Source: Desulfosudaceae bacterium (GTDB lineage: Bacteria; Desulfobacterota; Desulfobacteria; Desulfobacterales; Desulfosudaceae). Taken from it: DNA of 64,000 bases. The stretch lies in contig CAXXDV010000001.1 of NCBI GenBank assembly GCA_963674745.2, forward strand, positions 512,001 to 576,000, in the 5' to 3' direction. Under the pieces are notes generated by a model. The model saw only the letters and a program-made list of their open reading frames with translations, was not told where the DNA came from and did not search any database. Every line of letters begins with the position of its first letter. Within the stretch, counting starts at the first letter, position 1. Positions 1-64,000 of the stretch are shown here, one piece after another. The translations under genes were made by a program, and so were the position numbers.

Positions 1-1158
1 GCATCTATTGTCACGGAAGGGAGAGACGCTTTTTCAGAGGCGCACAGAAAACTATTCGCCATGCTCCATGACCCGTTTGCCCTGGCGCTTTCCAACCATA
101 TCAAACACCGGGAAGTCATCCGGCTGAAAAACACCATTGAAGATGAAAAAAAGAACATTCAGGATGAGTTACATTTCTCCAGGGAAGTCACCATTGTCGG
201 CGGCACTTCAGGCTTAAAGGGGGTCCTGGAAAGTGCCCGGGTTGTCGCCCGTCGGAACAGCCCGGTACTATTGTCAGGAGAGACGGGTGTGGGCAAAGAA
301 ATCATCGCCAATTTCATCCACCATCAATCTTCACGAAAAAGCGGCCCCTTGATCAAAGTCAATTGCGGCGCCATACCGGACACCCTGGTGGACAGCGAAC
401 TGTTCGGTCATGAGAAAGGGGCTTTCACCGGCGCTGAGGCCCGAAAAAAAGGCCGTTTTGAAAGGGCCGACGGCGGTACGATCTTTCTGGATGAAGTCGC
501 GGAACTGCCCCCCCCGGTCCAGGTCCGCATGCTGCGGGTCCTGCAGAATCAAATCATCGAGCGGGTCGGCGGGACAGGGTCTATACCCGTTAATATCCGG
601 ATCATTGCCGCCACCCACCGCAACCTGGAAGAATTGGTCGCCGCCGGCAGATTCCGGGAAGACCTGTGGTTCCGTCTGAATGTGTTTCCCATCCATATCC
701 CCCCCCTGCGATCCCGGCGATCGGACATTCCGGCACTGGTAGATTTCTTCATTGATAAAAAATCCCGCGAAATGAATTTCCATGTTGTACCGTCGCTTTC
801 TCCGGATGCAATGAAGCGCCTTGTCGCGTATGAATGGCCGGGGAATATCCGCGAACTGGAAAATGTTATTGAAAGGGAACTGATCCTGAAAAAGGGCGAA
901 CTGCTCACCTTTGAGAGTCTGATCCCCTCGCGCCCGGCAAACAACCCCCTGGATAATGTAATGACAAAAGACGATGTCCTGCCCCTTGATGAGATCTATA
1001 CCCGTCATATCAGAAAAGTCCTGGAGATAACCGGCGGAAAGATCAGCGGCCCGGGCGGTGCGGCGGAAAAGCTGAAAATAAAACCGGGGACCCTCCGCAA
1101 ACGGATGGACAAACTGGGAATTGATTACGGGTGGAAGAAACAGGATAAAACGACGTGA
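1..1158 (+). CDS. sigma54-dependent transcriptional activator (GAF-AAA+-Fis HTH), 5' end outside window
   Basis: Walker A GETGVGKE, GAFTGA loop, FLDEV Walker B, WPGNIREL, C-terminal HTH; frame open from base 1. Confidence 0.95.
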   Translation, partial: ASIVTEGRDAFSEAHRKLFAMLHDPFALALSNHIKHREVIRLKNTIEDEKKNIQDELHFSREVTIVGGTSGLKGVLESARVVARRNSPVLLSGETGVGKEIIANFIHHQSSRKSGPLIKVNCGAIPDTLVDSELFGHEKGAFTGAEARKKGRFERADGGTIFLDEVAELPPPVQVRMLRVLQNQIIERVGGTGSIPVNIRIIAATHRNLEELVAAGRFREDLWFRLNVFPIHIPPLRSRRSDIPALVDFFIDKKSREMNFHVVPSLSPDAMKRLVAYEWPGNIRELENVIERELILKKGELLTFESLIPSRPANNPLDNVMTKDDVLPLDEIYTRHIRKVLEITGGKISGPGGAAEKLKIKPGTLRKRMDKLGIDYGWKKQDKTT

Positions 1159-1205
1159 AATGATGCCATTGAAAAATTCATTCAATATCCGGCGCCCGGC
1201 CGGAT

Positions 1206-1234
1206 ATTGACACACCCGCCCGATGTTGTTATAA
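1206..1234 (+). promoter_or_regulatory. sigma70-like promoter upstream of metallophosphoesterase
   Basis: TTGACA-17 bp-TATAAA with TG extended -10. Confidence 0.5.
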
Positions 1235-1343
1235 ATACCGGTCAAAAAGGTAAGCCTTTGTCCCTTCCTTAACAAAACGGGTATAAATCAGCATCGGGAA
1301 TCACGCGCACGGTTTTTGTCCCGGCCTACAGTTGAGAACAACC

Positions 1344-2075
1344 ATGCGAACCGCGATAGTTTCAGATATTCATGGAAACCTGGAGGCTTTCTCAAGCGTC
1401 CTTGACGATATTCAATCACAGCGAGCCGACCGCATTGTTGCTCTGGGGGACAATATCGGCTATGGTGCGGATTCTGAAAAAGTCGTACAATTGCTGATTG
1501 CCGGCCAGATCCCCTCCGTGCTGGGCAATCATGAGATGGCGGTTCTTGATGACAGGGTTCTCAAATGGCACACCGGAGATGTCAGAAAAGCCATTGAAAT
1601 TGCGGCAGCAGGCCTTTCGACGTCCTCTTGGCGTTATTTAAGGGAATGCCGGACAAGTATATCGGATTCCGGGTGTTTTTTCGTCCACGGGTTTCCGCCC
1701 GATTCCTTCAGGCTATACCTGCACCAGGTGGGAGAAGATCAACTGCAACAGGCTTTTACAGAAATGAAAGACGATTTATGTTTTGTGGGCCACACCCATC
1801 AGCTCCGGCTGCTGTATTACGAAAAAAACCGGATAATGCTTCAACCCATGGATCAGGCGGTGCTGCCAATCCCCAAAAACAGAAAATATTTCGTCAACGC
1901 CGGCAGTGTCGGACAACCCCGGGACGGTGATGCCCGGGCCAAGTATGTCATCTGGGATTCACGGGCCTGCCGGATAGAAGTCAGGGCTGTTGAATATGAG
2001 GCCGCTGCCGCTGCCCGAAAAATAATTGCGGCCGGTATTCCGGCCCGGTTTGCCGCCATGGTCGAGGGGGAATGA
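1344..2075 (+). CDS. calcineurin-like metallophosphoesterase
   Basis: SDIHGN, GDNIGYG, GNHE, HG, GHTH, NAGSVGQPRDG motifs. Confidence 0.92.
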   Translation: MRTAIVSDIHGNLEAFSSVLDDIQSQRADRIVALGDNIGYGADSEKVVQLLIAGQIPSVLGNHEMAVLDDRVLKWHTGDVRKAIEIAAAGLSTSSWRYLRECRTSISDSGCFFVHGFPPDSFRLYLHQVGEDQLQQAFTEMKDDLCFVGHTHQLRLLYYEKNRIMLQPMDQAVLPIPKNRKYFVNAGSVGQPRDGDARAKYVIWDSRACRIEVRAVEYEAAAAARKIIAAGIPARFAAMVEGE

Positions 2076-2080
2076 TGAAT

Positions 2081-3448
2081 TCAGACGGAACAAACCGCTT
2101 TGGCATAGAAGCCGTCCAGGATATCCCCGGAAGCCACAAAGCCCATTCCAACATCCACAAACCAGGCCGCCCTTTTTGATCTTGTATCACCGCTCCAGAC
2201 CCATTTCTGGACCGAAGACAGGGGTGATTGAAAACAGAAATCTTCTCCCGGCGGCGGGGGATTCAACAGGGACAGGAGTTCATTGACCGTCGGCAGGCGC
2301 CAGTTTTCATATCCCCCGAATTTCTGACGGTTTAACGAGAGAACGTACTGATCTGCCTGATCCCATGACAAAAGGGACTCCGACCCGGATTGCTGCCAGG
2401 CCAGGCTGGTCCCGGCGTCAACGAGAACTCCGTCTTTGGAAACGCCGAACCGGTTTTCCAGGTATTGCCGCGGTCGCTGGAATTCATCGATGTTAAAAAC
2501 AGAGGTGGCGCGCCGAACCGGCACCCTCTCAGGTTCGGATCTTAAAACGGCTGGTGCTGACCGTTCTTTATTTATTGGCCGGGGGAAAAAATCGTCCCCG
2601 GGGCTGCAGGCCGCCTCTATCCGGCGTTTGAAATCCCGGTAGCAGGCGCGGATATCATGAAACATCGAGCTTGCGTCCTGAAACCGCCTGTCCGGATCAG
2701 GATGAATGGACATTAAGATGAGTTCATCCCACACGCCGTCCAGGTCAGGGTTGAGGTCGCCCGGCCGTTTAAACGGTTTTTGAGGCAGGATTCCGGTCAG
2801 CATGCGATACAGCATCACCCCTACAGAATACAGGTCCGCCCGATGATCCGCCTTTCGGGGTGATGCAATCTGCTCCGGCGCGGCATAGTGGGGCGTGCCG
2901 ATCATGACTTTTCCGGAACCGGCCGGCTTTTCTCCCCGCCTTCTGGATAAACCAAAATCGGTTATCTTAACGGTGTCGGTTTCGGTGAGCATCAGGTTGA
3001 ACGGTTTGATATCCCGGTGAACAATACCGGCCTGGTGAAGCCGGGACAACCCGCCCAGTGTTTCAAGAACATAACCCACAGCCTTTTCCATGGGCAAAAC
3101 CCGCGACGGCCTGTCCGCCCAGTATGATTCGCCCATGACAAGGCCCAGGTTGCGGCAAAAATATTCCATTAAGTAATAAACCAGCGCCCCATCCTGTTCC
3201 AGGTTCCGGACCTTTACCACGTGGGGATCCTGCAAATCAGCCAGTATGTTAAATTCATTTGTAAACTGCCCGTAAATCCATTTCATTCCCATTTTTTCAA
3301 TCAGGTCCGGACCCGGTTTTAATAATTTCAAGGCAGCAAATCCGTTTTCCCCGGGGACCATCACCTTGTATACCATCCCCATACTCCCCTGCCCCAGCCG
3401 TGACCGGATCTGATATTTCCCGATGGATTTTATGGCGGTGTTTTTCAT
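2081..3448 (-). CDS. Ser/Thr protein kinase with C-terminal DUF1566/Lcl-like domain
   Basis: GQGSMGMVY, HRDIKPFN, DFG, GTPHYAAPE; C-terminal WRLPTVNEL and W-rich DUF1566 pattern. Confidence 0.9.
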   Translation of the reverse strand: MKNTAIKSIGKYQIRSRLGQGSMGMVYKVMVPGENGFAALKLLKPGPDLIEKMGMKWIYGQFTNEFNILADLQDPHVVKVRNLEQDGALVYYLMEYFCRNLGLVMGESYWADRPSRVLPMEKAVGYVLETLGGLSRLHQAGIVHRDIKPFNLMLTETDTVKITDFGLSRRRGEKPAGSGKVMIGTPHYAAPEQIASPRKADHRADLYSVGVMLYRMLTGILPQKPFKRPGDLNPDLDGVWDELILMSIHPDPDRRFQDASSMFHDIRACYRDFKRRIEAACSPGDDFFPRPINKERSAPAVLRSEPERVPVRRATSVFNIDEFQRPRQYLENRFGVSKDGVLVDAGTSLAWQQSGSESLLSWDQADQYVLSLNRQKFGGYENWRLPTVNELLSLLNPPPPGEDFCFQSPLSSVQKWVWSGDTRSKRAAWFVDVGMGFVASGDILDGFYAKAVCSV

Positions 3449-3480
3449 GCTCGAGGGAAAGCGTTTGCCAGAAAGTGACA

Positions 3481-5142
3481 TTAAGAAGAAAATTTTCGCT
3501 TTATCATTTTTGCCACGGGCGCAGGCATACGGTTCATAGCGTCCAGCACACGGGGCAAGGCCTTCAGTTTCAACCCCCGGAACTCGCTGGGCACAATGGC
3601 GTCAATCAAATGCGGTCCGGGTTCACTGAACGCCTTTTTTAACGCTTTTACCAATGCCCTGGAGGTTTTAACCGTTTGGGCCGGCATCCCCATGCCTCTG
3701 GCAATGGCGGCAAAGTCAATCTCAGGCTGCGACAGGTCGAGCTGTGATTTTGCTTTGCTGCCGGCCTTTTCCGCGCCGACCCTTTCCAGCTCGACATTCA
3801 GAATGGCATAGGACCGGTTGTTGAAAACAACAACAGTGATATCGAGTTCTTCCCTGGCGATGGTCCACAGGGATTGAATCGTATACATGGCCGTCCCGTC
3901 GCCGACCAGGGCGATGACCGGTCGATTTTTTGCGGCGATGGCGGCCCCGAGCGCCACCGGCAATCCCTGGCCGATGGCCCCGCCGGTGAGCGCGAGCAGA
4001 TCGTGCCGGGGCGCACCGGCGGTGAAGGCCGGCAGTTTAAGACCCGAAGTTTGTGCTTCATCGGAGATGATCGCGTTCTCCGGCATCAATGCGCCTATGG
4101 CCCGGCACACTTTCGCCCCGGTCAGTTTGCCCCGGGGACGTTTTGGCCTTTTTACCGCCTGTCGTTGCGGCTCGGTTGTTTCGGCATCAACTGCCGATAC
4201 CAGGCGCTGGAGGCTGCCCAGGGCATCCTGTTCGGGTTTGACCAGGTGGTGAACGGTACAACTATCCGGCACAAGGTAACTTTTCTTGCCCGGGTAGGCG
4301 AAAAACGAAACCGGATCCCTGGCATCGATAATGACAATATCATCGAGACCGTTGAGCTGAACCGAAGCCATCTCCGCCAGGTAGGCGATTCTCTCGATAT
4401 GGGGCAGCCCTGCCCCCCGCTCCAACCGTGCCGGAAAAACTTCCGCAAAAAGCTTTGCACCGGTTTTCTCCGCGATTTTTGATGCCGCAACCAGGCCATC
4501 TTCCAGCAGGACCCTCCGGCCCAGCAGCAGGGCCGTTTTCTTGCCCCGCTGCAGCAGGACTTGTGCGATTGAATTTACGATCGCATCGGGGGCTGATTCT
4601 GGTTCTGTGACCGGCAAGGCCGCCACGGCCTCTCCGCCTTGGCTCCAGGACATGTCAGCAGGGAGGATCAGGGTTGAGATCTGCGCCGGCGGCCCTTTTG
4701 CCGCCGCAACGGCCTGGGCGGCATCAGGCGCGACCTGTTCTGTTGATGTACACGTCCGAATCCACGCCGAAAAATTCCGGGCAACGGTTTCAATATCCGA
4801 CTCCAGCGGGGCATCGTACTGCTTGTGGTAAGTGGCATGGTCACCGATAATATTGACCACCGGCACCCGCGCTTTACGGGCGTTATGCAGATTGGCCAGC
4901 CCGTTTCCCAGCCCGCACCCCAAATGCAGCAAGGTCGCGGCCGGTTTACCGGCGATTCTGGCATATCCGTCGGCAGCCCCGGTTGCGACCCCTTCAAACA
5001 GCGTCAATACGGCTCTCATGTCGGTACTGTCCAAAGCGGCAACAAAGTGCATCTCGGAAGTTCCCGGGTTTGTAAAACAAGTATTTATGCCACTGTTAAT
5101 CAAGGTCTGAATCAAGGCCCTGGCACCGTTACCCATTGGCAT
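3481..5142 (-). CDS. acetolactate synthase large subunit-like ThDP-dependent enzyme
   Basis: NPGTSE, GAADGYAR, GDG...NN ThDP motif. Confidence 0.9.
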   Translation of the reverse strand: MPMGNGARALIQTLINSGINTCFTNPGTSEMHFVAALDSTDMRAVLTLFEGVATGAADGYARIAGKPAATLLHLGCGLGNGLANLHNARKARVPVVNIIGDHATYHKQYDAPLESDIETVARNFSAWIRTCTSTEQVAPDAAQAVAAAKGPPAQISTLILPADMSWSQGGEAVAALPVTEPESAPDAIVNSIAQVLLQRGKKTALLLGRRVLLEDGLVAASKIAEKTGAKLFAEVFPARLERGAGLPHIERIAYLAEMASVQLNGLDDIVIIDARDPVSFFAYPGKKSYLVPDSCTVHHLVKPEQDALGSLQRLVSAVDAETTEPQRQAVKRPKRPRGKLTGAKVCRAIGALMPENAIISDEAQTSGLKLPAFTAGAPRHDLLALTGGAIGQGLPVALGAAIAAKNRPVIALVGDGTAMYTIQSLWTIAREELDITVVVFNNRSYAILNVELERVGAEKAGSKAKSQLDLSQPEIDFAAIARGMGMPAQTVKTSRALVKALKKAFSEPGPHLIDAIVPSEFRGLKLKALPRVLDAMNRMPAPVAKMIKRKFSS

Positions 5143-5249
5143 GCCCCCCTTATCATTAAAGCTTCTTTACATTCTGTATACACCTTTTCCATTTCTAACA
5201 GCAAGCCTGCAAAAAAGATAAGCCGGATTCGCATGACGCCGATGCCCTG

Positions 5250-5400
5250 ATCAGGCTCGCCCCTCTCCAGCGCCACGACTTTCAGCCGGTCTCAGTCCAA
5301 ACCCTGGCGCAAGGCGCCGAGATGCTCATGGGGCAGGTTGTGGATCCGGCAGCGCCGCTGCCGATAATGAGAAAGCTTGTTTTCCTTTTAACCCGGTATT
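5250..5400 (-). pseudogene. remnant of FAD-dependent (GMC-type) oxidoreductase N-terminus
   Basis: FLIIGSGAAGS...ARVWTETG, then after a frameshift KVVALERGE (Rossmann beta-alpha-beta); no downstream continuation. Confidence 0.5.
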
Positions 5401-5589
5401 GAAACTTTTGTCCTTCGGGTGGTGTCAGCGCTAAAAGCGCTGTCATAAAAAATGATCCTAATCTCTTTACATCCGGAGGGGGGTGGGGGGTGGTGAAGAT
5501 CTGCTGCGCAACGGCCTGCAACACAGCCATCAGGTTTTTTTATGTGGGATTTTAAAACCGTTTCTATTCAGGCTATGACTGAAGTCACT

Positions 5590-5949
5590 TTATCGGATCA
5601 CATCAATCATTTGATTGATTTGCGCTGCCTGCGCTGATCCCGGCTGCAAACGGATACCGACCCGATGGAAATGATCATTCTGCTGATTACTGTGGTCAGG
5701 CCTGGAAGGCTTTTCTGAGATGGATATGATTTCCATGGGGATATTGTCAATCTTCATCCCTTTAGGGCCCATCAAACGGATACGCCTGTGACTGTTTTTA
5801 TCGGCAGGCTTTTTATAGCTTTTGAGTGCCATACCGCTCAAGCTGATATCCAGCACCGCTCCGATGAATTTCGGATCGGAATCACAGACGGCAATCATCC
5901 CGTATGAGGGAGTATATCTGGTTTCTCTTCGTTGATCATTATGCAGCAT
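5590..5949 (-). CDS. PilZ-domain protein
   Basis: RRETR and DISLSG c-di-GMP-binding motifs. Confidence 0.85.
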   Translation of the reverse strand: MLHNDQRRETRYTPSYGMIAVCDSDPKFIGAVLDISLSGMALKSYKKPADKNSHRRIRLMGPKGMKIDNIPMEIISISEKPSRPDHSNQQNDHFHRVGIRLQPGSAQAAQINQMIDVIR

Positions 5950-6090
5950 CGTAACGCTCTCCTTTAACGCATTTTAAAAAAAGAAGAATAATTTCAGCGG
6001 CCTTTTTTGTCAACAAAAAATGAACTTCCCGGTGGTGGGACAAATCTGTAATATAAGATGGCGTTTTTCATTTTTATCTGGAGGGCTGAA

Positions 6091-6234
6091 CAGGCTGTCC
6101 AACAACTCGTCATCCCGGGCAGTGGAGCGAAGCGGAACGTGACCCGGGATCCAGTATAAAATTGGTTTTATTCATTTTTCTGGATTCCGGCGCGGAGGCC
6201 GGAATGACGAATGTTGGTGTTATTGGACAGCCTG
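6091..6234. repeat. palindromic miniature element (REP/MITE-like)
   Basis: terminal IR caggctgtccaacaac / gttattggacagcctg (15/16); inner arms gtcatcccggg, ccgggatccag, ctggattccgg, ccggaatgac. Confidence 0.75.
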
Positions 6235-6333
6235 CTTAGCCTTCCAATTGCCTTAAGAGGGCTGAAGTCCTCCGCTATATCTACATAGTCAATAATAAAC
6301 GGCCGTGGCGCTCGTTATCCATTGGCAGGGAGA

Positions 6334-6374
6334 AATAACACAGGCGCCCCTCAAGATGAGGCGCCTGTGTTATT
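6334..6374. terminator. intrinsic terminator-like hairpin after C45 gene
   Basis: aataacacaggcgcc...ggcgcctgtgttatt inverted repeat. Confidence 0.65.
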
Positions 6375-6395
6375 GACAATTACTGCTCCGTACCT

Positions 6396-7895
6396 TTATT
6401 CCAACACTAATGTGGTTGCGCCCTGGCCGAATTTCGGCCCGGCAAAGGTGGTCATTTTCAGGTTGGTCAGGTCAAAAAGAGTGGTGCTTTGGTGGACCGA
6501 ACTGTTCGGGCCCTGGCCATCGGCAGTATACATCCAGTTAATAAAGTCGAGCGCCTTGTTGTAATCATATGTGCCGTAATCCTTCTTGAGCAGAGGGATC
6601 ATTTTGTCATAGCGTCTTTTGGAATCGCTATCCACATAGGTGCCGGTAAGCGAGTTCATATTAAGCGCCAGAAAATGGTTTGTCTGTATCAGAGCATCTC
6701 CATAGGTTTCCTGCTGGTCAACACCATATAAAATGGGTACAAGGGAATTCTGCCGATGGTTCAAGTACCGGCAAGCGTAATTGTGCGCCGACACCTCCAG
6801 GGACACGCCGCCCCGGTTGGCCCCTTGCCCGTCGGCAATGGCATATATCCAGGAAGCACCCCGCTTGGATTTTTCGATCATCGAAACGGCCTCGGGCAAC
6901 TCATTGGCCTTTTCCATGACCCAGCGGGCGGTCAGCAGGCATCCCATACCGACATCACCGGGCACACAATCAAAGGCCGGCACCATGTCCATGCCGATGC
7001 CAAGGCCTTTTTCATTCATGGCGGCGATGCACCCTACCAGTCCGGCCACACCGACATTGATCACCCGGTTTTTGTCCTTGCCGCAGGTCTCGATAATAAC
7101 CGGGTGGTCGGAAAACCCCTTGCCGCCGAACATGAAGTCCCGGCCAAGATAGAGGTTTCCGGTCTTGGTGGCGTTGCCGTCCAGGATATGCGCGTTGCAA
7201 GACAGGCTAAGGCTGTCAAGCAGCTCCCCGGTTTTAACAAGCGTGACCATAATCGGATAGCCGGCGCTTAAGAAGGCATCAAAACCCACATTGAGAAGCA
7301 GGACATCTTCGTAAGGAAGATCTATCCCTCTTGCCCGGGCGCCGTCAGAAATACCGCGCATTTCGTCCCTGTATTCTTTTGGAATATACTGTGAATTGAA
7401 CAATGCGATTTGCTTGAAAGTGAAAAGCAGTATATCCGCGAGCGACGTATCGGGAAAATTCGAGATATCCATACCCAGAGATTCCAGGAGAACTTCCGCT
7501 ATCGGTTTTAAAAATATATTTACATCGATACCTGTATTCCCGCCTATCATGCTGGTGCCGAGATCTAAGTAGAAATCTTCGGCTGCAACCGCCTTGCACT
7601 TTTCCGGAATCAGATACCCTTGCTGGTAGCCCATTTCATATCCGCTGCCTTCCAGGTGAAGGAAGGGCTGTTTATGTCCCGTATCCGTGATGATATATTC
7701 CAGATAGCCTTTTCCGCCGGGTGCGTACGTGCGATCGACGTGGAGGCCGGGCCCAGGGCCGTCGACGACGGGCTGGGGTGGTGGTGGTGGCGGGGGTTTG
7801 GGTGCAAATGCAAATGCAGTGGTTGCCTGAAAAAACAGACACAGGGTAATCATTAATAAAACAAACAGCTTACCAGACAAACATTTTTTCCTCAT
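6396..7895 (-). CDS. secreted C45-family (Ntn-hydrolase) amidase/acyltransferase, poly-Pro after signal peptide
   Basis: LEGSGYEMGYQQG, EMRGISDGA, nucleophile S|CNA, GRDF, MNEKGL, TNHF; signal peptide then PKPPPPPPPQP. Confidence 0.85.
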   Translation of the reverse strand: MRKKCLSGKLFVLLMITLCLFFQATTAFAFAPKPPPPPPPQPVVDGPGPGLHVDRTYAPGGKGYLEYIITDTGHKQPFLHLEGSGYEMGYQQGYLIPEKCKAVAAEDFYLDLGTSMIGGNTGIDVNIFLKPIAEVLLESLGMDISNFPDTSLADILLFTFKQIALFNSQYIPKEYRDEMRGISDGARARGIDLPYEDVLLLNVGFDAFLSAGYPIMVTLVKTGELLDSLSLSCNAHILDGNATKTGNLYLGRDFMFGGKGFSDHPVIIETCGKDKNRVINVGVAGLVGCIAAMNEKGLGIGMDMVPAFDCVPGDVGMGCLLTARWVMEKANELPEAVSMIEKSKRGASWIYAIADGQGANRGGVSLEVSAHNYACRYLNHRQNSLVPILYGVDQQETYGDALIQTNHFLALNMNSLTGTYVDSDSKRRYDKMIPLLKKDYGTYDYNKALDFINWMYTADGQGPNSSVHQSTTLFDLTNLKMTTFAGPKFGQGATTLVLE

Positions 7896-7980
7896 TCTTT
7901 CATCCCCCTACCTGAATAATGTTGCTGTTATGGTTGCTTGCAAAAGAGCAAGGCAACCTTTTATTATTTTAATCTGTATA

Positions 7981-8096
7981 GCATTAATCATGCCGAAAAA
8001 ATTATTCCATAATATTCAACAGGTTGCTATTTTCACAGCCCCCGGGCTTCGAAATATGAAAGAATTAACTGTGAAATATGAAAAGTTGCCATATAA
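7981..8096 (-). promoter_or_regulatory. sigma54 promoter + IHF-like site + upstream activator repeats
   Basis: minus-strand CGGCATGATTAATGC (7981-7995); attcaacaggttg (8014-8026); gaaatatgaaa twice (8051, 8073). Confidence 0.7.
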
Positions 8097-8119
8097 TAGA
8101 AAATCAGATTGGATACGCT

Positions 8120-10186
8120 ATGAAAATTCGACCCGACAAACTTTTACAGCAGGTGCAAAAGCGCGTCTTTGATGAAGACGACCTTGAGGGGGGGCTGCTT
8201 GATATCTATAAATGCATTTCAGATGTGGTGCCCCTGGAAAGGGTGCTGCTGCTCCATTTCGATCATGATCGGAAGATGTGCCGGGTTATCGCCCATGCCA
8301 TTGGGGTGGGTGCCGAAGAAACCAATTTCATGTTCGACGTTCCCGATGAGATCATTGAACTGTTATGCAGCCAGGCCATGCCCGAGACCCACATCATCAA
8401 CCAGCCGGACAAGGACCCCCTGGGCGCAGAGGTAATGAAGTACAGCGGCATGTCCGACTGGTCGGCATTTCTTGTAAATTTCAAAAACGATACCAACACC
8501 TATGGCGCGGCTGTGATCCTGACTGACGGCAGGGATAAGTTCAAGCAAGATCATTCTTACCGGATCACGCGTTTAAAAGCCCCCCTGCAGCTGGCACTGG
8601 ATACCGCCATCACAGCAAACGAAAAGCGGATTCAGCCGCCCTTGTGGAAAGAACCTGTGGCGGATAAAAATGAATTTTTCCGCCAGGTCACCCGGCGTTT
8701 ATGCGGCCACCTTGACCTGAAAACCGGTGTCGATCTGTGCAATCAATACCTCAGCCGCTTTTTGCCGGCTGACGCGCTTATGGTCATGCAGGTCGAAACG
8801 GGCCTGAAATCCGAACGTATTCATGCCGAGGCCTTCGGGATGCTGCAGCTGCACACCCAGCCTGTTGTCCCCTGGGCACCGGGAAGACCGGCCCCTGATG
8901 CCTTCAGGGAAGGGTTTGAGGCACACATCATCAATGAACCTGAGGACTATCCTGAGATGCGCCCCTATTTCAACCTTTTCGGTGATGACTGGTCGGCGAT
9001 TATCATGCCCCTCGTCCACGAGGACCGGCCGTTTGGTGTCGCGATAATGGCGCTGGTCGGTAAAAACCGCTATACAGAAACGCACAAGCAACTGTTTTCA
9101 TTACTCCATGACCCGTTTGCCCTGGCCCTCTCAAACAACATCAAGCACCGCGAGGTCATCCGGCTGAAAAACATCATCTCGCAGGAGAGAAAAGACCTTC
9201 AGAAAGAATTGAATTTCCCCGCAGCAGGCACTATCGTCGGTGCCAGGCATGGCTTAAGAGATGTCATGGACAGTGCCCGCCTTGTTGCCGAACAGGACAG
9301 CCCGGTATTGCTGACAGGAGAAACCGGCGTGGGCAAGGAAATTATCGCCAATTTCATCCATCAGCAGTCATCGCGAAGAGACGGCCCTTTTATCAAGGTG
9401 AATTGCGGTGCCATACCGGATACGCTGGTGGACAGTGAGCTGTTCGGTCATGAGAAAGGGGCTTTCACCGACGCCCGAAGCCGGAAAAAGGGCCGCTTTG
9501 AACGGGCCAGCAGGGGAACCATTTTTCTGGATGAAATCGGCGAACTGCCCCTGCCGGCCCAGGTGCGCCTGCTCCGGGTGCTGCAAAACAAAGTCATTGA
9601 ACGCGTTGGCGGCACCGAAGCCATACCCGTTGACATCCGCATTATCGCCGCCACCCACCGCAACCTGGAAGAACTGATGGCTTCCGGGAAGTTCAGAGAA
9701 GACCTGTGGTTCCGCCTGAATGTATTTCCCATCCGGATCCCTCCCCTGCGTTCAAGAAAAGAGGATATCCCGGCCCTGGCAGACCACTTTATCGAGAAGA
9801 AATCCTTTGAATTACGATTCCAGGACCAGCCGACCCTTTCGACAAACGCCATGCGAAGGTTGACCGCTTATGATTGGCCGGGAAACGTCCGCGAACTGGA
9901 GAACGTGATTGAAAGGGAATTGATCCTGAACAAAGGCGGGCGGCTGACGTTTCAGCATGTCAGCCCCGAACCGCCGAAAGACAACCCTTCTGAACCGGCC
10001 ATTAAGGAAGATAATATCCTGTCCCTGGATGAGGTCTTTGCCCGTCATGCAAAAGAAGCGCTGACCCTTTCCGGCGGAAGGGTTGAAGGTCCGGGTGGTG
10101 CCTCGGAATTGCTGGGCATTAAACCCGGCACCCTGCGCAGCAGAATGAAAAAACTCGGGATTCCCTACGGCAGGAATAAGACATGA
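8120..10186 (+). CDS. sigma54-dependent activator with two GAF-like domains
   Basis: GETGVGKE, GAFTDA, FLDEIG, WPGNVREL, HTH; long N-terminal sensor region. Confidence 0.95.
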   Translation: MKIRPDKLLQQVQKRVFDEDDLEGGLLDIYKCISDVVPLERVLLLHFDHDRKMCRVIAHAIGVGAEETNFMFDVPDEIIELLCSQAMPETHIINQPDKDPLGAEVMKYSGMSDWSAFLVNFKNDTNTYGAAVILTDGRDKFKQDHSYRITRLKAPLQLALDTAITANEKRIQPPLWKEPVADKNEFFRQVTRRLCGHLDLKTGVDLCNQYLSRFLPADALMVMQVETGLKSERIHAEAFGMLQLHTQPVVPWAPGRPAPDAFREGFEAHIINEPEDYPEMRPYFNLFGDDWSAIIMPLVHEDRPFGVAIMALVGKNRYTETHKQLFSLLHDPFALALSNNIKHREVIRLKNIISQERKDLQKELNFPAAGTIVGARHGLRDVMDSARLVAEQDSPVLLTGETGVGKEIIANFIHQQSSRRDGPFIKVNCGAIPDTLVDSELFGHEKGAFTDARSRKKGRFERASRGTIFLDEIGELPLPAQVRLLRVLQNKVIERVGGTEAIPVDIRIIAATHRNLEELMASGKFREDLWFRLNVFPIRIPPLRSRKEDIPALADHFIEKKSFELRFQDQPTLSTNAMRRLTAYDWPGNVRELENVIERELILNKGGRLTFQHVSPEPPKDNPSEPAIKEDNILSLDEVFARHAKEALTLSGGRVEGPGGASELLGIKPGTLRSRMKKLGIPYGRNKT

Positions 10187-10257
10187 TACACATATTTCAT
10201 GGACTGTTCTGAAATCCTGATCATCGGCCCATTGCAAGGCGCAAGGCATGCATACAC

Positions 10258-10345
10258 GTAGGGGCACCCCCCTGTGGGTGCCCTTCTATCGGGCGGCCAC
10301 GGGGGGGTGCCCTTCTATCGGGCGGCCACGGGGGGCCGCCCCTAC
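10258..10345. repeat. GTAG-family REP doublet with internal 29-bp tandem duplication
   Basis: GTAGGGGCACCC...GCCCCTAC ends; gggtgcccttctatcgggcggccacgggg occurs twice. Confidence 0.75.
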
Positions 10346-10363
10346 TAATAATTGGTGAACGAT

Positions 10364-12439
10364 ATGATGAAAACTGAGCCGGACGTTTTAAACCGGATAA
10401 TGCAGCGTGCAGCCGCAGGCGGGGACGTCTACGAAGCGCTGTTCGCTTTTTATGGTTATCTTCGCCGGATACTGCCCGTCGATCGAATGAGCCTGGTTCA
10501 ATTTGATTTTGACAGGCTTATACTGCGATCTGTTGCCCAGTCCTCTGACACGGGATGTGAAAAAACGAATTTTCAGTTTCATCTGCCCGCTGAAATTGTT
10601 GACCTCATTCAAAATGAAAGTCTGCCACGAGCACACACGATCAATGAACCGGAAATGGATCTGATCGGTAAGAATATAGCCGTAAGGTTTCGTCTTTCGG
10701 ACTGGTCCATGATGAGCATAAGGATTAAGGATCAGGCCGTCGTTTACGGGGCAATTTTTTTTGTAACAAAAGGCCGGAACAAATATACTGAAAATCATAC
10801 CCGCCTGTTAACCGGTCTATATGATAAGCATAAATGGTTTCTTGAGGCTGTAATCAAGGATCATGACGAAACATCGGCCGGGCCCGGACAAAAAGAACCC
10901 ATACCCGGTAAATATGAATACTTCCGTCAGGTCACCCGCCGATTGTGCGGCCATCTTGATCTTGAGGCCGGGGTTTTGCATTGCCTTCAATACCTCAGCC
11001 GGTTTATGCCGGTTGCTACACTTGCCGTTCACAAGCATTATACGGGCCCGGGGGACGACTTTATCGGGGTCAGCCCGAACGGATTTTTCGACTATTTCAA
11101 CCCTGAATTTATGACCCGGTCGACCGAGCACCTGAGCCCATCAGGAAAGACGGATAATCCCAAAGTCACCATCATCAATCAGCCCGAACGCAATCCCGCC
11201 ATGAAACATAATGTAAAACTGTTCGGCCCCAACTGGTCGGCGATTACCATGTTTCTCCAGCACAACAGGGATCCGCTCGGCATGGCTTCGATCATCACCG
11301 AAGGGGAAAACGCCTATACCGAAGAACACCGGCGCCTGTTTGCAATGCTCCATGATCCTTTTGCCCTGGCGCTTTCAAATTACAACAAACATCACGAAAT
11401 CATCCAGCTGAAAAACATCATCGAAGAAGAGAAGAAAGACCTTCAGGAAGAGCTCAAGCGCTCCGGAGCGTATACCATTATCGGCGAAAATTCGGGCCTG
11501 AAATCGGTAATGGAAAACGCCCGCCTTGTCGCCGGGCAGGACAGCCCGGTTTTGCTGACAGGAGAGACCGGTTCCGGCAAGGAAATCATCGCCAATTACA
11601 TCCATCAGCAATCATCGCGAAAGGACGGCCCCTTAATCAAGGTCAATTGCGGCGCCATTCCGGACACGCTGCTGGACAGTGAACTGTTCGGCCATGAAAA
11701 AGGCGCCTTTACGGGTGCAGAGAACCGTAAAATCGGCCGCTTTGAAAGGGCCGACAGAGGGACGATCTTTCTGGATGAAATCGCCGAGCTGTCGCTGCCG
11801 GCCCAGGTCCGCATGCTCCGGGTACTCCAGTATAAGGTTATCGAGCGTGTCGGCGGAACGGAAGCCATACCCGTTGACGTCCGCATCATCGCCGCCACCC
11901 ACCGCAACCTGGAAGCACAGACGGCATCCGGGCAATTCAGGGAAGACCTCTGGTTCCGCCTGAACGTGTTTCCGATCCGGATCCCCCCGTTGCGTTCAAG
12001 AAAGGCGGACATGCCGGACCTGGTCAACTATTTTATCGAAAAAAAATCCCGTGAATTGAAACGCCAGGATCCCCCCCCCCTGTCTCCTGATGCCATGGAA
12101 CGGTTGAGCGCGTATGAATGGCCGGGAAACGTGCGTGAACTGGAGAATGTGGTTGAAAGAGAATTGATTCTAAGCCGGGGAGAAGTACTCACGTTTCAGA
12201 GCATTACCCCCGGGCCGTCAAAAGGCAGTTCTCCGGACACGGCGATTTCCGCTGAGGACTTTTTGAAAATGGATGAGGTCTACGTCCGTCACATTGAAAA
12301 AGTGCTGGCTTATACAAACGGCAAGGTCAGCGGCCCCGGGGGCGCTGCCGAACTGCTGAAAATAAACCCCGCTACCCTGCGAAACCGGATGAAAAAACTG
12401 GGGATCCCCTACGGCTGGGAAAAGGAAAAAACAACCTAA
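10364..12439 (+). CDS. sigma54-dependent activator with two GAF-like domains (paralog)
   Basis: GETGSGKE, GAFTGA, WPGNVREL, HTH; shares FRQVTRRLCGHLDL with 8120-10186. Confidence 0.95.
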   Translation: MMKTEPDVLNRIMQRAAAGGDVYEALFAFYGYLRRILPVDRMSLVQFDFDRLILRSVAQSSDTGCEKTNFQFHLPAEIVDLIQNESLPRAHTINEPEMDLIGKNIAVRFRLSDWSMMSIRIKDQAVVYGAIFFVTKGRNKYTENHTRLLTGLYDKHKWFLEAVIKDHDETSAGPGQKEPIPGKYEYFRQVTRRLCGHLDLEAGVLHCLQYLSRFMPVATLAVHKHYTGPGDDFIGVSPNGFFDYFNPEFMTRSTEHLSPSGKTDNPKVTIINQPERNPAMKHNVKLFGPNWSAITMFLQHNRDPLGMASIITEGENAYTEEHRRLFAMLHDPFALALSNYNKHHEIIQLKNIIEEEKKDLQEELKRSGAYTIIGENSGLKSVMENARLVAGQDSPVLLTGETGSGKEIIANYIHQQSSRKDGPLIKVNCGAIPDTLLDSELFGHEKGAFTGAENRKIGRFERADRGTIFLDEIAELSLPAQVRMLRVLQYKVIERVGGTEAIPVDVRIIAATHRNLEAQTASGQFREDLWFRLNVFPIRIPPLRSRKADMPDLVNYFIEKKSRELKRQDPPPLSPDAMERLSAYEWPGNVRELENVVERELILSRGEVLTFQSITPGPSKGSSPDTAISAEDFLKMDEVYVRHIEKVLAYTNGKVSGPGGAAELLKINPATLRNRMKKLGIPYGWEKEKTT

Positions 12440-13329
12440 TACGCAACATAGGAATCGATCTTCGCTTTGATTTCATCGACATAGTTTTCGTTGTCAATCC
12501 TGATTGCTACCGCGCCCTCCGGGCAGTATGTCTCACACCTGCCGCACCCCCTGCAGACATCAGTATGCACGGCCTTGCCGTCAACAATTTTTATGGCATC
12601 AAAGGGGCAGGTTGCCATACAGGTGCCGCATCCGGTGCACTTATTGTTCACCTCGATGACCAGCCCCTTGATCGGTTCAATGATGCCGTCAAGGTATTTA
12701 CCCGGTACATGCTTATACGATGTCAGAATGCAGCAGCAGGGACAGCAGAAACATATCGCTAACAGTTTTTTCCGGTCAGGGGTCATATAAATGAAATTGT
12801 CGATACTCACCTTGCCGGTCATGGGCACCAGCCCTTCTGCAATACCCTTCTTTACATGTTCACGGGCCTCTTCACGGCTGATCCGCTTGCTTACACCATG
12901 AGGCAGGCTCAGGGCGGTCTCGCCCATAAAGAGGCAGCCGATATTATGGTCATGGGCTTTACATTCGCCGAGAAGGCGGCAACCGCATTCATTCATCCTG
13001 ACAAAAACCGACGCCTTTTCGATAATGTTATAAAGCACCTGTTGGGATAAAACCGTGTTGGGGCCGGATTCAAGGGATTTATTGACCGGCAGGTAGTTGA
13101 TGCAGTTTTTATCCGGATTCAACCAGGGGATTATCCGCCTGAGCCCGGGCACCTTGCCGAGATAGAATATAAATAAAACCGCCTTGAACGGTTTTAATCG
13201 CCTGCCGCTTGAGATGATCCATGAAAGTACTGCCTGCAACGGGTTATCACGGACATGCCGGTTATAATAATCAATGGGTTCAGACTGAAGGGCAAGCCCG
13301 CTGTTCTTTCTTTTCAAGGCGAACTTCAT
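12436..13329 (-). CDS. 4Fe-4S dicluster protein
   Basis: CGCR..C, CFCCPCCC, two CxxCxxCxxxCP motifs. Confidence 0.88.
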   Translation of the reverse strand: MKFALKRKNSGLALQSEPIDYYNRHVRDNPLQAVLSWIISSGRRLKPFKAVLFIFYLGKVPGLRRIIPWLNPDKNCINYLPVNKSLESGPNTVLSQQVLYNIIEKASVFVRMNECGCRLLGECKAHDHNIGCLFMGETALSLPHGVSKRISREEAREHVKKGIAEGLVPMTGKVSIDNFIYMTPDRKKLLAICFCCPCCCILTSYKHVPGKYLDGIIEPIKGLVIEVNNKCTGCGTCMATCPFDAIKIVDGKAVHTDVCRGCGRCETYCPEGAVAIRIDNENYVDEIKAKIDSYVAY

Positions 13330-13555
13330 GGATGGCCCTCCCTTATTTTGAAGACATCTTTTTGGCTGACATTTCCGGTCCCCCCACCTTTATGATGCCC
13401 CGGCTAAACTAAATATCTTACAGTGTTTTCATAATAATATCATAGAAAAAATGATTTTCATTCGACTTTTGTTACCGGCCTGACCGGATAAACCATAATT
13501 GTCCCGGATCGTCATTCCGGGCCACTTTTTTCTGGAGGGCTTCGATAAAACCAGT

Positions 13556-13594
13556 CTGCCGGTTTCCAGTCATAAACGGATGGAAACCGGCAGG
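13556..13594. terminator. hairpin downstream of GH31 gene
   Basis: ctgccggtttcca...tggaaaccggcag. Confidence 0.55.
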
Positions 13595-13628
13595 CGGCAT
13601 GCTCAATCAACCAGGGGCTTTCCCCACT

Positions 13629-15848
13629 CTAAAAAGGCGTTTCCCCGCACCTGAAGAAATAGGGCAGAACATCCAAGGGCGCATCAACGGTTACCGTCTG
13701 CCCGCCCTGGTACACATCGTTTGTCATCATATACTGCCAGCATCCTTCCGGTAACTTTACTGATTTGGTGCGTTTTCCTCTGTCCAATACCGGTGCCACC
13801 AGAACTTTTTCCCCCAGCATAAATTGCCCCATTTCATTGCCAAATCGATCATCGTCCGGAAAGGCCAGCCACATCGGCCGCCACAGCGGCATGCCGGTTG
13901 CGGCCGCGGTTTGCCAGAGTGTATTCATATAAGGCAGGGCTTTCTTTCTTAAGGCAAGCACAGACTTGAAAATATGTACGGTCTCATCATCATAGGACCA
14001 GGGTGTTTTAAGTGCTGTGAAAGGGGAGTTATGAAGTCTGAAGACGGATATAAATGTTGCCAGCTGGGTCCAGCGGATAAAAAGCTCTTTATTGGCAACA
14101 CCGTAGAGGTCCCAATATCCGCCGATATCTGTTGACGCATTATAGGCGCCGCCCAGGCCCCGGTTGAGGATGTCCGGTAGTACCGACTTAATGCCGGTGT
14201 CGGCATCCCAGGATTGGGTATTGTCCCCGAGAAACTGAGCGCTTTCGTAGGCCGGCGAGCCGGGTCGCCCGGTATAATTGGCGCGGGTAAAAAAGAAAAT
14301 GTCCCGCCCCGGATGGGCCTGCTCGTAGGCATCAACAATCCGGGCGGTTTCTTTATCGCCCAGGACCGGCAGCCTGTTATGCATGCTGCGTCCGGTTTCA
14401 CCATTATAGAAATGCATGTCAGGCCGGACCTGTTCGCCAAAGTCAAACATAAAACCGTCGCTGCCCAGATCCAGCATACGGGTCACCCGCTGTTCCCACC
14501 AGTCGAGGGCAAAGGGATTGGTATAATCCGTCACGCTTGTCGGTGCCATGAGTACCGGGTAGGCGTAGGGCGAACCGTCATCCCGGGTCGGCATATAACC
14601 ATTGTCGTATGCCTGGTAATAAATTTCCGGGTCTTCTGTGTTCAAAGAATCATCGGTTAACATCATCCGCATATAAGTTAACGGTTTTATATCCAGACGA
14701 TCGAGCTCTGCCAGCAACCGGTCCAGTTCTCCTTTGGTAAGATTGGCAGAAGACGCCCAGGCCTCGATAAGGTATCCACTCGTATCGATCTCCAGTTCCG
14801 TTAACTTCTGTAAATGCGCCATGGCATCCTTGAAATAAGCCCCGGGTTGGGCGTCACCAATTAACGTTATCGGCGACCGCTGAGCAAATATTAACCCTTT
14901 GGCCCAATCGGGAATCGCGCGGTGACGACCATTAATGGCCGTTATACTTGCTATATTATGCTTGTAATCCCCGGCACTCACGACAAAAGCGGCGCTGTTG
15001 GAAGATACATTCACCTTCCAGGCATCATCTCGGTCATTGCCCATATAGAACCTTGCCAGTTCACTGTTTTCAAGCAGAAAAGCGTAATCTTCCGAAGAAT
15101 AGAACAGCGCCTGCGGCCCATAGGCACGGGAAAGAGAGTATTTGTCCACTATAGCGTTCTGTGCCATGGCGTCCATGGTCCATGAGTAGAGCGCATTGCC
15201 TTTTTGATCCAGTGTCCCGCGACGTCCCCCGAAGCCATAAAAGGATTCATCACGGGCGCTTTTAAAAGCGAAGCTGATATTTTGTGCCCGTGCGTCATTT
15301 ACCGTGGCAGTAACCCGCATGGCTTTCACGCCTGATGGATCCGGTTCAACCAGGACGTCGACCGTTGTGTTGTTTCTGGTGGTTTCTAATTTGAACAACT
15401 TCCCGTTACCCGAATCGCGCACCTCGATTACGTCCGTGGCAAAATAGAGTTTCGTGTCGCGATAGACCTGCATCGGTTCGACAAAGAGCAAGTCGATAAA
15501 ATCAAAGGTTTCAGGGCCGCCGATTTCAAAGTGCAAAGGGTGATAGCTGTCGCAGATGACCGGTGGGAAAGACCAGAACTCTCCCATCAAGTCGGGTTCG
15601 CAGTAATGGCAATCCGGATTTAAAATGGGGGTATTGCTGTCAATCGAAGCCAACACGGTCCGCCCGCCACCGTCTTTAATGAGAAGGCGAAACGGCCCGG
15701 TTTCTACCACAGCGGATACGTTATTACCGGACACCACATATTGCGGATCTAAAGAAGGCTCCGGCGGCGGCGGCGCAAAGGCAAACAGTTGTGGCGTGAA
15801 AATCGACAAACAAAAAAGTGCTGAAAAAATTATGTTGAACCGTTTCAT
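13629..15848 (-). CDS. secreted glycoside hydrolase family 31
   Basis: DYTNP, GFMFDFGE nucleophile, GDN acid/base, DIGGY, ELFIRW, LVAPV; signal peptide then APPPPEP. Confidence 0.9.
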   Translation of the reverse strand: MKRFNIIFSALFCLSIFTPQLFAFAPPPPEPSLDPQYVVSGNNVSAVVETGPFRLLIKDGGGRTVLASIDSNTPILNPDCHYCEPDLMGEFWSFPPVICDSYHPLHFEIGGPETFDFIDLLFVEPMQVYRDTKLYFATDVIEVRDSGNGKLFKLETTRNNTTVDVLVEPDPSGVKAMRVTATVNDARAQNISFAFKSARDESFYGFGGRRGTLDQKGNALYSWTMDAMAQNAIVDKYSLSRAYGPQALFYSSEDYAFLLENSELARFYMGNDRDDAWKVNVSSNSAAFVVSAGDYKHNIASITAINGRHRAIPDWAKGLIFAQRSPITLIGDAQPGAYFKDAMAHLQKLTELEIDTSGYLIEAWASSANLTKGELDRLLAELDRLDIKPLTYMRMMLTDDSLNTEDPEIYYQAYDNGYMPTRDDGSPYAYPVLMAPTSVTDYTNPFALDWWEQRVTRMLDLGSDGFMFDFGEQVRPDMHFYNGETGRSMHNRLPVLGDKETARIVDAYEQAHPGRDIFFFTRANYTGRPGSPAYESAQFLGDNTQSWDADTGIKSVLPDILNRGLGGAYNASTDIGGYWDLYGVANKELFIRWTQLATFISVFRLHNSPFTALKTPWSYDDETVHIFKSVLALRKKALPYMNTLWQTAAATGMPLWRPMWLAFPDDDRFGNEMGQFMLGEKVLVAPVLDRGKRTKSVKLPEGCWQYMMTNDVYQGGQTVTVDAPLDVLPYFFRCGETPF

Positions 15849-15987
15849 TCCATACGCTCCTTTGTAATTGCGTTTAACACCATCAGGCAACCCTATCTCC
15901 TCCTTACCTGATCTGCTTAATCTCGATATACCGGTATAAAAACGATTGTTCCTTGACTATTTTGACAATAATTAGCATTATCCTCAC

Positions 15988-16884
15988 ATGGCACTACAAG
16001 CATTCGGAAAAAACCTTTTTTTTCTCGACAACTATCCGATCAATGTATTCAAGGTGGGACCGCCCTATCTTTTTCTGAAACGCCCTGATTTGGATTTCAC
16101 CAAGCAGCAGCATTATCATGATTTTTCAGAACTGGTCATTGTCACCGAAGGGACCGGCCTGCATTGGGTGGAGGGGTTTGAATTTCATGTATCGGCCGGG
16201 GATGTGTTTTTAATCCAGGGGGAGCAGCAGCATTTTTTTAAAGAACTCAACGGCTTAACGTTGTATAATGTGATGTATCAACCGGACAGACTTCAGCTAC
16301 CCTTAAAAGAGCTGAAGAAAATCCCGGGATTTAACGCGGTTTTTGTGCTGGAACCGGCCTATCGCCAAAAGCACAATTTTAAAAGCCGCCTTCACCTGGA
16401 TCGCTCCGCACTGGCTAAAGCGCAGCAGATTCTGCATCAGATGGGGCGGGAGATAAAGTCTCTGGATTCCGGTTTTGAGATCTCTCTTTTCGGTAACCTG
16501 GTCCAGCTGCTTGTGTTTCTGTCCCGCCAATACGCTAAAGCGCCGCAGACAGAACAGGGGCAGGCGATTCTTCGTATTGCCGAAGTTATCGGTGCGCTTG
16601 AAAAGGAATATGCAACTCCCTGGAAGCTTTCAGATCTGGCTGATCTTGCCCGCATGTCCGAGGGGAATCTGCATCGCGTCTTCAAGGAGGCTACCGGGCA
16701 GTCACCCATAGATTATTTAGTCCGGTTGCGGATGCACCGGGCCATGGAGCTGTTGTCCGGGACGACCTTATCGGTAACAGAAATCGCCTTTGACGTGGGT
16801 TTCAACGACAGCAACTATTTTACACGGCAATTCAGAAAAATTGTGGGAATGTCTCCTTCCAGCTACAGAGGATCTACATCATAA
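15988..16884 (+). CDS. AraC-family regulator (RhaR/RhaS-like), divergent from GH31
   Basis: HYHDFSE cupin region, IAFDVGFNDSNYFTRQFRK HTH. Confidence 0.92.
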   Translation: MALQAFGKNLFFLDNYPINVFKVGPPYLFLKRPDLDFTKQQHYHDFSELVIVTEGTGLHWVEGFEFHVSAGDVFLIQGEQQHFFKELNGLTLYNVMYQPDRLQLPLKELKKIPGFNAVFVLEPAYRQKHNFKSRLHLDRSALAKAQQILHQMGREIKSLDSGFEISLFGNLVQLLVFLSRQYAKAPQTEQGQAILRIAEVIGALEKEYATPWKLSDLADLARMSEGNLHRVFKEATGQSPIDYLVRLRMHRAMELLSGTTLSVTEIAFDVGFNDSNYFTRQFRKIVGMSPSSYRGSTS

Positions 16885-16912
16885 CCGTTCCCGGGGGCGG
16901 CGGCCGTGTCGA

Positions 16913-18501
16913 TCAGGCCTTTTCCGGTGAGAAAACACGGGGTCTTATTAAAATAACGATGCAAAGAAGAGCACAGAGCAAAGCAAACACGTCACCGTAG
17001 CGACAATAAAATGTCTTCCGCTTTTCCAACGGAAGCCGGTACAGGCTGATGCCTTCGGTAAAGGTCGGCAGCTGGTCGATGATCCGGCCCGAAACATCTA
17101 TGAAACCCGATATACCCGTATTGGCGGCCCGCGCCAGGGGACGGCGGTTTTCAACACATCTGAAGACCGCCATGGCAAAGTGCTGGTAGTGGGCGCTGGT
17201 GGGGCCGAACCACGAGTCATTGGAAATGTTGATCAGATAGTCCGCGCCTTCGTTAACAAAACCCCGTGCAAGCTGTGGAAAAATGACTTCAACACATACC
17301 AGGGAACCGCAGGCGCCGGCCGGGGTGTCAAAAAGCGTATACCTTGTGCCGGCCGTGTACTGCCGGGGGGCTGCATACCGGAGCCTGAGCACATCGACAA
17401 ACCCCAGGGGGAAGAATTCGCCGAAAGGCAGTAAATGCAGCTTGTCGTGGTATGCCTTGATACCGTCTCCATCGATATAGAAGGCGGTATTATAAAAACG
17501 ATAGTTCCCTTTTTTACCGCTGTAGCGGGGGCCTCCGGTTATCAGCTCCGCATTATGGGTGCGCAGCAGGTTCAGCAGATTTGCCGGGATTCTGTCCTGC
17601 AGGTAAAAAGGCACCGTTGTTTCCGGCCAGATAACCAGCCGCGCACCCCGGGCAAGCGCCGTCTCTGTCATCCGAAGGTGTCGGGACATGATTTCGCCCG
17701 TGTTTTCTTTTCTCCATTTGCTGTCCTGCGGGGTGTTGCCCTGGATAACCGCAACCGTGGCTGTTGATCCGGCAACGGCTTCCGGCTGATGGAGCGGGTA
17801 TTGCCACAGGCGAATGCTTCCATAAAGGATAACTGCCAGCACAGCGGCCAGCGCGGGCAGCATGCGCTTGAAGCACAGGCGTTTATCCGGCAGGCAGGTA
17901 CAGGCGCTATACAGCGTGCCGCTGGTAAAAACAATCAGGAAAGACAGGCCGTAGACGCCGGCAATGTCTGCCGCCTGGATCAGCGGCAGCACCCTGTACT
18001 GAGAATGCCCGAGCAGGCACCAGGGCATGCCGCTCAGCAGGTTGGCGCGGCAGTACTCCATAACGACCCAGAGGCCGGCCAGCCCGGCAGCCTGCACAAA
18101 AGGGGATGGGCATCGCTGAAGCACCCTGCCGGCCGCGGCACCGTAAAAGGCAAAGAAAATCCCGATCAAGGCGCCATTGATGACCAGCAAAAACAGCAGG
18201 CTGACGGCAAAGCCGGCATTGCCGTAAACCTTAAGGCATAGAACACCCAGTATGAAACGCCGATCGAGATCAGGGCCCCGTAAAGCCATCCCAGCAAAAA
18301 GGCCCTTCTGGTGCCTGCCCTGGAAATGGCATACCAGAACGGTATTGCCTGGACCCAGGCAAGAACCCAGAGCCCGGTCCGTGGAAACGCCAGCACCTGC
18401 AACAAGGCAGCCAGGCAGACCAGCAGAATGTGTTTTAACCGGGAACCGCGTTCCTGTATGGGGTCTGGTACGGACTTCTTTCTCTTTTTGGATTTCGCCA
18501 T
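16913..18501 (-). pseudogene. lnt: apolipoprotein N-acyltransferase, frameshifted near 18230
   Basis: WPET, K..LLPFGEF, CVE, NDSWF, RAANTGIS; N-terminus (LAFP...GWLYG...YW) lies in another frame. Confidence 0.85.
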
Positions 18502-18626
18502 AAAACTGAACTGGAAATATCAATTAAAAACATTTGATACAAGTACCATCATTGCGTTATGATTACGACTATAAAAAAAAATAACGCAATATATTTTTTT
18601 ACCCTGCCTTAAAAGGAAATGAATTT

Positions 18627-18854
18627 ATGGCTGATAAACCGGGAAAAGTCGAACACTATGATAAGCAGTTTGGCATAATCGCTATTGAAAAAGGATACAT
18701 TTCTGCTGAGAACCTGATCGGTGGCCTGAAAACTCAGGTTGAAGAAGACATCCAGAACAATACACACCGCTTGATAGGTGAAATCCTGGTGGACAAAGGG
18801 CACATGACGCTTTCTCAGGTTAATGACGTCATTGCCGAAATGTTTCCAGGCTGA
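18627..18854 (+). CDS. small MshEN-like protein
   Basis: FGIIAIEKGYIS...LKTQ and RLIGEILVDKGHMT...QV repeats. Confidence 0.65.
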   Translation: MADKPGKVEHYDKQFGIIAIEKGYISAENLIGGLKTQVEEDIQNNTHRLIGEILVDKGHMTLSQVNDVIAEMFPG

Positions 18855-19028
18855 GCCTTGACTTTATTGTTCCGTCGCTTTTGTATCTTCCTGATTGACA
18901 ATATCGAGCGACGCCACAACGAAAAGCAGAACGGAATCCAGCGCTATCCGCTCTCCGGAACCGATCGCGCCATAAACAAGCCCAAAAGGCACGTCCCGGG
19001 TTAGCTGTCGCAGGCGGGGGATGTTCTT

Positions 19029-20444
19029 TTAATCTGTTTGTGCCCTGTATTCCGCAAGCGCCTTTTGTATTCGATCTAAAAGGTCTTTAGGGAAAAGTTT
19101 TCCGCCCAGTTTTTGCTGAACCGCCTTTCCCGCCTTTTCAAGGGCCTGCCGGTCCTCGGATGAGAAGGTCAGGACTTTCATTCCGCATTTGGTTTCAAAG
19201 GCTTTCAGACTTTTTTCTTCGTAGCTTCTGATCCGTCGGTTCCATTCGGTTTCAAACGAGTTGAGTTCGGAGACAAACAGTTCCATTACATTGTCGGCGT
19301 AAATTCTGGACACGCCCAGCTGGCTGCGAATCCGGTCTACTAATGTGGACCTGATCAGAACAGCACCCGGAGAATAGAGAATCGGCGGTTTGATGTAAAA
19401 ATTCGAGTACTGGTAGGCCTGCATACCCAGCATCCAGGCCGCAGGAGACATATTAACGTTTATCTGGCCCGTGCTGAGGGCCGCAACCGTATCAGGAACA
19501 GCCACCGTTATCGGGTTAATACCCAGTTCCTGATAAAACGCCGTCTCCATGGCACCGAACCACATCGCAACATTCTGTTTTCTGATGTCAGCCAGACCGA
19601 CCGCCTTGTTTACTGAAAACCAGTAACAGTTACCGGTATCGATAAGCGCCCCCAGAATGTAGCCGTTTTTTTCAAAAGCCCGGTCAAATGTTTTTCTGAA
19701 TTTTTTACAGATGTAATCAACTTCATCATAATCATTAAACAAACCGGGCAGCATCAGAACCGAGATATCGGATGATCCTTCCATCAGCCCCACGGCGGTG
19801 CAGCCGCAACTGTCAAGCCGGTCTTCACCCATCTTTCTTAAAACATCTGTATCCTCTCCCATGACACCGCCGCCGTATATCTTTACCAGGAATTTTCCGC
19901 CGGACAGGTTCTCGATCCTCGGCAGGATCATGGTTTCGGGTACGTTCAGCCAGGGCGTGCCCGGAGGGGCGAGGGAGGCTATTGTAAACACGATGGGATC
20001 ATTCGCTTTCATGGCAGTCGGCACTGCCCGCCAAACAATTTTTTTGGCCGCCGGCCACTCCATATGGGGAGAAAAAAGCGCGTTAAAACGTTCGGGCACG
20101 ACATTTAAAATATAACGGGAGGTCATTTGCCGGTCAATTATTGACAGAAAAACTTCTTCCATCATGGTTTCAAACGCAGTCTCGCCCATTGATCCGTTGG
20201 CCAGCATGTTTATCATGGTCTGCTGGCGCTGCTCGAGTGCCGGGCCAAATTCCTGACCGGTCCACAATGCCAGAAGGCTGTCCTGCAGTATGCTCTGAAA
20301 TCTGTCGCGGTCGGCGTCAGCGGCTGTAACGGTCAAGGTGTGCGCTAAAACTAGAAATATAATGATCAGGCAGGGCAATATCCGCAACCGTTTATTCAAA
20401 GCACCCGCATTTAAAAAGGCCATAGCCCTGTTCCCTTCCGGCAT
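19029..20444 (-). CDS. TRAP DctP-family substrate-binding protein with N-terminal extension
   Basis: SLAPPGTPW, YGGGVMGED, ALSTGQIN; signal peptide; start uncertain. Confidence 0.85.
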   Translation of the reverse strand: MPEGNRAMAFLNAGALNKRLRILPCLIIIFLVLAHTLTVTAADADRDRFQSILQDSLLALWTGQEFGPALEQRQQTMINMLANGSMGETAFETMMEEVFLSIIDRQMTSRYILNVVPERFNALFSPHMEWPAAKKIVWRAVPTAMKANDPIVFTIASLAPPGTPWLNVPETMILPRIENLSGGKFLVKIYGGGVMGEDTDVLRKMGEDRLDSCGCTAVGLMEGSSDISVLMLPGLFNDYDEVDYICKKFRKTFDRAFEKNGYILGALIDTGNCYWFSVNKAVGLADIRKQNVAMWFGAMETAFYQELGINPITVAVPDTVAALSTGQINVNMSPAAWMLGMQAYQYSNFYIKPPILYSPGAVLIRSTLVDRIRSQLGVSRIYADNVMELFVSELNSFETEWNRRIRSYEEKSLKAFETKCGMKVLTFSSEDRQALEKAGKAVQQKLGGKLFPKDLLDRIQKALAEYRAQTD

Positions 20445-20602
20445 ATTAATTGTTCGTTATGATAAGGTTTGATTGTGCCTTTCCCGCCAAATCGGATCGA
20501 AAAAAACCAGGAAATTGCTTTTATGCTTTTATAACTTAAAATTCTAGCATGGACTGATTTGTGTGGCAACATTACGGTTATCTACGGTTATCTGCCGGAT
20601 CG

Positions 20603-21493
20603 TTATTTCCGCTTTTCATTAACAGGCCTTGCTCCCCCGTCAGGCCGTATTTCATAGATCAGCCCGTTTAAGGTGTTGGATACAAACACCTTATCCTTTG
20701 AGTCAATGGTGATATTATCTGTACCGAAGCAAGCCGTCGCTACCCGTTCCTTGTCTCCGGCTACAGGATCAATTTTCCAGATATTTCCGGGGAATGTGGC
20801 GGCATACAGTTCTCCTTTTGAATTAAATTTTACCCCTGCCACCAAAGGCAAATCCGCAATTACCGTTTTAATATCCGTTTCAAGCGCTGCTGTGGCCGGG
20901 TTGTCCGCATCGACATTGGTGGAAACAATTTTTCCGGCCCGGTTCAAGGCCGTATACAAACGGCCGTCCGGGCCGAAATCCGATCCATTAAATTGCCCCT
21001 TGGGCCCGGAGATCAGGCGGGGCGGCTTTTTCAAATTTCGATCAACTTCATATAAAGCATCTCCTAAAACGGCCATTCCAACAAAAACCCTGCCGTCCTT
21101 TGAGATCGCGATTGAGTTTACCCCGGTTGAAATATGCTGTTTGGTAACCCCGCCATTGGCATCACGGCGGCAAATATTGCCCTGCAGAATATCCGTATAA
21201 TAAATGTCGCCATTGGGGGCGAATTCCACATCATCGGGACCATCAACACCTTCTTGTTCTCCCAGGGTTTTTAAAACCGCACCGGTTCCGGTATCCAAAA
21301 CATGTATAGCACCGCCAAAAACGGAAGCAACATGAAGCCGGTCATTCCTGTCAAAACAAATGCCGTTTGCCCCCCCTTTTATGCCCGGTGCCAGAAACAA
21401 GACATAAACAAATGTTGCTATTATCAGGAGGGCCGCAACTCCCGCCAAAAGAGCAAAAGACAAAATTAAAAATTTAATCAACTTTTTAAACAT
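20603..21493 (-). CDS. membrane-anchored SMP-30/gluconolactonase-like beta-propeller
   Basis: N-terminal TM helix; ANGICFD, PDDVEF, NGSDFGPDG, DNITID blades. Confidence 0.75.
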   Translation of the reverse strand: MFKKLIKFLILSFALLAGVAALLIIATFVYVLFLAPGIKGGANGICFDRNDRLHVASVFGGAIHVLDTGTGAVLKTLGEQEGVDGPDDVEFAPNGDIYYTDILQGNICRRDANGGVTKQHISTGVNSIAISKDGRVFVGMAVLGDALYEVDRNLKKPPRLISGPKGQFNGSDFGPDGRLYTALNRAGKIVSTNVDADNPATAALETDIKTVIADLPLVAGVKFNSKGELYAATFPGNIWKIDPVAGDKERVATACFGTDNITIDSKDKVFVSNTLNGLIYEIRPDGGARPVNEKRK

Positions 21494-21521
21494 GTTGTCC
21501 TCACTCCCATTTGACTTGATT

Positions 21522-22340
21522 TCAGGTCGTTTTTGTCACAACCCACTTGTGTATTTCATTCGCCGTCTGCCGCCACCCTGTTTCCAGCATAACATTATGG
21601 GCCTGGCCCGGAAGGACCATGAAATCCGCCCCAAGCGCTTGGGCAAGTACCTGCTGTTCGTCCACGGAATAGGTAAAATCCCGGTCGCCGATCATCACCA
21701 GGCACGGCGTTGTAACCTTTTCGGGATACAGGCGTACCCGGAAAAGCATGTCCATTCCCATTTTTTTAGAATCGGGTACGCACTGTTCCCGGTAATACCC
21801 GTCAAGATCAACCGGTGGCGGATCGCTGAAAAACAGCTCTCCGGCAGTTTCCGCGTCGGGTATTTGAAGATTACGAGAAATCATCGTTCGTAAAAATTTC
21901 AAAGGATGGCGGCGGAACATCCGGAATATCAATCGGGCAGCGCCGGTATGCGGGTAACTGGCGATCAGAACAGCACCCGGGAGTTCGTTAGACTCAACGT
22001 ACTTAAGCGTCAGGTAACCACCCAGGCTGTGGGCAATAATGACCGGCCGGGGTAAAATATTTTCAACCGCCTGTTTAAAACAAAGACAGTAGTCCGCAGC
22101 GCCGTATCTGTTGATGTGGCCTTTATTAAGTGAACTCTCTCCGCGTCCGGGCAGATTAGTGGCGTGTGTTTCGTATCCCAGATCCGCAAAATAGCGCATG
22201 AATTGCTGCCAGTATCCAGCGGTACAATGCATGCCATGCTGAAAAAAAAGCGGGGTCTCATACTTTTGCCGGGAAGGTTTTAATATAATATGCTCCAACG
22301 CCTCGTTCCCGGCAAAAATTATTTCGCTGGTCGTTTTCAC
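21522..22340 (-). CDS. alpha/beta hydrolase
   Basis: HG oxyanion, AHSLGG nucleophile, GDRD, AH; GTG start inferred. Confidence 0.88.
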   Translation of the reverse strand: MKTTSEIIFAGNEALEHIILKPSRQKYETPLFFQHGMHCTAGYWQQFMRYFADLGYETHATNLPGRGESSLNKGHINRYGAADYCLCFKQAVENILPRPVIIAHSLGGYLTLKYVESNELPGAVLIASYPHTGAARLIFRMFRRHPLKFLRTMISRNLQIPDAETAGELFFSDPPPVDLDGYYREQCVPDSKKMGMDMLFRVRLYPEKVTTPCLVMIGDRDFTYSVDEQQVLAQALGADFMVLPGQAHNVMLETGWRQTANEIHKWVVTKTT

Positions 22341-22366
22341 GTCATACCTGTCCTTAATTAAACTTT

Positions 22367-22798
22367 TTATAACTCCGCCTGATTTTTCAAGGCCTGGTTC
22401 ATCTTTTCGAACCCCTTGCGGGTAACCGCTTCCAGTTTGGCCCACACAACCGGTACCAGCAGACCGGTAAATTCGTCATCATGGATGTAACGGGTCCTGT
22501 TTTCATCCAGGGGTTCGAGAACATGGATATGCTCTCCATTCACCAGTCCCGGCACGAGAAAATACCCCAGCCAGCGCAGTTCCTTTTCAGGAATCATCTT
22601 TGTGATAACCGGGTGGAAAGTTTTACCGGTCGTACTGGTCGGCTGCGCCCGCACGGTAATTTTTTCACCCTGCCGGATCGGTCCTTTTCCCATAACCACA
22701 AACGGGTTCCATTCGGCATAACGTTCCAGGTCCGTGATCAGTTCCCAGACTTTCTTTACAGGTGCTTCGATGTCGATCTGCGTATGAACTTTTCTCAT
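22367..22798 (-). CDS. SRPBCC domain protein
   Basis: IDIEAPVKKVW..ITD...Y.EWNP; MNQALK. Confidence 0.88.
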   Translation of the reverse strand: MRKVHTQIDIEAPVKKVWELITDLERYAEWNPFVVMGKGPIRQGEKITVRAQPTSTTGKTFHPVITKMIPEKELRWLGYFLVPGLVNGEHIHVLEPLDENRTRYIHDDEFTGLLVPVVWAKLEAVTRKGFEKMNQALKNQAEL

Positions 22799-24081
22799 GG
22801 TGTCTCAGGCTCCTGCTCCTTGCCGATAACCGTACTGATTATGGTCACCAGCTTTTCCTCATCAAGTGCTTCAATCTGCTTTATGGCGTTTTCAACTCCG
22901 ATCATCCTGATATTGTCTTTTTCCGCCCAGGTTTTCGTGACCGTCAGGTCCTTGATACCGGTGATAAAAAGCGCGCCTTTTGAGTTGTAGGTGGTGTCCC
23001 TGAGCATCTCATCAAAAGCCATTTTGGCCAGGGGCCAGTTTTCGGTGATAAAATTCTTTCCGGAACCGGCATTGATGGCCCTGGCCATAAGGTCCGGGTC
23101 AAGGCCTTTTTTCTTTCCCAGGTACATGGCTTCATTCACATTCATGCCCACGATGATGCCGACTATGTTGTTGACCAGTTTCATGGAGGCGCCCATGCCC
23201 AGTTCTCCCATGTAAAACATTTTATCCTTATCCCCCATGGCGTCAAGAACAGGCCGTGCTTTTTCAAAAACACTTTTTTCACCGCCAGCGTAAATGGCCA
23301 GCCCGCCGGTCTCGGCCAGTACCGGCGAACCGCTGACAGGCGCGTCAAGAAGTCCGATTTTATCCCGGCCCATCTCATCCAGTCTGGCTCGCAGCGCCCT
23401 GACCTCATCAGGGGAAACCGTGCTCATAACGATCAGGGTCGCCCGGCTTTCCGGCGGCAGGACTTCCATGAGCTGAAAAGCGACATCTTCCACCTGGGCC
23501 ATGTTGTTGACCATGATGACGATGGTCTGGACATCGGCCATGTCGGCCAGGGATCTGCATTTGATGGCGCCTGCAGCGATGACCTTTTCAAGTGCTTTTT
23601 CATTCAGGTCATAGGCCTTGACGCCGAATCCCTTTTTTAAAAGCGTACGCGCCATGGGACCGCCGATCATCCCGAGACCTGCAAAGCCGACTGTTTCCAG
23701 TTGTCCCGGGCTTTTTTCCCCCTTGGATTTGAGGGCATCGGCCAGGGCCTTGAACCATAGCAGCAAAGCCAGTTCCCCCTGGATGTCGATCTTTCCGTTT
23801 GTTATGCCGTTTAAAAAAGCATTCTTGTCTTTGGAAATAAGAATGGAAAACCCCTCATCGGCGTTCGTAAAGCAGATGGTCAGGTCCGACTGACCCTGCT
23901 TGTTCCTGTATGTGGTCAAGCGGCCGCCGGCAAAGACAAACTGTTTGACAACTTTCCGGTCGGTGGTTTTGAAACATATAGACGCCTGGTGTCTCCTGGC
24001 AAGCTTTATGAATTCGGGGTTTGTTCTTAACGCGCGTTTCATCAGTTTTTCAAGCAGCCATAAGACGATTTTGAGTTTCAT
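22795..24081 (-). CDS. SCP2-like domain fused to beta-hydroxyacid dehydrogenase
   Basis: GLGMIGGPMA, DAPVSG, KLVNN; N-terminal ~115 aa ending IDIQGE. Confidence 0.82.
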   Translation of the reverse strand: MKLKIVLWLLEKLMKRALRTNPEFIKLARRHQASICFKTTDRKVVKQFVFAGGRLTTYRNKQGQSDLTICFTNADEGFSILISKDKNAFLNGITNGKIDIQGELALLLWFKALADALKSKGEKSPGQLETVGFAGLGMIGGPMARTLLKKGFGVKAYDLNEKALEKVIAAGAIKCRSLADMADVQTIVIMVNNMAQVEDVAFQLMEVLPPESRATLIVMSTVSPDEVRALRARLDEMGRDKIGLLDAPVSGSPVLAETGGLAIYAGGEKSVFEKARPVLDAMGDKDKMFYMGELGMGASMKLVNNIVGIIVGMNVNEAMYLGKKKGLDPDLMARAINAGSGKNFITENWPLAKMAFDEMLRDTTYNSKGALFITGIKDLTVTKTWAEKDNIRMIGVENAIKQIEALDEEKLVTIISTVIGKEQEPETP

Positions 24082-24151
24082 GATGTTGCTCCGTATCAAA
24101 TGATTTTAGTTTTTATCCGCTATCAGGTGCGATTCGCTTTATACAAGACCG

Positions 24152-24763
24152 CTATTTGTCTTTGTTTATGATTACTCTTCTAAATTGGTCCATAGATCTG
24201 GAAAATTGATCGATCTGTTTTTCCGGAATCTCATCGGGCCGGCCAAGATGGTTAAGCAGAAAGAGATTGTTGACCCAGCCGGTCATCAGCCAGGCCACAA
24301 TTTCCACATCGATATCACTGCCGAAAATTTCCCGGTCGAAAACCTTGGAAATGATCTGCACCCAGGCCGTATGAAGGGATTTCAGCAGTTCCCATACTCT
24401 TTCCTTTATGTCAGGATCTTCTACGCATTGGGCCTTGAGCATGACGGTCATCCGGTCCGGGTTGGTCCTTACTTCATGCTGGAAGCGCTTTCCATAATCG
24501 CGGATCTGACGGAAACTGATGGATGGAATACCGTCTATAAGCCGGACCCGGCCGAGGAGGGATTCGTAAATACTGTCCAGCACGGCCAGCTGGAGCCCTT
24601 TTTTATTCGTAAAATGCTTGTATATAACCGGTTCGGTAACCCCGACCTCCCTGGCAATAACGGCAATCGTGCACCGTTCGAAGCTGGTGCGCGCAATGAC
24701 GGCAATGGTCGCTTCAATTATGGATTGTCGTCTTTGCTCTCCTGTCATGCGTTTCCGGGTCAA
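24152..24763 (-). CDS. TetR-family regulator
   Basis: IAREVGVTEPVIYKHFTNK HTH. Confidence 0.9.
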   Translation of the reverse strand: MTRKRMTGEQRRQSIIEATIAVIARTSFERCTIAVIAREVGVTEPVIYKHFTNKKGLQLAVLDSIYESLLGRVRLIDGIPSISFRQIRDYGKRFQHEVRTNPDRMTVMLKAQCVEDPDIKERVWELLKSLHTAWVQIISKVFDREIFGSDIDVEIVAWLMTGWVNNLFLLNHLGRPDEIPEKQIDQFSRSMDQFRRVIINKDK

Positions 24764-24787
24764 ATCGGCACCAATAAAGATGTTATA

Positions 24788-24813
24788 TAAGTTAGTTAAT
24801 AATAACTAACTTA
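24788..24813. promoter_or_regulatory. TetR operator overlapping sigma70 promoter
   Basis: perfect IR taagttagtta-ataa-taactaactta; minus-strand TTGACT-17-TATTAT. Confidence 0.7.
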
Positions 24814-24956
24814 ATGGTTCGAGTCAAGCCCTTTTTTTAATCTCCGGTTCGGGCTGGCCAACAGATTTCAAAGTTTACTTGAACGGCTGGCCCGACCTGC
24901 ATCTGCAAGGTACAGGACGTGTACCAATGAGGACTGCGATAATCTTGAACCTGGCT

Positions 24957-26300
24957 TTATTCGTTCCACCATGACGGCTCGTAAACTTCAGTAGTAACAG
25001 GAATCGTCCACCTGGAAAAGAATTCCCAGATCCTTCGGGCGTAATCAGACTGGCTGGCAACGCCGTCTTTGCCACCCATCAGCGGACCCTCGAAACCATG
25101 GCCCTGCGAGTTGAGTATCTGGCGGACTTCCACACCGCCGGCACAATCCTGGTAGGCGCGTATCCATTTATAGTCCAGATGATCCTGCGACCGAGTCGAG
25201 TCGCTGTTATCGGCGAGTACGGTGTATTCACCCGTGCATTCATTCACTTCGGCCCAGCGGTGCCATCCCCTGTAGCCCCCATTGGACTGAGACCCAATAA
25301 TCGTGGTAGCGCACACATCATTCCAGCAATTCACCTGGTCATTGTATCCATGAATGCCCAGAAAAGGCACAGGGTGGTAACCGCTGTCGCCTTTGTGGTT
25401 CAGTGCATTATTTTTCAGCCATTGGTCAAAGGCAAAGGAATTGGCCGAGATCGCCGCGATGTGAGCGGGTGCCCGGTAGCCCAGGTAGTGGCTCATGGCG
25501 CCGCCGTTGGAAAACCCCATGGCATAGATCTTTCTGGCATCAATCCGGACGTTGTCCTTGATGTAGTCTATCATTTCCGTAATAAAGGCGACATCGTTTA
25601 TGCCATTGTCTTTAGCGTACCCACAACAGGTCCCGCCATTGAACGAGTCATTGAAACCCTGGGGCCAGGCAACAATGAAGCCCTTCGTCGCTTGCGCCAG
25701 GGCCCGCATCCCCGAAGACCCTTTCTGGGTTTCTTTGTTCGCATACAAAGAATGGATGTCGACTATCAGAGCAGGCCTTTCAACGATCTCCGGGGGGATA
25801 TAGACATCAAATATCCTTTTGCCTTCAGGTCTCTGGATGGAACAGCCGGCGTTCATCCCCTCATACAGGTTGCCGTCAGGAGCGAATACAGGAGCGCCCG
25901 TAGCCATGGGCTCCACTGTAAAAGCCGCTTTCTGCTCGAGGCTGTAACTGTCATTATAAAAAAGCCGCGCCTCGTAGCTGCCGACGTCCAGGCCCTGGAA
26001 GTACATGATTCCGTTGGACTCACCGTCCGTATAAAACCATTCCCCGTAGTCGTGGTTGTCGGCTCCCGCCGGGTAAATCGATATCCAGTTTTTTTGCCCC
26101 CCCGGAAGATTGGCGAAGTAGACAACGATCCTTTCACCCTCTAAATAGACGTTCCTGCCCGTTTCCAGGCGTGGTGATCCGGAGGGCGGTGGCGGCGGCG
26201 GTTCAGGCCCTAATGCAAGCACAGCCGCTGAAGGCAGGAGCAGGAACAGGGTGATCGTTGACAGGATAAACGATTTTTTTAACAAGCTTTTTTTCTTCAT
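24957..26300 (-). CDS. secreted LpqC/PHB-depolymerase-family esterase with N-terminal beta-rich module
   Basis: NGGTCC, DVAFI, GFSNGG, IHGYND; signal peptide then PEPPPPPPS. Confidence 0.87.
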   Translation of the reverse strand: MKKKSLLKKSFILSTITLFLLLPSAAVLALGPEPPPPPPSGSPRLETGRNVYLEGERIVVYFANLPGGQKNWISIYPAGADNHDYGEWFYTDGESNGIMYFQGLDVGSYEARLFYNDSYSLEQKAAFTVEPMATGAPVFAPDGNLYEGMNAGCSIQRPEGKRIFDVYIPPEIVERPALIVDIHSLYANKETQKGSSGMRALAQATKGFIVAWPQGFNDSFNGGTCCGYAKDNGINDVAFITEMIDYIKDNVRIDARKIYAMGFSNGGAMSHYLGYRAPAHIAAISANSFAFDQWLKNNALNHKGDSGYHPVPFLGIHGYNDQVNCWNDVCATTIIGSQSNGGYRGWHRWAEVNECTGEYTVLADNSDSTRSQDHLDYKWIRAYQDCAGGVEVRQILNSQGHGFEGPLMGGKDGVASQSDYARRIWEFFSRWTIPVTTEVYEPSWWNE

Positions 26301-26375
26301 GATTGTTTTCTCCCTGTATAAAATCATTTCCATTGATGGAACCATGGAGATGGTTTTATGCGGCTAAAGATTGCG

Positions 26376-27692
26376 TTAATTGAAATTAGTCACAAACCCG
26401 AACGGCTGGGTGTAGGAATCGCCCTTTTTGCCGTCCAGTACGGCGCGGACGAACGGTTGATGGGTGTAATCTTCATAATCGAAGGTCGTTCCGGTTCCGA
26501 CGGTTGTCGTGCCGGGGCCGACCCAGTAAATCTGCTGATACCCCGTGGCGGATATCGTGATCGTCTTGGCGGCCTCGTCCACGATGATGCTGTTGATGCG
26601 CGGCACTTTCGCCTCGCCTGACCCGCCTGGTTCCATACAGAAATAAAACGCACCGTCCTGCATGCATTGCCTGAGTTCGGTCTCGGTGAGCGCCGGCATC
26701 AGCATAAACTGGAAGGCATGGTAAAGGTCATCTGAAGTGTGTTTATCATCGTTTGCAAAGCCCCAGACCATTTTGTCTTCGTATGGAAATATGTACTCGT
26801 TGATGTTGTCCCATAAATAACGGTCATCCTGGTAATAATCATCCCGGTTGATCACTTCCAGGCCGATGCAGGTGTCGTAATCGCTGTACCAGTGGATGTA
26901 CCACTCCCATTCCGACGGCACATGGTATCTTCCCGGATGGGCGATAAAGGACAGGCCGCCGCTTGACTGGACGTGGGGGATGCCGTTTTGGAGATTACTG
27001 CTGGAAGTTGAAAAGTTGAACAAAGCATTCATGTGGTGTGAGTTCGAATATTCATCGCCTTTCACTGCCAGCATATTCAAAGAAGACGGATTTCTGCCAT
27101 AGTCCGTCCAGGGCCAGGTGATCGCGTTGTGATCCGTCAGGGCAAGGATTTTGTACCCGGCCGAGTGATATTGATCGATGGTTTGGGCCGGACTGTGATC
27201 ACCGTCGCTCTCGGTGGTATGGGTGTGAAAGTTGGCCTTGTACTGATTGTAAGTCGACCAGTTTACCCCGTCATAGGGATTCAGGGTGCAGTCCACCTCC
27301 GGATCACCTCCGGCAACGACCGTAAACGACACCTCTGTCTCAAGGTTGTAACTGTCGTCATAGAAAAGCCTGGCCTCGTAACTGCCGGGGGGGTGGAAAT
27401 TGAAGTACATCGTACCGCTCGTCGCACCGAGCGTATAATACCACTCCCCGTAGTCAGTGTTATCGGCTCCGGCTTCGTAAATACCGATCCAGTTTCTGTC
27501 GCCACTTGAAACATTGCTGTAGTTGACAACGATTGTCTCGTATTCCGCATAGACCGACTGGCTCATTTCCAGTTGTGGTTCCGGAGGTGGCGGCGGGGGC
27601 GGGAGAGCGAATACAGCGGCTGATTGTAAAACGAGAAAAAGGGTAAGCAACGACAAAACAAACGATTTTGTCAGCAGTCTTTTTTTCTTCAT
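26376..27692 (-). CDS. secreted PHP-family phosphoesterase with N-terminal beta-rich module
   Basis: HTHTTESDG, LTDHN, AHP, NDDKH; signal peptide then LPPPPPPPEP. Confidence 0.85.
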   Translation of the reverse strand: MKKKRLLTKSFVLSLLTLFLVLQSAAVFALPPPPPPPEPQLEMSQSVYAEYETIVVNYSNVSSGDRNWIGIYEAGADNTDYGEWYYTLGATSGTMYFNFHPPGSYEARLFYDDSYNLETEVSFTVVAGGDPEVDCTLNPYDGVNWSTYNQYKANFHTHTTESDGDHSPAQTIDQYHSAGYKILALTDHNAITWPWTDYGRNPSSLNMLAVKGDEYSNSHHMNALFNFSTSSSNLQNGIPHVQSSGGLSFIAHPGRYHVPSEWEWYIHWYSDYDTCIGLEVINRDDYYQDDRYLWDNINEYIFPYEDKMVWGFANDDKHTSDDLYHAFQFMLMPALTETELRQCMQDGAFYFCMEPGGSGEAKVPRINSIIVDEAAKTITISATGYQQIYWVGPGTTTVGTGTTFDYEDYTHQPFVRAVLDGKKGDSYTQPFGFVTNFN

Positions 27693-27759
27693 TATATTCA
27701 CCTTTGCTGAATTGTGGAATTGGTTTTGGTCGATACAGATTTCCTCTAATCTTTAATAA

Positions 27760-27876
27760 GCATTATTTGTGCCAAAAAATTAATATACACTTTTCAGTTG
27801 GTTACAATTTTGCCAGGAAAATAATTATTAAATAGGGAAATAATTATTACGAAATAGAGAAATGCGTCTCTATTTC
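27760..27876 (-). promoter_or_regulatory. sigma54 promoter + IHF-like site + UAS
   Basis: TGGCACAAATAATGC (27760-27774); tttcagttggtta; aaatagggaaa half-site then palindrome gaaatagaga-N6-tctctatttc. Confidence 0.78.
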
Positions 27877-27956
27877 ACAACTAAGAAAGGGAGCAATGAA
27901 GAGCGGGAATATATGATTACAATTGAATTTTCCAGCCAGCGCAGAAATCATGAAAC

Positions 27957-27992
27957 AAAACGGCCGCGGGGCATAAACCTCGCGGCCGTTTT
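27957..27992. terminator. intrinsic terminator
   Basis: aaaacggccgcg...cgcggccgtttt. Confidence 0.75.
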
Positions 27993-28061
27993 CAGTTGAT
28001 TTGCCGGATACGGCATTTATATTTTACCGGATCTTTGCGCCGCAAATGCCGGCAAGCGGTT

Positions 28062-29561
28062 TCAGGGCATCAGGTATGTTGTTGCCCCCAGTCCAAATGT
28101 CGGCCCGGCCAGGGTCGTCATTTTCAGGTTGGTCAGGTCAAACAGCGTGGTGCTTTGCTCGACACCGTCGGCGGGGCCCTGGTTGTTGGCTTCATACATC
28201 CAGTTGATGAAGTCAAAAGCCTTGTTGTAGTCATACGTTCCGTAATCCTGCCTGAGCAGGTCGATCATGCCGTTATAGCGAACATCCGAATCGCCATCGA
28301 CATAGGTGCCGGTAAGCGAATTCATATCAAAGGTGAGAAAATGATTGGTCTGTATCAGGGCGTCGCTGTAATTTTCCTGCTGGTCAATACCAAATAAAAT
28401 GGGCACGAGAACATTCTGCTGATGGTTCAAGTACCTGCAGGCGTAATTGTGCGCCGACACCTCCATGGACACGCCCCCCCGGTTCGCCCCTTTGCCGTCG
28501 GCAATGGCGTACATCCAGGAAGCCCCCCGCTTGGAATTTTTGATCATCGAAACCGCCTCGGGCAGTTCATCAGCCTTTTCCAGGACCCGGCGGGCGGTCA
28601 GCAGGCAGCCCATACCGACATCACCGGGCGTGCAATCAAAGGTCGGCACCATGTCCATGCCGATGCCGAGGCCTTTTTCATTCATTCCGGCGAAGGACCC
28701 TACCAATCCGGCCACAGCGACACTGACCATCCGGTTTCTGTTCTTGCCGAAGGTCTCAATAATAACCGGATGGTCGGAAAAACCGGCCCCGCCGAACATG
28801 AAATCCCGGCCAAAATAGAGATTGTCCGTAATGGTGGCGTTACCATCCAGGATATGCGCGTTGCAGGACAGGTTAAGGGTATCAACCAGTTCCCCGGTCT
28901 TGACCAGAGTGACCATAATCGGATAACCGGCGCTTAAAAAGGCGTCAAAACCCACATTGAGAAGCAGGACATCTTCGTAAGGAAGATCTACCCCTCGTGC
29001 CCGGGCGCCGTCGGAAATGCCGCGCATTTCGTCTCTATATTCCTGTGGAATATACTTTTCATTGTACAACGAAATTTGCTTGAAAGTGAAAAGCAGTATG
29101 TCCGCGATAGACGTATCGGGATAATCCGAGATTTCCAGGCCCAGAAATTCCAGGAGCACTGCCGCTATCGGCTCCAATAATATGTCCGTCGGAATGCCTC
29201 CATGCCCGCCTATCATGCTTTCGCCGATACTGATATAAAAATCCTCACAGGCAACTGCCTTGCATTTTTCCGGAATCAGGTATCCCTGCTGGAAGCCCAT
29301 TTCATATCCGCTGCCTTCCAGGTGAAGAAAGGGCTGCTTATGCCCCGCATCCGTGACAATATATTCCAGGTATCCTTTCCCGCCGGGCGCGTATGTACGA
29401 TCGACCCGGAGGCCGGGTTGGGGTTCAGGCGTGGCCTGGGGTGGCGGTGGCGGTGGCGGTGGCTTGGGTGCAAACGCAAAAGCAGTGATTGTCTGAAAAA
29501 ACAGAAACAGGATTAGCATTGATAGAACCATCGCTTTTGTAAACAGGCTTTTCTTACTCAT
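28062..29561 (-). CDS. secreted C45-family Ntn-hydrolase (close paralog of 6396-7895)
   Basis: same motifs including SCNAH; PKPPPPPPPPQ after signal peptide. Confidence 0.85.
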   Translation of the reverse strand: MSKKSLFTKAMVLSMLILFLFFQTITAFAFAPKPPPPPPPPQATPEPQPGLRVDRTYAPGGKGYLEYIVTDAGHKQPFLHLEGSGYEMGFQQGYLIPEKCKAVACEDFYISIGESMIGGHGGIPTDILLEPIAAVLLEFLGLEISDYPDTSIADILLFTFKQISLYNEKYIPQEYRDEMRGISDGARARGVDLPYEDVLLLNVGFDAFLSAGYPIMVTLVKTGELVDTLNLSCNAHILDGNATITDNLYFGRDFMFGGAGFSDHPVIIETFGKNRNRMVSVAVAGLVGSFAGMNEKGLGIGMDMVPTFDCTPGDVGMGCLLTARRVLEKADELPEAVSMIKNSKRGASWMYAIADGKGANRGGVSMEVSAHNYACRYLNHQQNVLVPILFGIDQQENYSDALIQTNHFLTFDMNSLTGTYVDGDSDVRYNGMIDLLRQDYGTYDYNKAFDFINWMYEANNQGPADGVEQSTTLFDLTNLKMTTLAGPTFGLGATTYLMP

Positions 29562-29613
29562 TCTTTTCTCCTTCGGTCTATTGGTTGTTTGGATGTTGAA
29601 CACTCAAGGGATG

Positions 29614-31245
29614 TCACGGCAAAGACCACTGGGAAAGAAAATCCCATATTGTCCGGGTGACATCGATTCCCTGGTCATTTTGACCGTAAGTTGCATGGTT
29701 GATGCCGATCTTCAGCATTTCTGTCGTAACGCCGCCGTCACAGTTACAATAGGTTTTACGCCATGAAGGCAATAAGATCGGATTGGGTGAAAAATAATAC
29801 TCGGTCTCATAGCCGCCCTGGCACCCGTTGATTTCCGCCCACCTGTGGAAACCGGGTTCAATCGTGCCGGTAATGGGCATGAATATCGGCAGCACTTCAT
29901 CACGATTGCCGAGAACCATCATTATCGGTACCGGACGGGCCGGGGTGTCCCAGATGACCCAGCGGGAAAACGAGTGGGCCGTAGGAACGAGCGCGGCAAA
30001 GACGTCGGCCTGCTTCAGGCCGAGCTGATGAACCATGCCGCCGCCGTTGGAATGGCCCTGGGCATAGATGCGGTCGGTATCCACGTCCGCCCTTGCCGCG
30101 ACCCAAAGCACCAGGCTCCGCAAAAACCCGGAATCATCCAGGCCCACACCCAGAACATCTGATGCGGGCGGGCAGCAGATAACGCCATTCCAGGCGTTAG
30201 ACCATCCCTGCGGCGCGACCCAGACAAACCCTTTTTCTTCTGCCAGCGCCTTGAAACCGTGCCACTGCGTGCCTTCTTTCGTCCCGCCCATGCCATGCAG
30301 ATCCAGCAGCAGCGGGGCCGGACCGGTCAGGTTGTAAGGGACATAAACATCGACATACCTTTCCGTATTCCAGCCGTCTTTATAATGGTAGACGAGATTT
30401 TGATGGAAGCCGGGCTCAAGAGGTTCAGGGCCGGGAAGAATTTCCACCGTGAACATGTCGTTGGGCTGGCTGATGGCGCTGCTGCAGGCGCAGACTTCGT
30501 CGTCGTAGCGGACTTTCACGTTTTTACCATGATAGCCTAAGAGTCCTATGCTGTCGCCGTCCTGCAGGCAACCTCCCGGGTTGCTCAGGTTGATCAGCTT
30601 GAATCTTTCCCATTTCCCGGCCTCGATCCGGTCGGCATCAAGGTCGCCGTCAGGCCGGGCACTGAAATAATGCCTGGCAGTGGTGCGGATATTAACGGTT
30701 GTCCCGTCCCGCAAACCGTCACTGCCGCTGATGATGAACATCTCTTCCACCCAGTCGTCGGCAATGTTTCTGTTGGCTTTAATGTTTTGTCCTCCACTGG
30801 TGGTTTGCACCCCGACATATTTGCCATTGCGTTGAGAAAGAAAAGAAACATACTTTTGGGTAACCGCTTCCGCCGGCTCCAGGGGTTCGACTGTAAAAGC
30901 CACCGTATACTCAAGATTGTAGCTGTCATTATAGAAAAGCCTCGCCTCGTAACTGCCGGCGTCCAAACCCTGGAAGTACATGGTTCCGCTCGAAGCACCA
31001 AATGTATAATACCATTCCCCGTAGTCGTAGTTATCGGCGCCCGCTTCGTAAATCGATATCCAGTTTTTTTCGCCATCCGGAAGATTGCTGTAATTGACAA
31101 CGATCGTTTCGCCCGGCACATAGACCGTATCGCTCATTTCAAGCCGTGGTTCAGGCTCTGCAAATACACCCGCTGACTGGAGAAGCAGAAAAAGGGTAAT
31201 CAATGACATGGTTGCTGTTTTTGTTAACAAGCTTTTTTTCTTCAT
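29614..31245 (-). CDS. secreted LpqC-family esterase with beta-rich module and fascin-like beta-trefoil
   Basis: WNGVICC, GHSNGG; three repeats resembling G.Y....G...A.R.....WE.F. Confidence 0.85.
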   Translation of the reverse strand: MKKKSLLTKTATMSLITLFLLLQSAGVFAEPEPRLEMSDTVYVPGETIVVNYSNLPDGEKNWISIYEAGADNYDYGEWYYTFGASSGTMYFQGLDAGSYEARLFYNDSYNLEYTVAFTVEPLEPAEAVTQKYVSFLSQRNGKYVGVQTTSGGQNIKANRNIADDWVEEMFIISGSDGLRDGTTVNIRTTARHYFSARPDGDLDADRIEAGKWERFKLINLSNPGGCLQDGDSIGLLGYHGKNVKVRYDDEVCACSSAISQPNDMFTVEILPGPEPLEPGFHQNLVYHYKDGWNTERYVDVYVPYNLTGPAPLLLDLHGMGGTKEGTQWHGFKALAEEKGFVWVAPQGWSNAWNGVICCPPASDVLGVGLDDSGFLRSLVLWVAARADVDTDRIYAQGHSNGGGMVHQLGLKQADVFAALVPTAHSFSRWVIWDTPARPVPIMMVLGNRDEVLPIFMPITGTIEPGFHRWAEINGCQGGYETEYYFSPNPILLPSWRKTYCNCDGGVTTEMLKIGINHATYGQNDQGIDVTRTIWDFLSQWSLP

Positions 31246-31338
31246 GCTTCCCCCCTATTTAAGTAATATTTTACGCAGGGTAATTGATTCTGACGAAGTT
31301 CTATAAAAATATGGAGACCGCTTATTCACCATAATAGA

Positions 31339-31458
31339 GCATTAATCGTGCCAAATAAAAAAATATATTAAATTCAATGACTTAAAAGTATTAATGGTAT
31401 TAAGATGTGAGATGGGGAATTTTTTTGCTGTTAAATAGGGAAATCTTCTCTATTTAAC
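31339..31458 (-). promoter_or_regulatory. sigma54 promoter + IHF-like site + UAS
   Basis: TGGCACGATTAATGC (31339-31353); attcaatgactta; gttaaatag-N11-ctatttaac. Confidence 0.8.
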
Positions 31459-31488
31459 AATTAGAAAGGTATTATCGATGATAATGTA

Positions 31489-31520
31489 AAATGCCCTTCT
31501 GGAGACTCAAAAGGGCATTT
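31489..31520. terminator. terminator-like hairpin after PilZ gene
   Basis: aaatgccctt...aagggcattt. Confidence 0.6.
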
Positions 31521-31614
31521 AAGGCTTATTTCTTGACCGTTATTGATCGTATAAGTTTTTAGATCAATATGTTATACATATCTGATCCGGATATTATAAA
31601 TCCGGGGACACGGC

Positions 31615-31923
31615 CTACACATACTGCACCCCGCATCCATACAGACGCGATCCGCTTGCCTCTTTTTTTGCGCACCACTTCACTTCCGCCTGGCGCGAAT
31701 CATCGGAACTGGAACCAATCGGGGCAATCGCCGGGATCTTGTTTGCTTTGACGCGGATATATTCCCCGGGATCCAAAGGGCCGGAAACTTCAAAAAAGAG
31801 CCCCCCCACACTGAAATTCTTCATCAGCACGGAAGAGGGCATAAGGGCTGTTTCCCTTAATATGACAACTACCGCTTCGCACCCGAACCTGAAGTGTTTA
31901 CGGCGGTCTTCATATCCAGTCAT
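31615..31923 (-). CDS. PilZ-domain protein
   Basis: RRKHFR, NFSVGG, EVKW, GVQY. Confidence 0.85.
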   Translation of the reverse strand: MTGYEDRRKHFRFGCEAVVVILRETALMPSSVLMKNFSVGGLFFEVSGPLDPGEYIRVKANKIPAIAPIGSSSDDSRQAEVKWCAKKEASGSRLYGCGVQYV

Positions 31924-31978
31924 TTCGATATCCCCCTGTTGACAGCTGTTCCCTGAAAATACTTCGTATCCAGATTTA

Positions 31979-32094
31979 GCATTAATCGTGCCAAATAAAT
32001 TATACCTAACATTCAATATGTTAAAATTTATTCAAACAATTTGTGCGAAATAGGAAAATGGTTGGTTGCGAAATAGGAAACATTGCTCTATTTC
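31979..32094 (-). promoter_or_regulatory. sigma54 promoter + IHF-like site + UAS
   Basis: TGGCACGATTAATGC (31979-31993); attcaatatgtta; gaaataggaaa twice, the second paired with ctatttc. Confidence 0.8.
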
Positions 32095-32233
32095 ATAAAC
32101 CTTGATTTAACCATGAATACGAACCGGATATATCTTTCCTGACCGGGGTCAATTTCCGGCGGTTTTCTGGCCCGGGAAAGATACTTTCAGGCAGAATCGT
32201 ATAGATTGGATAATATCCGTGGAATGACGATAT

Positions 32234-33076
32234 TTACATACTTTCTTCTCCGAACTCGCGGTACAGATCGGGAAGTATTTGAGCAAGATTATTATATTCC
32301 TGTGCGCAGTGAAGTGACATTTGACAGGGTGTATTTCGGGGAATGACGATCTTTCTGATGTATCCGGTGTTAGCGATCCGGTTGACAGGGGACCTGTCCG
32401 AAAACATCCGGACTTTAATCCTGCGGCCGATCCAGAAACGGCTGCGCATCTCAACCCCACCCGCAACCTGCCGTACGAAATGACACATGTCCGTATGGTC
32501 CGCTTTTTTGTTTTCTGAGCCGGCTCTGGTGCAGATAGCCGTTCTGACATTTGCCGCTTTAAAACGGGTTGTATCGAAACCGAATTCTTCAGGCGGCATG
32601 AATGTAATGGACAGCTTTTCCTGACCGATACCCACGTCTTCGACCGGATAGTGCGTGGTGTGCCAATACCGCTCGCGGAAAGGCAACGATTTGTTTTGCA
32701 AGCGATCAAGATCATTCACACCGGTTCCCGCATGAGCACCGGGATACCAGATCTTGTACCTGAGGCTCTCCTGGGCATGCCATGAAAACCACCAGTCGAT
32801 CATTTCTCCGGTGACGCCCCGCATCCGGGTCAAAACCGCCACGTAACAGCTCCCGTCCGGCATGAAACAGTACCCGTTTTCCTTTGCATGGTAGCCCGGT
32901 TCGAGGAGATCGTTTATTTTTTCAAAGGCAAGCGCCTGGGACGGATCAATCGGGCCGGCATCAATCGCAGATTGCACGTCCCCGGGAATTGGCGCCAGCT
33001 GCCGGTAATAATATTTGGCATATGGTTTTGTTTTTTCTTCATCGGTCAGATCCGGTAAAGGCCTGGTCTTTTTCAT
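32234..33076 (-). CDS. PhlG/phloretin-hydrolase family C-C hydrolase
   Basis: MIDWWFSWH, RYKIWYPGAH, EMRSRFW, HCAQEYNNLA. Confidence 0.88.
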   Translation of the reverse strand: MKKTRPLPDLTDEEKTKPYAKYYYRQLAPIPGDVQSAIDAGPIDPSQALAFEKINDLLEPGYHAKENGYCFMPDGSCYVAVLTRMRGVTGEMIDWWFSWHAQESLRYKIWYPGAHAGTGVNDLDRLQNKSLPFRERYWHTTHYPVEDVGIGQEKLSITFMPPEEFGFDTTRFKAANVRTAICTRAGSENKKADHTDMCHFVRQVAGGVEMRSRFWIGRRIKVRMFSDRSPVNRIANTGYIRKIVIPRNTPCQMSLHCAQEYNNLAQILPDLYREFGEESM

Positions 33077-33177
33077 CGTGCATACCCCATATCATTGTTG
33101 TCCAAAATAATCGTGAAGAGTGATCAACCGGAGAGTCAGTTTCATGAAATTAATTCAGACAATCTTAAGAAGTGCCC

Positions 33178-34893
33178 TTATGGTTTTAATGGATACCTCT
33201 CAATAGGCACATCCTCGGTGGAAACAACCATTTCACCATTCTGATCTTCCAGGATGATCCACTTGAGCCAGTTGGCGTTGTCTGTCTCCGGATAGTCCTC
33301 CCTGATAAACCAGCCCCTTGACTCTTTTCTTGTCAGCGAAGCCCGGTAGAACATCTCCGCGCACAGGGCCATACTCTCCGCTTCGTTGCAGCGCGCCAGG
33401 TCGTGAGGATCCGCGGCCTTTAGCTCGGGCAGCTTATGCTTTACCGCCAGAACCATATCCAGTGCTTCTTTCATCCGCTGTTCACTTTTATAATTGCTGT
33501 ATTTTACCGGTGTCATGGCATCCTGGACATCGTGTACCAGGTCAAGGGCAGCAGCCCCCTTTTCCCGGAACAGGGGCGCGAAGATCCGTTCCGTAAGCAA
33601 AGAGACCTGGTCGTCATCAATCTCAGGCGGCGCGTCCAATGCGCCGGCATAATCAGTCGCCGCTAACGCGCCCCTGTGGGCGCTCCAGACAGCATTCATG
33701 AGTCCCGTGCCGCGAATTCTTCCGGGTGGTGACGGCACGGCCCCTGTCCACGCCGATCCATTGTAACTGACATCGCCCACGGCATAGAGGCCCGGCAAAC
33801 TCGTCGCCATATGATGGTCCACCCGGACCGGTGTCAGTGAACCGAGAAACCCGGGAATCACCTCTGACATGCCGTTTTTATCATCACCCGTGGCCAGCTC
33901 GCATTTTTCTCTGAGTCGCGACCAGAATGCGTTGGCAACAGGACGATCCCAGACCATGTCACTGGCAAAGAGCAGCTCAGATCCGATTTCAAGGAGATTC
34001 TCATTATTCTTCACTTTTATCGGACCGTTTTGATTGACATGTTCCCTGTACCATCCGATGGCCGTCATGGAACAAATGTCGCTTTGCGGGTCCGGCCGAT
34101 ATTTTGCGGAAATATTTTCCCCACGGGCATTATACATATAGTCCTCGGCACCAAAAATAACCTCGCGACTGGCCGGGTGAGCCATGTTAAAAAAGCTTCC
34201 AAATTCGGCGTTTCTCATTCTGGCGCCGGCCCGGTATGCCGCCGCGATGCCGTCACCGCGACCGCAGGCCCACATGGCCATGACCCGGTAATTCTGGCTG
34301 CCGTTGGCCAGGACAGTGGTTTTGGACTTCACCAGGCAGCGACTGCCGTCTTCCACGTTAAAACCAATGGCGCCGCTGACATGCCCGTCGGTCTTGAGCA
34401 GGTCAACCAGGGTTACTTTGTTTATAAATGAAACACCCAGTTTCCGGGCCCGCCTGTTCAGCCGCTGGCACATATCCAGATCAATTCCGGCCAGACCCCA
34501 GGGAAGCATTACTCCGGGATTCTTGACGTATTTATAGCGGCCGTCTTTTTCTTTGTTCAGTTTTGCGCCCCACGAATCGAGAAGATCCAGAACGTTGTTA
34601 CAGGTATGGGCGTACTCGCTTAACAGCTCCTGGTCCTCGAGGAAACAACCGATATTGTTTACATGATAAGAAATAAAATCTTCCGGCGTGTCGGCCGGAG
34701 TGATAAAAGCCAGAATCCCCCCGCCCCGGTCGGCCTGGCCGGACCACCCTGAAAAGGCCTTCTCGACGACCAGGACATCTGTTCCCGGACTCTTTTCCTT
34801 GATAGTGATGGCGGCGCTTAAGCCCGCAAGACCGCCGCCGACAATCAAAATATCAGTGGAAACAATCTCCCCGACAGATACCTTTTTTGTCAT
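33178..34893 (-). CDS. FAD-dependent oxidoreductase, SdhA/FrdA/AprA-like
   Basis: GGGLAG, GDGIAAAYRAGA, GLYAVGD, RKESRG..REDYP. Confidence 0.88.
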   Translation of the reverse strand: MTKKVSVGEIVSTDILIVGGGLAGLSAAITIKEKSPGTDVLVVEKAFSGWSGQADRGGGILAFITPADTPEDFISYHVNNIGCFLEDQELLSEYAHTCNNVLDLLDSWGAKLNKEKDGRYKYVKNPGVMLPWGLAGIDLDMCQRLNRRARKLGVSFINKVTLVDLLKTDGHVSGAIGFNVEDGSRCLVKSKTTVLANGSQNYRVMAMWACGRGDGIAAAYRAGARMRNAEFGSFFNMAHPASREVIFGAEDYMYNARGENISAKYRPDPQSDICSMTAIGWYREHVNQNGPIKVKNNENLLEIGSELLFASDMVWDRPVANAFWSRLREKCELATGDDKNGMSEVIPGFLGSLTPVRVDHHMATSLPGLYAVGDVSYNGSAWTGAVPSPPGRIRGTGLMNAVWSAHRGALAATDYAGALDAPPEIDDDQVSLLTERIFAPLFREKGAAALDLVHDVQDAMTPVKYSNYKSEQRMKEALDMVLAVKHKLPELKAADPHDLARCNEAESMALCAEMFYRASLTRKESRGWFIREDYPETDNANWLKWIILEDQNGEMVVSTEDVPIERYPLKP

Positions 34894-34927
34894 GATGACT
34901 GGCTCCTTTACAATATTCCATGCTTCA

Positions 34928-35149
34928 TTACAATGCCGACCACCTGCCAACGTATTCGAAGTCCGGCGTCACCGAAATGCAGTTACCCGGGCAGGCAAGC
35001 TCACACACATTGCAATGGACACAGTCCTCCGGGTAACTGACCTTTGGCTTCTTGTTATCCATGTCCCAGGTAAGAACATTCACAAAACAGGCCTTGTAGC
35101 ATTTCCTGCACCCATTACAGTTTTCAAAATCGATGGTTATCGTATTCAT
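34928..35149 (-). CDS. 2x[4Fe-4S] ferredoxin (AprB-like partner)
   Basis: CNGCRKCYKAC; YPEDCVHCNVCELACP. Confidence 0.88.
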   Translation of the reverse strand: MNTITIDFENCNGCRKCYKACFVNVLTWDMDNKKPKVSYPEDCVHCNVCELACPGNCISVTPDFEYVGRWSAL

Positions 35150-35179
35150 TTGTGCCCCCGGATCTCCTGCCCTCCACGA

Positions 35180-35665
35180 TTAGTTTATATTCGGCGCCAT
35201 TATTTTGGAAAATTTCATCATCCCTACCGGATGCCTGAGAACCCCTTTCAGCTTGAGTTCCCCGGACCGGATTCGCTGAATAAGGTCTTTCCCTTCATAT
35301 GACATGAAATATTTGATTAAGGGCCAGCCTGCCGGCATACGTGAAAGCATCATTAAAATGGCCGGCTCACCTGTAATCCTGATCTGAACGCCGGGCTTGA
35401 TACCACCTTCGATGAAGACCCGGCCGTGATTAAAACTTACGGTCAACCCTTTATCCGGAGGACCGCCGGGGTCGAAGGCCACTACCAGGCGGGTTCGCTC
35501 AATGACACGGACTTTGCCCGGTTTCTTTAAAAAGCCCAGGAGCATTGCCTGGATGAAACGCCCCAGAAGATGCAGATTTTCTCTGTCTCTGACGATCAGA
35601 CAATCTTCCGGCAAACCATTTTGCATTACCGCCGTTTCATTTTTCGCTTTTGTAATGCTGTTCAT
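35180..35665 (-). CDS. hypothetical protein, possible SCP2-like fold
   Basis: RBS ggag, operon position; ITG...SGELKLKG pattern. Confidence 0.6.
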   Translation of the reverse strand: MNSITKAKNETAVMQNGLPEDCLIVRDRENLHLLGRFIQAMLLGFLKKPGKVRVIERTRLVVAFDPGGPPDKGLTVSFNHGRVFIEGGIKPGVQIRITGEPAILMMLSRMPAGWPLIKYFMSYEGKDLIQRIRSGELKLKGVLRHPVGMMKFSKIMAPNIN

Positions 35666-35703
35666 TCTTACACTCCATTCGTTTACCTGTTCTGGTGACT
35701 GGC

Positions 35704-35792
35704 ATTCTAACGTCTGCGGTCAGCTGTGGTAAGGCCTGCCGGAGCGAAGCGGAAAGCAAGCCGTGAAAGCAAACAACACCGGTTTATTGGGC
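35704..35792 (-). mobile_element. degenerate integron attC site
   Basis: minus strand GCCCAAT (R'') ... gctgaccgcagacG|TTAGAAT (R'), imperfect hairpin downstream of ORF 35828-36295. Confidence 0.55.
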
Positions 35793-35827
35793 GACGTTTG
35801 CACATTGACCACCTGAATTTCTCGATA

Positions 35828-36295
35828 TCAAGACAGAATTTCCGCCAACCTGGTGAATTCAATTTGAGCATGCGCCTCCAGATCCTGCTCAAAACCTTTC
35901 GTAAGATAGAGTCTCAAGAACGGATCAAGCAGTCGCCCTCCCCCGGTGAATCCCGCCTTGATCGTATGCGTTATCACTACTCCTTCATCACTATCGTCGA
36001 ATTCCAGCACCAACCAGACTGGCAGTCTTACGATCTTCTTCATTTGCCAAACGATCTCCTTGCCCGGAATACTTTTCATCACTACTCCCTCGAACTTCAA
36101 TCGGCGCCTGCCCACATACTCATCGAAGTATACAAGATTGCCGAGATCGCCGGGAAAGCGTTTTATGGTATGAAATGCCAGATGGGTTCCCGGCCACCAG
36201 TTCCGGTAATCCACATCCGTGCAATTCAACATGAAGTCAGAAATATTTCTTCCTGAAACACCCCTTACGTTCACTTCTGCTCTCATTTCTATCAT
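35828..36295 (-). CDS. SRPBCC-like hypothetical protein, probable cassette ORF
   Basis: YRNWWPGTH, C-terminal amphipathic helix; followed by attC. Confidence 0.7.
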   Translation of the reverse strand: MIEMRAEVNVRGVSGRNISDFMLNCTDVDYRNWWPGTHLAFHTIKRFPGDLGNLVYFDEYVGRRRLKFEGVVMKSIPGKEIVWQMKKIVRLPVWLVLEFDDSDEGVVITHTIKAGFTGGGRLLDPFLRLYLTKGFEQDLEAHAQIEFTRLAEILS

Positions 36296-36409
36296 CGTAA
36301 CCTCGACTTTCAGTGACAAAACAGCAAACCGGGAAAACCGCCCGACACTCATTTATCATAAATAACCTGTCACCCCATCAATCTGGCAGCCCTAAGCATC
36401 GCACTCTAT

Positions 36410-36533
36410 ATAATACGATCGTATAGCAAAGTCAAGATGTTTCTCAAACCGCAAAAAATTTGACCGCTTTTTATTTGGGCAATTGGGGATTTTCATAATA
36501 TAGCCTTGACGAAAAGCTATACATATGTATAGC
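36410..36533. promoter_or_regulatory. divergent promoters with two related operators
   Basis: perfect palindrome gctatacatatgtatagc (36516-36533) and aatacgatcgtatagc (36412-36427), each beside a TTGAC -35. Confidence 0.65.
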
Positions 36534-36599
36534 ATAATAACGCGTAACATATGGAAAGATAAATTGCGAAAAATTAATGTAAAAAACGAAAGATGGATC

Positions 36600-37238
36600 A
36601 TGCCCCCGTCCAAACACACCAAAAAAATCGGCAGACAACCCCTGGTTGTTGCAGAAAAGACAAAGCTGGATATTATTCAATCCGCAGCCAAAATTTTTGC
36701 AGATAAAGGATACGATGGCGCCAGCATTCGCATCATTACGAAAAACCTTGGCATTTCCCACGGAATGATCCGGCACCATTTTGGGACCAAAGAGGATTTA
36801 TGGATAGCGGTAATTGACTATTTAATTAATCAATTTGCCATTGACCGGATTCCACCCCGGGAACAAATGGAAGATATCGATCCGGCCCAGCTTTTGAAGA
36901 GCTATATCCGGAATTTTATCAATATGTCTGCCAGGTATCCGGAACTCGGCCAAATAATCCTGAAAGAAGGGGGGAAGAAAGGAAAGCGGTTACATTATAT
37001 TCTTGCCTATGTAATGCCGCTGCACAGGCTGATTGACCCCGTTTTTTACGCTGTCCAGAAAAAAGGCCTCTTGCATAGATATAATCCGGAAAGCTTTTTT
37101 CTTTTCATTGTAGCCGCGGGAGCCGCGCCGATGGCCCTTGCGCCGCTTACGGATGCCTTTTGCGGTGGAAAAATTCTATCACCCGGGGGTATTCAGAAAC
37201 ATGCCGACCTGGTCATTGCCACATTGTTTGACGATTAA
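36600..37238 (+). CDS. TetR-family regulator
   Basis: FADKGYDGAS...GMIRHHFGTKEDLW. Confidence 0.9.
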   Translation: MPPSKHTKKIGRQPLVVAEKTKLDIIQSAAKIFADKGYDGASIRIITKNLGISHGMIRHHFGTKEDLWIAVIDYLINQFAIDRIPPREQMEDIDPAQLLKSYIRNFINMSARYPELGQIILKEGGKKGKRLHYILAYVMPLHRLIDPVFYAVQKKGLLHRYNPESFFLFIVAAGAAPMALAPLTDAFCGGKILSPGGIQKHADLVIATLFDD

Positions 37239-37282
37239 ACAGCGGAAAGAAGGAAAGACGCGGGCGCTTCATTCGCCCCTGT

Positions 37283-37735
37283 TCAGTCATACGCTCTCAT
37301 TCTCATCGCAAACTGTTTTGCGCTTTCGATATCAGCGGTGTCTGGGTGCCCTTTGCTGATGCCGATCCATCTGGTTAAGGGATGCTTCTCGTATCCGCGG
37401 CAATTCCATCTGCCGACCAGGCCAACACCAAGGCGGTCAAAACTCTTTTGAATACAATGCCAGTAGAATCGAAGTATGAATGACCGGTCCAGGCTGCTGG
37501 TGATGAACATGAAAACATTGCAATTGCCGGGTACGAATGCTGCTGCTTCATATATCTTCCGGTCAACCCTGGCATAGTAAATGCCCGAACCGAACCCGAT
37601 CAACGTCCGCCCTTTGAAATGGCCGGGCCTTACCCTGTCAACAGTCATCAGATCGGCATTTAGTATGGGTGCCATTGCATCAACCAGTATTTCGGTGTTT
37701 TCTGTCCTTGACTGATAGACAATTAACGGCTTCAT
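37283..37735 (-). CDS. flavodoxin-like protein
   Basis: IVYQSRTENT, GFGSGIY, GHPD..D...AKQFA. Confidence 0.82.
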   Translation of the reverse strand: MKPLIVYQSRTENTEILVDAMAPILNADLMTVDRVRPGHFKGRTLIGFGSGIYYARVDRKIYEAAAFVPGNCNVFMFITSSLDRSFILRFYWHCIQKSFDRLGVGLVGRWNCRGYEKHPLTRWIGISKGHPDTADIESAKQFAMRMRAYD

Positions 37736-37805
37736 ACAGCTGCTCGTCAGGGCTATAGGCTCAAAAAAAGGGTCGGCGCCTGTACGTGACAGACCCGTCT
37801 CTGTT

Positions 37806-39077
37806 TTATCCAAAGAGAGCCTTGAGCTCCCCTGTCTTTGTTAACGCCTGATCCAGCCGGGCCATAATTTCGTCGACCTGTTCAAAGGTGATAATCAACG
37901 GGGGAAGAAACTGGACAACCGACTTGTAATTATTGGCGTACACCATGAAAAGCCCGCTGTCAAAAGCCGCCTTGCACATGATCTGCCCGCAGAGCTCGTC
38001 TTCCATTTCCAGGCCCATGAAAAGGCCGAGCTGCCGCAGGCCTTTGAGAATGTCGTTTTTTGCCATCAGTTCTTCCACGCCTTTGTGGATTTTTCGGGAA
38101 AGCCTGTTGACATGGTCGAGAAAATCAGGGGCGGATGACATTTCCAGCACTTTGAGGGCCACCCGGCAGCCCAGTTCGGAACCGCCGGCAGTGGAAACAT
38201 GAATATGGGGGTCTTCATGAAAAACAGAATCCAGGGGTGCTCTCATGACGGTGGCGGTAATGGGATATATGCCTCCGGACATCCCCTTGGCCAGGACAAC
38301 CATGTCCGGAATGACGCTGAAATGCTCAAATCCCCACAGTTTTCCGGTCCTTCCGAAACCGGTCTGGACTTCATCCAGTATTAGCAGAACACCGCGATCG
38401 TCACAGGTTTGACGGACAGCAGAATAATATTCCGGATCCGGAACCGGCATTCCCAGTGTGGCCGGAACGGTTTCCAGAAGCACCGCTGCCGTGTCATCAT
38501 CAACAGCCCGGCTCATGGCATCCATATCATTAAAAGGAACCTGCTGAAAACCCGGGCAGGCAGGCCCGAAGGGGTCCCGGTACTTGGCATCCCCGGCAGC
38601 CATGGCCAGCCCTGTATGACCGTGATACCCTCCCAGGGCGGATATGATTCGAGTCCGCCCCGTGTACGCACGGGCAACCTTGATTGAAAGGTCAACTGCC
38701 TCCCCTCCGCTGACGCCGAAAACAACGTAATCCAGATCTCCGGGCATCAGTTCCGACAGGCGGCGGCCCAGATCAGCTCTTGCTTTGCTGATAAGGTGGC
38801 CGTTACCCATATCCACTTCCTGCAACGCTTCTTCCAGCGCCCTGATTACTTCCGGGTTGCGATGGCCCAAATTGTAAACCCCGCCATTGCAGTGCAGGTT
38901 GAAAAAGGACCTGCTCCCGTCCAGGTCATGGAAACAAGCACCCTGCCGCTGCCCCATGACGACATCCATATCAAGCTGCTGCCAGAACCGGGCTTTGCCG
39001 GAGGAAACGTGGTTCGTAAAATCGGTAATGGCCTTTTTCTTGAGTGTTTCGGGTGATAAATAATCTTCTGAAATCAT
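37806..39077 (-). CDS. class III PLP aminotransferase
   Basis: SGGEA, GYHG, DEVQTGFGRTG, AKGMSGG, STAGG. Confidence 0.93.
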   Translation of the reverse strand: MISEDYLSPETLKKKAITDFTNHVSSGKARFWQQLDMDVVMGQRQGACFHDLDGSRSFFNLHCNGGVYNLGHRNPEVIRALEEALQEVDMGNGHLISKARADLGRRLSELMPGDLDYVVFGVSGGEAVDLSIKVARAYTGRTRIISALGGYHGHTGLAMAAGDAKYRDPFGPACPGFQQVPFNDMDAMSRAVDDDTAAVLLETVPATLGMPVPDPEYYSAVRQTCDDRGVLLILDEVQTGFGRTGKLWGFEHFSVIPDMVVLAKGMSGGIYPITATVMRAPLDSVFHEDPHIHVSTAGGSELGCRVALKVLEMSSAPDFLDHVNRLSRKIHKGVEELMAKNDILKGLRQLGLFMGLEMEDELCGQIMCKAAFDSGLFMVYANNYKSVVQFLPPLIITFEQVDEIMARLDQALTKTGELKALFG

Positions 39078-39138
39078 ATCTGCGCTCCCATCTTTCCAGG
39101 AGAGAACAGCCTCTCCCTGTTAACTGAGAAATATATAT

Positions 39139-39777
39139 CTATCCCAGCAGTTCTTTAAAAGACCGCATAATCAACTCGATTTTCTGCTCCCCTTTCAGCC
39201 TGTCGACGCCATTGCCAAAGAATTGGCAGAAACGATCATCATGGTAATTGGAGACGCATGAAAAAGCGAAAAGCATCAAATGATTGTCAATAAAATAGGC
39301 TGCTGTCTCAGTTGAAATGTCCTGACGAATTTGGCCATTATTTCTTGCTTCTTCAACAATACTTTTAAAAAAACCAAACGTTGCCCGCTCAAACCCTCCA
39401 GAAGCTTCAGATGCGAATTCATCCATGGAAGGAGACCCCAGGTCCATGAAAATCACCAGATAATCCCGATATTTTTCCGAAAAGGGGATTACACTTTCCA
39501 CTACCATGCGAAGCCTGTCCCAGAGCACCATCTTTCCACCGGCAATTTTTATGGCTTCTGTCAGCATCAGTTCGCCGGCTCTATACAAAACGGCTATGAA
39601 CAACCCTTTCTTGTTTTCAAAATATTTGTACAGGGCGCCGTTTGATATTTCCGCAGCCTGACAGATTTCACTGATACCTGCCTGGAAATAGCCCTTTTGT
39701 GAGAAGATGCGCGCTGCGGCGTCGAGTATGGCATGCTGCCTTTTCTCCGGTAGTTTATTAAATGTCCGGGTTCTCAT
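39139..39777 (-). CDS. TetR-family regulator
   Basis: FSQKGYFQA...GALYKYFENK. Confidence 0.92.
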   Translation of the reverse strand: MRTRTFNKLPEKRQHAILDAAARIFSQKGYFQAGISEICQAAEISNGALYKYFENKKGLFIAVLYRAGELMLTEAIKIAGGKMVLWDRLRMVVESVIPFSEKYRDYLVIFMDLGSPSMDEFASEASGGFERATFGFFKSIVEEARNNGQIRQDISTETAAYFIDNHLMLFAFSCVSNYHDDRFCQFFGNGVDRLKGEQKIELIMRSFKELLG

Positions 39778-39791
39778 CTGTTCAACCTTAT

Positions 39792-40418
39792 TTATAATTC
39801 CAGCGCCAACCGCATCATACCCGGATTTCCAAAGGTTTTTTTAAACCATTTATGCCTGTATTCATTTTGAACTTTGAAACCTGCTTTCTCATAAGCTTTC
39901 TGTGCCGGCTTATTTCCAATAAGGCAGGCTACCTGCATTCTTGGATAGTTTTCTTTTCTGCCTTGCTGAATTGCAGCTTGAAGCAGTTCGTGGATCACCC
40001 CCTGGCGCCGGTATCGGGGGAAGGTAGCAACATTTTCGATTACCAGTGTGTTTTTTGGAATGGAGGGGTTAACCAGAAAAAAGGGAAGCAGTCGCCACAC
40101 AAGCCGGAGGGACGCCATGTCGCTGTATCCCATTTCCCGAAGCGTATTCCGCCATGCCCAGGTTCTGAAGTATTCATGATTAAAAGTGCACAACGTTCCC
40201 GCAATTTCCCCGTTCTTTTCCGCGATCAAATACCTGGTGTAGTGATTGTAAATCCGTTCCCCGTTGATAAACAGACGACCGATATTGTCAAGGCGGGTTT
40301 GTGCCTCACCAGGGAACATCAGCTCATAAACGGATATTTTTTCGGCACTACCTGACATGTCAATAAGTTGTGAAACCTCCTGCACATCATCAGGCACTGC
40401 CTGTCGGATCTGTATCAT
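39792..40418 (-). CDS. GNAT acetyltransferase
   Basis: VATFPRYRRQG, N.PA..AYEKAGF. Confidence 0.9.
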   Translation of the reverse strand: MIQIRQAVPDDVQEVSQLIDMSGSAEKISVYELMFPGEAQTRLDNIGRLFINGERIYNHYTRYLIAEKNGEIAGTLCTFNHEYFRTWAWRNTLREMGYSDMASLRLVWRLLPFFLVNPSIPKNTLVIENVATFPRYRRQGVIHELLQAAIQQGRKENYPRMQVACLIGNKPAQKAYEKAGFKVQNEYRHKWFKKTFGNPGMMRLALEL

Positions 40419-40591
40419 ATTCGTTTCCTTGTAAAATATTTGAACAGGGCGCCTTTTGATATTTCCGCGGCCTGACAGAATTCTTTGATACCTGCCTGGA
40501 AATAGCCCTTACTTACGAAAATATTCGCCGCCGCGTCGCGTATGGCATGCTGTATTTTTTCCCGAAGTTTACCAAATGCCCGGTTTCTCAT
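40415..40591 (-). CDS. 58-aa HTH-only copy of the neighbouring TetR N-terminus (not in ORF track)
   Basis: MRNRAFGKLREKIQHAIRDAAANIFVSKGYFQAGIKEFCQAAEISKGALFKYFTRKRI*; stop overlaps GNAT start (ATGA). Confidence 0.7.
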   Translation of the reverse strand: MRNRAFGKLREKIQHAIRDAAANIFVSKGYFQAGIKEFCQAAEISKGALFKYFTRKRI

Positions 40592-40607
40592 TTAGCCAGC
40601 CCCGACT

Positions 40608-40629
40608 AGAGAGTGAATGATCACTCTCT
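40608..40629. promoter_or_regulatory. putative TetR operator
   Basis: agagagtga-atga-tcactctct; minus-strand TTGACA at ~40648-40653. Confidence 0.65.
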
Positions 40630-40699
40630 TTCATGCCTAACGTTTATTGTCAAGACAAAAATTTATACATCATAAAACATAGCTGATGAAAATGTTTGG

Positions 40700-40990
40700 A
40701 ACTCTTTACCTGGTTGCGCGCGCAGGGAGTTTATATTCCAGCCGACTGGGTTCTGTTACCCTCATGTGCTTTTTTCCCGTTGGCATTACACGCATCATGA
40801 CGCTTGATATCCGGCATTCGGTTTCTGAAGCAGGTATCGTCACCGTATGCATCGGCCTGGTTACCGCCAGTCCTTTCTCATCATCAGCTACAATTGAGAA
40901 TCTGTAACGGCAGGCCGATACGGCCCTGTCCGAAACCAGAAAAACAGCCGCAACCGCACTGCCGTGTTTCAGGCCGCTGATGATCTGCCG
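40700..40990 (+). pseudogene. degraded GGDEF domain remnant
   Basis: LVAR..., IVTVCIG, L*RQADTAL and, after a frameshift, SRNRTAVF. Confidence 0.5.
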
Positions 40991-41048
40991 AAAGAATGCA
41001 AATCCCTGCTGTTTGATATAGATATTGTAAGGGCTCTGAGATTTCCCC

Positions 41049-41103
41049 TTGACAGCCTGGCGCCAGTTATAATATATAATACGAAACGATATAGTATTGT
41101 ATT
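41049..41103 (+). promoter_or_regulatory. promoter with operator shared with 44062-44087
   Basis: TTGACA at 41049; aatacgaaac-gatata-gtattgtatt (41078-41103). Confidence 0.55.
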
Positions 41104-41182
41104 TAAACATTACTGGCGGTGGTGTTCGATACAACGGCATCAACACACCGGCAGAACTCTAATCTCAAGGGGTCGCATATCC

Positions 41183-43480
41183 ATGGCTGAAAAAAAAATT
41201 GTCCGCTCGGCATGCCGTATGTGTCACGGGGTCTGCCAGGTCCTGGTTCATATGGAGGGTGACCGGATCGTTAAAATCACCGGTGACAAAGACAGTCCCA
41301 CCAGCAGGGGATATATTTGCGAAAAAGGCCGGGCCTCGGCGGAACTTCTTTATCACCCGGATCGTATTCTTACCCCCCTGCGCCGGAGCGGAAAAAGGGG
41401 GGGGAACAAATGGGAACGAATCTCCTGGGATGAGGCCTATGATTCTTTGGCAGAAAACCTGAACCGTATTCGCAGGGAAAACGGACCGGAATATTTCGGT
41501 ATGCTGCAGGGTACAGGCCGGCCCTATACCGGCTTCACCCAGCGGTTCTGTAATGCCTTCGGCACACCCAACATGACGGGGGTGGCCCATATCTGTTATA
41601 TACCCCGGGTGCTGGCCAGCATGATAACCACCGGTCACAATATCCCTGTCTGCGATATATACGGTTTCGGCGGCGCTTACCCGGAATGTCTCATCTTATG
41701 GGGCTGTAACGTCACTGAAACCGGGGCTTCTGACGGCATGTGCGGGGGTATGGTGCAGCGCGCCATAAATCGTGCCCGTCATGTAATCGTGATCGATCCG
41801 CGCCGTATCCGTCCGGCGGCAAAGGCGGATCACTGGCTGCAGATACGCCCGGGCACGGACGGTGCCCTGGCACTGGCATTTCTAAATGTCATTATTACCG
41901 AAAATCTGTTTGATAAGGAGTTTGTAACCCGCTACACCAAGGGTTTTGACAGGCTTGTTGACCATATCAGGCAATACACACCGGATTGGGCATCGGAAAT
42001 TACACGCATCCCGCCCGAAACCATTCGAATGGTAGCCCGGCTTTACGCCGGCGCTTCATCCTCGGCCATACAATGGGGCAACGCACTGGATATGAGTCAC
42101 TGCAACTTTCAGACTGCCCGGTCGGTTCTGATCCTTTCGGCGATCAGCGGCCATCTTGACGCTCCCGGAGGTGATGTCTTCTGGGTGCCGCCGGAAGGGG
42201 TCAGGCTGAAGTCTCCTTTTGCCAACCCGTTATTCGCGGGGAACCTCTTTCTGCCCTTGAACAAATACCGGCTTGGCTTAGACGGTACTGCTTTCCGGCC
42301 GGACAGGGCAAACTGGACCCTCTGGATTGAGGACCGGATGCTGGGTATGGCGGACCCAATCAGGCGGCTTTTCCTTTCCAGGATTGAAAGGCTGGTTGCC
42401 GACAAACCACTCGGCCCGGCGATCGAACTGATGAACCGGTTGAGACGGCCCCGTTTTCCGTTTACCCATATCATCCATCCGCCTGCATTCTGGCGTTCCA
42501 TCGTCAGCGGAAACCCCTATCGGCTCAAAGGCCTCTGGATTATGGGGTCCAACCCCCTGATTACCATGACCCATTCCGAAGATATCGAAAAAAGTCTGAA
42601 ACTGCTGAAGTACATTGTTGTTTCCGATTTTTTCATGACACCCACCGCCCAATACGCGGACCTGTTTCTGCCGTCTTCGACCTGGCTGGAACGTGAGGAT
42701 GTGGTCAATATGCATAAAAACTGGTGCGTGACCGCCCAAGTGCCGGTAACACGGGTCGGGGACACCAAAGACGATCGCGAGGTAATAATCCAGGTCGCGC
42801 GACGGCTGGGGTTGACCCGGGCTTTCCCCTGGGATAACTATCGTAGATTTCTGGATTGGATGCTGGCGGATGCCGGGATGAATTTTGAGCAGTTCAGTGA
42901 AACAGGCATCCTTACCGGGGACATGCGATACTGGAAGTATAAGGATGATGGATTCCCTACGCCTTCTGGTAAGTTTGAAATATACTCGAGAATGCTTAAA
43001 AGGCAGGGCGTTTCTCCGCTACCGGTGTATCGGGAACCGCCACACTCTCCGCAGGCATCGCCGGAGGTGGCGTCAGATTATCCCTTTATCCTGATCGGCG
43101 GTACCAAAAACCGGTATTTCTTTCACAGTGAAGGACGCCAGATAAAATCCTTGAGAAAACGCAACCCTGACCCGCTTCTGGAAATACACCCCAAGACGGC
43201 TACAAAACTCGATATAGCAGATGGCGACTGGGTCTGGGTTGAAACACCGCGCGGTCGTATTAAAATGAAGGCCCTGCTGACGGAAAAACTGGCCGAGGAT
43301 GTTGTTTGCGCGCAGTATGGATGGTGGTTTCCGGAAACCGCATCGCCGGATTACAACTGGCAACGATCAAATGTAAACCGGTTGTTCGGAGAGACACAGT
43401 TTGATCCGGACACAGGCTCTGAATGCCTGAAAAGCGCCCTGTGCAAGGTTTATCCGGCCAGCCCGGACGGTTCTGATTGA
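41183..43480 (+). CDS. molybdopterin (bis-MGD) oxidoreductase catalytic subunit
   Basis: CRMCHGVC...CEKG Fe4S4 site, IDPR, RPGTD, GSNP, ADLFLP, C-terminal dinucleotide-binding domain; no Tat signal. Confidence 0.93.
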   Translation: MAEKKIVRSACRMCHGVCQVLVHMEGDRIVKITGDKDSPTSRGYICEKGRASAELLYHPDRILTPLRRSGKRGGNKWERISWDEAYDSLAENLNRIRRENGPEYFGMLQGTGRPYTGFTQRFCNAFGTPNMTGVAHICYIPRVLASMITTGHNIPVCDIYGFGGAYPECLILWGCNVTETGASDGMCGGMVQRAINRARHVIVIDPRRIRPAAKADHWLQIRPGTDGALALAFLNVIITENLFDKEFVTRYTKGFDRLVDHIRQYTPDWASEITRIPPETIRMVARLYAGASSSAIQWGNALDMSHCNFQTARSVLILSAISGHLDAPGGDVFWVPPEGVRLKSPFANPLFAGNLFLPLNKYRLGLDGTAFRPDRANWTLWIEDRMLGMADPIRRLFLSRIERLVADKPLGPAIELMNRLRRPRFPFTHIIHPPAFWRSIVSGNPYRLKGLWIMGSNPLITMTHSEDIEKSLKLLKYIVVSDFFMTPTAQYADLFLPSSTWLEREDVVNMHKNWCVTAQVPVTRVGDTKDDREVIIQVARRLGLTRAFPWDNYRRFLDWMLADAGMNFEQFSETGILTGDMRYWKYKDDGFPTPSGKFEIYSRMLKRQGVSPLPVYREPPHSPQASPEVASDYPFILIGGTKNRYFFHSEGRQIKSLRKRNPDPLLEIHPKTATKLDIADGDWVWVETPRGRIKMKALLTEKLAEDVVCAQYGWWFPETASPDYNWQRSNVNRLFGETQFDPDTGSECLKSALCKVYPASPDGSD

Positions 43481-43517
43481 GTCCGAATTGTTCGATACCG
43501 ACAGAAACGGGTTAAAG

Positions 43518-43796
43518 ATGCGATTTGATTATCATAGCCACAGGCACATGCAAACAAAGTTCATTGTTTTGCATCCTGAAAAATGTGAAGCCTGCGGAGA
43601 ATGTATCAAGGCTTGCCCGAATAATGTGATTGGCATGGTGGATATAAAAGTTCATAAACACGCGCATATTGATAACCCTGATTTATGCAAGGGATGCAGG
43701 AAATGCATCAAAGCCTGTCCAGATGGCGCCTTGACTGCGAAATTACAAAAGGGAAAAAGACGAAGCCCGAAATCAAGACAGAATCTCCATCATTGA
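43518..43796 (+). CDS. 2x[4Fe-4S] ferredoxin
   Basis: CEACGECIKACP, CKGCRKCIKACP. Confidence 0.85.
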   Translation: MRFDYHSHRHMQTKFIVLHPEKCEACGECIKACPNNVIGMVDIKVHKHAHIDNPDLCKGCRKCIKACPDGALTAKLQKGKRRSPKSRQNLHH

Positions 43797-44031
43797 AAAA
43801 CAGGCCTTACCGTGTATATCCGGTTTTCCACAGCCCATCCTGAATGAATCGGATTTGTTTGATACAGAAATTTCATAAAAACACATGAAATAACACGTAA
43901 AGGACAATATCCGAGTCCATGATATATATCTGCTGAACATTGTTTTAGGTCCAATTATCACCCCCCCCATAATTTAAATATCTTAAATAACAATAATTTA
44001 TACAAAAATAAACCGCGCTAACATTTTTTTG

Positions 44032-44087
44032 TTGACATCTATTTCCGGCATGATACTATATAATACAAAACAGTATAGTTCAGTATT
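44032..44087 (+). promoter_or_regulatory. promoter with operator shared with 41078-41103
   Basis: TTGACA at 44032; aatacaaaac-agtata-gttcagtatt (44062-44087). Confidence 0.55.
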
Positions 44088-44110
44088 AAATAAAAAATTT
44101 CAAGGAGGTA

Positions 44111-45295
44111 ATGATGAGCAGAGGCAAAATAGCAATTGTCGGAATCGGAGAGGTGCCCACCCGGATCATGCCGGAACGTACCCGGTGGGACATTCTTTAT
44201 GATGTCTGCATGCAGGCGGTACGGGACTCCGGCCTGGACAAGAATGACATCGAGGCGGTCATCAATGTTGCGCCGCAGGCGCAGCCCAAACTGGCTGCAG
44301 AACTGTCCTTCGGTAAACTGCCGGAAGAACTCGGCTTGAAGGGGTGCCGGGATACCAGTGTCTGCAATGCGGGCGGCGCCAGCACCAGCAACTGCATCCG
44401 GCTGGCCGAGCAGTATATCAATACCGGCGTGGCCAAAGCCGTATTAATTCCCCACGTAACCGTTCATTCCACCATTCCTATAGAAGATCAGATCAATTTT
44501 TTTGCCAAAGCCGGGGTGGACATGCAATGGGAGTATCCCTTCGGCACCACCTACAACATTCTCATGGGCATGATGGCCAACCGTTACATGCATGAAACCG
44601 GGGCTAAACCGGAAGACATGGCCTCTGTCGTCACCGCTTTGCGCAGCTGGGCGTCCAGGGATCCCAACTCCTTTTTTTATCAGAAAAAGGTCCCCACGCC
44701 GGAAATGGTGTTGGAATCCTCTTTATTGAATACGCCGCTTCACAAAAGAGAGAGCAACATTCTCTGCGACGGCGGCAGCGCCATGGTGATTGTTTCCGCT
44801 GAAGACGCGGCAACAATGAACAAGCCTGTGGCCTGCAAGATGGGCGAATCGGTTCGGTACTTCAGCGGCACACCGGTGCTGCGTGATTTTCACAAGGTGG
44901 CCGAGGGACTGATGATGACCGGCCTGGAAGCCCTGGAGGAAGCGGGTGTAACCAAGGATGACATTGACCTCTGGAATATCTACATGGCCTATCCCATGAA
45001 TCATCCCATCATGGCCGAGGCGCTGGGGGTGGCCCCCATAGGAGAAGGAGCCAAGTATTTCGCGGAAGGCAGAATGTCGTTCGGCGGCGATATACCCTGG
45101 TCCACCATCGGTGACGCCCCGGGGCGGGGCCACACCGGCTCCGGCGTCAGCACGGCCATGTACGTGGAAACTGCCAGGCAGCTGATGGGCAAGGCGGGAG
45201 AAAGACAGGTCAAGGACTGCCGTTACGTATTTCAGAACACCGCCGGCGGTTCAGGCTTTAACAATATCGCAACCGTTTGGGGAAAGGAGATATAA
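44111..45295 (+). CDS. SCP-x-type thiolase-fold protein (Ltp2-like)
   Basis: AIVGIGE, CDGGSA, GRGH, QLMGKAGERQV; NAGGAS lacks the nucleophilic Cys. Confidence 0.88.
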   Translation: MMSRGKIAIVGIGEVPTRIMPERTRWDILYDVCMQAVRDSGLDKNDIEAVINVAPQAQPKLAAELSFGKLPEELGLKGCRDTSVCNAGGASTSNCIRLAEQYINTGVAKAVLIPHVTVHSTIPIEDQINFFAKAGVDMQWEYPFGTTYNILMGMMANRYMHETGAKPEDMASVVTALRSWASRDPNSFFYQKKVPTPEMVLESSLLNTPLHKRESNILCDGGSAMVIVSAEDAATMNKPVACKMGESVRYFSGTPVLRDFHKVAEGLMMTGLEALEEAGVTKDDIDLWNIYMAYPMNHPIMAEALGVAPIGEGAKYFAEGRMSFGGDIPWSTIGDAPGRGHTGSGVSTAMYVETARQLMGKAGERQVKDCRYVFQNTAGGSGFNNIATVWGKEI

Positions 45296-45297
45296 TT

Positions 45298-45720
45298 ATG
45301 GATATTCAATTTGATATGACCCGGCCGCTGCCTGAGACACAACCCTGGTCTGAAAAATTCTGGGAAGGCGCCAGAGAAGGCAAGTTGCTTGTCCAGCACT
45401 GTAAGGACTGTAACGTCAACATATTTTATCCGCGGAAAGTCTGCCCGGACTGCTGGTCGGAAAACCTGGACTGGATCGAGTCCAGCGGTAAAGCCAGGGT
45501 GTACATGTTTTCAACCGCTTACGACATGGTGGAACCCAAGTTCATGGAAGACCTGCCCTACACGGTGGCGTACGTCGACCTGGAAGAAGGGGTCCGCATG
45601 ATGACCCGCATTGTGGAATGTGACCCGGAAGACATCCATATCGACATGGATATGGAAGTGGTTTTCCACAAATTGAACGACGATTATTATCTGCCGTATT
45701 TCAAACCGGTCAATAAATAA
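45298..45720 (+). CDS. DUF35 Zn-ribbon/OB-fold protein
   Basis: FWEG..GKL.VQHCKDC..YPR..CPDC; PY.VAYVDLEEG. Confidence 0.92.
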   Translation: MDIQFDMTRPLPETQPWSEKFWEGAREGKLLVQHCKDCNVNIFYPRKVCPDCWSENLDWIESSGKARVYMFSTAYDMVEPKFMEDLPYTVAYVDLEEGVRMMTRIVECDPEDIHIDMDMEVVFHKLNDDYYLPYFKPVNK

Positions 45721-45730
45721 GGAGACCGTT

Positions 45731-46555
45731 ATGGGTGCTTATAAAACCATTCTATATGAAGTCGCCGGTCCGGTCTGCAGGATCACCATGAACCGTCCGG
45801 ACAAGCGCAACGCCATTGACCGCCAGATGGCTGAAGAGCTCCTGGATGCGTTCCGCCGGGTGAGAGACATCCCGGAGGTCGGCGTTGTCGTGTTTGGCGG
45901 CGCCGGTAAATCCTTTTGTACCGGCGGCGATCTTTCCATCTTTCCCTCTCTTTCCGAACATGCCAATTCCCTGAACTGGCTGGCCCATGACGGCCTGGAC
46001 ATCCAGCGCGCCATCACCAGCTGCGAGAAAGTCGTGGTCGGTAAGATCAGCGGACATTGCCTGGCCGGCGGCCTGGAACTGGCCCTGGCCTGTGACCTGC
46101 TTTATGCCAGTGCTTCCGCAAAAATCGGCACCACGGAAATCAACATGGGCATTCTTCCCGGATGGGGCGGCACCGCCAGGATCGTCAGGAGCCTGCCCGT
46201 TTTCAGGGCCAGGGAAATTATATACAGCGGCCGGAAAGACTACACCGCCGGTGAGATGTACGAGATGGGTCTGCTGACAAGGGTTTTCCCGGATGATGAG
46301 TTTGAGGACAAGTTCGAGCAGGTCGTTGCCAACCTCAGCATGAAAAAACCCGTCGCGCTGCGCATGGCCAAAGAGGTCATGGCCAAATCCGAAGAGTGCG
46401 GCAGCCTGGAGACAGCCCTGGCCATGGAACGGAATGCCATCCAGTGGCTGATCTATTCGCCTGATATCCAGCAGATCATGGACGGTTTTCGGCAGGACCC
46501 GGATCAGTTGACAAAAATCCAGAAGCAGATGAACAAGGCCACGGATATCAAATAA
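45731..46555 (+). CDS. enoyl-CoA hydratase/isomerase
   Basis: FCTGGD, AGGLELALACD, EINMGILPGWGG. Confidence 0.92.
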   Translation: MGAYKTILYEVAGPVCRITMNRPDKRNAIDRQMAEELLDAFRRVRDIPEVGVVVFGGAGKSFCTGGDLSIFPSLSEHANSLNWLAHDGLDIQRAITSCEKVVVGKISGHCLAGGLELALACDLLYASASAKIGTTEINMGILPGWGGTARIVRSLPVFRAREIIYSGRKDYTAGEMYEMGLLTRVFPDDEFEDKFEQVVANLSMKKPVALRMAKEVMAKSEECGSLETALAMERNAIQWLIYSPDIQQIMDGFRQDPDQLTKIQKQMNKATDIK

Positions 46556-46568
46556 CAGGAGTAAAAAC

Positions 46569-47747
46569 ATGGATTTTGGATTTACAAAAGAGCAGGAGAT
46601 GATTCGAAAGGAAGCCACCCGGTTCTGCAAAAAAGAGCTTAACAAAGAATATGTCGGATGGATGGACGAAAATGTCGATTTCCCGCCGGACGAACTCTGG
46701 GCCAAATTCGTTGACCTGGGCGTTTTCAAAGCGAACCTGCCAAAAGAATACGGCGGAGATCAAATCGGTATGGTCGATGGCATGATCCTCTATGAGCAAT
46801 TGTGCAAGGCGTCCATGTCAGTGGCGCTGGCGCTGGGTACGACCATTGGTTTCGGCACCCGCTTTATTGCCGAACTGGGCACCAAAGCGCAGAAAGATGA
46901 GTACCTCCCGCTGATCGGCGAAGGACAGCTGAAAACCTGCATGGCTTTGACCGAACCGGCCGGCGGAACCGATATCCTGGGCGCCCTGTCAACCACCGCA
47001 GAAGAAAAAGAAGGCCGGTGGGTGTTAAACGGTGAAAAGGTCTTTATCACCGGCGCTCATGCGTCAGACTACATGATCACCATCTGCCGCACGGAAAAGG
47101 ACGCCAAACCGAGCGAATCGCTGTCCACGTTTATGGTCCCGGCCAATTCAAAAGGGATCACCATCAGCCGTATTCCCAAGATAAGCTGCCACCACTGTGA
47201 TTCCGTGGGCATTACTTTCAGTAACGTGGAAATTCCCAGGGAAAACATCCTGGGAACCCGCGGCAACGCCTGGTACGAGATGCTGGCGATTATCAACCCG
47301 GAACGTATCGGGTGCGCCATGATGGGCGTCGGCCTGATCGCGGCTGCCTATGAAGACGCGTTTGAATACGTGAAGCAGCGGCATGCTTTTGGCGGCCCCA
47401 TCGGCCGGTTTCAGATCCTCCAGCACTACCTGGCGGACATATACGTCAACCTGGAAAACTCCCGGAACCTGACCTACAAGGCCGCCTGGCTTTGCGACAG
47501 CGGCCGGGACTATCACATGGAGGCGACCATGGCCAAGCTGGTGGCTTCCGAAGGGGCGCTCCATGCCGGGCGTTACGGCGCCGAGATCCTGGGCGGCTAC
47601 GGCATCTGCAGCGAATACCCCATGCAGCGCTATTTGAGAGATGCCTATCAGCTCCAGTTTTCCCCCATCTCCAACGAGATGAGCAAGAACATGATGATGC
47701 AGTTTCAGGGATTGCCCAAGTCATGGTCGGGAAGAGGAGCATTATAA
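46569..47747 (+). CDS. acyl-CoA dehydrogenase
   Basis: ALTEPAGGTD, NGEKVFIT, RHAFGGPIGRFQ, LGGYG. Confidence 0.93.
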   Translation: MDFGFTKEQEMIRKEATRFCKKELNKEYVGWMDENVDFPPDELWAKFVDLGVFKANLPKEYGGDQIGMVDGMILYEQLCKASMSVALALGTTIGFGTRFIAELGTKAQKDEYLPLIGEGQLKTCMALTEPAGGTDILGALSTTAEEKEGRWVLNGEKVFITGAHASDYMITICRTEKDAKPSESLSTFMVPANSKGITISRIPKISCHHCDSVGITFSNVEIPRENILGTRGNAWYEMLAIINPERIGCAMMGVGLIAAAYEDAFEYVKQRHAFGGPIGRFQILQHYLADIYVNLENSRNLTYKAAWLCDSGRDYHMEATMAKLVASEGALHAGRYGAEILGGYGICSEYPMQRYLRDAYQLQFSPISNEMSKNMMMQFQGLPKSWSGRGAL

Positions 47748-47780
47748 CGGACAAACCTCGGTAATGGAGGAAACCACGAA

Positions 47781-49364
47781 ATGTATAGACTCGGTGATAT
47801 TCCTTATTATGGCGCTGTTCATTTTTCAGACCGGGAAGCACTCGTTTTTGAAGGAGCGCGGCTGACTTATAAAGAGCTGAATGCCAGGGTAAACCGGCTG
47901 GCCAATGCACTGGTTGGCCTGGGCTGCAAAAAAGGCGATCATCTGGCTGTTCTGGCCGACAACTGCACAAAATATATGGAGATATACTTTGCCGCCGCCA
48001 AAATCGGTATAGCCGTCTGTCCCCAGAACTACCGCCTGTCCGACCAGGAACTGGAATATGTCATCAATCACGGTGAAGCGACAATTTTTATTGTCGGTGA
48101 CGGGTTTGAAGAAAAAACCCTGCAGCTGAAAAACAACCTGTCCCTGATCAGCACCTGGATCTCCCTGGATAACAGGCTGGAAGGGTTCCTGGATTACGAG
48201 GATCTGCTGCAGAACGCTTCCGAAGAAGAGCCCGATCCCGAACGGCATGATGTCAGGGAAAGCGATCTGGCCGTCCTGATGTACACCGGGGGGACAACCG
48301 GCCTGCCCAAGGGCGTCATGCTTTCCCACCGGAACATGATGACGGCCGCCATCACCAATGCCATGATCATTGCCACGGAATTCCCGTCCCTGGAACCGGG
48401 CACCCCTTTTTCCACCTGTTACGTGCTGCCGGTTTTTCATGTTTCTCTGTGGCCTGTCACGGCGGCGTTGATGGTGGGCGGCAAGGTCGTCATTAATCGA
48501 AAAATGGATCTGGGTGAAATTTTACGATTAATCCAGGATGAAAAATGCGCCCATATGAACCTGGTCCCCACGATTTACGGCTGGCTGATTGATTTCGCGG
48601 ACACGGATAAATTCGACCTGTCCAGCCTGATCTCACTTTCCTACGCGGGCAGCCCGTTTCCGCCGGAAGTCCTTAAAAAATGCATCAGGAAGTTCGGCAA
48701 TATTTTCTCCCAGGGTTACGGCGCCACGGAAACCGCCGGCGCGCCGATTACCGTATTCAGTTACCAGGAGCATGCCCTTGAAGGGCCGGAATCCAGGCGC
48801 CTGACCAGCGCCGGCAGAATCGCACCCTGTTCCAGAATAAAAATCGTGAACGAAACAGATCACCAGCTTGCAAACGGTGAGTGGGGAGAAATCTGCGTCA
48901 AGGGCGAACACATCATGACCGGGTACTGGAAAAATCCCGAAGCAACCGAAAGGGCCTTGAAAGACGGATGGTACCACACCGGTGATATGGGTTTTATGGA
49001 TGACGACGGATATGTCTTCATGACCGACCGCAAGACGGACATGATTATATCGGGCGGGGAAAATGTTTACCCCAAGGAAACAGAGGATGTCCTCTATGAA
49101 CACCCGGCGGTTGCCGAGTGCGCGGTTGTTTCCGCCCCTGATCCCAAATGGGGTGAAACCGTAGCAGCCGTCATCGTTCGTAAACCCGGTGAAAATATTT
49201 CCGGAAAGGAAATTATCGATTTCTGCAAAAAGCGGCTGGCAGGATATAAGTGCCCCAGAATTGTTGAATTCCGGGATGATTTACCCAAATCCATTATCGG
49301 GAAAATATTAAAAAAGGATATCAAGAAACAATTCTGGGAAGGAAAAGAGCGGAAGATCGGATAA
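47781..49364 (+). CDS. acyl-CoA synthetase
   Basis: YTGGTTGLPKG, QGYGATE, TGD, ISGGENVYP. Confidence 0.94.
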   Translation: MYRLGDIPYYGAVHFSDREALVFEGARLTYKELNARVNRLANALVGLGCKKGDHLAVLADNCTKYMEIYFAAAKIGIAVCPQNYRLSDQELEYVINHGEATIFIVGDGFEEKTLQLKNNLSLISTWISLDNRLEGFLDYEDLLQNASEEEPDPERHDVRESDLAVLMYTGGTTGLPKGVMLSHRNMMTAAITNAMIIATEFPSLEPGTPFSTCYVLPVFHVSLWPVTAALMVGGKVVINRKMDLGEILRLIQDEKCAHMNLVPTIYGWLIDFADTDKFDLSSLISLSYAGSPFPPEVLKKCIRKFGNIFSQGYGATETAGAPITVFSYQEHALEGPESRRLTSAGRIAPCSRIKIVNETDHQLANGEWGEICVKGEHIMTGYWKNPEATERALKDGWYHTGDMGFMDDDGYVFMTDRKTDMIISGGENVYPKETEDVLYEHPAVAECAVVSAPDPKWGETVAAVIVRKPGENISGKEIIDFCKKRLAGYKCPRIVEFRDDLPKSIIGKILKKDIKKQFWEGKERKIG

Positions 49365-49405
49365 AACGAAAGGCCATCCAACATTTTCACACAAGGAGAC
49401 AGCAC

Positions 49406-50431
49406 ATGAGTCAAGCGTTTGAAAAAGACAATTATTTCAAGATAGACCCGGAAACGCATTTGATCGGTGATATTGACGCGGTTAATCACTTTCCGGGTGT
49501 TCAAATGTGGTGGAAGGCGATAGAGAGCATCAGCCGGCCCATGTTCACGGGTTGCCCGCCGCATATGGTAGCGACCTACCTGGAGGGTATGGAGGAGTGG
49601 GAGGTCGTCAAAAGCGCCGACCCGGCAAACATTATCCGGGCAATGGATAAATACGGTGTTGATATTGCCTGTCTGCTGCCGGAATCCATGATGGATACCA
49701 CCGGTTACAGCAGCCGCTGGTGTACCAACGGTGAAATGGCGAAGGTTGTGGAAACCAACCCGGACCGGTTTATGTATCAGCCCAATTTATCCCCCATAAA
49801 ATTCAAGGGAGTAAACAACACAATCTGGGAACTGGAATACTGGGTCAAAGAGAAGGGCGCCAAAATATTCAAATTCTACGCCCCGGAAGACACCTACATC
49901 AACGACCCCGACCTCTGGCCGTTTTATAAAAAAGCCGAGGAACTGGACATTGTCCTGGATATCCATACCGGTTTTTCCTGGGTGCCGCCGGGCAAGAGCA
50001 AATATGCGCTGCCGATTCTCATTGACGATGTGGCCAGGGATTTTCCAGGGCTGAAAATCAACGCTTTTCATATGGGTTATCCCTATTGTGATGATTTGAA
50101 CATGGTCTCCATGGGCCATCCCAATGTCTACGTCTGTCTCAGTCTTCTTGTACCGTGGGCTGTGACGGCACCCCGCAAATTCGCCCGGATTCTGGGGGAA
50201 GCCATGCGCTGGGTGGGACCGGACAAGATTATCTGGGGTACGGACTACGCCGGGTTCAGCGTTCAGATAAAAGGTGCGGTCCAGGGCTTGAGAGATTTCC
50301 AGATTCCGGAGGACATGCAGGAAGGATACGGCTATCCCCCGATCACGGACGACGACCGGGCCAAAATATTCGGCGGCAACCTGGGCAGGCTGCTGGGCAT
50401 TGATACCACTAAAAGACGAATCAATAATTAA
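49406..50431 (+). CDS. amidohydrolase_2 family protein
   Basis: IHTG, FHMGYP, WGTDY, IFGGN. Confidence 0.88.
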   Translation: MSQAFEKDNYFKIDPETHLIGDIDAVNHFPGVQMWWKAIESISRPMFTGCPPHMVATYLEGMEEWEVVKSADPANIIRAMDKYGVDIACLLPESMMDTTGYSSRWCTNGEMAKVVETNPDRFMYQPNLSPIKFKGVNNTIWELEYWVKEKGAKIFKFYAPEDTYINDPDLWPFYKKAEELDIVLDIHTGFSWVPPGKSKYALPILIDDVARDFPGLKINAFHMGYPYCDDLNMVSMGHPNVYVCLSLLVPWAVTAPRKFARILGEAMRWVGPDKIIWGTDYAGFSVQIKGAVQGLRDFQIPEDMQEGYGYPPITDDDRAKIFGGNLGRLLGIDTTKRRINN

Positions 50432-50469
50432 GGAAACTTTATACATTATATATTTAACAGGAGGATATT

Positions 50470-51876
50470 ATGAGTTATGACGCTTTATTTGAACCGATTC
50501 AGATCGGCGATATCGAGTTAAAAAATCGGATCGCCATGGCACCCATGAATATGGGCTATACCGGTCCCAACGGTTATCACAGCGATCAGGGTACTGCCTG
50601 GTATGCCATGAGGGCGCGGGGCGGGTTCGGTCTGATTATTACCGAGTGTGTGGTCATGAACCCCCACCGGTGGGGGGGACAGGAGTGCTTAAACCCTTCT
50701 CTGCTGATCGATGAGCGGTATTACCGCTTTCACAGCGAGCTGACAGAAATACTTCACCATTTTTCCGGCTGCAAGGTCTGCATCCAGTTAAGCCCCGGGT
50801 GGGGAAGGCAAGGGCATCCTCATGCGGAATCAAGGGACTGTCCGGCAGGGGCGCCTTCAGCCATCCCCATGGAAACGGACTTGCGCAACCTGAACAAGGG
50901 CTGGGAGACCCAGATCAGGCGGTTGGCCCGGGAAGCCGGCGGTAAGGAAATGGAAGGTATTGTCCCTGACTTTACCCAGGTAAGCCAGATGAATGAAGAA
51001 GAGTACGCCGGATTCAAGACCTGGGCCCTGGAAATGATCAAAGGTATAGCCCCTGAAATGGTTCACGTTATTTGCGGCGATACCCCCCGGGAAATGACCA
51101 TAGAAGAAATCGTCGATCTTGAAGACCGATTCGCGGTGCAGGCCCAGGCCGCTTACAAGCTGGGTTACGACGCCCTGGAAATTCACGCGCCTCACGGCTA
51201 TCTGCTGCACCAGTTTCTGTCCCCGCGTTCCAACCACCGGCACGATGCCTACGGCGGAAGCATTGAGAACAGGGCCCGGTTTCTGACCAATATCATCACC
51301 AAGACACGAGAAAAAATCGGCCCGGAAAAAGCCCTTGGCGTTCGGCTTTCCGGTGACGAATTAATGCCAGGCGGCATTGAACATGAAGAAGTCAAACAGA
51401 TCGTAGCGCTGTGCAAAGACGCCGGGGGCAATTTTCTGAATGTCTCTCAGGGTTCCTATGAAAATCCGGCAGCCGCGTTTGCACCGGACGGGGAAGACGA
51501 ATTCACCCGCTGGGCACCGGGATTCAAAGAAGCTTCGGGCGGACTGCCGGTAATTACACCGAACTTTATCAATCCTGAGACCGCTGAAAAAGCGATCACT
51601 TCCGGTAAAACAGACATTGTCTCCCTGGGGCGCCAGGCCATTGCCGATCCTTTCTGGCCGGTAAAAGTAAAAGAAGGGCGTGTTGACGATATTGTGAAAT
51701 GTGCCAGGTGTCAGCGGTGCTACATGGACTTGATGACGGCCAACTGGGCCCGCTGCTCGGTCAATCCCATTGCCGGCAAAGAAAAATATTACACGGAACT
51801 GTTTCTGGATACGCCGAAACTGGCCAAGAAAGTGGACCGGTTTAAGTCCAGAATATCAGGTCTTCCCCAGATATAA
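50470..51876 (+). CDS. NADH:flavin oxidoreductase (OYE family) with Fe-S motif
   Basis: KNRIAMAPM, EIHAPHGYLLHQFLSP, CARCQRC...CSVNP. Confidence 0.92.
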   Translation: MSYDALFEPIQIGDIELKNRIAMAPMNMGYTGPNGYHSDQGTAWYAMRARGGFGLIITECVVMNPHRWGGQECLNPSLLIDERYYRFHSELTEILHHFSGCKVCIQLSPGWGRQGHPHAESRDCPAGAPSAIPMETDLRNLNKGWETQIRRLAREAGGKEMEGIVPDFTQVSQMNEEEYAGFKTWALEMIKGIAPEMVHVICGDTPREMTIEEIVDLEDRFAVQAQAAYKLGYDALEIHAPHGYLLHQFLSPRSNHRHDAYGGSIENRARFLTNIITKTREKIGPEKALGVRLSGDELMPGGIEHEEVKQIVALCKDAGGNFLNVSQGSYENPAAAFAPDGEDEFTRWAPGFKEASGGLPVITPNFINPETAEKAITSGKTDIVSLGRQAIADPFWPVKVKEGRVDDIVKCARCQRCYMDLMTANWARCSVNPIAGKEKYYTELFLDTPKLAKKVDRFKSRISGLPQI

Positions 51877-52075
51877 TAAACGTTTGCCGAAAGCAAAACC
51901 GGAAAATGCCCGGGCCCTGAGCGAAGTCGTCGTCAGATGGGGTTATTATTAATTCCATGATAGGGATATCACATTCCTCAGGTTCAGCGGAAGAAAAGTT
52001 ATGGAGTATCGGCGGAGAAAATCAGGTCTTGCTGTATTTAGACCGTAAGGAAGATATAAGCCGATAGGAGGTGTT

Positions 52076-53449
52076 ATGAAGAACACGCATATACTAATGA
52101 TTGGGAAATATTTTTTATTCATATCAGCCACTCTGTTTTTTTTCGCCGTAGCCGCCAGCGCCATGGAAAATGACATTGGCATGACAGCACAGGTCATCAT
52201 AGAGGAAAGCGTTGCCGCTTTGTGGCTCGGCAATTCTTTCAGCCCGCAATTGGAAAAGGAACAGCAGTCTTTGAGAAATATTCTTGAAAACCGTTCAATA
52301 ACCGGGGCTGAACTTGAGAGAATTGTCGCCAGGACAATGCTTTCCATATTAAATTCACAAAAAACCAGCAGATATAATTTACGTGAAATGTACAAAGGCG
52401 TCGAGGAACTGCTTGCGCCTTATATGAAAAGGGGGGAATTAAGAAAGATTGTCTGGCACCAGTTATCATCACAGTTCGGGGAAGGGAGACAATTTAATGT
52501 TAAGGTGGGAACTCTTGCTCCGGTTGGTACCCCATGGCTTGTTCTCCCCGAGAGACTGGTCGCTGAAATACAAGAATTAAGCGGCAATAAGGTTATCTTT
52601 AAGATTTATTCAGGCGGTGTCATGGGCGAGGATGTTGATGTCTTAAGAAAAATGGATATGGGCCAACTCGACGGCTGCGGTTGCACGGCGATGGGAATAT
52701 TAAAAGCAGCTCCCGAGGCGTACGTTTTTCTTCTGCCTGGGCTGTTCCGTAATTATGAAGAAATCGATTTTGTCCTAAATAAGTTCAGAAAAATGATAGA
52801 CAGGACTTTTGAGGAAAAAGGATATATGCTTGCCGCCCTGGTTGACACCGGCAATTTTTATCTGTTTTCAAGATTCAAAACAGACAACCTGGCCGGGATA
52901 AAAAAAAACAAAACAATAACGACGTTTGGGGTCATTGAAACCGAATTGTTTGATGAACTCGGGATCCATGCCATCCCAATTTCGATACCAGAGATAATAC
53001 CGTCCTTAAACACGGGCATTGCTGATACCGTCGTAGCCCCGGCTTCATGGATGCTGGGGATGCAAGCTTATCAATACGTAAATTGCTTCATCAAGGAACC
53101 GTTGTTTTATTCACCCGCAGCCGTCATTGTAAGTGCCAAAATTAAGGACAAGTTGCAGAGAGATATCAATTTGTCGGAGACGGTTGCACATAACATAACG
53201 GAGCTGACCATTTTTGAATTCATCTCTCTTGAAAAAGATTGGAAGGCCCAGACAAGGCATTATGAGAAAAAATGTCTTGAAGCCTTTATTTACAAGGTGG
53301 GGATGAGACCCTTGGTGCTTCCCCCGGAAGACAGGGCGGTTATTGAACAGGCCGGGAAAAAGGTCTGGGAAAAACTCGCCGGCGACGTTTGTCCCCGGGA
53401 ACTCCTGAATGATATCCTGCGGGCTCTTGAGGAATATCGACGGAATTAA
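52076..53449 (+). CDS. TRAP DctP-family substrate-binding protein with N-terminal extension
   Basis: GTLAPVGTPW, YSGGVMGED, LDGCGCT. Confidence 0.85.
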   Translation: MKNTHILMIGKYFLFISATLFFFAVAASAMENDIGMTAQVIIEESVAALWLGNSFSPQLEKEQQSLRNILENRSITGAELERIVARTMLSILNSQKTSRYNLREMYKGVEELLAPYMKRGELRKIVWHQLSSQFGEGRQFNVKVGTLAPVGTPWLVLPERLVAEIQELSGNKVIFKIYSGGVMGEDVDVLRKMDMGQLDGCGCTAMGILKAAPEAYVFLLPGLFRNYEEIDFVLNKFRKMIDRTFEEKGYMLAALVDTGNFYLFSRFKTDNLAGIKKNKTITTFGVIETELFDELGIHAIPISIPEIIPSLNTGIADTVVAPASWMLGMQAYQYVNCFIKEPLFYSPAAVIVSAKIKDKLQRDINLSETVAHNITELTIFEFISLEKDWKAQTRHYEKKCLEAFIYKVGMRPLVLPPEDRAVIEQAGKKVWEKLAGDVCPRELLNDILRALEEYRRN

Positions 53450-53623
53450 CATAAAAGGAATCAAGTGCAAAACAACCTAAGCCTTTCCCTATATAAGGAT
53501 GAAAATATGAGCGATGAAAGAACTTATAAAAGCACATGCCGGATTTGCCACCGCGGATGCGGGGTGCTGATGCATGTCGAGGACAGGGTTGTCAAAATCA
53601 AAGGCGACACAAATTCTCCCCTG

Positions 53624-54135
53624 TTCGACGACATTAGAAAGAGAGAGATGAGAGCACTAACCTTTGGATTTTTTTTGGTGTTTATACTCACCACATGCGC
53701 ATACGCGGATGACACCAAAGACTTAAATCAGATGGGGATTCCGGGGGGAATGGCTGGTTGTTTTGGCACCGTTCAGTCTGAGGTTCTGCAGGTCTTTTTG
53801 GCCGAAGACAATGGTGCGCGATTCAGGGCCTATCAAGTGAAATGGAAGGGCCAGGACATAATAGTCTCAGATATGTTTGGCACAACTGACTTCAAAGAGG
53901 GTGATATCATCACGTTCATGGCCCAAAACATCGAAGTCCCGGCTAACGGCAAAAAACTGAAGATGCTTCAGTTCATGATCATGGACACGAGCGCTTTTGC
54001 TCCGGAACAGTAGGGCGTCGAACAACACGTTGGTAAGGGACCGCAATGGGCGGCCGGTTTCGGCTCTTGCCAACTGCTTTTATTAACGAGTTTTTGCGGG
54101 TGGCCCGTTCCCCTTGCGCCCCCAAACCTTGAACG
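53624..54135 (+). mobile_element. integron gene cassette with attC (~54017-54135)
   Basis: G|TTCGACG at the left junction is the exact reverse complement of R'' CGTCGAAC after the stop; attC-like hairpin ends in G at 54135. Confidence 0.8.
53648..54013 (+). CDS. exported hypothetical protein (cassette ORF, 121 aa)
   Basis: signal peptide MRALTFGFFLVFILTTCAYA; purine-rich RBS. Confidence 0.75.
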   Translation: MRALTFGFFLVFILTTCAYADDTKDLNQMGIPGGMAGCFGTVQSEVLQVFLAEDNGARFRAYQVKWKGQDIIVSDMFGTTDFKEGDIITFMAQNIEVPANGKKLKMLQFMIMDTSAFAPEQ

Positions 54136-54230
54136 AACAAAGGCCGCCTGTGCCCCAAGGGAATGGTCAGGATTGAACACCTTTATCATCCGGACACCGC
54201 TGCGAAATATGGTATTCAAAAGGAGAACAA

Positions 54231-55064
54231 ATGACCCTATTCAATCTGTCCGGCAGAGTAGCCCTGGTTACGGGGGCTTCACGAGGATTGGGCCGGGCAA
54301 TATCGGTTGCCCTGGCCGAAGCCGGGGCTGATGTCGTCCTGACGGACATACTTGTTGAAGACGCCTTTGATTCACGGGAAATGTCCGGGTACAGCCCGCT
54401 GGCGGCTTTTTTTTCGCAGACGGACGGGGTGTATACGAAATCAACCGCTGAAGATATCCGGTTATCGGGACGGCGTAGCATGGCGCTGCGGATGGATGTC
54501 ACTTCGCCGGATGAAATACGGGATGTCATCGCACGCGTCAAGGATGAACTCGGCCCGGTCGACATCCTGGTAAACAACGCCGTTATCATGGACAATTTCG
54601 GCCTGATCGAAAAGCAGCGTCCCGACTTGTGGGAGCGGGATCTCAAGGTGAACCTCACCGGAGCTTTTAATTGTATTCAGGCGGTTTGGCCGGACATGAA
54701 AGAACGCCAATGGGGCCGGATAGTAAATATCTCCTCATTCGTGGCCATTATGGGGGCTTTTGCCCAGCCCAGTTACGGGGCGTCAAAGGCTGGACTTCTC
54801 GGCCTTACCAGGTCGATGGCCCTGGAGGGTGCCCGCAGTGGCATAACCGCCAACGCGATTCTGCCCGGGTTTATCCAAACCGAAGCGGTCAAACTGCATG
54901 ATCCGGGGAAACTGGAGCGGATAACGGCCCGCTGCCCTATGCAACGCCTGGGCCATCCTGAAGAAGTGGCATCCCTGGCGGTATTCCTGGCATCTGATGC
55001 GGCAGCCTATATTACCGGTGCCGCTATTCCTGTGACAGGAGGAATGGACCTGTTTCATTTTTGA
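54231..55064 (+). CDS. short-chain dehydrogenase/reductase (FabG-like)
   Basis: TGASRGLG, NNA, YGASK, PGFIQT. Confidence 0.93.
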   Translation: MTLFNLSGRVALVTGASRGLGRAISVALAEAGADVVLTDILVEDAFDSREMSGYSPLAAFFSQTDGVYTKSTAEDIRLSGRRSMALRMDVTSPDEIRDVIARVKDELGPVDILVNNAVIMDNFGLIEKQRPDLWERDLKVNLTGAFNCIQAVWPDMKERQWGRIVNISSFVAIMGAFAQPSYGASKAGLLGLTRSMALEGARSGITANAILPGFIQTEAVKLHDPGKLERITARCPMQRLGHPEEVASLAVFLASDAAAYITGAAIPVTGGMDLFHF

Positions 55065-55245
55065 ACGAGAAGCATACACATATAGCGCAAAAAAGTTGCC
55101 GAGAATAATCGTCTGTCTCATCGTTATGCTGTCAGAAGACACAAAGGGTTCTGCGTTCCTCGTTGACACCCCATCATCGCATGGATATAGTGCATTGTGA
55201 TAAAACAGGAAGAAAATTCCGTATACAGATCCTCTGAACCATGAA

Positions 55246-56106
55246 TTGAAGGCAGAACGCGTGTCGCAGAAAAAACTGATGAAAATATCGGAATTAGGTG
55301 AAAAGACCGGGGCAGCAGCTTCGACCATACGGTTTTATGTCAAGCAGGGCCTCCTTCGCGAACCGATCCGAAAAGGCAGGACCGTCGCCTATTACTCTCC
55401 CCTGCATGTCGAGCAACTCAAATACATACTCGCCCTTAAAAAGAAGAACAAATTTACTTTACATGAGATAAAACAACGGGTTGCCGACAAATTCAAGGAC
55501 ACGCCGGATGATGATCCCGGAAGGCCGTTTATCGGAAAACAGGAAGAGATTATCAGGGCGTCCGTCGATCTTTTCCTCAATAAAGGTTATCATGACACAA
55601 CTATAACCGATATTGTTGATAACGCCGGTATCGGCCGGGGCACATTTTACGCTTATTTTGCCAACAAGGAGGAACTTTTCTGGGAATGCGCCGATAAACT
55701 GTTCAAGGATCTTGACACGCATTTTAATATTATAAAAAACGAAGGCGATGTGCTTTCCCGGTTGAAACGCCGGGCTTACGAGTTTCTGTTAACCTTTCCC
55801 ACCTTGATCAATCTGATCAACATTATCAGGGGGGCGGCAGTAAGCGATTCTGAAATATTTAAGGAAAAGCTTAATATAATGATGCGGCAATTGGTGGCAC
55901 CGATTGTCAATGACCTTGATATCGGTATGCGAAATAATGAAATCAGAGATACTGACAGTACCGTATTAGGACATATCTTAATGGGTGCGGCGGAATATAT
56001 CTCATATTATGCTTATGAACTCGAATTCAACCTGGACAATGACCGGTTTCTGGCCTTGTTCCAGGAAGGATGGGACATGATCTATTATGGCGCCCAAAAA
56101 GATTAA
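55246..56106 (+). CDS. MerR HTH-TetR fusion regulator
   Basis: TIRFYVKQGLL; FLNKGYHDTT...GRGTFYAYF. Confidence 0.9.
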   Translation: MKAERVSQKKLMKISELGEKTGAAASTIRFYVKQGLLREPIRKGRTVAYYSPLHVEQLKYILALKKKNKFTLHEIKQRVADKFKDTPDDDPGRPFIGKQEEIIRASVDLFLNKGYHDTTITDIVDNAGIGRGTFYAYFANKEELFWECADKLFKDLDTHFNIIKNEGDVLSRLKRRAYEFLLTFPTLINLINIIRGAAVSDSEIFKEKLNIMMRQLVAPIVNDLDIGMRNNEIRDTDSTVLGHILMGAAEYISYYAYELEFNLDNDRFLALFQEGWDMIYYGAQKD

Positions 56107-56980
56107 CACACGAAATTCAAAAACCTATTACCGGATTTCCGAGATCTCGCGTATAAGCGGGGTGCCGTCCCAGACGATTCACTATTACGTCCGGGAAGGG
56201 CTGCTGCTGCCGCCGGTCAAGACCAGCAAAACCATGGCGTATTACAGCGAAGATCACCTGGAAAGGCTGTATTTCATAAAAAAACAACAGATCGAGTCAA
56301 AACAGCGCTTAAAGGAGATCAAGCAAAGACTGGCCGATGACTTGCCGGCTGCTGCTCCGGAAGACCATAGGGACAAAGAGGGGCCGTTACCTTTCGCGCA
56401 ACAAAAAGAAACAATCCTTCAAACCGCCATTAATCTGTTCACGCAAAAGGGATACGCGGAAACCAGCATTACCGATATTGTTAATACAGCCGGTGTCGGG
56501 CGCGGAACGTATTACCAGCTTTTCAAAGACAAGGAGGATTTGCTGCTGGAATGCGCGGACCGTGTTTTCTTCGAGCTTTACAGTCATGTCTGGGAAAAAT
56601 TGCAAAATGAAACAGATATGATGAAACGGTTACAGATTCGATTTGAAGCGTATATAAAGAGTCACCCCAGGTGGCGGGACATGATGGATATTATTAAAAG
56701 CCTGGCCAGCACAAATAACCAAAAAGGCGTCCAGAAACACAGGGAAATCCTGCAGCAGATAACCCGGCCCATTGCCCGGGAAATTGACAGGGCAGCCCGA
56801 CAGCAGAAAATCCCGGGGGGCAACGACACCTTCGGCACTATGGCGGCATACATGCTTCTGGGTGCCAGCGACTATTGTGCCCGGCTGCATTTTGAACAGG
56901 GTCATGACATAAACCTGTTGTTTGATCATATCACCCAGTTGGTGTTTGAAGGGATCCGATATAGATCCCGATCTTCCTGA
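56087..56980 (+). CDS. MerR HTH-TetR fusion regulator (paralog)
   Basis: TIHYYVREGLL; FTQKGYAETS...GRGTYYQLF. Confidence 0.9.
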   Translation: MAPKKINTRNSKTYYRISEISRISGVPSQTIHYYVREGLLLPPVKTSKTMAYYSEDHLERLYFIKKQQIESKQRLKEIKQRLADDLPAAAPEDHRDKEGPLPFAQQKETILQTAINLFTQKGYAETSITDIVNTAGVGRGTYYQLFKDKEDLLLECADRVFFELYSHVWEKLQNETDMMKRLQIRFEAYIKSHPRWRDMMDIIKSLASTNNQKGVQKHREILQQITRPIAREIDRAARQQKIPGGNDTFGTMAAYMLLGASDYCARLHFEQGHDINLLFDHITQLVFEGIRYRSRSS

Positions 56981-57130
56981 GCCGACCCCCTAAAACGGAT
57001 CCGGTTTTTATGATAAAAAAGGCTGGCAACTACCGAAAGGAGTTAGGGGATATGGCAAAGAAAACTGCCGTGGAGAAGGTCGACCGGTTGCTTCGTCAGG
57101 TCGAAATACTTCATCGATGGGTAACGCTAC
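56978..57130 (+). mobile_element. possible IS3-family left-end remnant
   Basis: TGAGCCGACCCCCTAAAACGGATCC resembles IS3-family IRL; RBS then MAKK...LLRQVEIL, like the start of OrfA; no further transposase. Confidence 0.4.
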
Positions 57131-57227
57131 ATGGTTTCTGTTCTGCTTTATTCGTTGTGATGCCAGCTATCTTTTTTTTATGGCCTTGTCCGGAAGGTCA
57201 CGCTCATGAATATTTCCTGTCTGTTCT

Positions 57228-58622
57228 TTATGGATGCGTTTTCCTGTATTCCTCGAGCGCTTTGGTCATGTCGCGAACCAGGTCAGCCGGGAAAACCTTG
57301 CCGGACAGCTTCTGCTGAACGGCTTTGCCTGCCGCTTCAAGCTTTTTCAGGTCTTCGGGAGGCAGCGTGATGGCCTTCATGCCGCACCTGGTCTCGAATG
57401 CCTTCAGGCTTTTTTCTTCAAAGATTCTGATCTGGCGCCTCCACCCCTTCTCCAGGGCGATAATTTCAGCAATGACAATTTCCTGAATGTTATAGGCGAA
57501 CACCGCTGATATGCCGAGCTGTTGCTGGATTCTGCCGATCGTGCTGGCTTTGGAAACCACGACTCCCGGTGAATAGACCAACGGTGGTATGATGTAATAG
57601 TTCATGAATTGATAGGCCTGCATACCCAGCACCCATGCCGGGGGCGCCAGGTTCAGGTCGGTCTTGCCGGTGTTAAGTGACGCGACAACATCGGGGACCG
57701 GAACCGGTGTGGCATTTATCCCCAGTTCCTCATAGAGGGGTGCTTCGATAATACCAAACCATGTCATTGCTTCTTGTTTGGCAATATCCGCCAGGCCGGG
57801 TGTTTTGTACTTTGAAAATAAATAGAAAAAGCCGGTGTCAAATAGTGCCCACAGGGTATAACCGTTCTTTTCAAACCCTTCATCCAGCTGCTTTCGGAAT
57901 TTTTCAAAGATATAATCGACTTCATCATAGTTATTAAACAAACCGGGCAGCAGCAGGGCCGATGCTTCCGGGCAGCTCGCCAGCACACCCAGGGCGGTGC
58001 AGCCGCAGGCGTCGAGCTGCCCGGCATCCATTTTATCGAGGATTTCCTCATCATCCCCCATAACACCGCCCCCGTAAATTTTGATCTGAATTTTTCTTTC
58101 GCTTAATTTTTCTATTTCCGGAAAGGCAATCGTTTCCGGCACACTGAGCCAGGGTGTACCCGGCGGCGCCAGGGTGCCGACTTTATATAATACGGGGTCG
58201 TCTTTGGTGATCACGGATGAAAGCGCCCGCCACAATACGGCTTTTATCGTTTTCCAGTCCAGGTGCGGGAGAAGAAGATCGTTGAAGCGGTCCGGAAAAT
58301 TCACTACGGCATACCGTGATGTTTTATGGCGCTCCAACAAAGACAGGAACATCGTCTCCAGCATGCCTTCCAGCTGAACCTCATTAACGGCACCGGTAGC
58401 CAGCATTGTTTTCAAAAACTGTTGCCGCTGCAGTAACCCCGGATCGGTTTCCCCGCCCACCCACATCGTTTCAAGACTTTCCCGCATTATGTCTTGAAAT
58501 GATTTGATGTTGTCATCAGCGCCGGTGACGCCAGGCGGCAGTCCGATGGTGATGATCATGAAAACAGAACAAAACAACCATCTCTTCATAACAATCCCGG
58601 TTCTGATATCAAGTAAGGCCAT
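57228..58622 (-). CDS. TRAP DctP-family substrate-binding protein with N-terminal extension
   Basis: GTLAPPGTPW, YGGGVMGDD, LDACGCT. Confidence 0.85.
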   Translation of the reverse strand: MALLDIRTGIVMKRWLFCSVFMIITIGLPPGVTGADDNIKSFQDIMRESLETMWVGGETDPGLLQRQQFLKTMLATGAVNEVQLEGMLETMFLSLLERHKTSRYAVVNFPDRFNDLLLPHLDWKTIKAVLWRALSSVITKDDPVLYKVGTLAPPGTPWLSVPETIAFPEIEKLSERKIQIKIYGGGVMGDDEEILDKMDAGQLDACGCTALGVLASCPEASALLLPGLFNNYDEVDYIFEKFRKQLDEGFEKNGYTLWALFDTGFFYLFSKYKTPGLADIAKQEAMTWFGIIEAPLYEELGINATPVPVPDVVASLNTGKTDLNLAPPAWVLGMQAYQFMNYYIIPPLVYSPGVVVSKASTIGRIQQQLGISAVFAYNIQEIVIAEIIALEKGWRRQIRIFEEKSLKAFETRCGMKAITLPPEDLKKLEAAGKAVQQKLSGKVFPADLVRDMTKALEEYRKTHP

Positions 58623-58697
58623 GTTTCCCTCCTGGATGTATGATAAACTGAAAAACAGATTTTCACTGTCGTGACCGGATAGGCCAAAATAAGCCGG

Positions 58698-60125
58698 CTA
58701 ACGGGCTGCCCGGAAATCTTCCAGCGCCTTTCGAATATTGTCGATCAGGTCTTTTGGGAAGAGTTTCCCGGTCAGTTTCTGCTCGACCGCCCTTCCTGCC
58801 ATTTCAATGGCATTCTGGTCTTCGGGTGACAATGTTATGGCCTTCATGCCGCATTTTATTCCAAAGGCCTCCAGACTTTTTTCTTCGTATGTTCTGATCA
58901 GCTCCTTCCATTCAGGCTCAATAGCGTTGAATTCGGAGACGAACAGTTCCATGACATTGTTGGCGTATGTATCAGACACTCCCATCTCTTTTCGCAACCG
59001 GTCCCGAACGCTGGAGTTTACCAGCACAGCCGCCGGAGCATAAAAAACCGGGGGGGTGAGAAAAAAATTCGTGTACTGGTAGGTCTGCATGCCCAGCATC
59101 CAGGCTGGTGGGGCCATAATAACGCTTGCCTGGCCTGTGCTCAAAAGGTTAATGACATCAGCCAGAGCTACAGGCTCAACCTTACTTATGCCCAGTTCCT
59201 GATAAAAAAGGGTCTCTATGGCGCTGTTTAAGTATACAGAATTTTCTATTTTCAAGCCCGCCAGGCCGGAAACTCTGTTTACTGAAAACCAGTGCAAATT
59301 ACCGGTATCAACAAGGGTACACAGAATGTAACCGTTTTTTTCAAATGCCTGGTCCAGCGTTTTTCTGAACGTATTGAAGATGTAATCTACTTCTTCGTAA
59401 TTTTTGAACAGTCCGGGCAGCGACAATACACAAGACACAGGGGATGCTTCCAGCATGCCCAGGACGCTGCAGCCGCAACTGTCGAGTTGACCGTCTCTCA
59501 TTTTTTTTAAAACGTCCGAATCCTCTCCCATGACCCCGCCGCCGAAAATTTTGATTAAAACTTTTCCTCCGGTCAGTCTCTTAATCCTTGGAAAAAGGAT
59601 GTTTTCGGGCACATTAATCCAGGGCGTTCCCGGGGGGGCAATGGCGCCGACTTTAAATATCATAGGGTCTTTGTTCTGGAGTGGCGAAGCGGCAACACGC
59701 CATATGATGGTTTTTGCTGTTTCCCACTCCATGCGGGGGGAAAATAGGGCGTTAAATCGTTCTGAAACATTGTTTAAAATATACCGGGATGTTCGATCAC
59801 GGTCCAGTACCGGTAGGATTGCCTTTTCAAGCATGCCTTCAAGGGCCTCTTGAGTTATGATGCCGCTTGACAGCATGGCTTTCATTGCCTGCTGGCGTTG
59901 CTCGAATTCCACAGGAAATTCCCGGCCGGTCCACAATGCGGTCAAGCTGTCCTGCAGAATGCTTTGAAAGTTATCAGCGTCTTTATCCGCTGCCATGGCG
60001 GCAAGTGGCAGGCCGGCAACAGCCGTAACGGTTATAACGGCAATCATCGTCAACAGCCGTGTCTTGGCTGAAAACGAACGGCTTCTAAACATCATCCCCC
60101 CCCTTGTTATCATTATTGCCTTCAA
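58698..60125 (-). CDS. TRAP DctP-family substrate-binding protein with N-terminal extension
   Basis: GAIAPPGTPW, FGGGVMGED, LDSCGCS; start uncertain. Confidence 0.85.
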   Translation of the reverse strand: MKAIMITRGGMMFRSRSFSAKTRLLTMIAVITVTAVAGLPLAAMAADKDADNFQSILQDSLTALWTGREFPVEFEQRQQAMKAMLSSGIITQEALEGMLEKAILPVLDRDRTSRYILNNVSERFNALFSPRMEWETAKTIIWRVAASPLQNKDPMIFKVGAIAPPGTPWINVPENILFPRIKRLTGGKVLIKIFGGGVMGEDSDVLKKMRDGQLDSCGCSVLGMLEASPVSCVLSLPGLFKNYEEVDYIFNTFRKTLDQAFEKNGYILCTLVDTGNLHWFSVNRVSGLAGLKIENSVYLNSAIETLFYQELGISKVEPVALADVINLLSTGQASVIMAPPAWMLGMQTYQYTNFFLTPPVFYAPAAVLVNSSVRDRLRKEMGVSDTYANNVMELFVSEFNAIEPEWKELIRTYEEKSLEAFGIKCGMKAITLSPEDQNAIEMAGRAVEQKLTGKLFPKDLIDNIRKALEDFRAAR

Positions 60126-60245
60126 GCATCAGCCTGGAAAATGCTTTCTCTGCCGCCGGGGCTCAGCCAGGGCAGTTTTCCTTACGCCCTGGCTTCGGGA
60201 CAGTGCGGATCTATGTCCGGTAGGAAACATTTATTTTTCTGGTAC

Positions 60246-61217
60246 TTATATTTCCAACACGATTTTGCCAAAGGAACGTTGACTTTCCATCCAGGTATGC
60301 GCCGCCCCGATATCGTCCATTATAAATGTTTTGGTGGGAGATTCCAAGTTTTCCGTTGCCAGCCACTTGTGAAGAAATTGATACATATTAATTTGATCCT
60401 CTGTCCCAAAAACCGAGTAGGTCGTAAAAGAAGTGATGTTTAATGATTTGGTAATGATGTTCTCCCCCAGCGGATCGATGGTGCCCGCACCGCCGGAATA
60501 ACCATAGATGACCCATCTCCCCCTGTATTTGATACACAGGGGGTCGGTTTGCAGGGTCGATCCGGATACACTGTTAAAGCAAATATCAACGCCCTGACCG
60601 TTTGTCAGTTTTAATACCGCTTCCCTGTAGTCAATGGTTTTATAGTTAACCCCATGGTCTGCGCCGTTCTTTTTACAGTAAGCAAGTTTTTCGTCTGAGC
60701 TGGAAAGGGCGATCACCGTGTTCTGTCCCTTTCTTCTGGCGATTTGTGTAATCATTGTTCCCACGCCACCGGCAGCCGCATGCAGCAGAATCGTCTCGCC
60801 GGGCTGAACGTTTCCGAAAACAGCGTAGGCAAGATAGGCTACCGGCAAGTTGACCAGATATACCAGCCCTTGCCCAAAAGAGACATTGTCGGGCAGGACA
60901 ATGATGTCCCGTTCGAATGCCTTTACATATTCCGCATACCCGCCAAGTAGAACCGTCGTCATCACCCGCATCCCCGGTGCGATATCCTTTACATCGGATC
61001 CCACTTTTTCGACAACTCCGGAAACCTCTTTACCCGGGATAAACGGTAACGGCGGCTGAAACAGGTATCCTCCCTTTCGCTGCATGATATCCGCGTACAT
61101 AATTCCGGCATACTTATTTTTAATCAGAACTTCGTCTTCACCCACTTCCGGAGTTGGAACCTCCACCACTGATAAGTGCTCGACGGATCCAAGTCCGTTT
61201 AATTGAATCGCTTTCAT
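60246..61217 (-). CDS. NADPH:quinone oxidoreductase (MDR family)
   Basis: PFIPGKEVSG, HAAAGGVG, GKIVL. Confidence 0.92.
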   Translation of the reverse strand: MKAIQLNGLGSVEHLSVVEVPTPEVGEDEVLIKNKYAGIMYADIMQRKGGYLFQPPLPFIPGKEVSGVVEKVGSDVKDIAPGMRVMTTVLLGGYAEYVKAFERDIIVLPDNVSFGQGLVYLVNLPVAYLAYAVFGNVQPGETILLHAAAGGVGTMITQIARRKGQNTVIALSSSDEKLAYCKKNGADHGVNYKTIDYREAVLKLTNGQGVDICFNSVSGSTLQTDPLCIKYRGRWVIYGYSGGAGTIDPLGENIITKSLNITSFTTYSVFGTEDQINMYQFLHKWLATENLESPTKTFIMDDIGAAHTWMESQRSFGKIVLEI

Positions 61218-61264
61218 AATGCCTCCTGCTTAAAGGGAATTAAAAGGATAAGGATTCAAAAAAT

Positions 61265-62248
61265 TCATGGTATGTCCTTGCCTGCGGTGATGCCTAAATA
61301 AAGCGTGATAACCCGGATGTCACCATGCAGGCCCCACCATGCGTAGCCTTTCGGAGTGCCCTCATCAAATTCGGCCGTCGGCTTCAGGGCAATAATTTCC
61401 TCCAATGTATGGCCGGCTTTTATCAAGTACGCGATTTTTTCAGTCTGGGTGACCTGCACTTCATGATCCCTCAATAAATCCTCGAGAGACGAGACAACGC
61501 CAATGGAATGACCGGTGACAATTCTGGTTTTATCGTCGCACAGTGCCAGCACCATTTTCTGACCATCAATGATCCCATAGGGACTTCCATCCACGTTCAG
61601 GCAGTATCCATGATGAAAAAAAACATCCCCGGTGGCAACAACGTTGGTTTCCTGAAAATGAACAACCAGTTGAGTGGCGGTGTGGCCCGACGGTGCATGC
61701 ATGATCTTTATCGTCTGGTTGTTGAAATAAAGGGTCATCGAATTCGGGGGCGCCAGGGTGAGCACCGGCAGGCCGCTCGGAGGCTGCCCGTCACTTCGGC
61801 GATATCGCTTTCCGGGTTCAGCCGGGTTGACGATTTCATAAGGTTTTATCGTCTCCAGGCGTCCTTCATCCGCAGCGATGATGACGGCTCCCCGCTCGGC
61901 AAAGTATGAATTTCCACCAACATGATCACCATGAACCTCGGTATTGATGATATATCGAACCGGCCGGTCACCGACAAGTTCCTTAACCGCAGGAATGACC
62001 CTGTCATCAAGGTATGCGGGATGTCCGCTGTCTACCAGGAGTACGCCATCGGGCCCGCTCAGCACGGTCATATTGCCGCCTACCCCCCCGATCATCCACA
62101 TGTTCTCTGCCAATTCATGGGTTACCACCCACTCTTCCTCCGGCCATTGCATAAATCCATCTAACATCGATTCCGTTTTCATGGTGTATCCCGTTGGCGC
62201 TCCCACACCCGTCTCGGGGTTTAACGGCTTTGCGATTCCCATTTTCAC
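61265..62248 (-). CDS. MBL-fold metallohydrolase (cyclase-like)
   Basis: GGN, LVDSG, TEVHGDHVGGN, GHT, TGD, TGH. Confidence 0.85.
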   Translation of the reverse strand: MKMGIAKPLNPETGVGAPTGYTMKTESMLDGFMQWPEEEWVVTHELAENMWMIGGVGGNMTVLSGPDGVLLVDSGHPAYLDDRVIPAVKELVGDRPVRYIINTEVHGDHVGGNSYFAERGAVIIAADEGRLETIKPYEIVNPAEPGKRYRRSDGQPPSGLPVLTLAPPNSMTLYFNNQTIKIMHAPSGHTATQLVVHFQETNVVATGDVFFHHGYCLNVDGSPYGIIDGQKMVLALCDDKTRIVTGHSIGVVSSLEDLLRDHEVQVTQTEKIAYLIKAGHTLEEIIALKPTAEFDEGTPKGYAWWGLHGDIRVITLYLGITAGKDIP

Positions 62249-62361
62249 CTTCCAATTATTGTTAACATCGTGATGCTGTTTATTTGCTGAATTAGTTTCA
62301 AGATATAGGCAATTGTCCTGGTATGCTTACCGGGGCAATGATCTCTATCAAATCCTGTCTT

Positions 62362-62798
62362 TCAATATTTCATTTTTATCGTAATTTTCGTGCTGCGTTC
62401 CATTTTGAAGGATGCTTTTTCGAACGCGGGTGGTCCGAGGGCCCCTTTGGCGTTGTTGGAAAAGGCGTAACCCTCCCTCGGAATCCCCAGGCGGTTCTTG
62501 TCCAGCTTGAAATTGGCGTTGGCGTCGTGGAAAACAGCCACGGCGTATTCGCCCGGGTCGGGACGTTGTGGAAGGTATAGGTGAGGATCGTGCTTTTCAG
62601 GGGCACATCCTCGCTCATGTCATCCTTGTGGATGCATTTGCCCGGGGTCCTGGTCCAGCAGGAAAAGCAACCGACGAGGTTTATTACCTCCACTTTGGCC
62701 CCTGCACCGGCCATGCCCTCTATAAGAGCCTCGAGCATGATCTGGGTCTTGCTGTCGGCGCCTGTCCGGGCACTGGAATTGACCGCGAAAACCTTCAT
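62362..62798 (-). pseudogene. chimeric remnant: iron-sulfur flavoprotein N-terminus + DUF2141 C-terminus
   Basis: NSSAR..GCFSCW..PGKC..KDDM, then after a frameshift PGEYAVAVFHDANANFKLDKNRLGIPREGYAFSNN...PPAFEKASF. Confidence 0.7.
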
Positions 62799-62909
62799 TT
62801 ACCCCTCCTTACTAAACGAACGGCCGCAAGTTATACACCCTGCAGCCGTTCGTTTATTTGACTGTAGTTCAATCAGTTACGGTTTTTCAATTTCTGTTCC
62901 GGGCCCGCG

Positions 62910-63866
62910 TTACCTGGAAAACTGGTAGAAGAAATCCACGATTTCCCGGGCAAGGTCCACGCCATTGTCATTCCAGGCATCCCCTGCACCCGTCAGGTAG
63001 GGCGCATGACCCGCGTCGAGCTTGAGCATTTCTACTTTGACGCCCCCGTTACAATCACAATAGGTTTTACGCCAGGCATTCCAGTTCCAGGATTGGGTGA
63101 TTGACGGAAATGGCCATCCGGCACATCCGTTCATAAATGCCCAGTCATTAAAACCGTCTTCCGTCGTGCCATACAAGGTGAGCATGCCGGCAAACATCAA
63201 TGGGTCCCTGTTGCCGAGGACCTGAAGCACCGCCACCGGCTGGGAAGGCCATGACCAGACACCGTATTCGACAAGCGGGAAGGACACGGGTGCAATCGCC
63301 GCGAATATATCGGCTGCCTGCAGTCCCAGCTGGTGAGTCAGGGCAGCGCCGTTGGAGTGGCCGTGGGCATAAACACGATCCGGATCCACATCTGCCCGGG
63401 CTTTGACCCAGGAGACCATCTTCCTGATAAAACCGACATCATTTACATTGACACCCCCCATGGCCGAGGCGCCCGGGCAACAGACGACACCATTCCAGGA
63501 ATTGCCTAATCCGAGGGGGTTGGATCCCTGCGGTGAGACCCAGATAAACCCTTTTTCATCTGCCAGTGCCTTGATCCCATGATAACCCCCTATATCTGAG
63601 GTTCCGCCATGGCCATGAATATCAACCACCATCGGCGCCGGCCCGGTTAAGCCCTGGGGGATATAAACCTTGAACGTTCTTGTGTTGTTAAATCCGTCAT
63701 TAAATTTAATAGAGATATCATGGGTTACGCCGGGTGTAAGATCGCCGGGGTCGGACGGGGGCGGCGGCGGCGGAGCACTTGCGAACACAGCGGTTGATAG
63801 AAAAAGCAGGAAAAGGGTAATGATTGACATAACCGCTGTTTTTCTTAACCGGTTTTTTTTCTTCAT
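62910..63866 (-). CDS. secreted LpqC-family esterase
   Basis: WNGVVCC, DVGFI, GHSNGA; signal peptide then APPPPPPSDP. Confidence 0.87.
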   Translation of the reverse strand: MKKKNRLRKTAVMSIITLFLLFLSTAVFASAPPPPPPSDPGDLTPGVTHDISIKFNDGFNNTRTFKVYIPQGLTGPAPMVVDIHGHGGTSDIGGYHGIKALADEKGFIWVSPQGSNPLGLGNSWNGVVCCPGASAMGGVNVNDVGFIRKMVSWVKARADVDPDRVYAHGHSNGAALTHQLGLQAADIFAAIAPVSFPLVEYGVWSWPSQPVAVLQVLGNRDPLMFAGMLTLYGTTEDGFNDWAFMNGCAGWPFPSITQSWNWNAWRKTYCDCNGGVKVEMLKLDAGHAPYLTGAGDAWNDNGVDLAREIVDFFYQFSR

Positions 63867-63934
63867 TGTTTCTTCCCCCTTACATTTTTATGGTGTTTGT
63901 TCAAATGCGATTATAACGAGTTACATCTTGTAGA

Positions 63935-63980
63935 GCATTATTCATGCCAAAACAATTATGTTCAAATATTCAAATGGTTA
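63935..63980 (-). promoter_or_regulatory. sigma54 promoter + IHF-like site
   Basis: TGGCATGAATAATGC (63935-63949); attcaaatggtta (63968-63980). Confidence 0.75.
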
Positions 63981-64000
63981 TAATTTATCAGCAGTATCTG

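Follow-up and report, generated by a model that had tools for sequence, protein, structure and literature searches.

A conserved, lineage-specific class of putative sigma-54 promoters associated with paired tandem-GAF activators and predicted exported hydrolases in a Desulfosudaceae bacterium

The window, a 64-kb stretch of DNA, carries five minus-strand promoter-like boxes together with their likely target genes. The first, p7981 (7981..7995, CGGCAT-N5-ATGC), lies upstream of a C45 autoproteolytic hydrolase gene that it would drive (6396..7895, minus strand), the product of which begins with a signal-peptide/poly-proline cassette. p27760 (27760..27774) precedes a two-gene minus-strand operon (24957..27701) encoding a PHP/CehA-like metallohydrolase (26376-27701) and an esterase of the PHB-depolymerase family (24957-26345), both with the cassette. 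A second two-gene operon (28062..31245, minus strand) follows p31339 (31339..31353) and encodes another PHB-depolymerase-family esterase (29614-31245) and a C45 hydrolase (28062-29603), again both with the cassette; a terminator-like hairpin is found at 27957-27992. The sole gene of p31979 (31979..31993) encodes a 102-residue PilZ-domain protein without a signal peptide (31615..31923, minus strand), and the first gene of p63935 (63935..63949) encodes a third, cassette-bearing PHB-depolymerase-family esterase (62910..63866, minus strand). These two C45 hydrolases, three esterases, metallohydrolase and PilZ protein are the genes named in the original prediction, which also placed a sigma-54 activator gene at 8120, divergent from the first promoter. 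That gene encodes an A-type GAF-GAF-AAA+-HTH protein with a GAFTDA L1 loop (8120..10186, plus strand; its true start is 8120, the ORF lister having given 8078) and is followed by a B-type tandem partner (10352..12439, plus strand). The 3' part of another B-type gene (genome C1:511080-513158), a member of the pair left of the window, occupies 1..1158 on the plus strand, and an A/B pair divergent from p63935 (C1:576043 and 578164) begins 43 nt after the window end.

The pattern YGGCAYNAWTAATGC occurs exactly five times in the window and always on the minus strand (7981, 27760, 31339, 31979 and 63935), precisely at the positions predicted. Dinucleotide shuffles of the window gave a mean of 0.02 matches and reached at least five in 0 of 100 cases, a figure that overstates the significance because the pattern was chosen post hoc. 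The boxes have the form TGGCAC-N5-ATGCT, with one mismatch to the canonical sigma-54 consensus, TGGCAC-N5-TTGC. Sites resembling sigma-70 promoters were not in excess (14 versus 11.0±3.3 expected, and 5 versus 4.3±2.1). The genome encodes a single rpoN.

We searched the whole genome, as the original prediction had proposed, with a profile seeded on the five window sites only. Further sites were recovered, and the class proved larger than the window: C3:1601846, C1:508871 and C1:505670 matched with E-values of 5e-8 to 6e-7 and C1:493952 with 2e-4, while weaker matches at C3:2057386 and C3:2549426 (both E 0.025) and at C3:2386882 (E 0.37) directly adjoin family activators. About 14 class promoters are present in the 5.55-Mb genome. 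Whole-genome scans of relatives at E <= 1e-6 yielded matches in G002 (6), G003 (1), G007 (2), G010 (1) and G011 (1), the same five relatives that encode full-length members of the activator family, and no match at this threshold in the genomes of the remaining 25; as kin, these genomes are not independent samples. In G002, G003, G007 and G011, and at further MAG loci, the module likewise stands divergent from orthologs of the activators. Judged by sequence, the promoter class is conserved and lineage-specific, and its five window members would be genuine sigma-54 promoters.

Upstream of the boxes lie 18-nt UAS units, centered ~58–60 and 81–83 nt from the box 5' end and spaced by 22–23 nt. A third unit, ~98–100 nt from the box, is inverted in p27760, p31339 and p31979. 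On the minus strand, these units occupy 8046..8102 at p7981 (8046-8063, 8068-8085 and 8085-8102, of the CATATTTC type), 27824..27881 at p27760 (27824-27841, 27846-27863 and inverted 27864-27881), 31427..31461 at p31339 (31427-31444 and inverted 31444-31461, the proximal unit being degenerate and under threshold) and 32042..32099 at p31979 (32042-32059, 32065-32082 and inverted 32082-32099). At p7981 they take up the space before the divergent activator gene. The UAS of p63935 lies past the window end and was found in the genome sequence (C1:576007 onward). The predicted repeats 22–23 bp apart correspond to units at fixed offsets in the four promoters with visible upstream DNA, and the predicted distal palindrome in three promoters corresponds to the three window matches of AAATAG-N9-13-CTATTT (27852, 31433 and 32071, versus 0.03 expected). 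Genome-wide, nine tandem UAS pairs were detected, each followed by a -24/-12-like box, versus none in a 2-Mb Markov control; seven of the nine had contributed to the UAS PWM, so only two are independent.

An IHF-like element separates the UAS from the -24 box, completing the sigma-54-type layout that had been predicted. The core, WTTCAR-N4-TTR, occurs on the plus strand, opposite to transcription, starting 18–19 nt past the -24 end of all five boxes, where ATTCAA-like sites had been noted (8014..8026 for p7981, 27792..27804 for p27760, 31372..31384 for p31339, 32011..32023 for p31979 and 63968..63980 for p63935). The motif is not enriched across the window (12 matches versus 7.2±2.5 expected); what is non-random is its fixed position. 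The core stands at an identical offset in 12 of the 14 class promoters, versus 3.5% of AT-matched random windows, and is missing from the other two. Action of IHF at these promoters is plausible from their layout: an A/T tract lies on the expected side, the short UAS-promoter distance (~60 nt) would need a sharp bend, and the geometry matches the IHF-dependent orp2 promoter of Desulfovibrio vulgaris Hildenborough (DvH), reported to have sigma-54 at -11, IHF at -43 and an EBP site at -88 (PMC3897727). We regard it as doubtful that the conserved TAAC-N4-TGAAT element is something other than an IHF site, such as a target for a repressor or a member of the A/B pair, an intrinsic bend formed with the A/T tract, or an extended sigma-54/alpha-CTD contact. 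Such a role would fit the element's invariant position and orientation in 12 of the 14 class promoters, its consistent mismatch with WATCAR (a single one of the 14 has the exact form) and the IHF-like cores of other canonical sigma-54 boxes, which are rarer (5/31) and variably placed. It would also fit the HU/IHF-family genes of the genome, the best alpha-like and beta-like candidates among which score 93 and 90 bits, both below the curated equivalog cut-offs of ~120. The mismatch, however, has a parallel in the functional IHF sites of DvH, described as only 67–78% like the E. coli consensus (PMC3897727).

The genome encodes 42 strong sigma-54 activator AAA+ domains. Thirteen paralogous GAF-GAF-AAA+-HTH proteins of 687–723 residues form one clade (support 94). 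By the quick method used for the activator tree, the B-types within this family group with a support of 100 and the A-types with 91. Ten of the 13 make up five A/B tandem pairs, which by this evidence were duplicated as units. A divergent class promoter stands beside all seven A-types and the outlier, and a B-type lies downstream of the A-type in 5/5 pairs. The divergent arrangement of A-types and promoters also places the UAS over the control region of the activator genes themselves, which suggests autoregulation. All 13 paralogs retain Walker motifs and an HTH. FhlA has a two-GAF layout, and the family shares the GAF-GAF-AAA+-HTH order, a length of ~690 residues and a sensor region that folds as a tandem GAF; residues 295–695 align to positions 287–686 of the 692-position NCBIfam FhlA model. 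Scores of 299–328 bits versus a cut-off of 830 nevertheless led us to reject FhlA orthology, and the targets differ as well.

The original prediction assigned all five promoters to one activator. This is not supported, because there are five A/B pairs and every A-type is divergent from a class promoter: about 14 promoters are tied to 13 paralogs, and p63935 has its own divergent pair outside the stretch then considered. Most likely, to judge from gene order and UAS type, the five promoters answer to two or more activator pairs. p7981 would be served by the divergent pair next to it (8120 and 10352), p63935 by the pair just beyond the window, and the orphans p27760, p31339 and p31979 in trans by a pair with a matching UAS type. 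The UAS variants differ in a way that faintly suggests grouping with different pairs: ungapped identity is 73% between 508871 and 505670, and 53–63% among the orphans and between them and p63935. On the basis of 45–63% ungapped UAS identity and of two variable positions next to TATTT, the p63935 pair is our best guess for the orphans, a tentative assignment at slightly less than even odds; the co-variation of helix and UAS has a counter-example in the G002 pair at L019:9431. Because the recognition helices are near-identical across the 13 paralogs, cross-binding, and effectively one common regulon, is possible. That a single activator or pair, for example the 8120 gene, induces the entire class, the five window promoters included, with the other paralogs redundant or acting as fan-in, strikes us as improbable. 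It would accord with these helices, with the single core consensus and common offsets of all UAS units, and with the orphans, which no activator adjoins and to which the 8120 pair is closest (~17–22 kb). Every A-type gene, however, has kept its own divergent class promoter, in relatives too; the sensors have diverged to 28–66% identity (N-terminal identity 35–66% within and 28–37% between types), whereas the AAA+ domains retain 67–81%; the UAS groups fit different pairs; and the orthologous G002 promoter retains the 508871-type variant, C-TATTT-G.

The output of the class appears to be mostly exported hydrolases with a common cassette, export being predicted with a rough hydropathy heuristic in place of SignalP; this found signal peptides on most first genes and none on 3 of 14. 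A profile of the cassette identified 11 genes among 13,858 ORFs, ten of which follow a class promoter on its own strand at a distance of up to 4.5 kb; the eleventh has a canonical sigma-54 box and adjoins a family activator. The link between cassette and class promoter recurs in G002, G007 and G011. The predicted "secretome" regulon holds for these cassette genes but does not extend to the PilZ protein or, outside the window, to an enoyl-CoA hydratase (ECH) and an FAD/CCG oxidoreductase, which are not secreted. A near-identical N-terminal cassette on unrelated enzyme families suggests that the 5' modules moved together, and p7981 and C3:1601846 also have a 5' leader in common. Both observations could mean that the promoters are alike by common descent only, having been copied with the cassette and having since lost their co-regulation or enhancer function, but we consider this very unlikely. 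Conservation is motif-specific: columns average 55% identity across 300 nt and 73% across the core, the invariant ones all fall in the motifs, and the spacers have diverged. Moreover, the module is retained across genera next to orthologous activators, and class promoters also precede cassette-free genes (PilZ, ECH, carboxylesterase and Lif).

We thus favor, with a probability of roughly 0.7, a conserved sigma-54 promoter class controlled by paired tandem-GAF activators and directed mostly at exported hydrolases. The -24/-12 element TGGCAC-GATTA-ATGCT would take sigma-54. If transcription starts ~12 nt after the GC, the A/T-rich tract and IHF-like core lie roughly between -45 and -57, a pair of UAS units sharing one face of the helix near -85 and -107, and a third unit, often inverted, near -124. 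Members of the 13-paralog family would read these units. Once the tandem GAF domains sense their signal, three dimers would form a hexamer on three units, which a sharp IHF-type bend would carry to the closed sigma-54 complex. The motifs, with their positions, specificity and conservation, the gene families, the pair phylogeny and the cassette link are observations; sigma-54 use, IHF binding, activator-promoter matching and the sensed signals are inferences. The products would be PHB-depolymerase-family esterases, C45 hydrolases, the PHP/CehA-like metallohydrolase, a carboxylesterase and a lipase with its Lif chaperone (C1:505670).

HrpR and HrpS are not known to have sensor domains, whereas both partners of the pairs described here have full tandem-GAF sensors and intact ATPase motifs, in five duplicated pairs. 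The Pseudomonas syringae proteins are likewise tandem, co-evolved paralogous EBPs retained together, and are described as a single pair that forms a hetero-hexamer at one promoter (PMC3105312). RedR1 and RedR2 of the anaerobe Aromatoleum anaerobium are also paralogous sensor EBPs (GAF-PAS) acting on three sigma-54 promoters of one pathway; they interact, with hetero-oligomers favored, and are reported to be almost identical to each other (PMC10084136). The first sensor domains of the A- and B-types, in contrast, share only 28–37% identity, which suggests two different inputs.

The promoter architecture itself is already known from DvH orp and NorR. The orp operons, controlled by sigma-54, IHF and the cognate EBP OrpR (DVU2106), offer the same compact sulfate-reducer promoter (sigma-54 box, IHF at ~-43, EBP at ~-88), an activator gene co-localized with and divergent from its targets, and IHF sites that match the E. 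coli consensus in part; OrpR is presented there as a lone PAS/Fe-S activator whose regulon comprises two operons, with one 17-bp palindrome at each promoter (PMC3897727, PMC8359166). NorR resembles the present family in its GAF sensor and in the three enhancer sites upstream of the sigma-54 promoter of E. coli norVW, required for hexamer formation, but the cited account concerns one GAF, one promoter and a single activator, with no paralog pairs or secreted targets (PMC2831303). The class described here differs from OrpR in its 2–3 tandem units per promoter, ~14 promoters, 13 tandem-GAF paralogs and exported hydrolase targets. In Pseudomonas, LipQ/LipR control a lipase gene through sigma-54, with a UAS before a secreted lipase that has a Lif-type chaperone, as at C1:505670; LipR is a two-component response regulator, in contrast to the tandem-GAF one-component sensors found here. 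The genome also encodes T2SS secretins.

The pattern YGGCAYNAWTAATGC matches the window at exactly five positions, 7981, 27760, 31339, 31979 and 63935 (hereafter p7981, p27760, p31339, p31979 and p63935), each time on the minus strand, compared with a mean of 0.02 matches in shuffled sequence, a figure that overstates the significance because the box pattern was written post hoc. The box sequence, TGGCAC-N5-ATGCT, departs from the canonical -12 element solely by an A for T at -15, and all five boxes have their GG and GC doublets at a spacing of ten bases in a TGGCAC-N5-TTGC-like sequence with one mismatch each. An IHF-like core, WTTCAR-N4-TTR, lies on the opposite strand 18–19 nt past each -24 end (8014, 27792, 31372, 32011 and 63968), and the palindrome AAATAG-N-CTATTT has three matches in the window (27852, 31433 and 32071) versus 0.03 expected. 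Across the five aligned regions conservation is limited to the box, IHF-like and palindrome elements, and the spacers have diverged. These motif searches bear out everything the original prediction had described, namely the five minus-strand boxes, the IHF-like sites, and the repeated elements and palindromes.

Over the 5.55-Mb source genome (G000; the window is C1:512001-576000), the exact box occurs nine times, seven of them within C1:505670-575935 and all seven on the minus strand. A profile built from the five window sites alone recovered four more strong sites (C3:1601846, C1:508871, C1:505670 and C1:493952). Weaker matches of this profile (C3:2057386, C3:2549426 and C3:2386882) directly adjoin genes for activators of a single family, and C3:2518453 is a further member of this class of predicted sigma-54 promoters. 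A model of 12 of these promoters adds two weak matches, C3:1316031 and C3:2202437 (E ∼0.002). The exact-box match at C1:1775516 was judged a chance occurrence; it lies in G+C-rich, gene-like sequence, lacks the rest of the module and is missed by the profile. GG and TGC are invariant in all 12 aligned class promoters.

The 18-nt UAS units, located with a PWM, lie ∼58–60 and ∼81–83 nt from the 5′ end of the box, with a third unit at ∼98–100 nt that is inverted in three promoters. Searching for tandem pairs independently of the box (both units at least 11 bits, 21–23 nt apart) yielded nine in the whole genome and none in a 2-Mb Markov control. Every one of the nine has a -24/-12-like box behind it, 48–51 nt away in eight cases and 71 nt away in one; seven of the pairs had contributed to the PWM and two had not.

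In 12 of the 14 class promoters the IHF-like core sits at a constant offset, whereas it is found in 3.5% of AT-matched random windows and, at varying positions, at 5 of 31 other canonical sigma-54 boxes. Taking the start site to be ∼12 nt after the GC, the core would span ∼-45 to -57 and the UAS would begin at ∼-76, with an A/T-rich tract between core and box. We offer IHF as the protein at this core as a hypothesis, because the best alpha-like (C3:2169046, 93.3 bits) and beta-like (C1:741169, 89.7 bits) candidates both score below cut-offs of ∼120 and because the core carries one systematic mismatch, the exact WATCAR form (WATCAR-N4-TTR) being present in 1 of 14 promoters. The genome encodes four full-length HU/IHF-family proteins.

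Assignment to sigma-54 agrees with the rest of the genome. A single-copy rpoN is present (Sigma54_DBD, 208.8 bits against a cut-off of 22.8), and two hallmarks of a sigma-54 promoter were found, AAA+ activators bearing a GAFTGA loop and enhancer sites upstream. As for a sigma-70 alternative, sigma-70 promoter-like sites were no commoner than in shuffles. The layout equals that of known compact sigma-54 promoters such as Desulfovibrio (DvH) orp2, for which PMC3897727 gives a box at -11, IHF at -43 and an EBP site at -88. The architecture is ordinary sigma-54 biology of a known kind, and our finding refines the field and overturns nothing.

The genome contains 42 strong sigma-54 activator domains, and 13 activators of 687–723 aa form one clade (support 94 in a quick tree), comprising a promoter-proximal A-type sub-clade (n = 7, support 91), a distal B-type sub-clade (n = 5, support 100) and one outlier. 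Ten of the 13 are arranged in five tandem A-B pairs. Four of these lie on C1 (494092/496176, 508984/511080, 520120/522352, which is 8120/10352 in window coordinates, and 576043/578164, just right of the window) and one on C3, where a DDE transposase gene separates the A-type from the B-type gene (C3:2543231-2549279; L006:5231-11279 in the excerpted locus). Since there are five tandem pairs and A and B fall in separate clades, the pair has evidently been copied as a unit. Such pairs also occur in two relatives' genomes, G002 and G007, and in a MAG. Each of the seven A-type genes, and likewise the outlier, has a class promoter divergent to it.

The family-specific N-terminus is predicted to fold into two GAF domains (pLDDT 78), and the best structural matches of this model are tandem-GAF and GAF-PHY modules. 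Identity across the family is 28–66% in the first GAF domain and 67–81% in the AAA+ domain; the recognition helices are near-identical in all 13 activators. No NCBIfam equivalog was reached by any of them, with FhlA, NifA and NorR all under their cut-offs; identity with FhlA was rejected at 298.5–328 bits against a cut-off of 830 (NF011958). The Walker A and B motifs are intact in all 13, and A and B both look catalytically competent from their motifs. In the A-type protein of the window (8120-10186), divergent from p7981, and in no other of the 13, the L1 loop that contacts sigma-54 reads GAFTDA instead of GAFTGA, and this protein may rely on its B-type partner; one B-type has a GSFTGA loop. 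The start of this gene at 8120, as originally predicted, is correct, and the 8078 given by the ORF lister is wrong.

Could a single activator control all class promoters, as the original prediction supposed for the five in the window? We consider this improbable because each pair retains a promoter of its own and the sensor domains have diverged; the UAS variants, moreover, sort into groups by the base on each side of the TATTT core (positions -1 and +1). The original prediction is partly supported: it fits the kind of promoter and the largely exported set of hydrolases, and probably fails on the one shared activator. C with C/A (-1 and +1, respectively) characterizes p63935 and the three promoters without an adjoining activator (p27760, p31339 and p31979); A/G with C/T, p7981 and C3:1601846; C with G, the sites at 508871 and 505670; and A/G with G, the site at 493952. 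Precisely these two bases distinguish the four C1 pairs.

This grouping of the three orphan promoters with p63935 suggests that they respond to the activator pair just right of the window (576043/578164). The ungapped UAS identities behind the assignment are only 45–63%, and differences among them are too small for a firm assignment by that measure. In most pairs the recognition helix appears to co-vary with the UAS, Asn before Pro accompanying C-TATTT and Lys accompanying purine-TATTT, a hint that draws on few contrasts from related pairs and is contradicted by the G002 pair at L019:9431.

The genes behind the promoters are as follows. p7981 is followed by a C45 hydrolase, p27760 by a PHP/CehA-like metallohydrolase and then an esterase, p31339 by an esterase and then a C45 hydrolase, p31979 by a PilZ protein only, and p63935 by an esterase; class targets outside the window include a carboxylesterase, a Lif chaperone with a lipase, an enoyl-CoA hydratase and an EEP-family protein, among others. 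The C45 assignments (NF040521, cut-off 85) score 119.6 bits for 6396-7895 and 113.7 bits for 28062-29603. The window esterases do not qualify as extracellular type 1 scl-PHA depolymerases (NF050058, 106.8–123.8 bits against a cut-off of 150). Among solved structures they come closest to PHB-depolymerase-family, feruloyl and acetylxylan esterases (E 2e-9 to 1e-5), and on these matches they are best called esterases of that superfamily.

A signal-like N-terminus is present in 11 of 14 first genes by a hydropathy heuristic. Enzymes of otherwise unrelated families (C45, PHP/CehA-like, PHB-depolymerase-family esterases, EEP and lipase) have in common a near-identical cassette, a Lys-rich signal peptide with a run of prolines behind it. 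With six genes of the window as seeds (6396-7895, 24957-26345, 26376-27701, 28062-29603, 29614-31245 and 62910-63866), a cassette profile found 11 genes among 13,858 ORFs, the other five being C3:1601947, C3:2513816, C3:2518579, C3:2549568 and C1:504464; a strict regular expression matched just five. Ten of the 11 lie behind class promoters, and the link recurs in G002, G007 and G011. The cassette may serve to sort the enzymes, or promoter and cassette may have been shuffled jointly as a 5′ module. Two GspD secretins score above cut-off, indicating that a route out of the periplasm exists. Given the cassette link and the secretins, it is fair to speak of a secretome regulon, as the earlier label had it, with some cytoplasmic targets as exceptions.

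Several features of the target loci deserve mention. A conserved 5′ leader containing a hairpin-like inverted repeat is common to p7981, the paralogous promoter C3:1601846 and a G002 ortholog (window 7905-7965; C3:1601865-1601935; L019 near 7030-7100). Compared with Rfam at gathering thresholds, the window gave no match, so no known leader RNA accounts for these common leaders. The C45 gene is followed 446 nt downstream by a second PilZ gene (5590-5949), for which a separate sigma-70-like site lies at 5985-6013 (10/12 matches); this PilZ gene may lie outside the p7981 transcript. Between the p31339 operon and the p27760 UAS, a hairpin at 27957-27992 with a 15-bp stem and T runs on both sides is likely a bidirectional terminator.

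The module also stands divergent to orthologous activators in four relatives (G002, G003, G007 and G011; seven matches at E <1e-3 in 150,883 bases), and six matches were found in 57,569 bases of further loci labelled Desulfosudaceae, Desulfobacterales and similar, some of which duplicate the former genomes. When the sequence-only model of 12 source-genome promoters was scanned over 31 whole genomes, matches at E ≤1e-6 numbered 13 in G000, 6 in G002, 1 in G003, 2 in G007, 1 in G010 and 1 in G011, with none in the other 25. The five matched relatives are those with full-length members of the activator family. Ten genomes gave weak matches (E 2e-4 to 0.01), two of which adjoin shorter activator relatives of ∼530 aa. 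The promoter class and the activator family plainly travel together, among relatives that are kin rather than independent cases.

In the proposed mechanism, three activator dimers on the three units would build a hexamer, which an IHF-type bend would bring to the closed complex. A bolder and improbable reading treats each A/B pair as a two-input device: the two paralogs, whose sensor domains are only ∼30% identical, would occupy every UAS unit as a heterodimer, each partner reading one flank of the TATTT core, and would assemble into a mixed hexamer. The five pairs would then act as insulated AND/OR gates over subsets of a dedicated exo-enzyme set, with the cassette marking its members for a single export or anchoring route. 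We give this reading as a whole a probability of roughly 0.18. HrpR/S (PMC3105312) and RedR1/2 (PMC10084136) are precedents for the possible A/B mixed oligomers, and NorR requires three enhancers (PMC2831303). The five A/B pairs resemble the HrpR/HrpS type in being tandem, paralogous and co-evolving activator genes. Activators of the HrpR/HrpS type are not known to carry an N-terminal sensor domain, whereas here both A and B carry tandem GAF sensors by predicted fold.

New here are the tandem-GAF activator family, with its five co-duplicated pairs, the promoter module diagnostic of it, and the link of this module to a cassette-tagged set of exported hydrolases; a search of open-access papers found no description of the system. 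To our knowledge, the physiology of hydrolase export is poorly known in sulfate reducers, and the system offers a concrete, testable scheme of the wiring by which a Desulfobacterales-type anaerobe would time the export of ester- and amide-cleaving enzymes; the relatives are labelled Desulfosudaceae and Desulfobacterales. Because module and family are diagnostic of each other across genomes, they can serve regulon annotation in MAGs, and the five pairs form a natural series on insulation versus cooperation of paralogous sigma-54 activators.

Several other genes are of note. Adjoining the PilZ promoter region, 32234-33076 strongly matches the DAPG hydrolase PhiG domain (E 1e-84), and in the window around it CoA-ligase and beta-oxidation-like genes abound, as do TetR regulators. 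Ahead of the DctP domain, five DctP/TRAP-type solute-binding proteins of 457–475 aa (19029-20444, 52076-53449, 57228-58622 and 58698-60125, and L001:9423-10826 in an excerpted locus) carry a signal peptide and an additional N-terminal stretch of ∼150 aa. The adjacent, overlapping tandem genes 55246-56106 and 56087-56980 each encode a MerR-HTH fused to TetR_N, an unusual double-HTH regulator, and 2081-3481 encodes a Ser/Thr protein kinase fused to an Lcl C-terminal domain.

Follow-up and report, generated by a model that had tools for sequence, protein, structure and literature searches.

A 512-bp integron cassette interrupts coding sequence for the Fe4S4 domain of a molybdopterin oxidoreductase in the genome of a member of the Desulfosudaceae. 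The cassette occupies positions 53624-54135 (plus strand) of the window, by which we mean the whole stretch of 64,000 nucleotides that was analysed (C1:512001-576000), and its status as a true integron cassette was confirmed. The analysis establishes its identity, its exact boundaries, its family link to the arrays that lie beside integron integrase (intI) genes elsewhere in the genome, and the precise rejoining of the host reading frame when the 512 bases are taken out. We consider it likely, with a probability of roughly 85%, that a circular cassette belonging to the genome's own pool was inserted into the molybdopterin oxidoreductase coding sequence by an integron integrase (IntI).

The boundaries of the cassette, whose first bases are the TT that follows the left crossover G and whose last base is the right crossover G, were taken from the alignment of its attC family (a slash marks the crossover in the junctions written here). 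The cassette opens with TTCGACG (53624-53630, plus strand), which represents the 3' part of the R' box in the circular cassette and can pair with CGTCGAA in the R'' (inverse core) box of the same cassette. That box, CGTCGAAC, lies at 54016-54023 (plus strand), in the position held by the xxxxxAAC boxes of array attC sites. Read with the G that precedes it, the cassette start is the reverse complement of the box, which comes right after the TAG stop codon (54011-54013) of the cassette gene; the complement is 8 nt long, and five of the six positions beyond GTT match. At the right end, homology of the repeat, about 120 nt long, stops at ...GAACG/AAC, at the same G as in the other family members. 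Boxes corresponding to R' and R'' are both present, the bases after the right G now being AA, derived from the target. Both crossovers fall after a G, and target bases are neither duplicated nor lost. The attC site (54014-54143, minus strand) has its proper end at G 54135, and 54136-54143 is target DNA; the site is about 125 nt long, and its folding bottom strand corresponds to the window's minus strand. Within 54123-54143, three of the last 13 nt of the attC depart from the family consensus, and a tandem GAAC-GAAC spans the right junction; chance, decay or the insertion event itself may account for these features. Base composition shows no step at the cassette borders. The cassette measures 512 bp, as against a spacing of 392-813 bp (median 536) in the genome's arrays. 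A search of the window with R1, a covariance model described below, gave no second attC or attC fragment (next best E = 0.8), and none of 31 matches to the integron integrase model TIGR02249 fell within C1:512001-576000. With neither a second attC nor an integrase in the window, the cassette is a lone one, of the kind called SALIN (single attC lacking integron-integrase).

The attC of the window belongs to a repeat family with ten other copies in the genome, 78-89% identical (eleven members in all). When these were aligned with their flanks, all ten lost homology at ...GACG/TT, and the same repeat with G/TT was also found in relatives from two other genera. A profile search of the genome recovered no copies of the family beyond those ten. 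The bottom strand folds into a long imperfect hairpin, with an energy of -28.6 kcal/mol in the circular form and -22.1 kcal/mol as it lies, compared with -21.4 to -31.8 kcal/mol for members of the family. All 8 bases of the R box are paired when the cassette is circular. The consensus structure has 31 pairs, of which the window copy breaks five: two through the AA of the target, and three in the L' arm and stem that are uncompensated on the L'' side. Covariation adds little, the family being too uniform (1 of the 31 pairs has a double change; covariation term +0.83), and the consensus fold has bulged positions, which may be counterparts of the canonical extrahelical G and T bases that set strand choice. 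A second lone attC of the same family was observed between two genes at C1:954254-954354; truncation on either side has left model positions 15-116, so that both R boxes are gone.

R1 was built from ten bottom-strand copies of the genome's own attC sites and is tuned to sites of about 130 nt. It matches the window attC with 126.5 bits (E = 1.4e-30), a match that arises by construction, as the model was built partly from the window's own copy; the independent support for the attC call is the family alignment together with the arrays. The initial annotation, made from the letters of the sequence, had called a cassette consisting of an ORF plus an attC, and this call is upheld by the family alignment, the R1 match from a genome-built model and the fold of the hairpin. 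Likewise, the opening TTCGACG that was said to pair, with its preceding G, with R'' is present where it was placed, the bottom strand does fold into an attC-like hairpin whose homology stops at the G at 54135, and the reported absence of an integrase from the window agrees with the TIGR02249 search.

The rest of the genome, to which the initial annotation had pointed as the place to look for intI, holds three integron integrase genes. They score 428.9, 415.7 and 414.7 bits, above the TIGR02249 cut-off of 265 bits, cover the full model in open frames, and lie at least 1.5 Mb from the cassette or on another contig. R1 was run without filters on five regions of 19.9 kb (99.5 kb in total), namely the surroundings of the intI genes and two further clusters. 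This gave 62 rows at E <= 0.01, four of which are opposite-strand echoes, leaving 58 distinct sites, 52 of them outside the R1 training set. The density of these regions (58 sites in 99.5 kb) contrasts with that of the window (one site in 64 kb), and a sixth array region is equally dense. Orientation of the sites is uniform within each region, and the intI-side arrays begin beside the gene and diverge from it. Members of the window's attC family are present, in the correct orientation, in all three arrays adjacent to intI.

The cassettes of these arrays follow the boundary rules that were applied to the cassette in the window. The box analysis retained 113 of 140 R1 rows, namely the full-length matches (E up to 6.6) to the dominant strand; the 27 rows dropped were opposite-strand echoes and short AT-rich partial matches. 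R' is GTT in 108 of the 113 sites and R'' is AAC in 109, the remainder being out of register. Among 98 adjacent pairs, the start of the cassette (the six bases after GTT, as reverse complement) agrees with its own R'' at five or more of six positions in 94, whereas in a control that compared R'' with the start of the next cassette such agreement was found in 5 of 97. All three attI-cassette junctions of the genome are G/TT. The array attC sites are about 130 nt long and fall into several sequence families, and the cassettes are about 540 bp long. Altogether the genome has three complete integrons, and in at least three more dense arrays no integrase scoring above the cut-off lies close by; the integron and array regions are C3:27900-38200, C1:2098500-2118400, C3:2329500-2349400, C1:2262000-2281900, C3:1826000-1845900 and C1:1495000-1514900. 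The genome probably carries some hundreds of cassettes in total; the genome-wide attC search scored only 150 of 3843 candidates.

Two further observations were made in the arrays. Four attC copies (C1:1504438, C1:2267232, C1:2269826 and C3:1834524) are identical over at least 40 nt upstream, indicating that one cassette is present four times in three array regions. A tyrosine-recombinase-like gene also occurs four times (C1:1739981-1740487, C1:2102784-2103290, C1:2282749-2283252 and C3:2332314-2332799). It consists of a 255-aa frame, a TAA and a 70-aa piece, scores about 86 bits against the integron integrase model, and in three of the four cases lies at the far end of a cassette array; it may be an element that targets arrays.

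The host of the cassette is a 5' remnant, about 59 codons long, of a molybdopterin oxidoreductase gene. Its first part (53507-53623, plus strand) begins with the ATG at 53507 and comprises codons 1-39, the last of which, CTG, ends at 53623; it contains three of the four cluster cysteines in a CxxCxxxC pattern and is 51% identical to the paralog at 41183. The second part, identified by alignment (54136-54234, plus strand), carries on in the same frame at 54136 with 20 homologous codons, which include the fourth cysteine and run through HLYHPD. Twelve unrelated codons follow, and the frame closes with a TGA overlapping the start codon (ATG) of the gene downstream, a short-chain dehydrogenase (SDR); homology to molybdopterin oxidoreductases thus ends near 54195, while the frame stops at 54232-54234. 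The paralog at 41183 is full-length (PF04879, PF00384 and PF01568), whereas the remnant lacks the molybdopterin-binding domains, and no close paralog of the remnant exists in the genome, the best being 51-53% identical in amino acid sequence.

In a tblastn search of the genome, the left half of the remnant aligned to the 41183 paralog up to C1:553299 and the right half from C1:553303, and the one codon between the two alignments pairs with codon 39. The rejoined halves align without a gap with five molybdopterin oxidoreductase N-termini (the 41183 paralog and four others), and the fourth cysteine is restored. Because the halves rejoin in this way, with nothing duplicated or lost, the 512 bases at 53624-54135 are an exact insertion. 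The earlier prediction that removing 53624-54135 would bring back the fourth Fe-S cysteine is therefore correct, with no residue gained or lost. The accompanying description of a cassette inside a chromosomal gene holds for the exact split of the coding sequence; the host, though, is only a 5' remnant. A connection between the 3' truncation of the host and IntI excision was considered and rejected: host-gene sequence continues for 60 nt beyond the right end of the attC, which is therefore not where a deletion begins.

The rejoined domain also bears on the idea that the cassette, instead of being a fresh insertion, is what survives of a decayed array, a CALIN with one attC left, and that its molybdopterin-oxidoreductase-like flanks are unrelated. 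Such a history would suit a genome that has several arrays without a nearby integrase and the truncated lone attC at C1:954254-954354. It is very improbable, however, given that the flanks rejoin gap-free into one Fe4S4 domain and that neither another attC nor a piece of one was found in the window.

The target of the insertion reads CTG/AAC, with TT/C on the cleaved bottom strand as against AA/C in the arrays. For secondary sites, Loot et al. (bioRxiv 10.1101/2022.09.11.507474) give the consensus GWT, from genome-wide mapping with IntI1, IntI2 and IntI3. Further published consensuses, quoted as GNT and GWTMW, keep the T as well. In the present G/AA, the G and the W fit GWT but the T is replaced by A, so that the site departs from both GWT and GNT; all in-register R' boxes of the genome's arrays are GTT. 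An off-consensus target, G/AAC, with crossovers after the G, had been proposed from the outset, and cassette boundaries and host alignment agree on it. The AAC codon stands at the Asn/Ser position of the conserved motif P-x-[NS]-x-G-x-x-C-x-K-G, and since paralogs share that position, AAC is most likely the original target rather than the product of a later mutation. Comparison of the left flank of the target with the left arms of the three attI sites showed no clear likeness beyond CTG/ in one of them.

A target that is neither GTT nor GWT could also mean that the 512 bp entered without IntI, by transposition or illegitimate recombination, or that they result from an assembly error; the tandem GAAC-GAAC across the right junction and the breaking of short-read contigs inside the attC could be read in the same way. 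We regard this as extremely improbable. Both ends match IntI crossover positions to the base, there is neither a target duplication nor a terminal inverted repeat beyond the attC boxes, and no transposase is present. As to the assembly, each junction lies inside single short-read contigs: in two runs from one sample, a contig covering 52000-54111 and another covering 54089-55600 each showed 0 differences, and the left junction was also bridged, again with 0 differences, by a 210-nt contig from a second sample.

Upstream of the remnant lies a gene for a DctP-type solute-binding protein (52076-53449, plus strand; PF03480), and downstream the SDR gene (54231-55064, plus strand; PF13561 and PF00106). 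In two genomes of the same genus the surroundings differ. In G001 the DctP ortholog abuts the SDR gene without any spacer, and in G002 (contig C18) it is an amidohydrolase gene that abuts the SDR gene. The SDR orthologs of both show 65% identity, and their ribosome-binding region is conserved as well: about 15 nt ahead of the SDR start are kept in all three genomes. A stretch of roughly 760 bases, 53450 to about 54212, lacks an equivalent in G001 and in G002 and is therefore specific to this genome. The cluster at 41-55 kb of the window is syntenic with contig C18 of G002, except that two genes are in swapped order and the DctP gene is found only here. Over 40964-51876, compared with 38000-57900 of that contig, a conserved catabolic cluster is seen, with genes for a molybdopterin oxidoreductase, a ferredoxin, a thiolase-like protein and others, 53-90% identical.

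Searches for an allele with the empty site, among 40 relatives, 12 other genomes of the family and the contigs of four sequencing runs, returned none. DNA searches of the 40 relatives gave no match to 53440-54012 or 54136-54216, and the 39-aa left half of the remnant found only paralogs in the 12 other genomes of the family (best 54%); in neither set does the host fragment have an ortholog at this position. The SDR protein had no relative in the collection of genome contigs. No joint skipping the cassette was seen in the contigs of the four runs, where rare variants are dropped. Conversely, none of the 40 relatives and 12 family genomes has the 512 bp as ancestral sequence, as an origin by insertion, put forward in the initial annotation, would predict.

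These comparisons are relevant to where the insertion took place. IntI might have inserted the cassette elsewhere, at another locus or in another genome and into a full-length molybdopterin oxidoreductase gene, and the fragment with its cassette might later have reached its place between DctP and SDR through ordinary recombination or through transfer. In both G001 (the DctP ortholog) and G002 (the amidohydrolase gene) a different gene stands immediately before the SDR gene, so the remnant may have arrived together with the cassette as a unit; the absence of a counterpart to 53450 through about 54212 in those genomes and of a close paralog of the fragment in its own genome (51-53% at best) is consistent with such a move. 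Even so, we think it unlikely. The fragment has a normal 57-nt leader and a ribosome-binding site after the DctP stop, its own stop overlaps the SDR start codon, as in a decayed resident gene, and the outer borders carry no mobile-element signature. Orthologs at the locus are only 61-65% identical, leaving room for many rearrangements there, which also counts against a later move.

The cassette gene (53648-54013, plus strand) encodes 121 amino acids and ends in a TAG stop 2 nt before R'', its reading direction pointing at the attC. Homologs and an AF2 model suggest a signal peptide followed by a six-stranded beta-barrel; the model has a pLDDT of 80, with the barrel confident. There are 23 homologs outside the genome, 49-78% identical and all unnamed, and the invariant columns of the family are all kept, so the gene looks intact. 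Neither the protein nor its homologs had a match in Pfam, atlas leads for the protein (DUF5666-like, OB-fold) all stayed below 0.9, and Foldseek against the PDB returned only weak OB-fold rows (best E = 0.008, TM about 0.35). No promoter-like site was found in 53450-54230. Having no promoter of its own and being transcribed co-directionally with its DctP and SDR neighbours, the cassette gene would depend for expression on read-through in the DctP/SDR operon. We also observed that the reading frame of the molybdopterin oxidoreductase fragment stays open across the 24-nt leader of the cassette and enters the cassette ORF in phase; this chimeric ORF (53465-54013), created by the insertion, was predicted as a single 182-aa product (P0002) with PF04879.

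The closest homolog for which DNA was at hand, 75% identical, lies on a metagenome contig (L056) between repeated attC-like elements. These elements, seen by eye at 1100-1700 of the contig, are of a shorter type and end in GTTAGGC; R1 missed them. The leader before the start codon of this homolog is similar to that of the cassette. On L056 the attC family that accompanies this gene is thus a different one, and the position of the gene between repeats of another type suggests that the gene family travels as cassettes. Elsewhere, R1 found no convincing attC at nine genome loci of homologs (four short partial rows, E 0.11-0.56) and no attC at 24 of 39 metagenome loci (seven rows, E 0.16-0.76), and distant homologs in metagenome-assembled genomes of the PVC group and others have no site of the R1 type. 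A 249-nt contig in a run from a different study (X4) corresponds to 53725-53973 of the window, with 8 differences to the cassette ORF, and the same run also holds an attC of the family with 11 differences.

Insertion by IntI, the reading we prefer, can be laid out in steps that follow the chemistry established for this enzyme. Cleavage just 5' of a C, which on the top strand means after the G, would occur in two bottom strands, that of the folded attC and that of the double-stranded target; exchange of one strand would follow, and replication would resolve the product. The expected outcome, target-G/TTCGACG...ORF...attC-G/AAC-target, would involve no duplication or loss of target bases. Catalysis would be attributed to IntI, for which there are three apparently intact genes, and the insertion itself would have taken place at the present locus, either before or after the 3' truncation of the host gene; these points are inferred from the sequence. 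After insertion, the R box would be unable to pair, as it has AA in place of TT. The loss of this pairing, together with the uncompensated changes in the L' arm, means that the cassette is probably trapped, and the changes in the L' arm and stem fit decay after the cassette stopped moving. The state of the site suggests that precise excision is now unlikely.

Complete single cassettes outside att sites have precedents. The aadB cassette was reportedly found at secondary sites on RSF1010/pIE723 and pRAY, by Recchia and Hall in 1995 and by Segal and Elisha in 1997. Like the cassette described here, those were complete, single and precisely inserted at a non-att position downstream of a host promoter. 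They were, however, resistance cassettes on plasmids, at GNT or GWTMW sites, whereas the present cassette has no assigned function and lies in chromosomal coding sequence at a GAA site. With regard to the donor pool, the closest comparison is the superintegron of Vibrio cholerae, a sedentary chromosomal integron with homogeneous attC repeats. The genome studied here resembles it in having large arrays, short cassettes and related attC sites, with cassette starts complementary to their own R'', but differs in having three integrases, at least six array regions, and attC sites of about 130 nt in several families. For the Vibrio cholerae superintegron, 179 cassettes are quoted by Loot et al. (bioRxiv 10.1101/2022.09.11.507474).

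Insertion of cassettes at genomic attG sites, and lone cassettes under the name SALIN, are already described in that work (Loot et al., bioRxiv 10.1101/2022.09.11.507474). As in those cases, the cassette stands alone, with one attC and neither an integrase nor a further att site in its vicinity; insertion is into double-stranded genomic DNA, with cleavage after G, and can disrupt genes; and expression depends on a host promoter. Unlike the 5'-GWT-3' given there for attG, the present target is G/AA; in addition, the integrases of this genome are distant from IntI1-3, the donor pool is its own sedentary arrays, and the host is a gene remnant. The cassette shows every cassette and SALIN feature for which a clear result was obtained, and among the features of insertion it departs only from the GWT/GNT target rule.

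The process is therefore a known one, already shown in the laboratory, where integron integrases have proved able to place cassettes almost anywhere in a genome. What sets this case apart is the off-consensus triplet and the target rebuilt to the exact base. Natural lone cassettes have been counted before, but few have a target that can be rebuilt to the base, and here both junctions, the donor attC family and candidate integrases can be read in one genome, outside the clinical Proteobacteria. The site and its attC offer a ready substrate pair for studying how far target choice is relaxed, and whether off-consensus insertion traps cassettes and feeds gene gain. We suggest, tentatively and with more doubt than confidence, that the integrases of this lineage can insert cassettes where only the crossover G is kept (G/AA), and that the resulting break of the R box locks the cassette in place. 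If so, the T of GWT/GNT would be dispensable in nature and possible genomic targets would be several times more numerous than assumed, and members of the mobile cassette pool could become fixed chromosomal genes by a route that allows no return.
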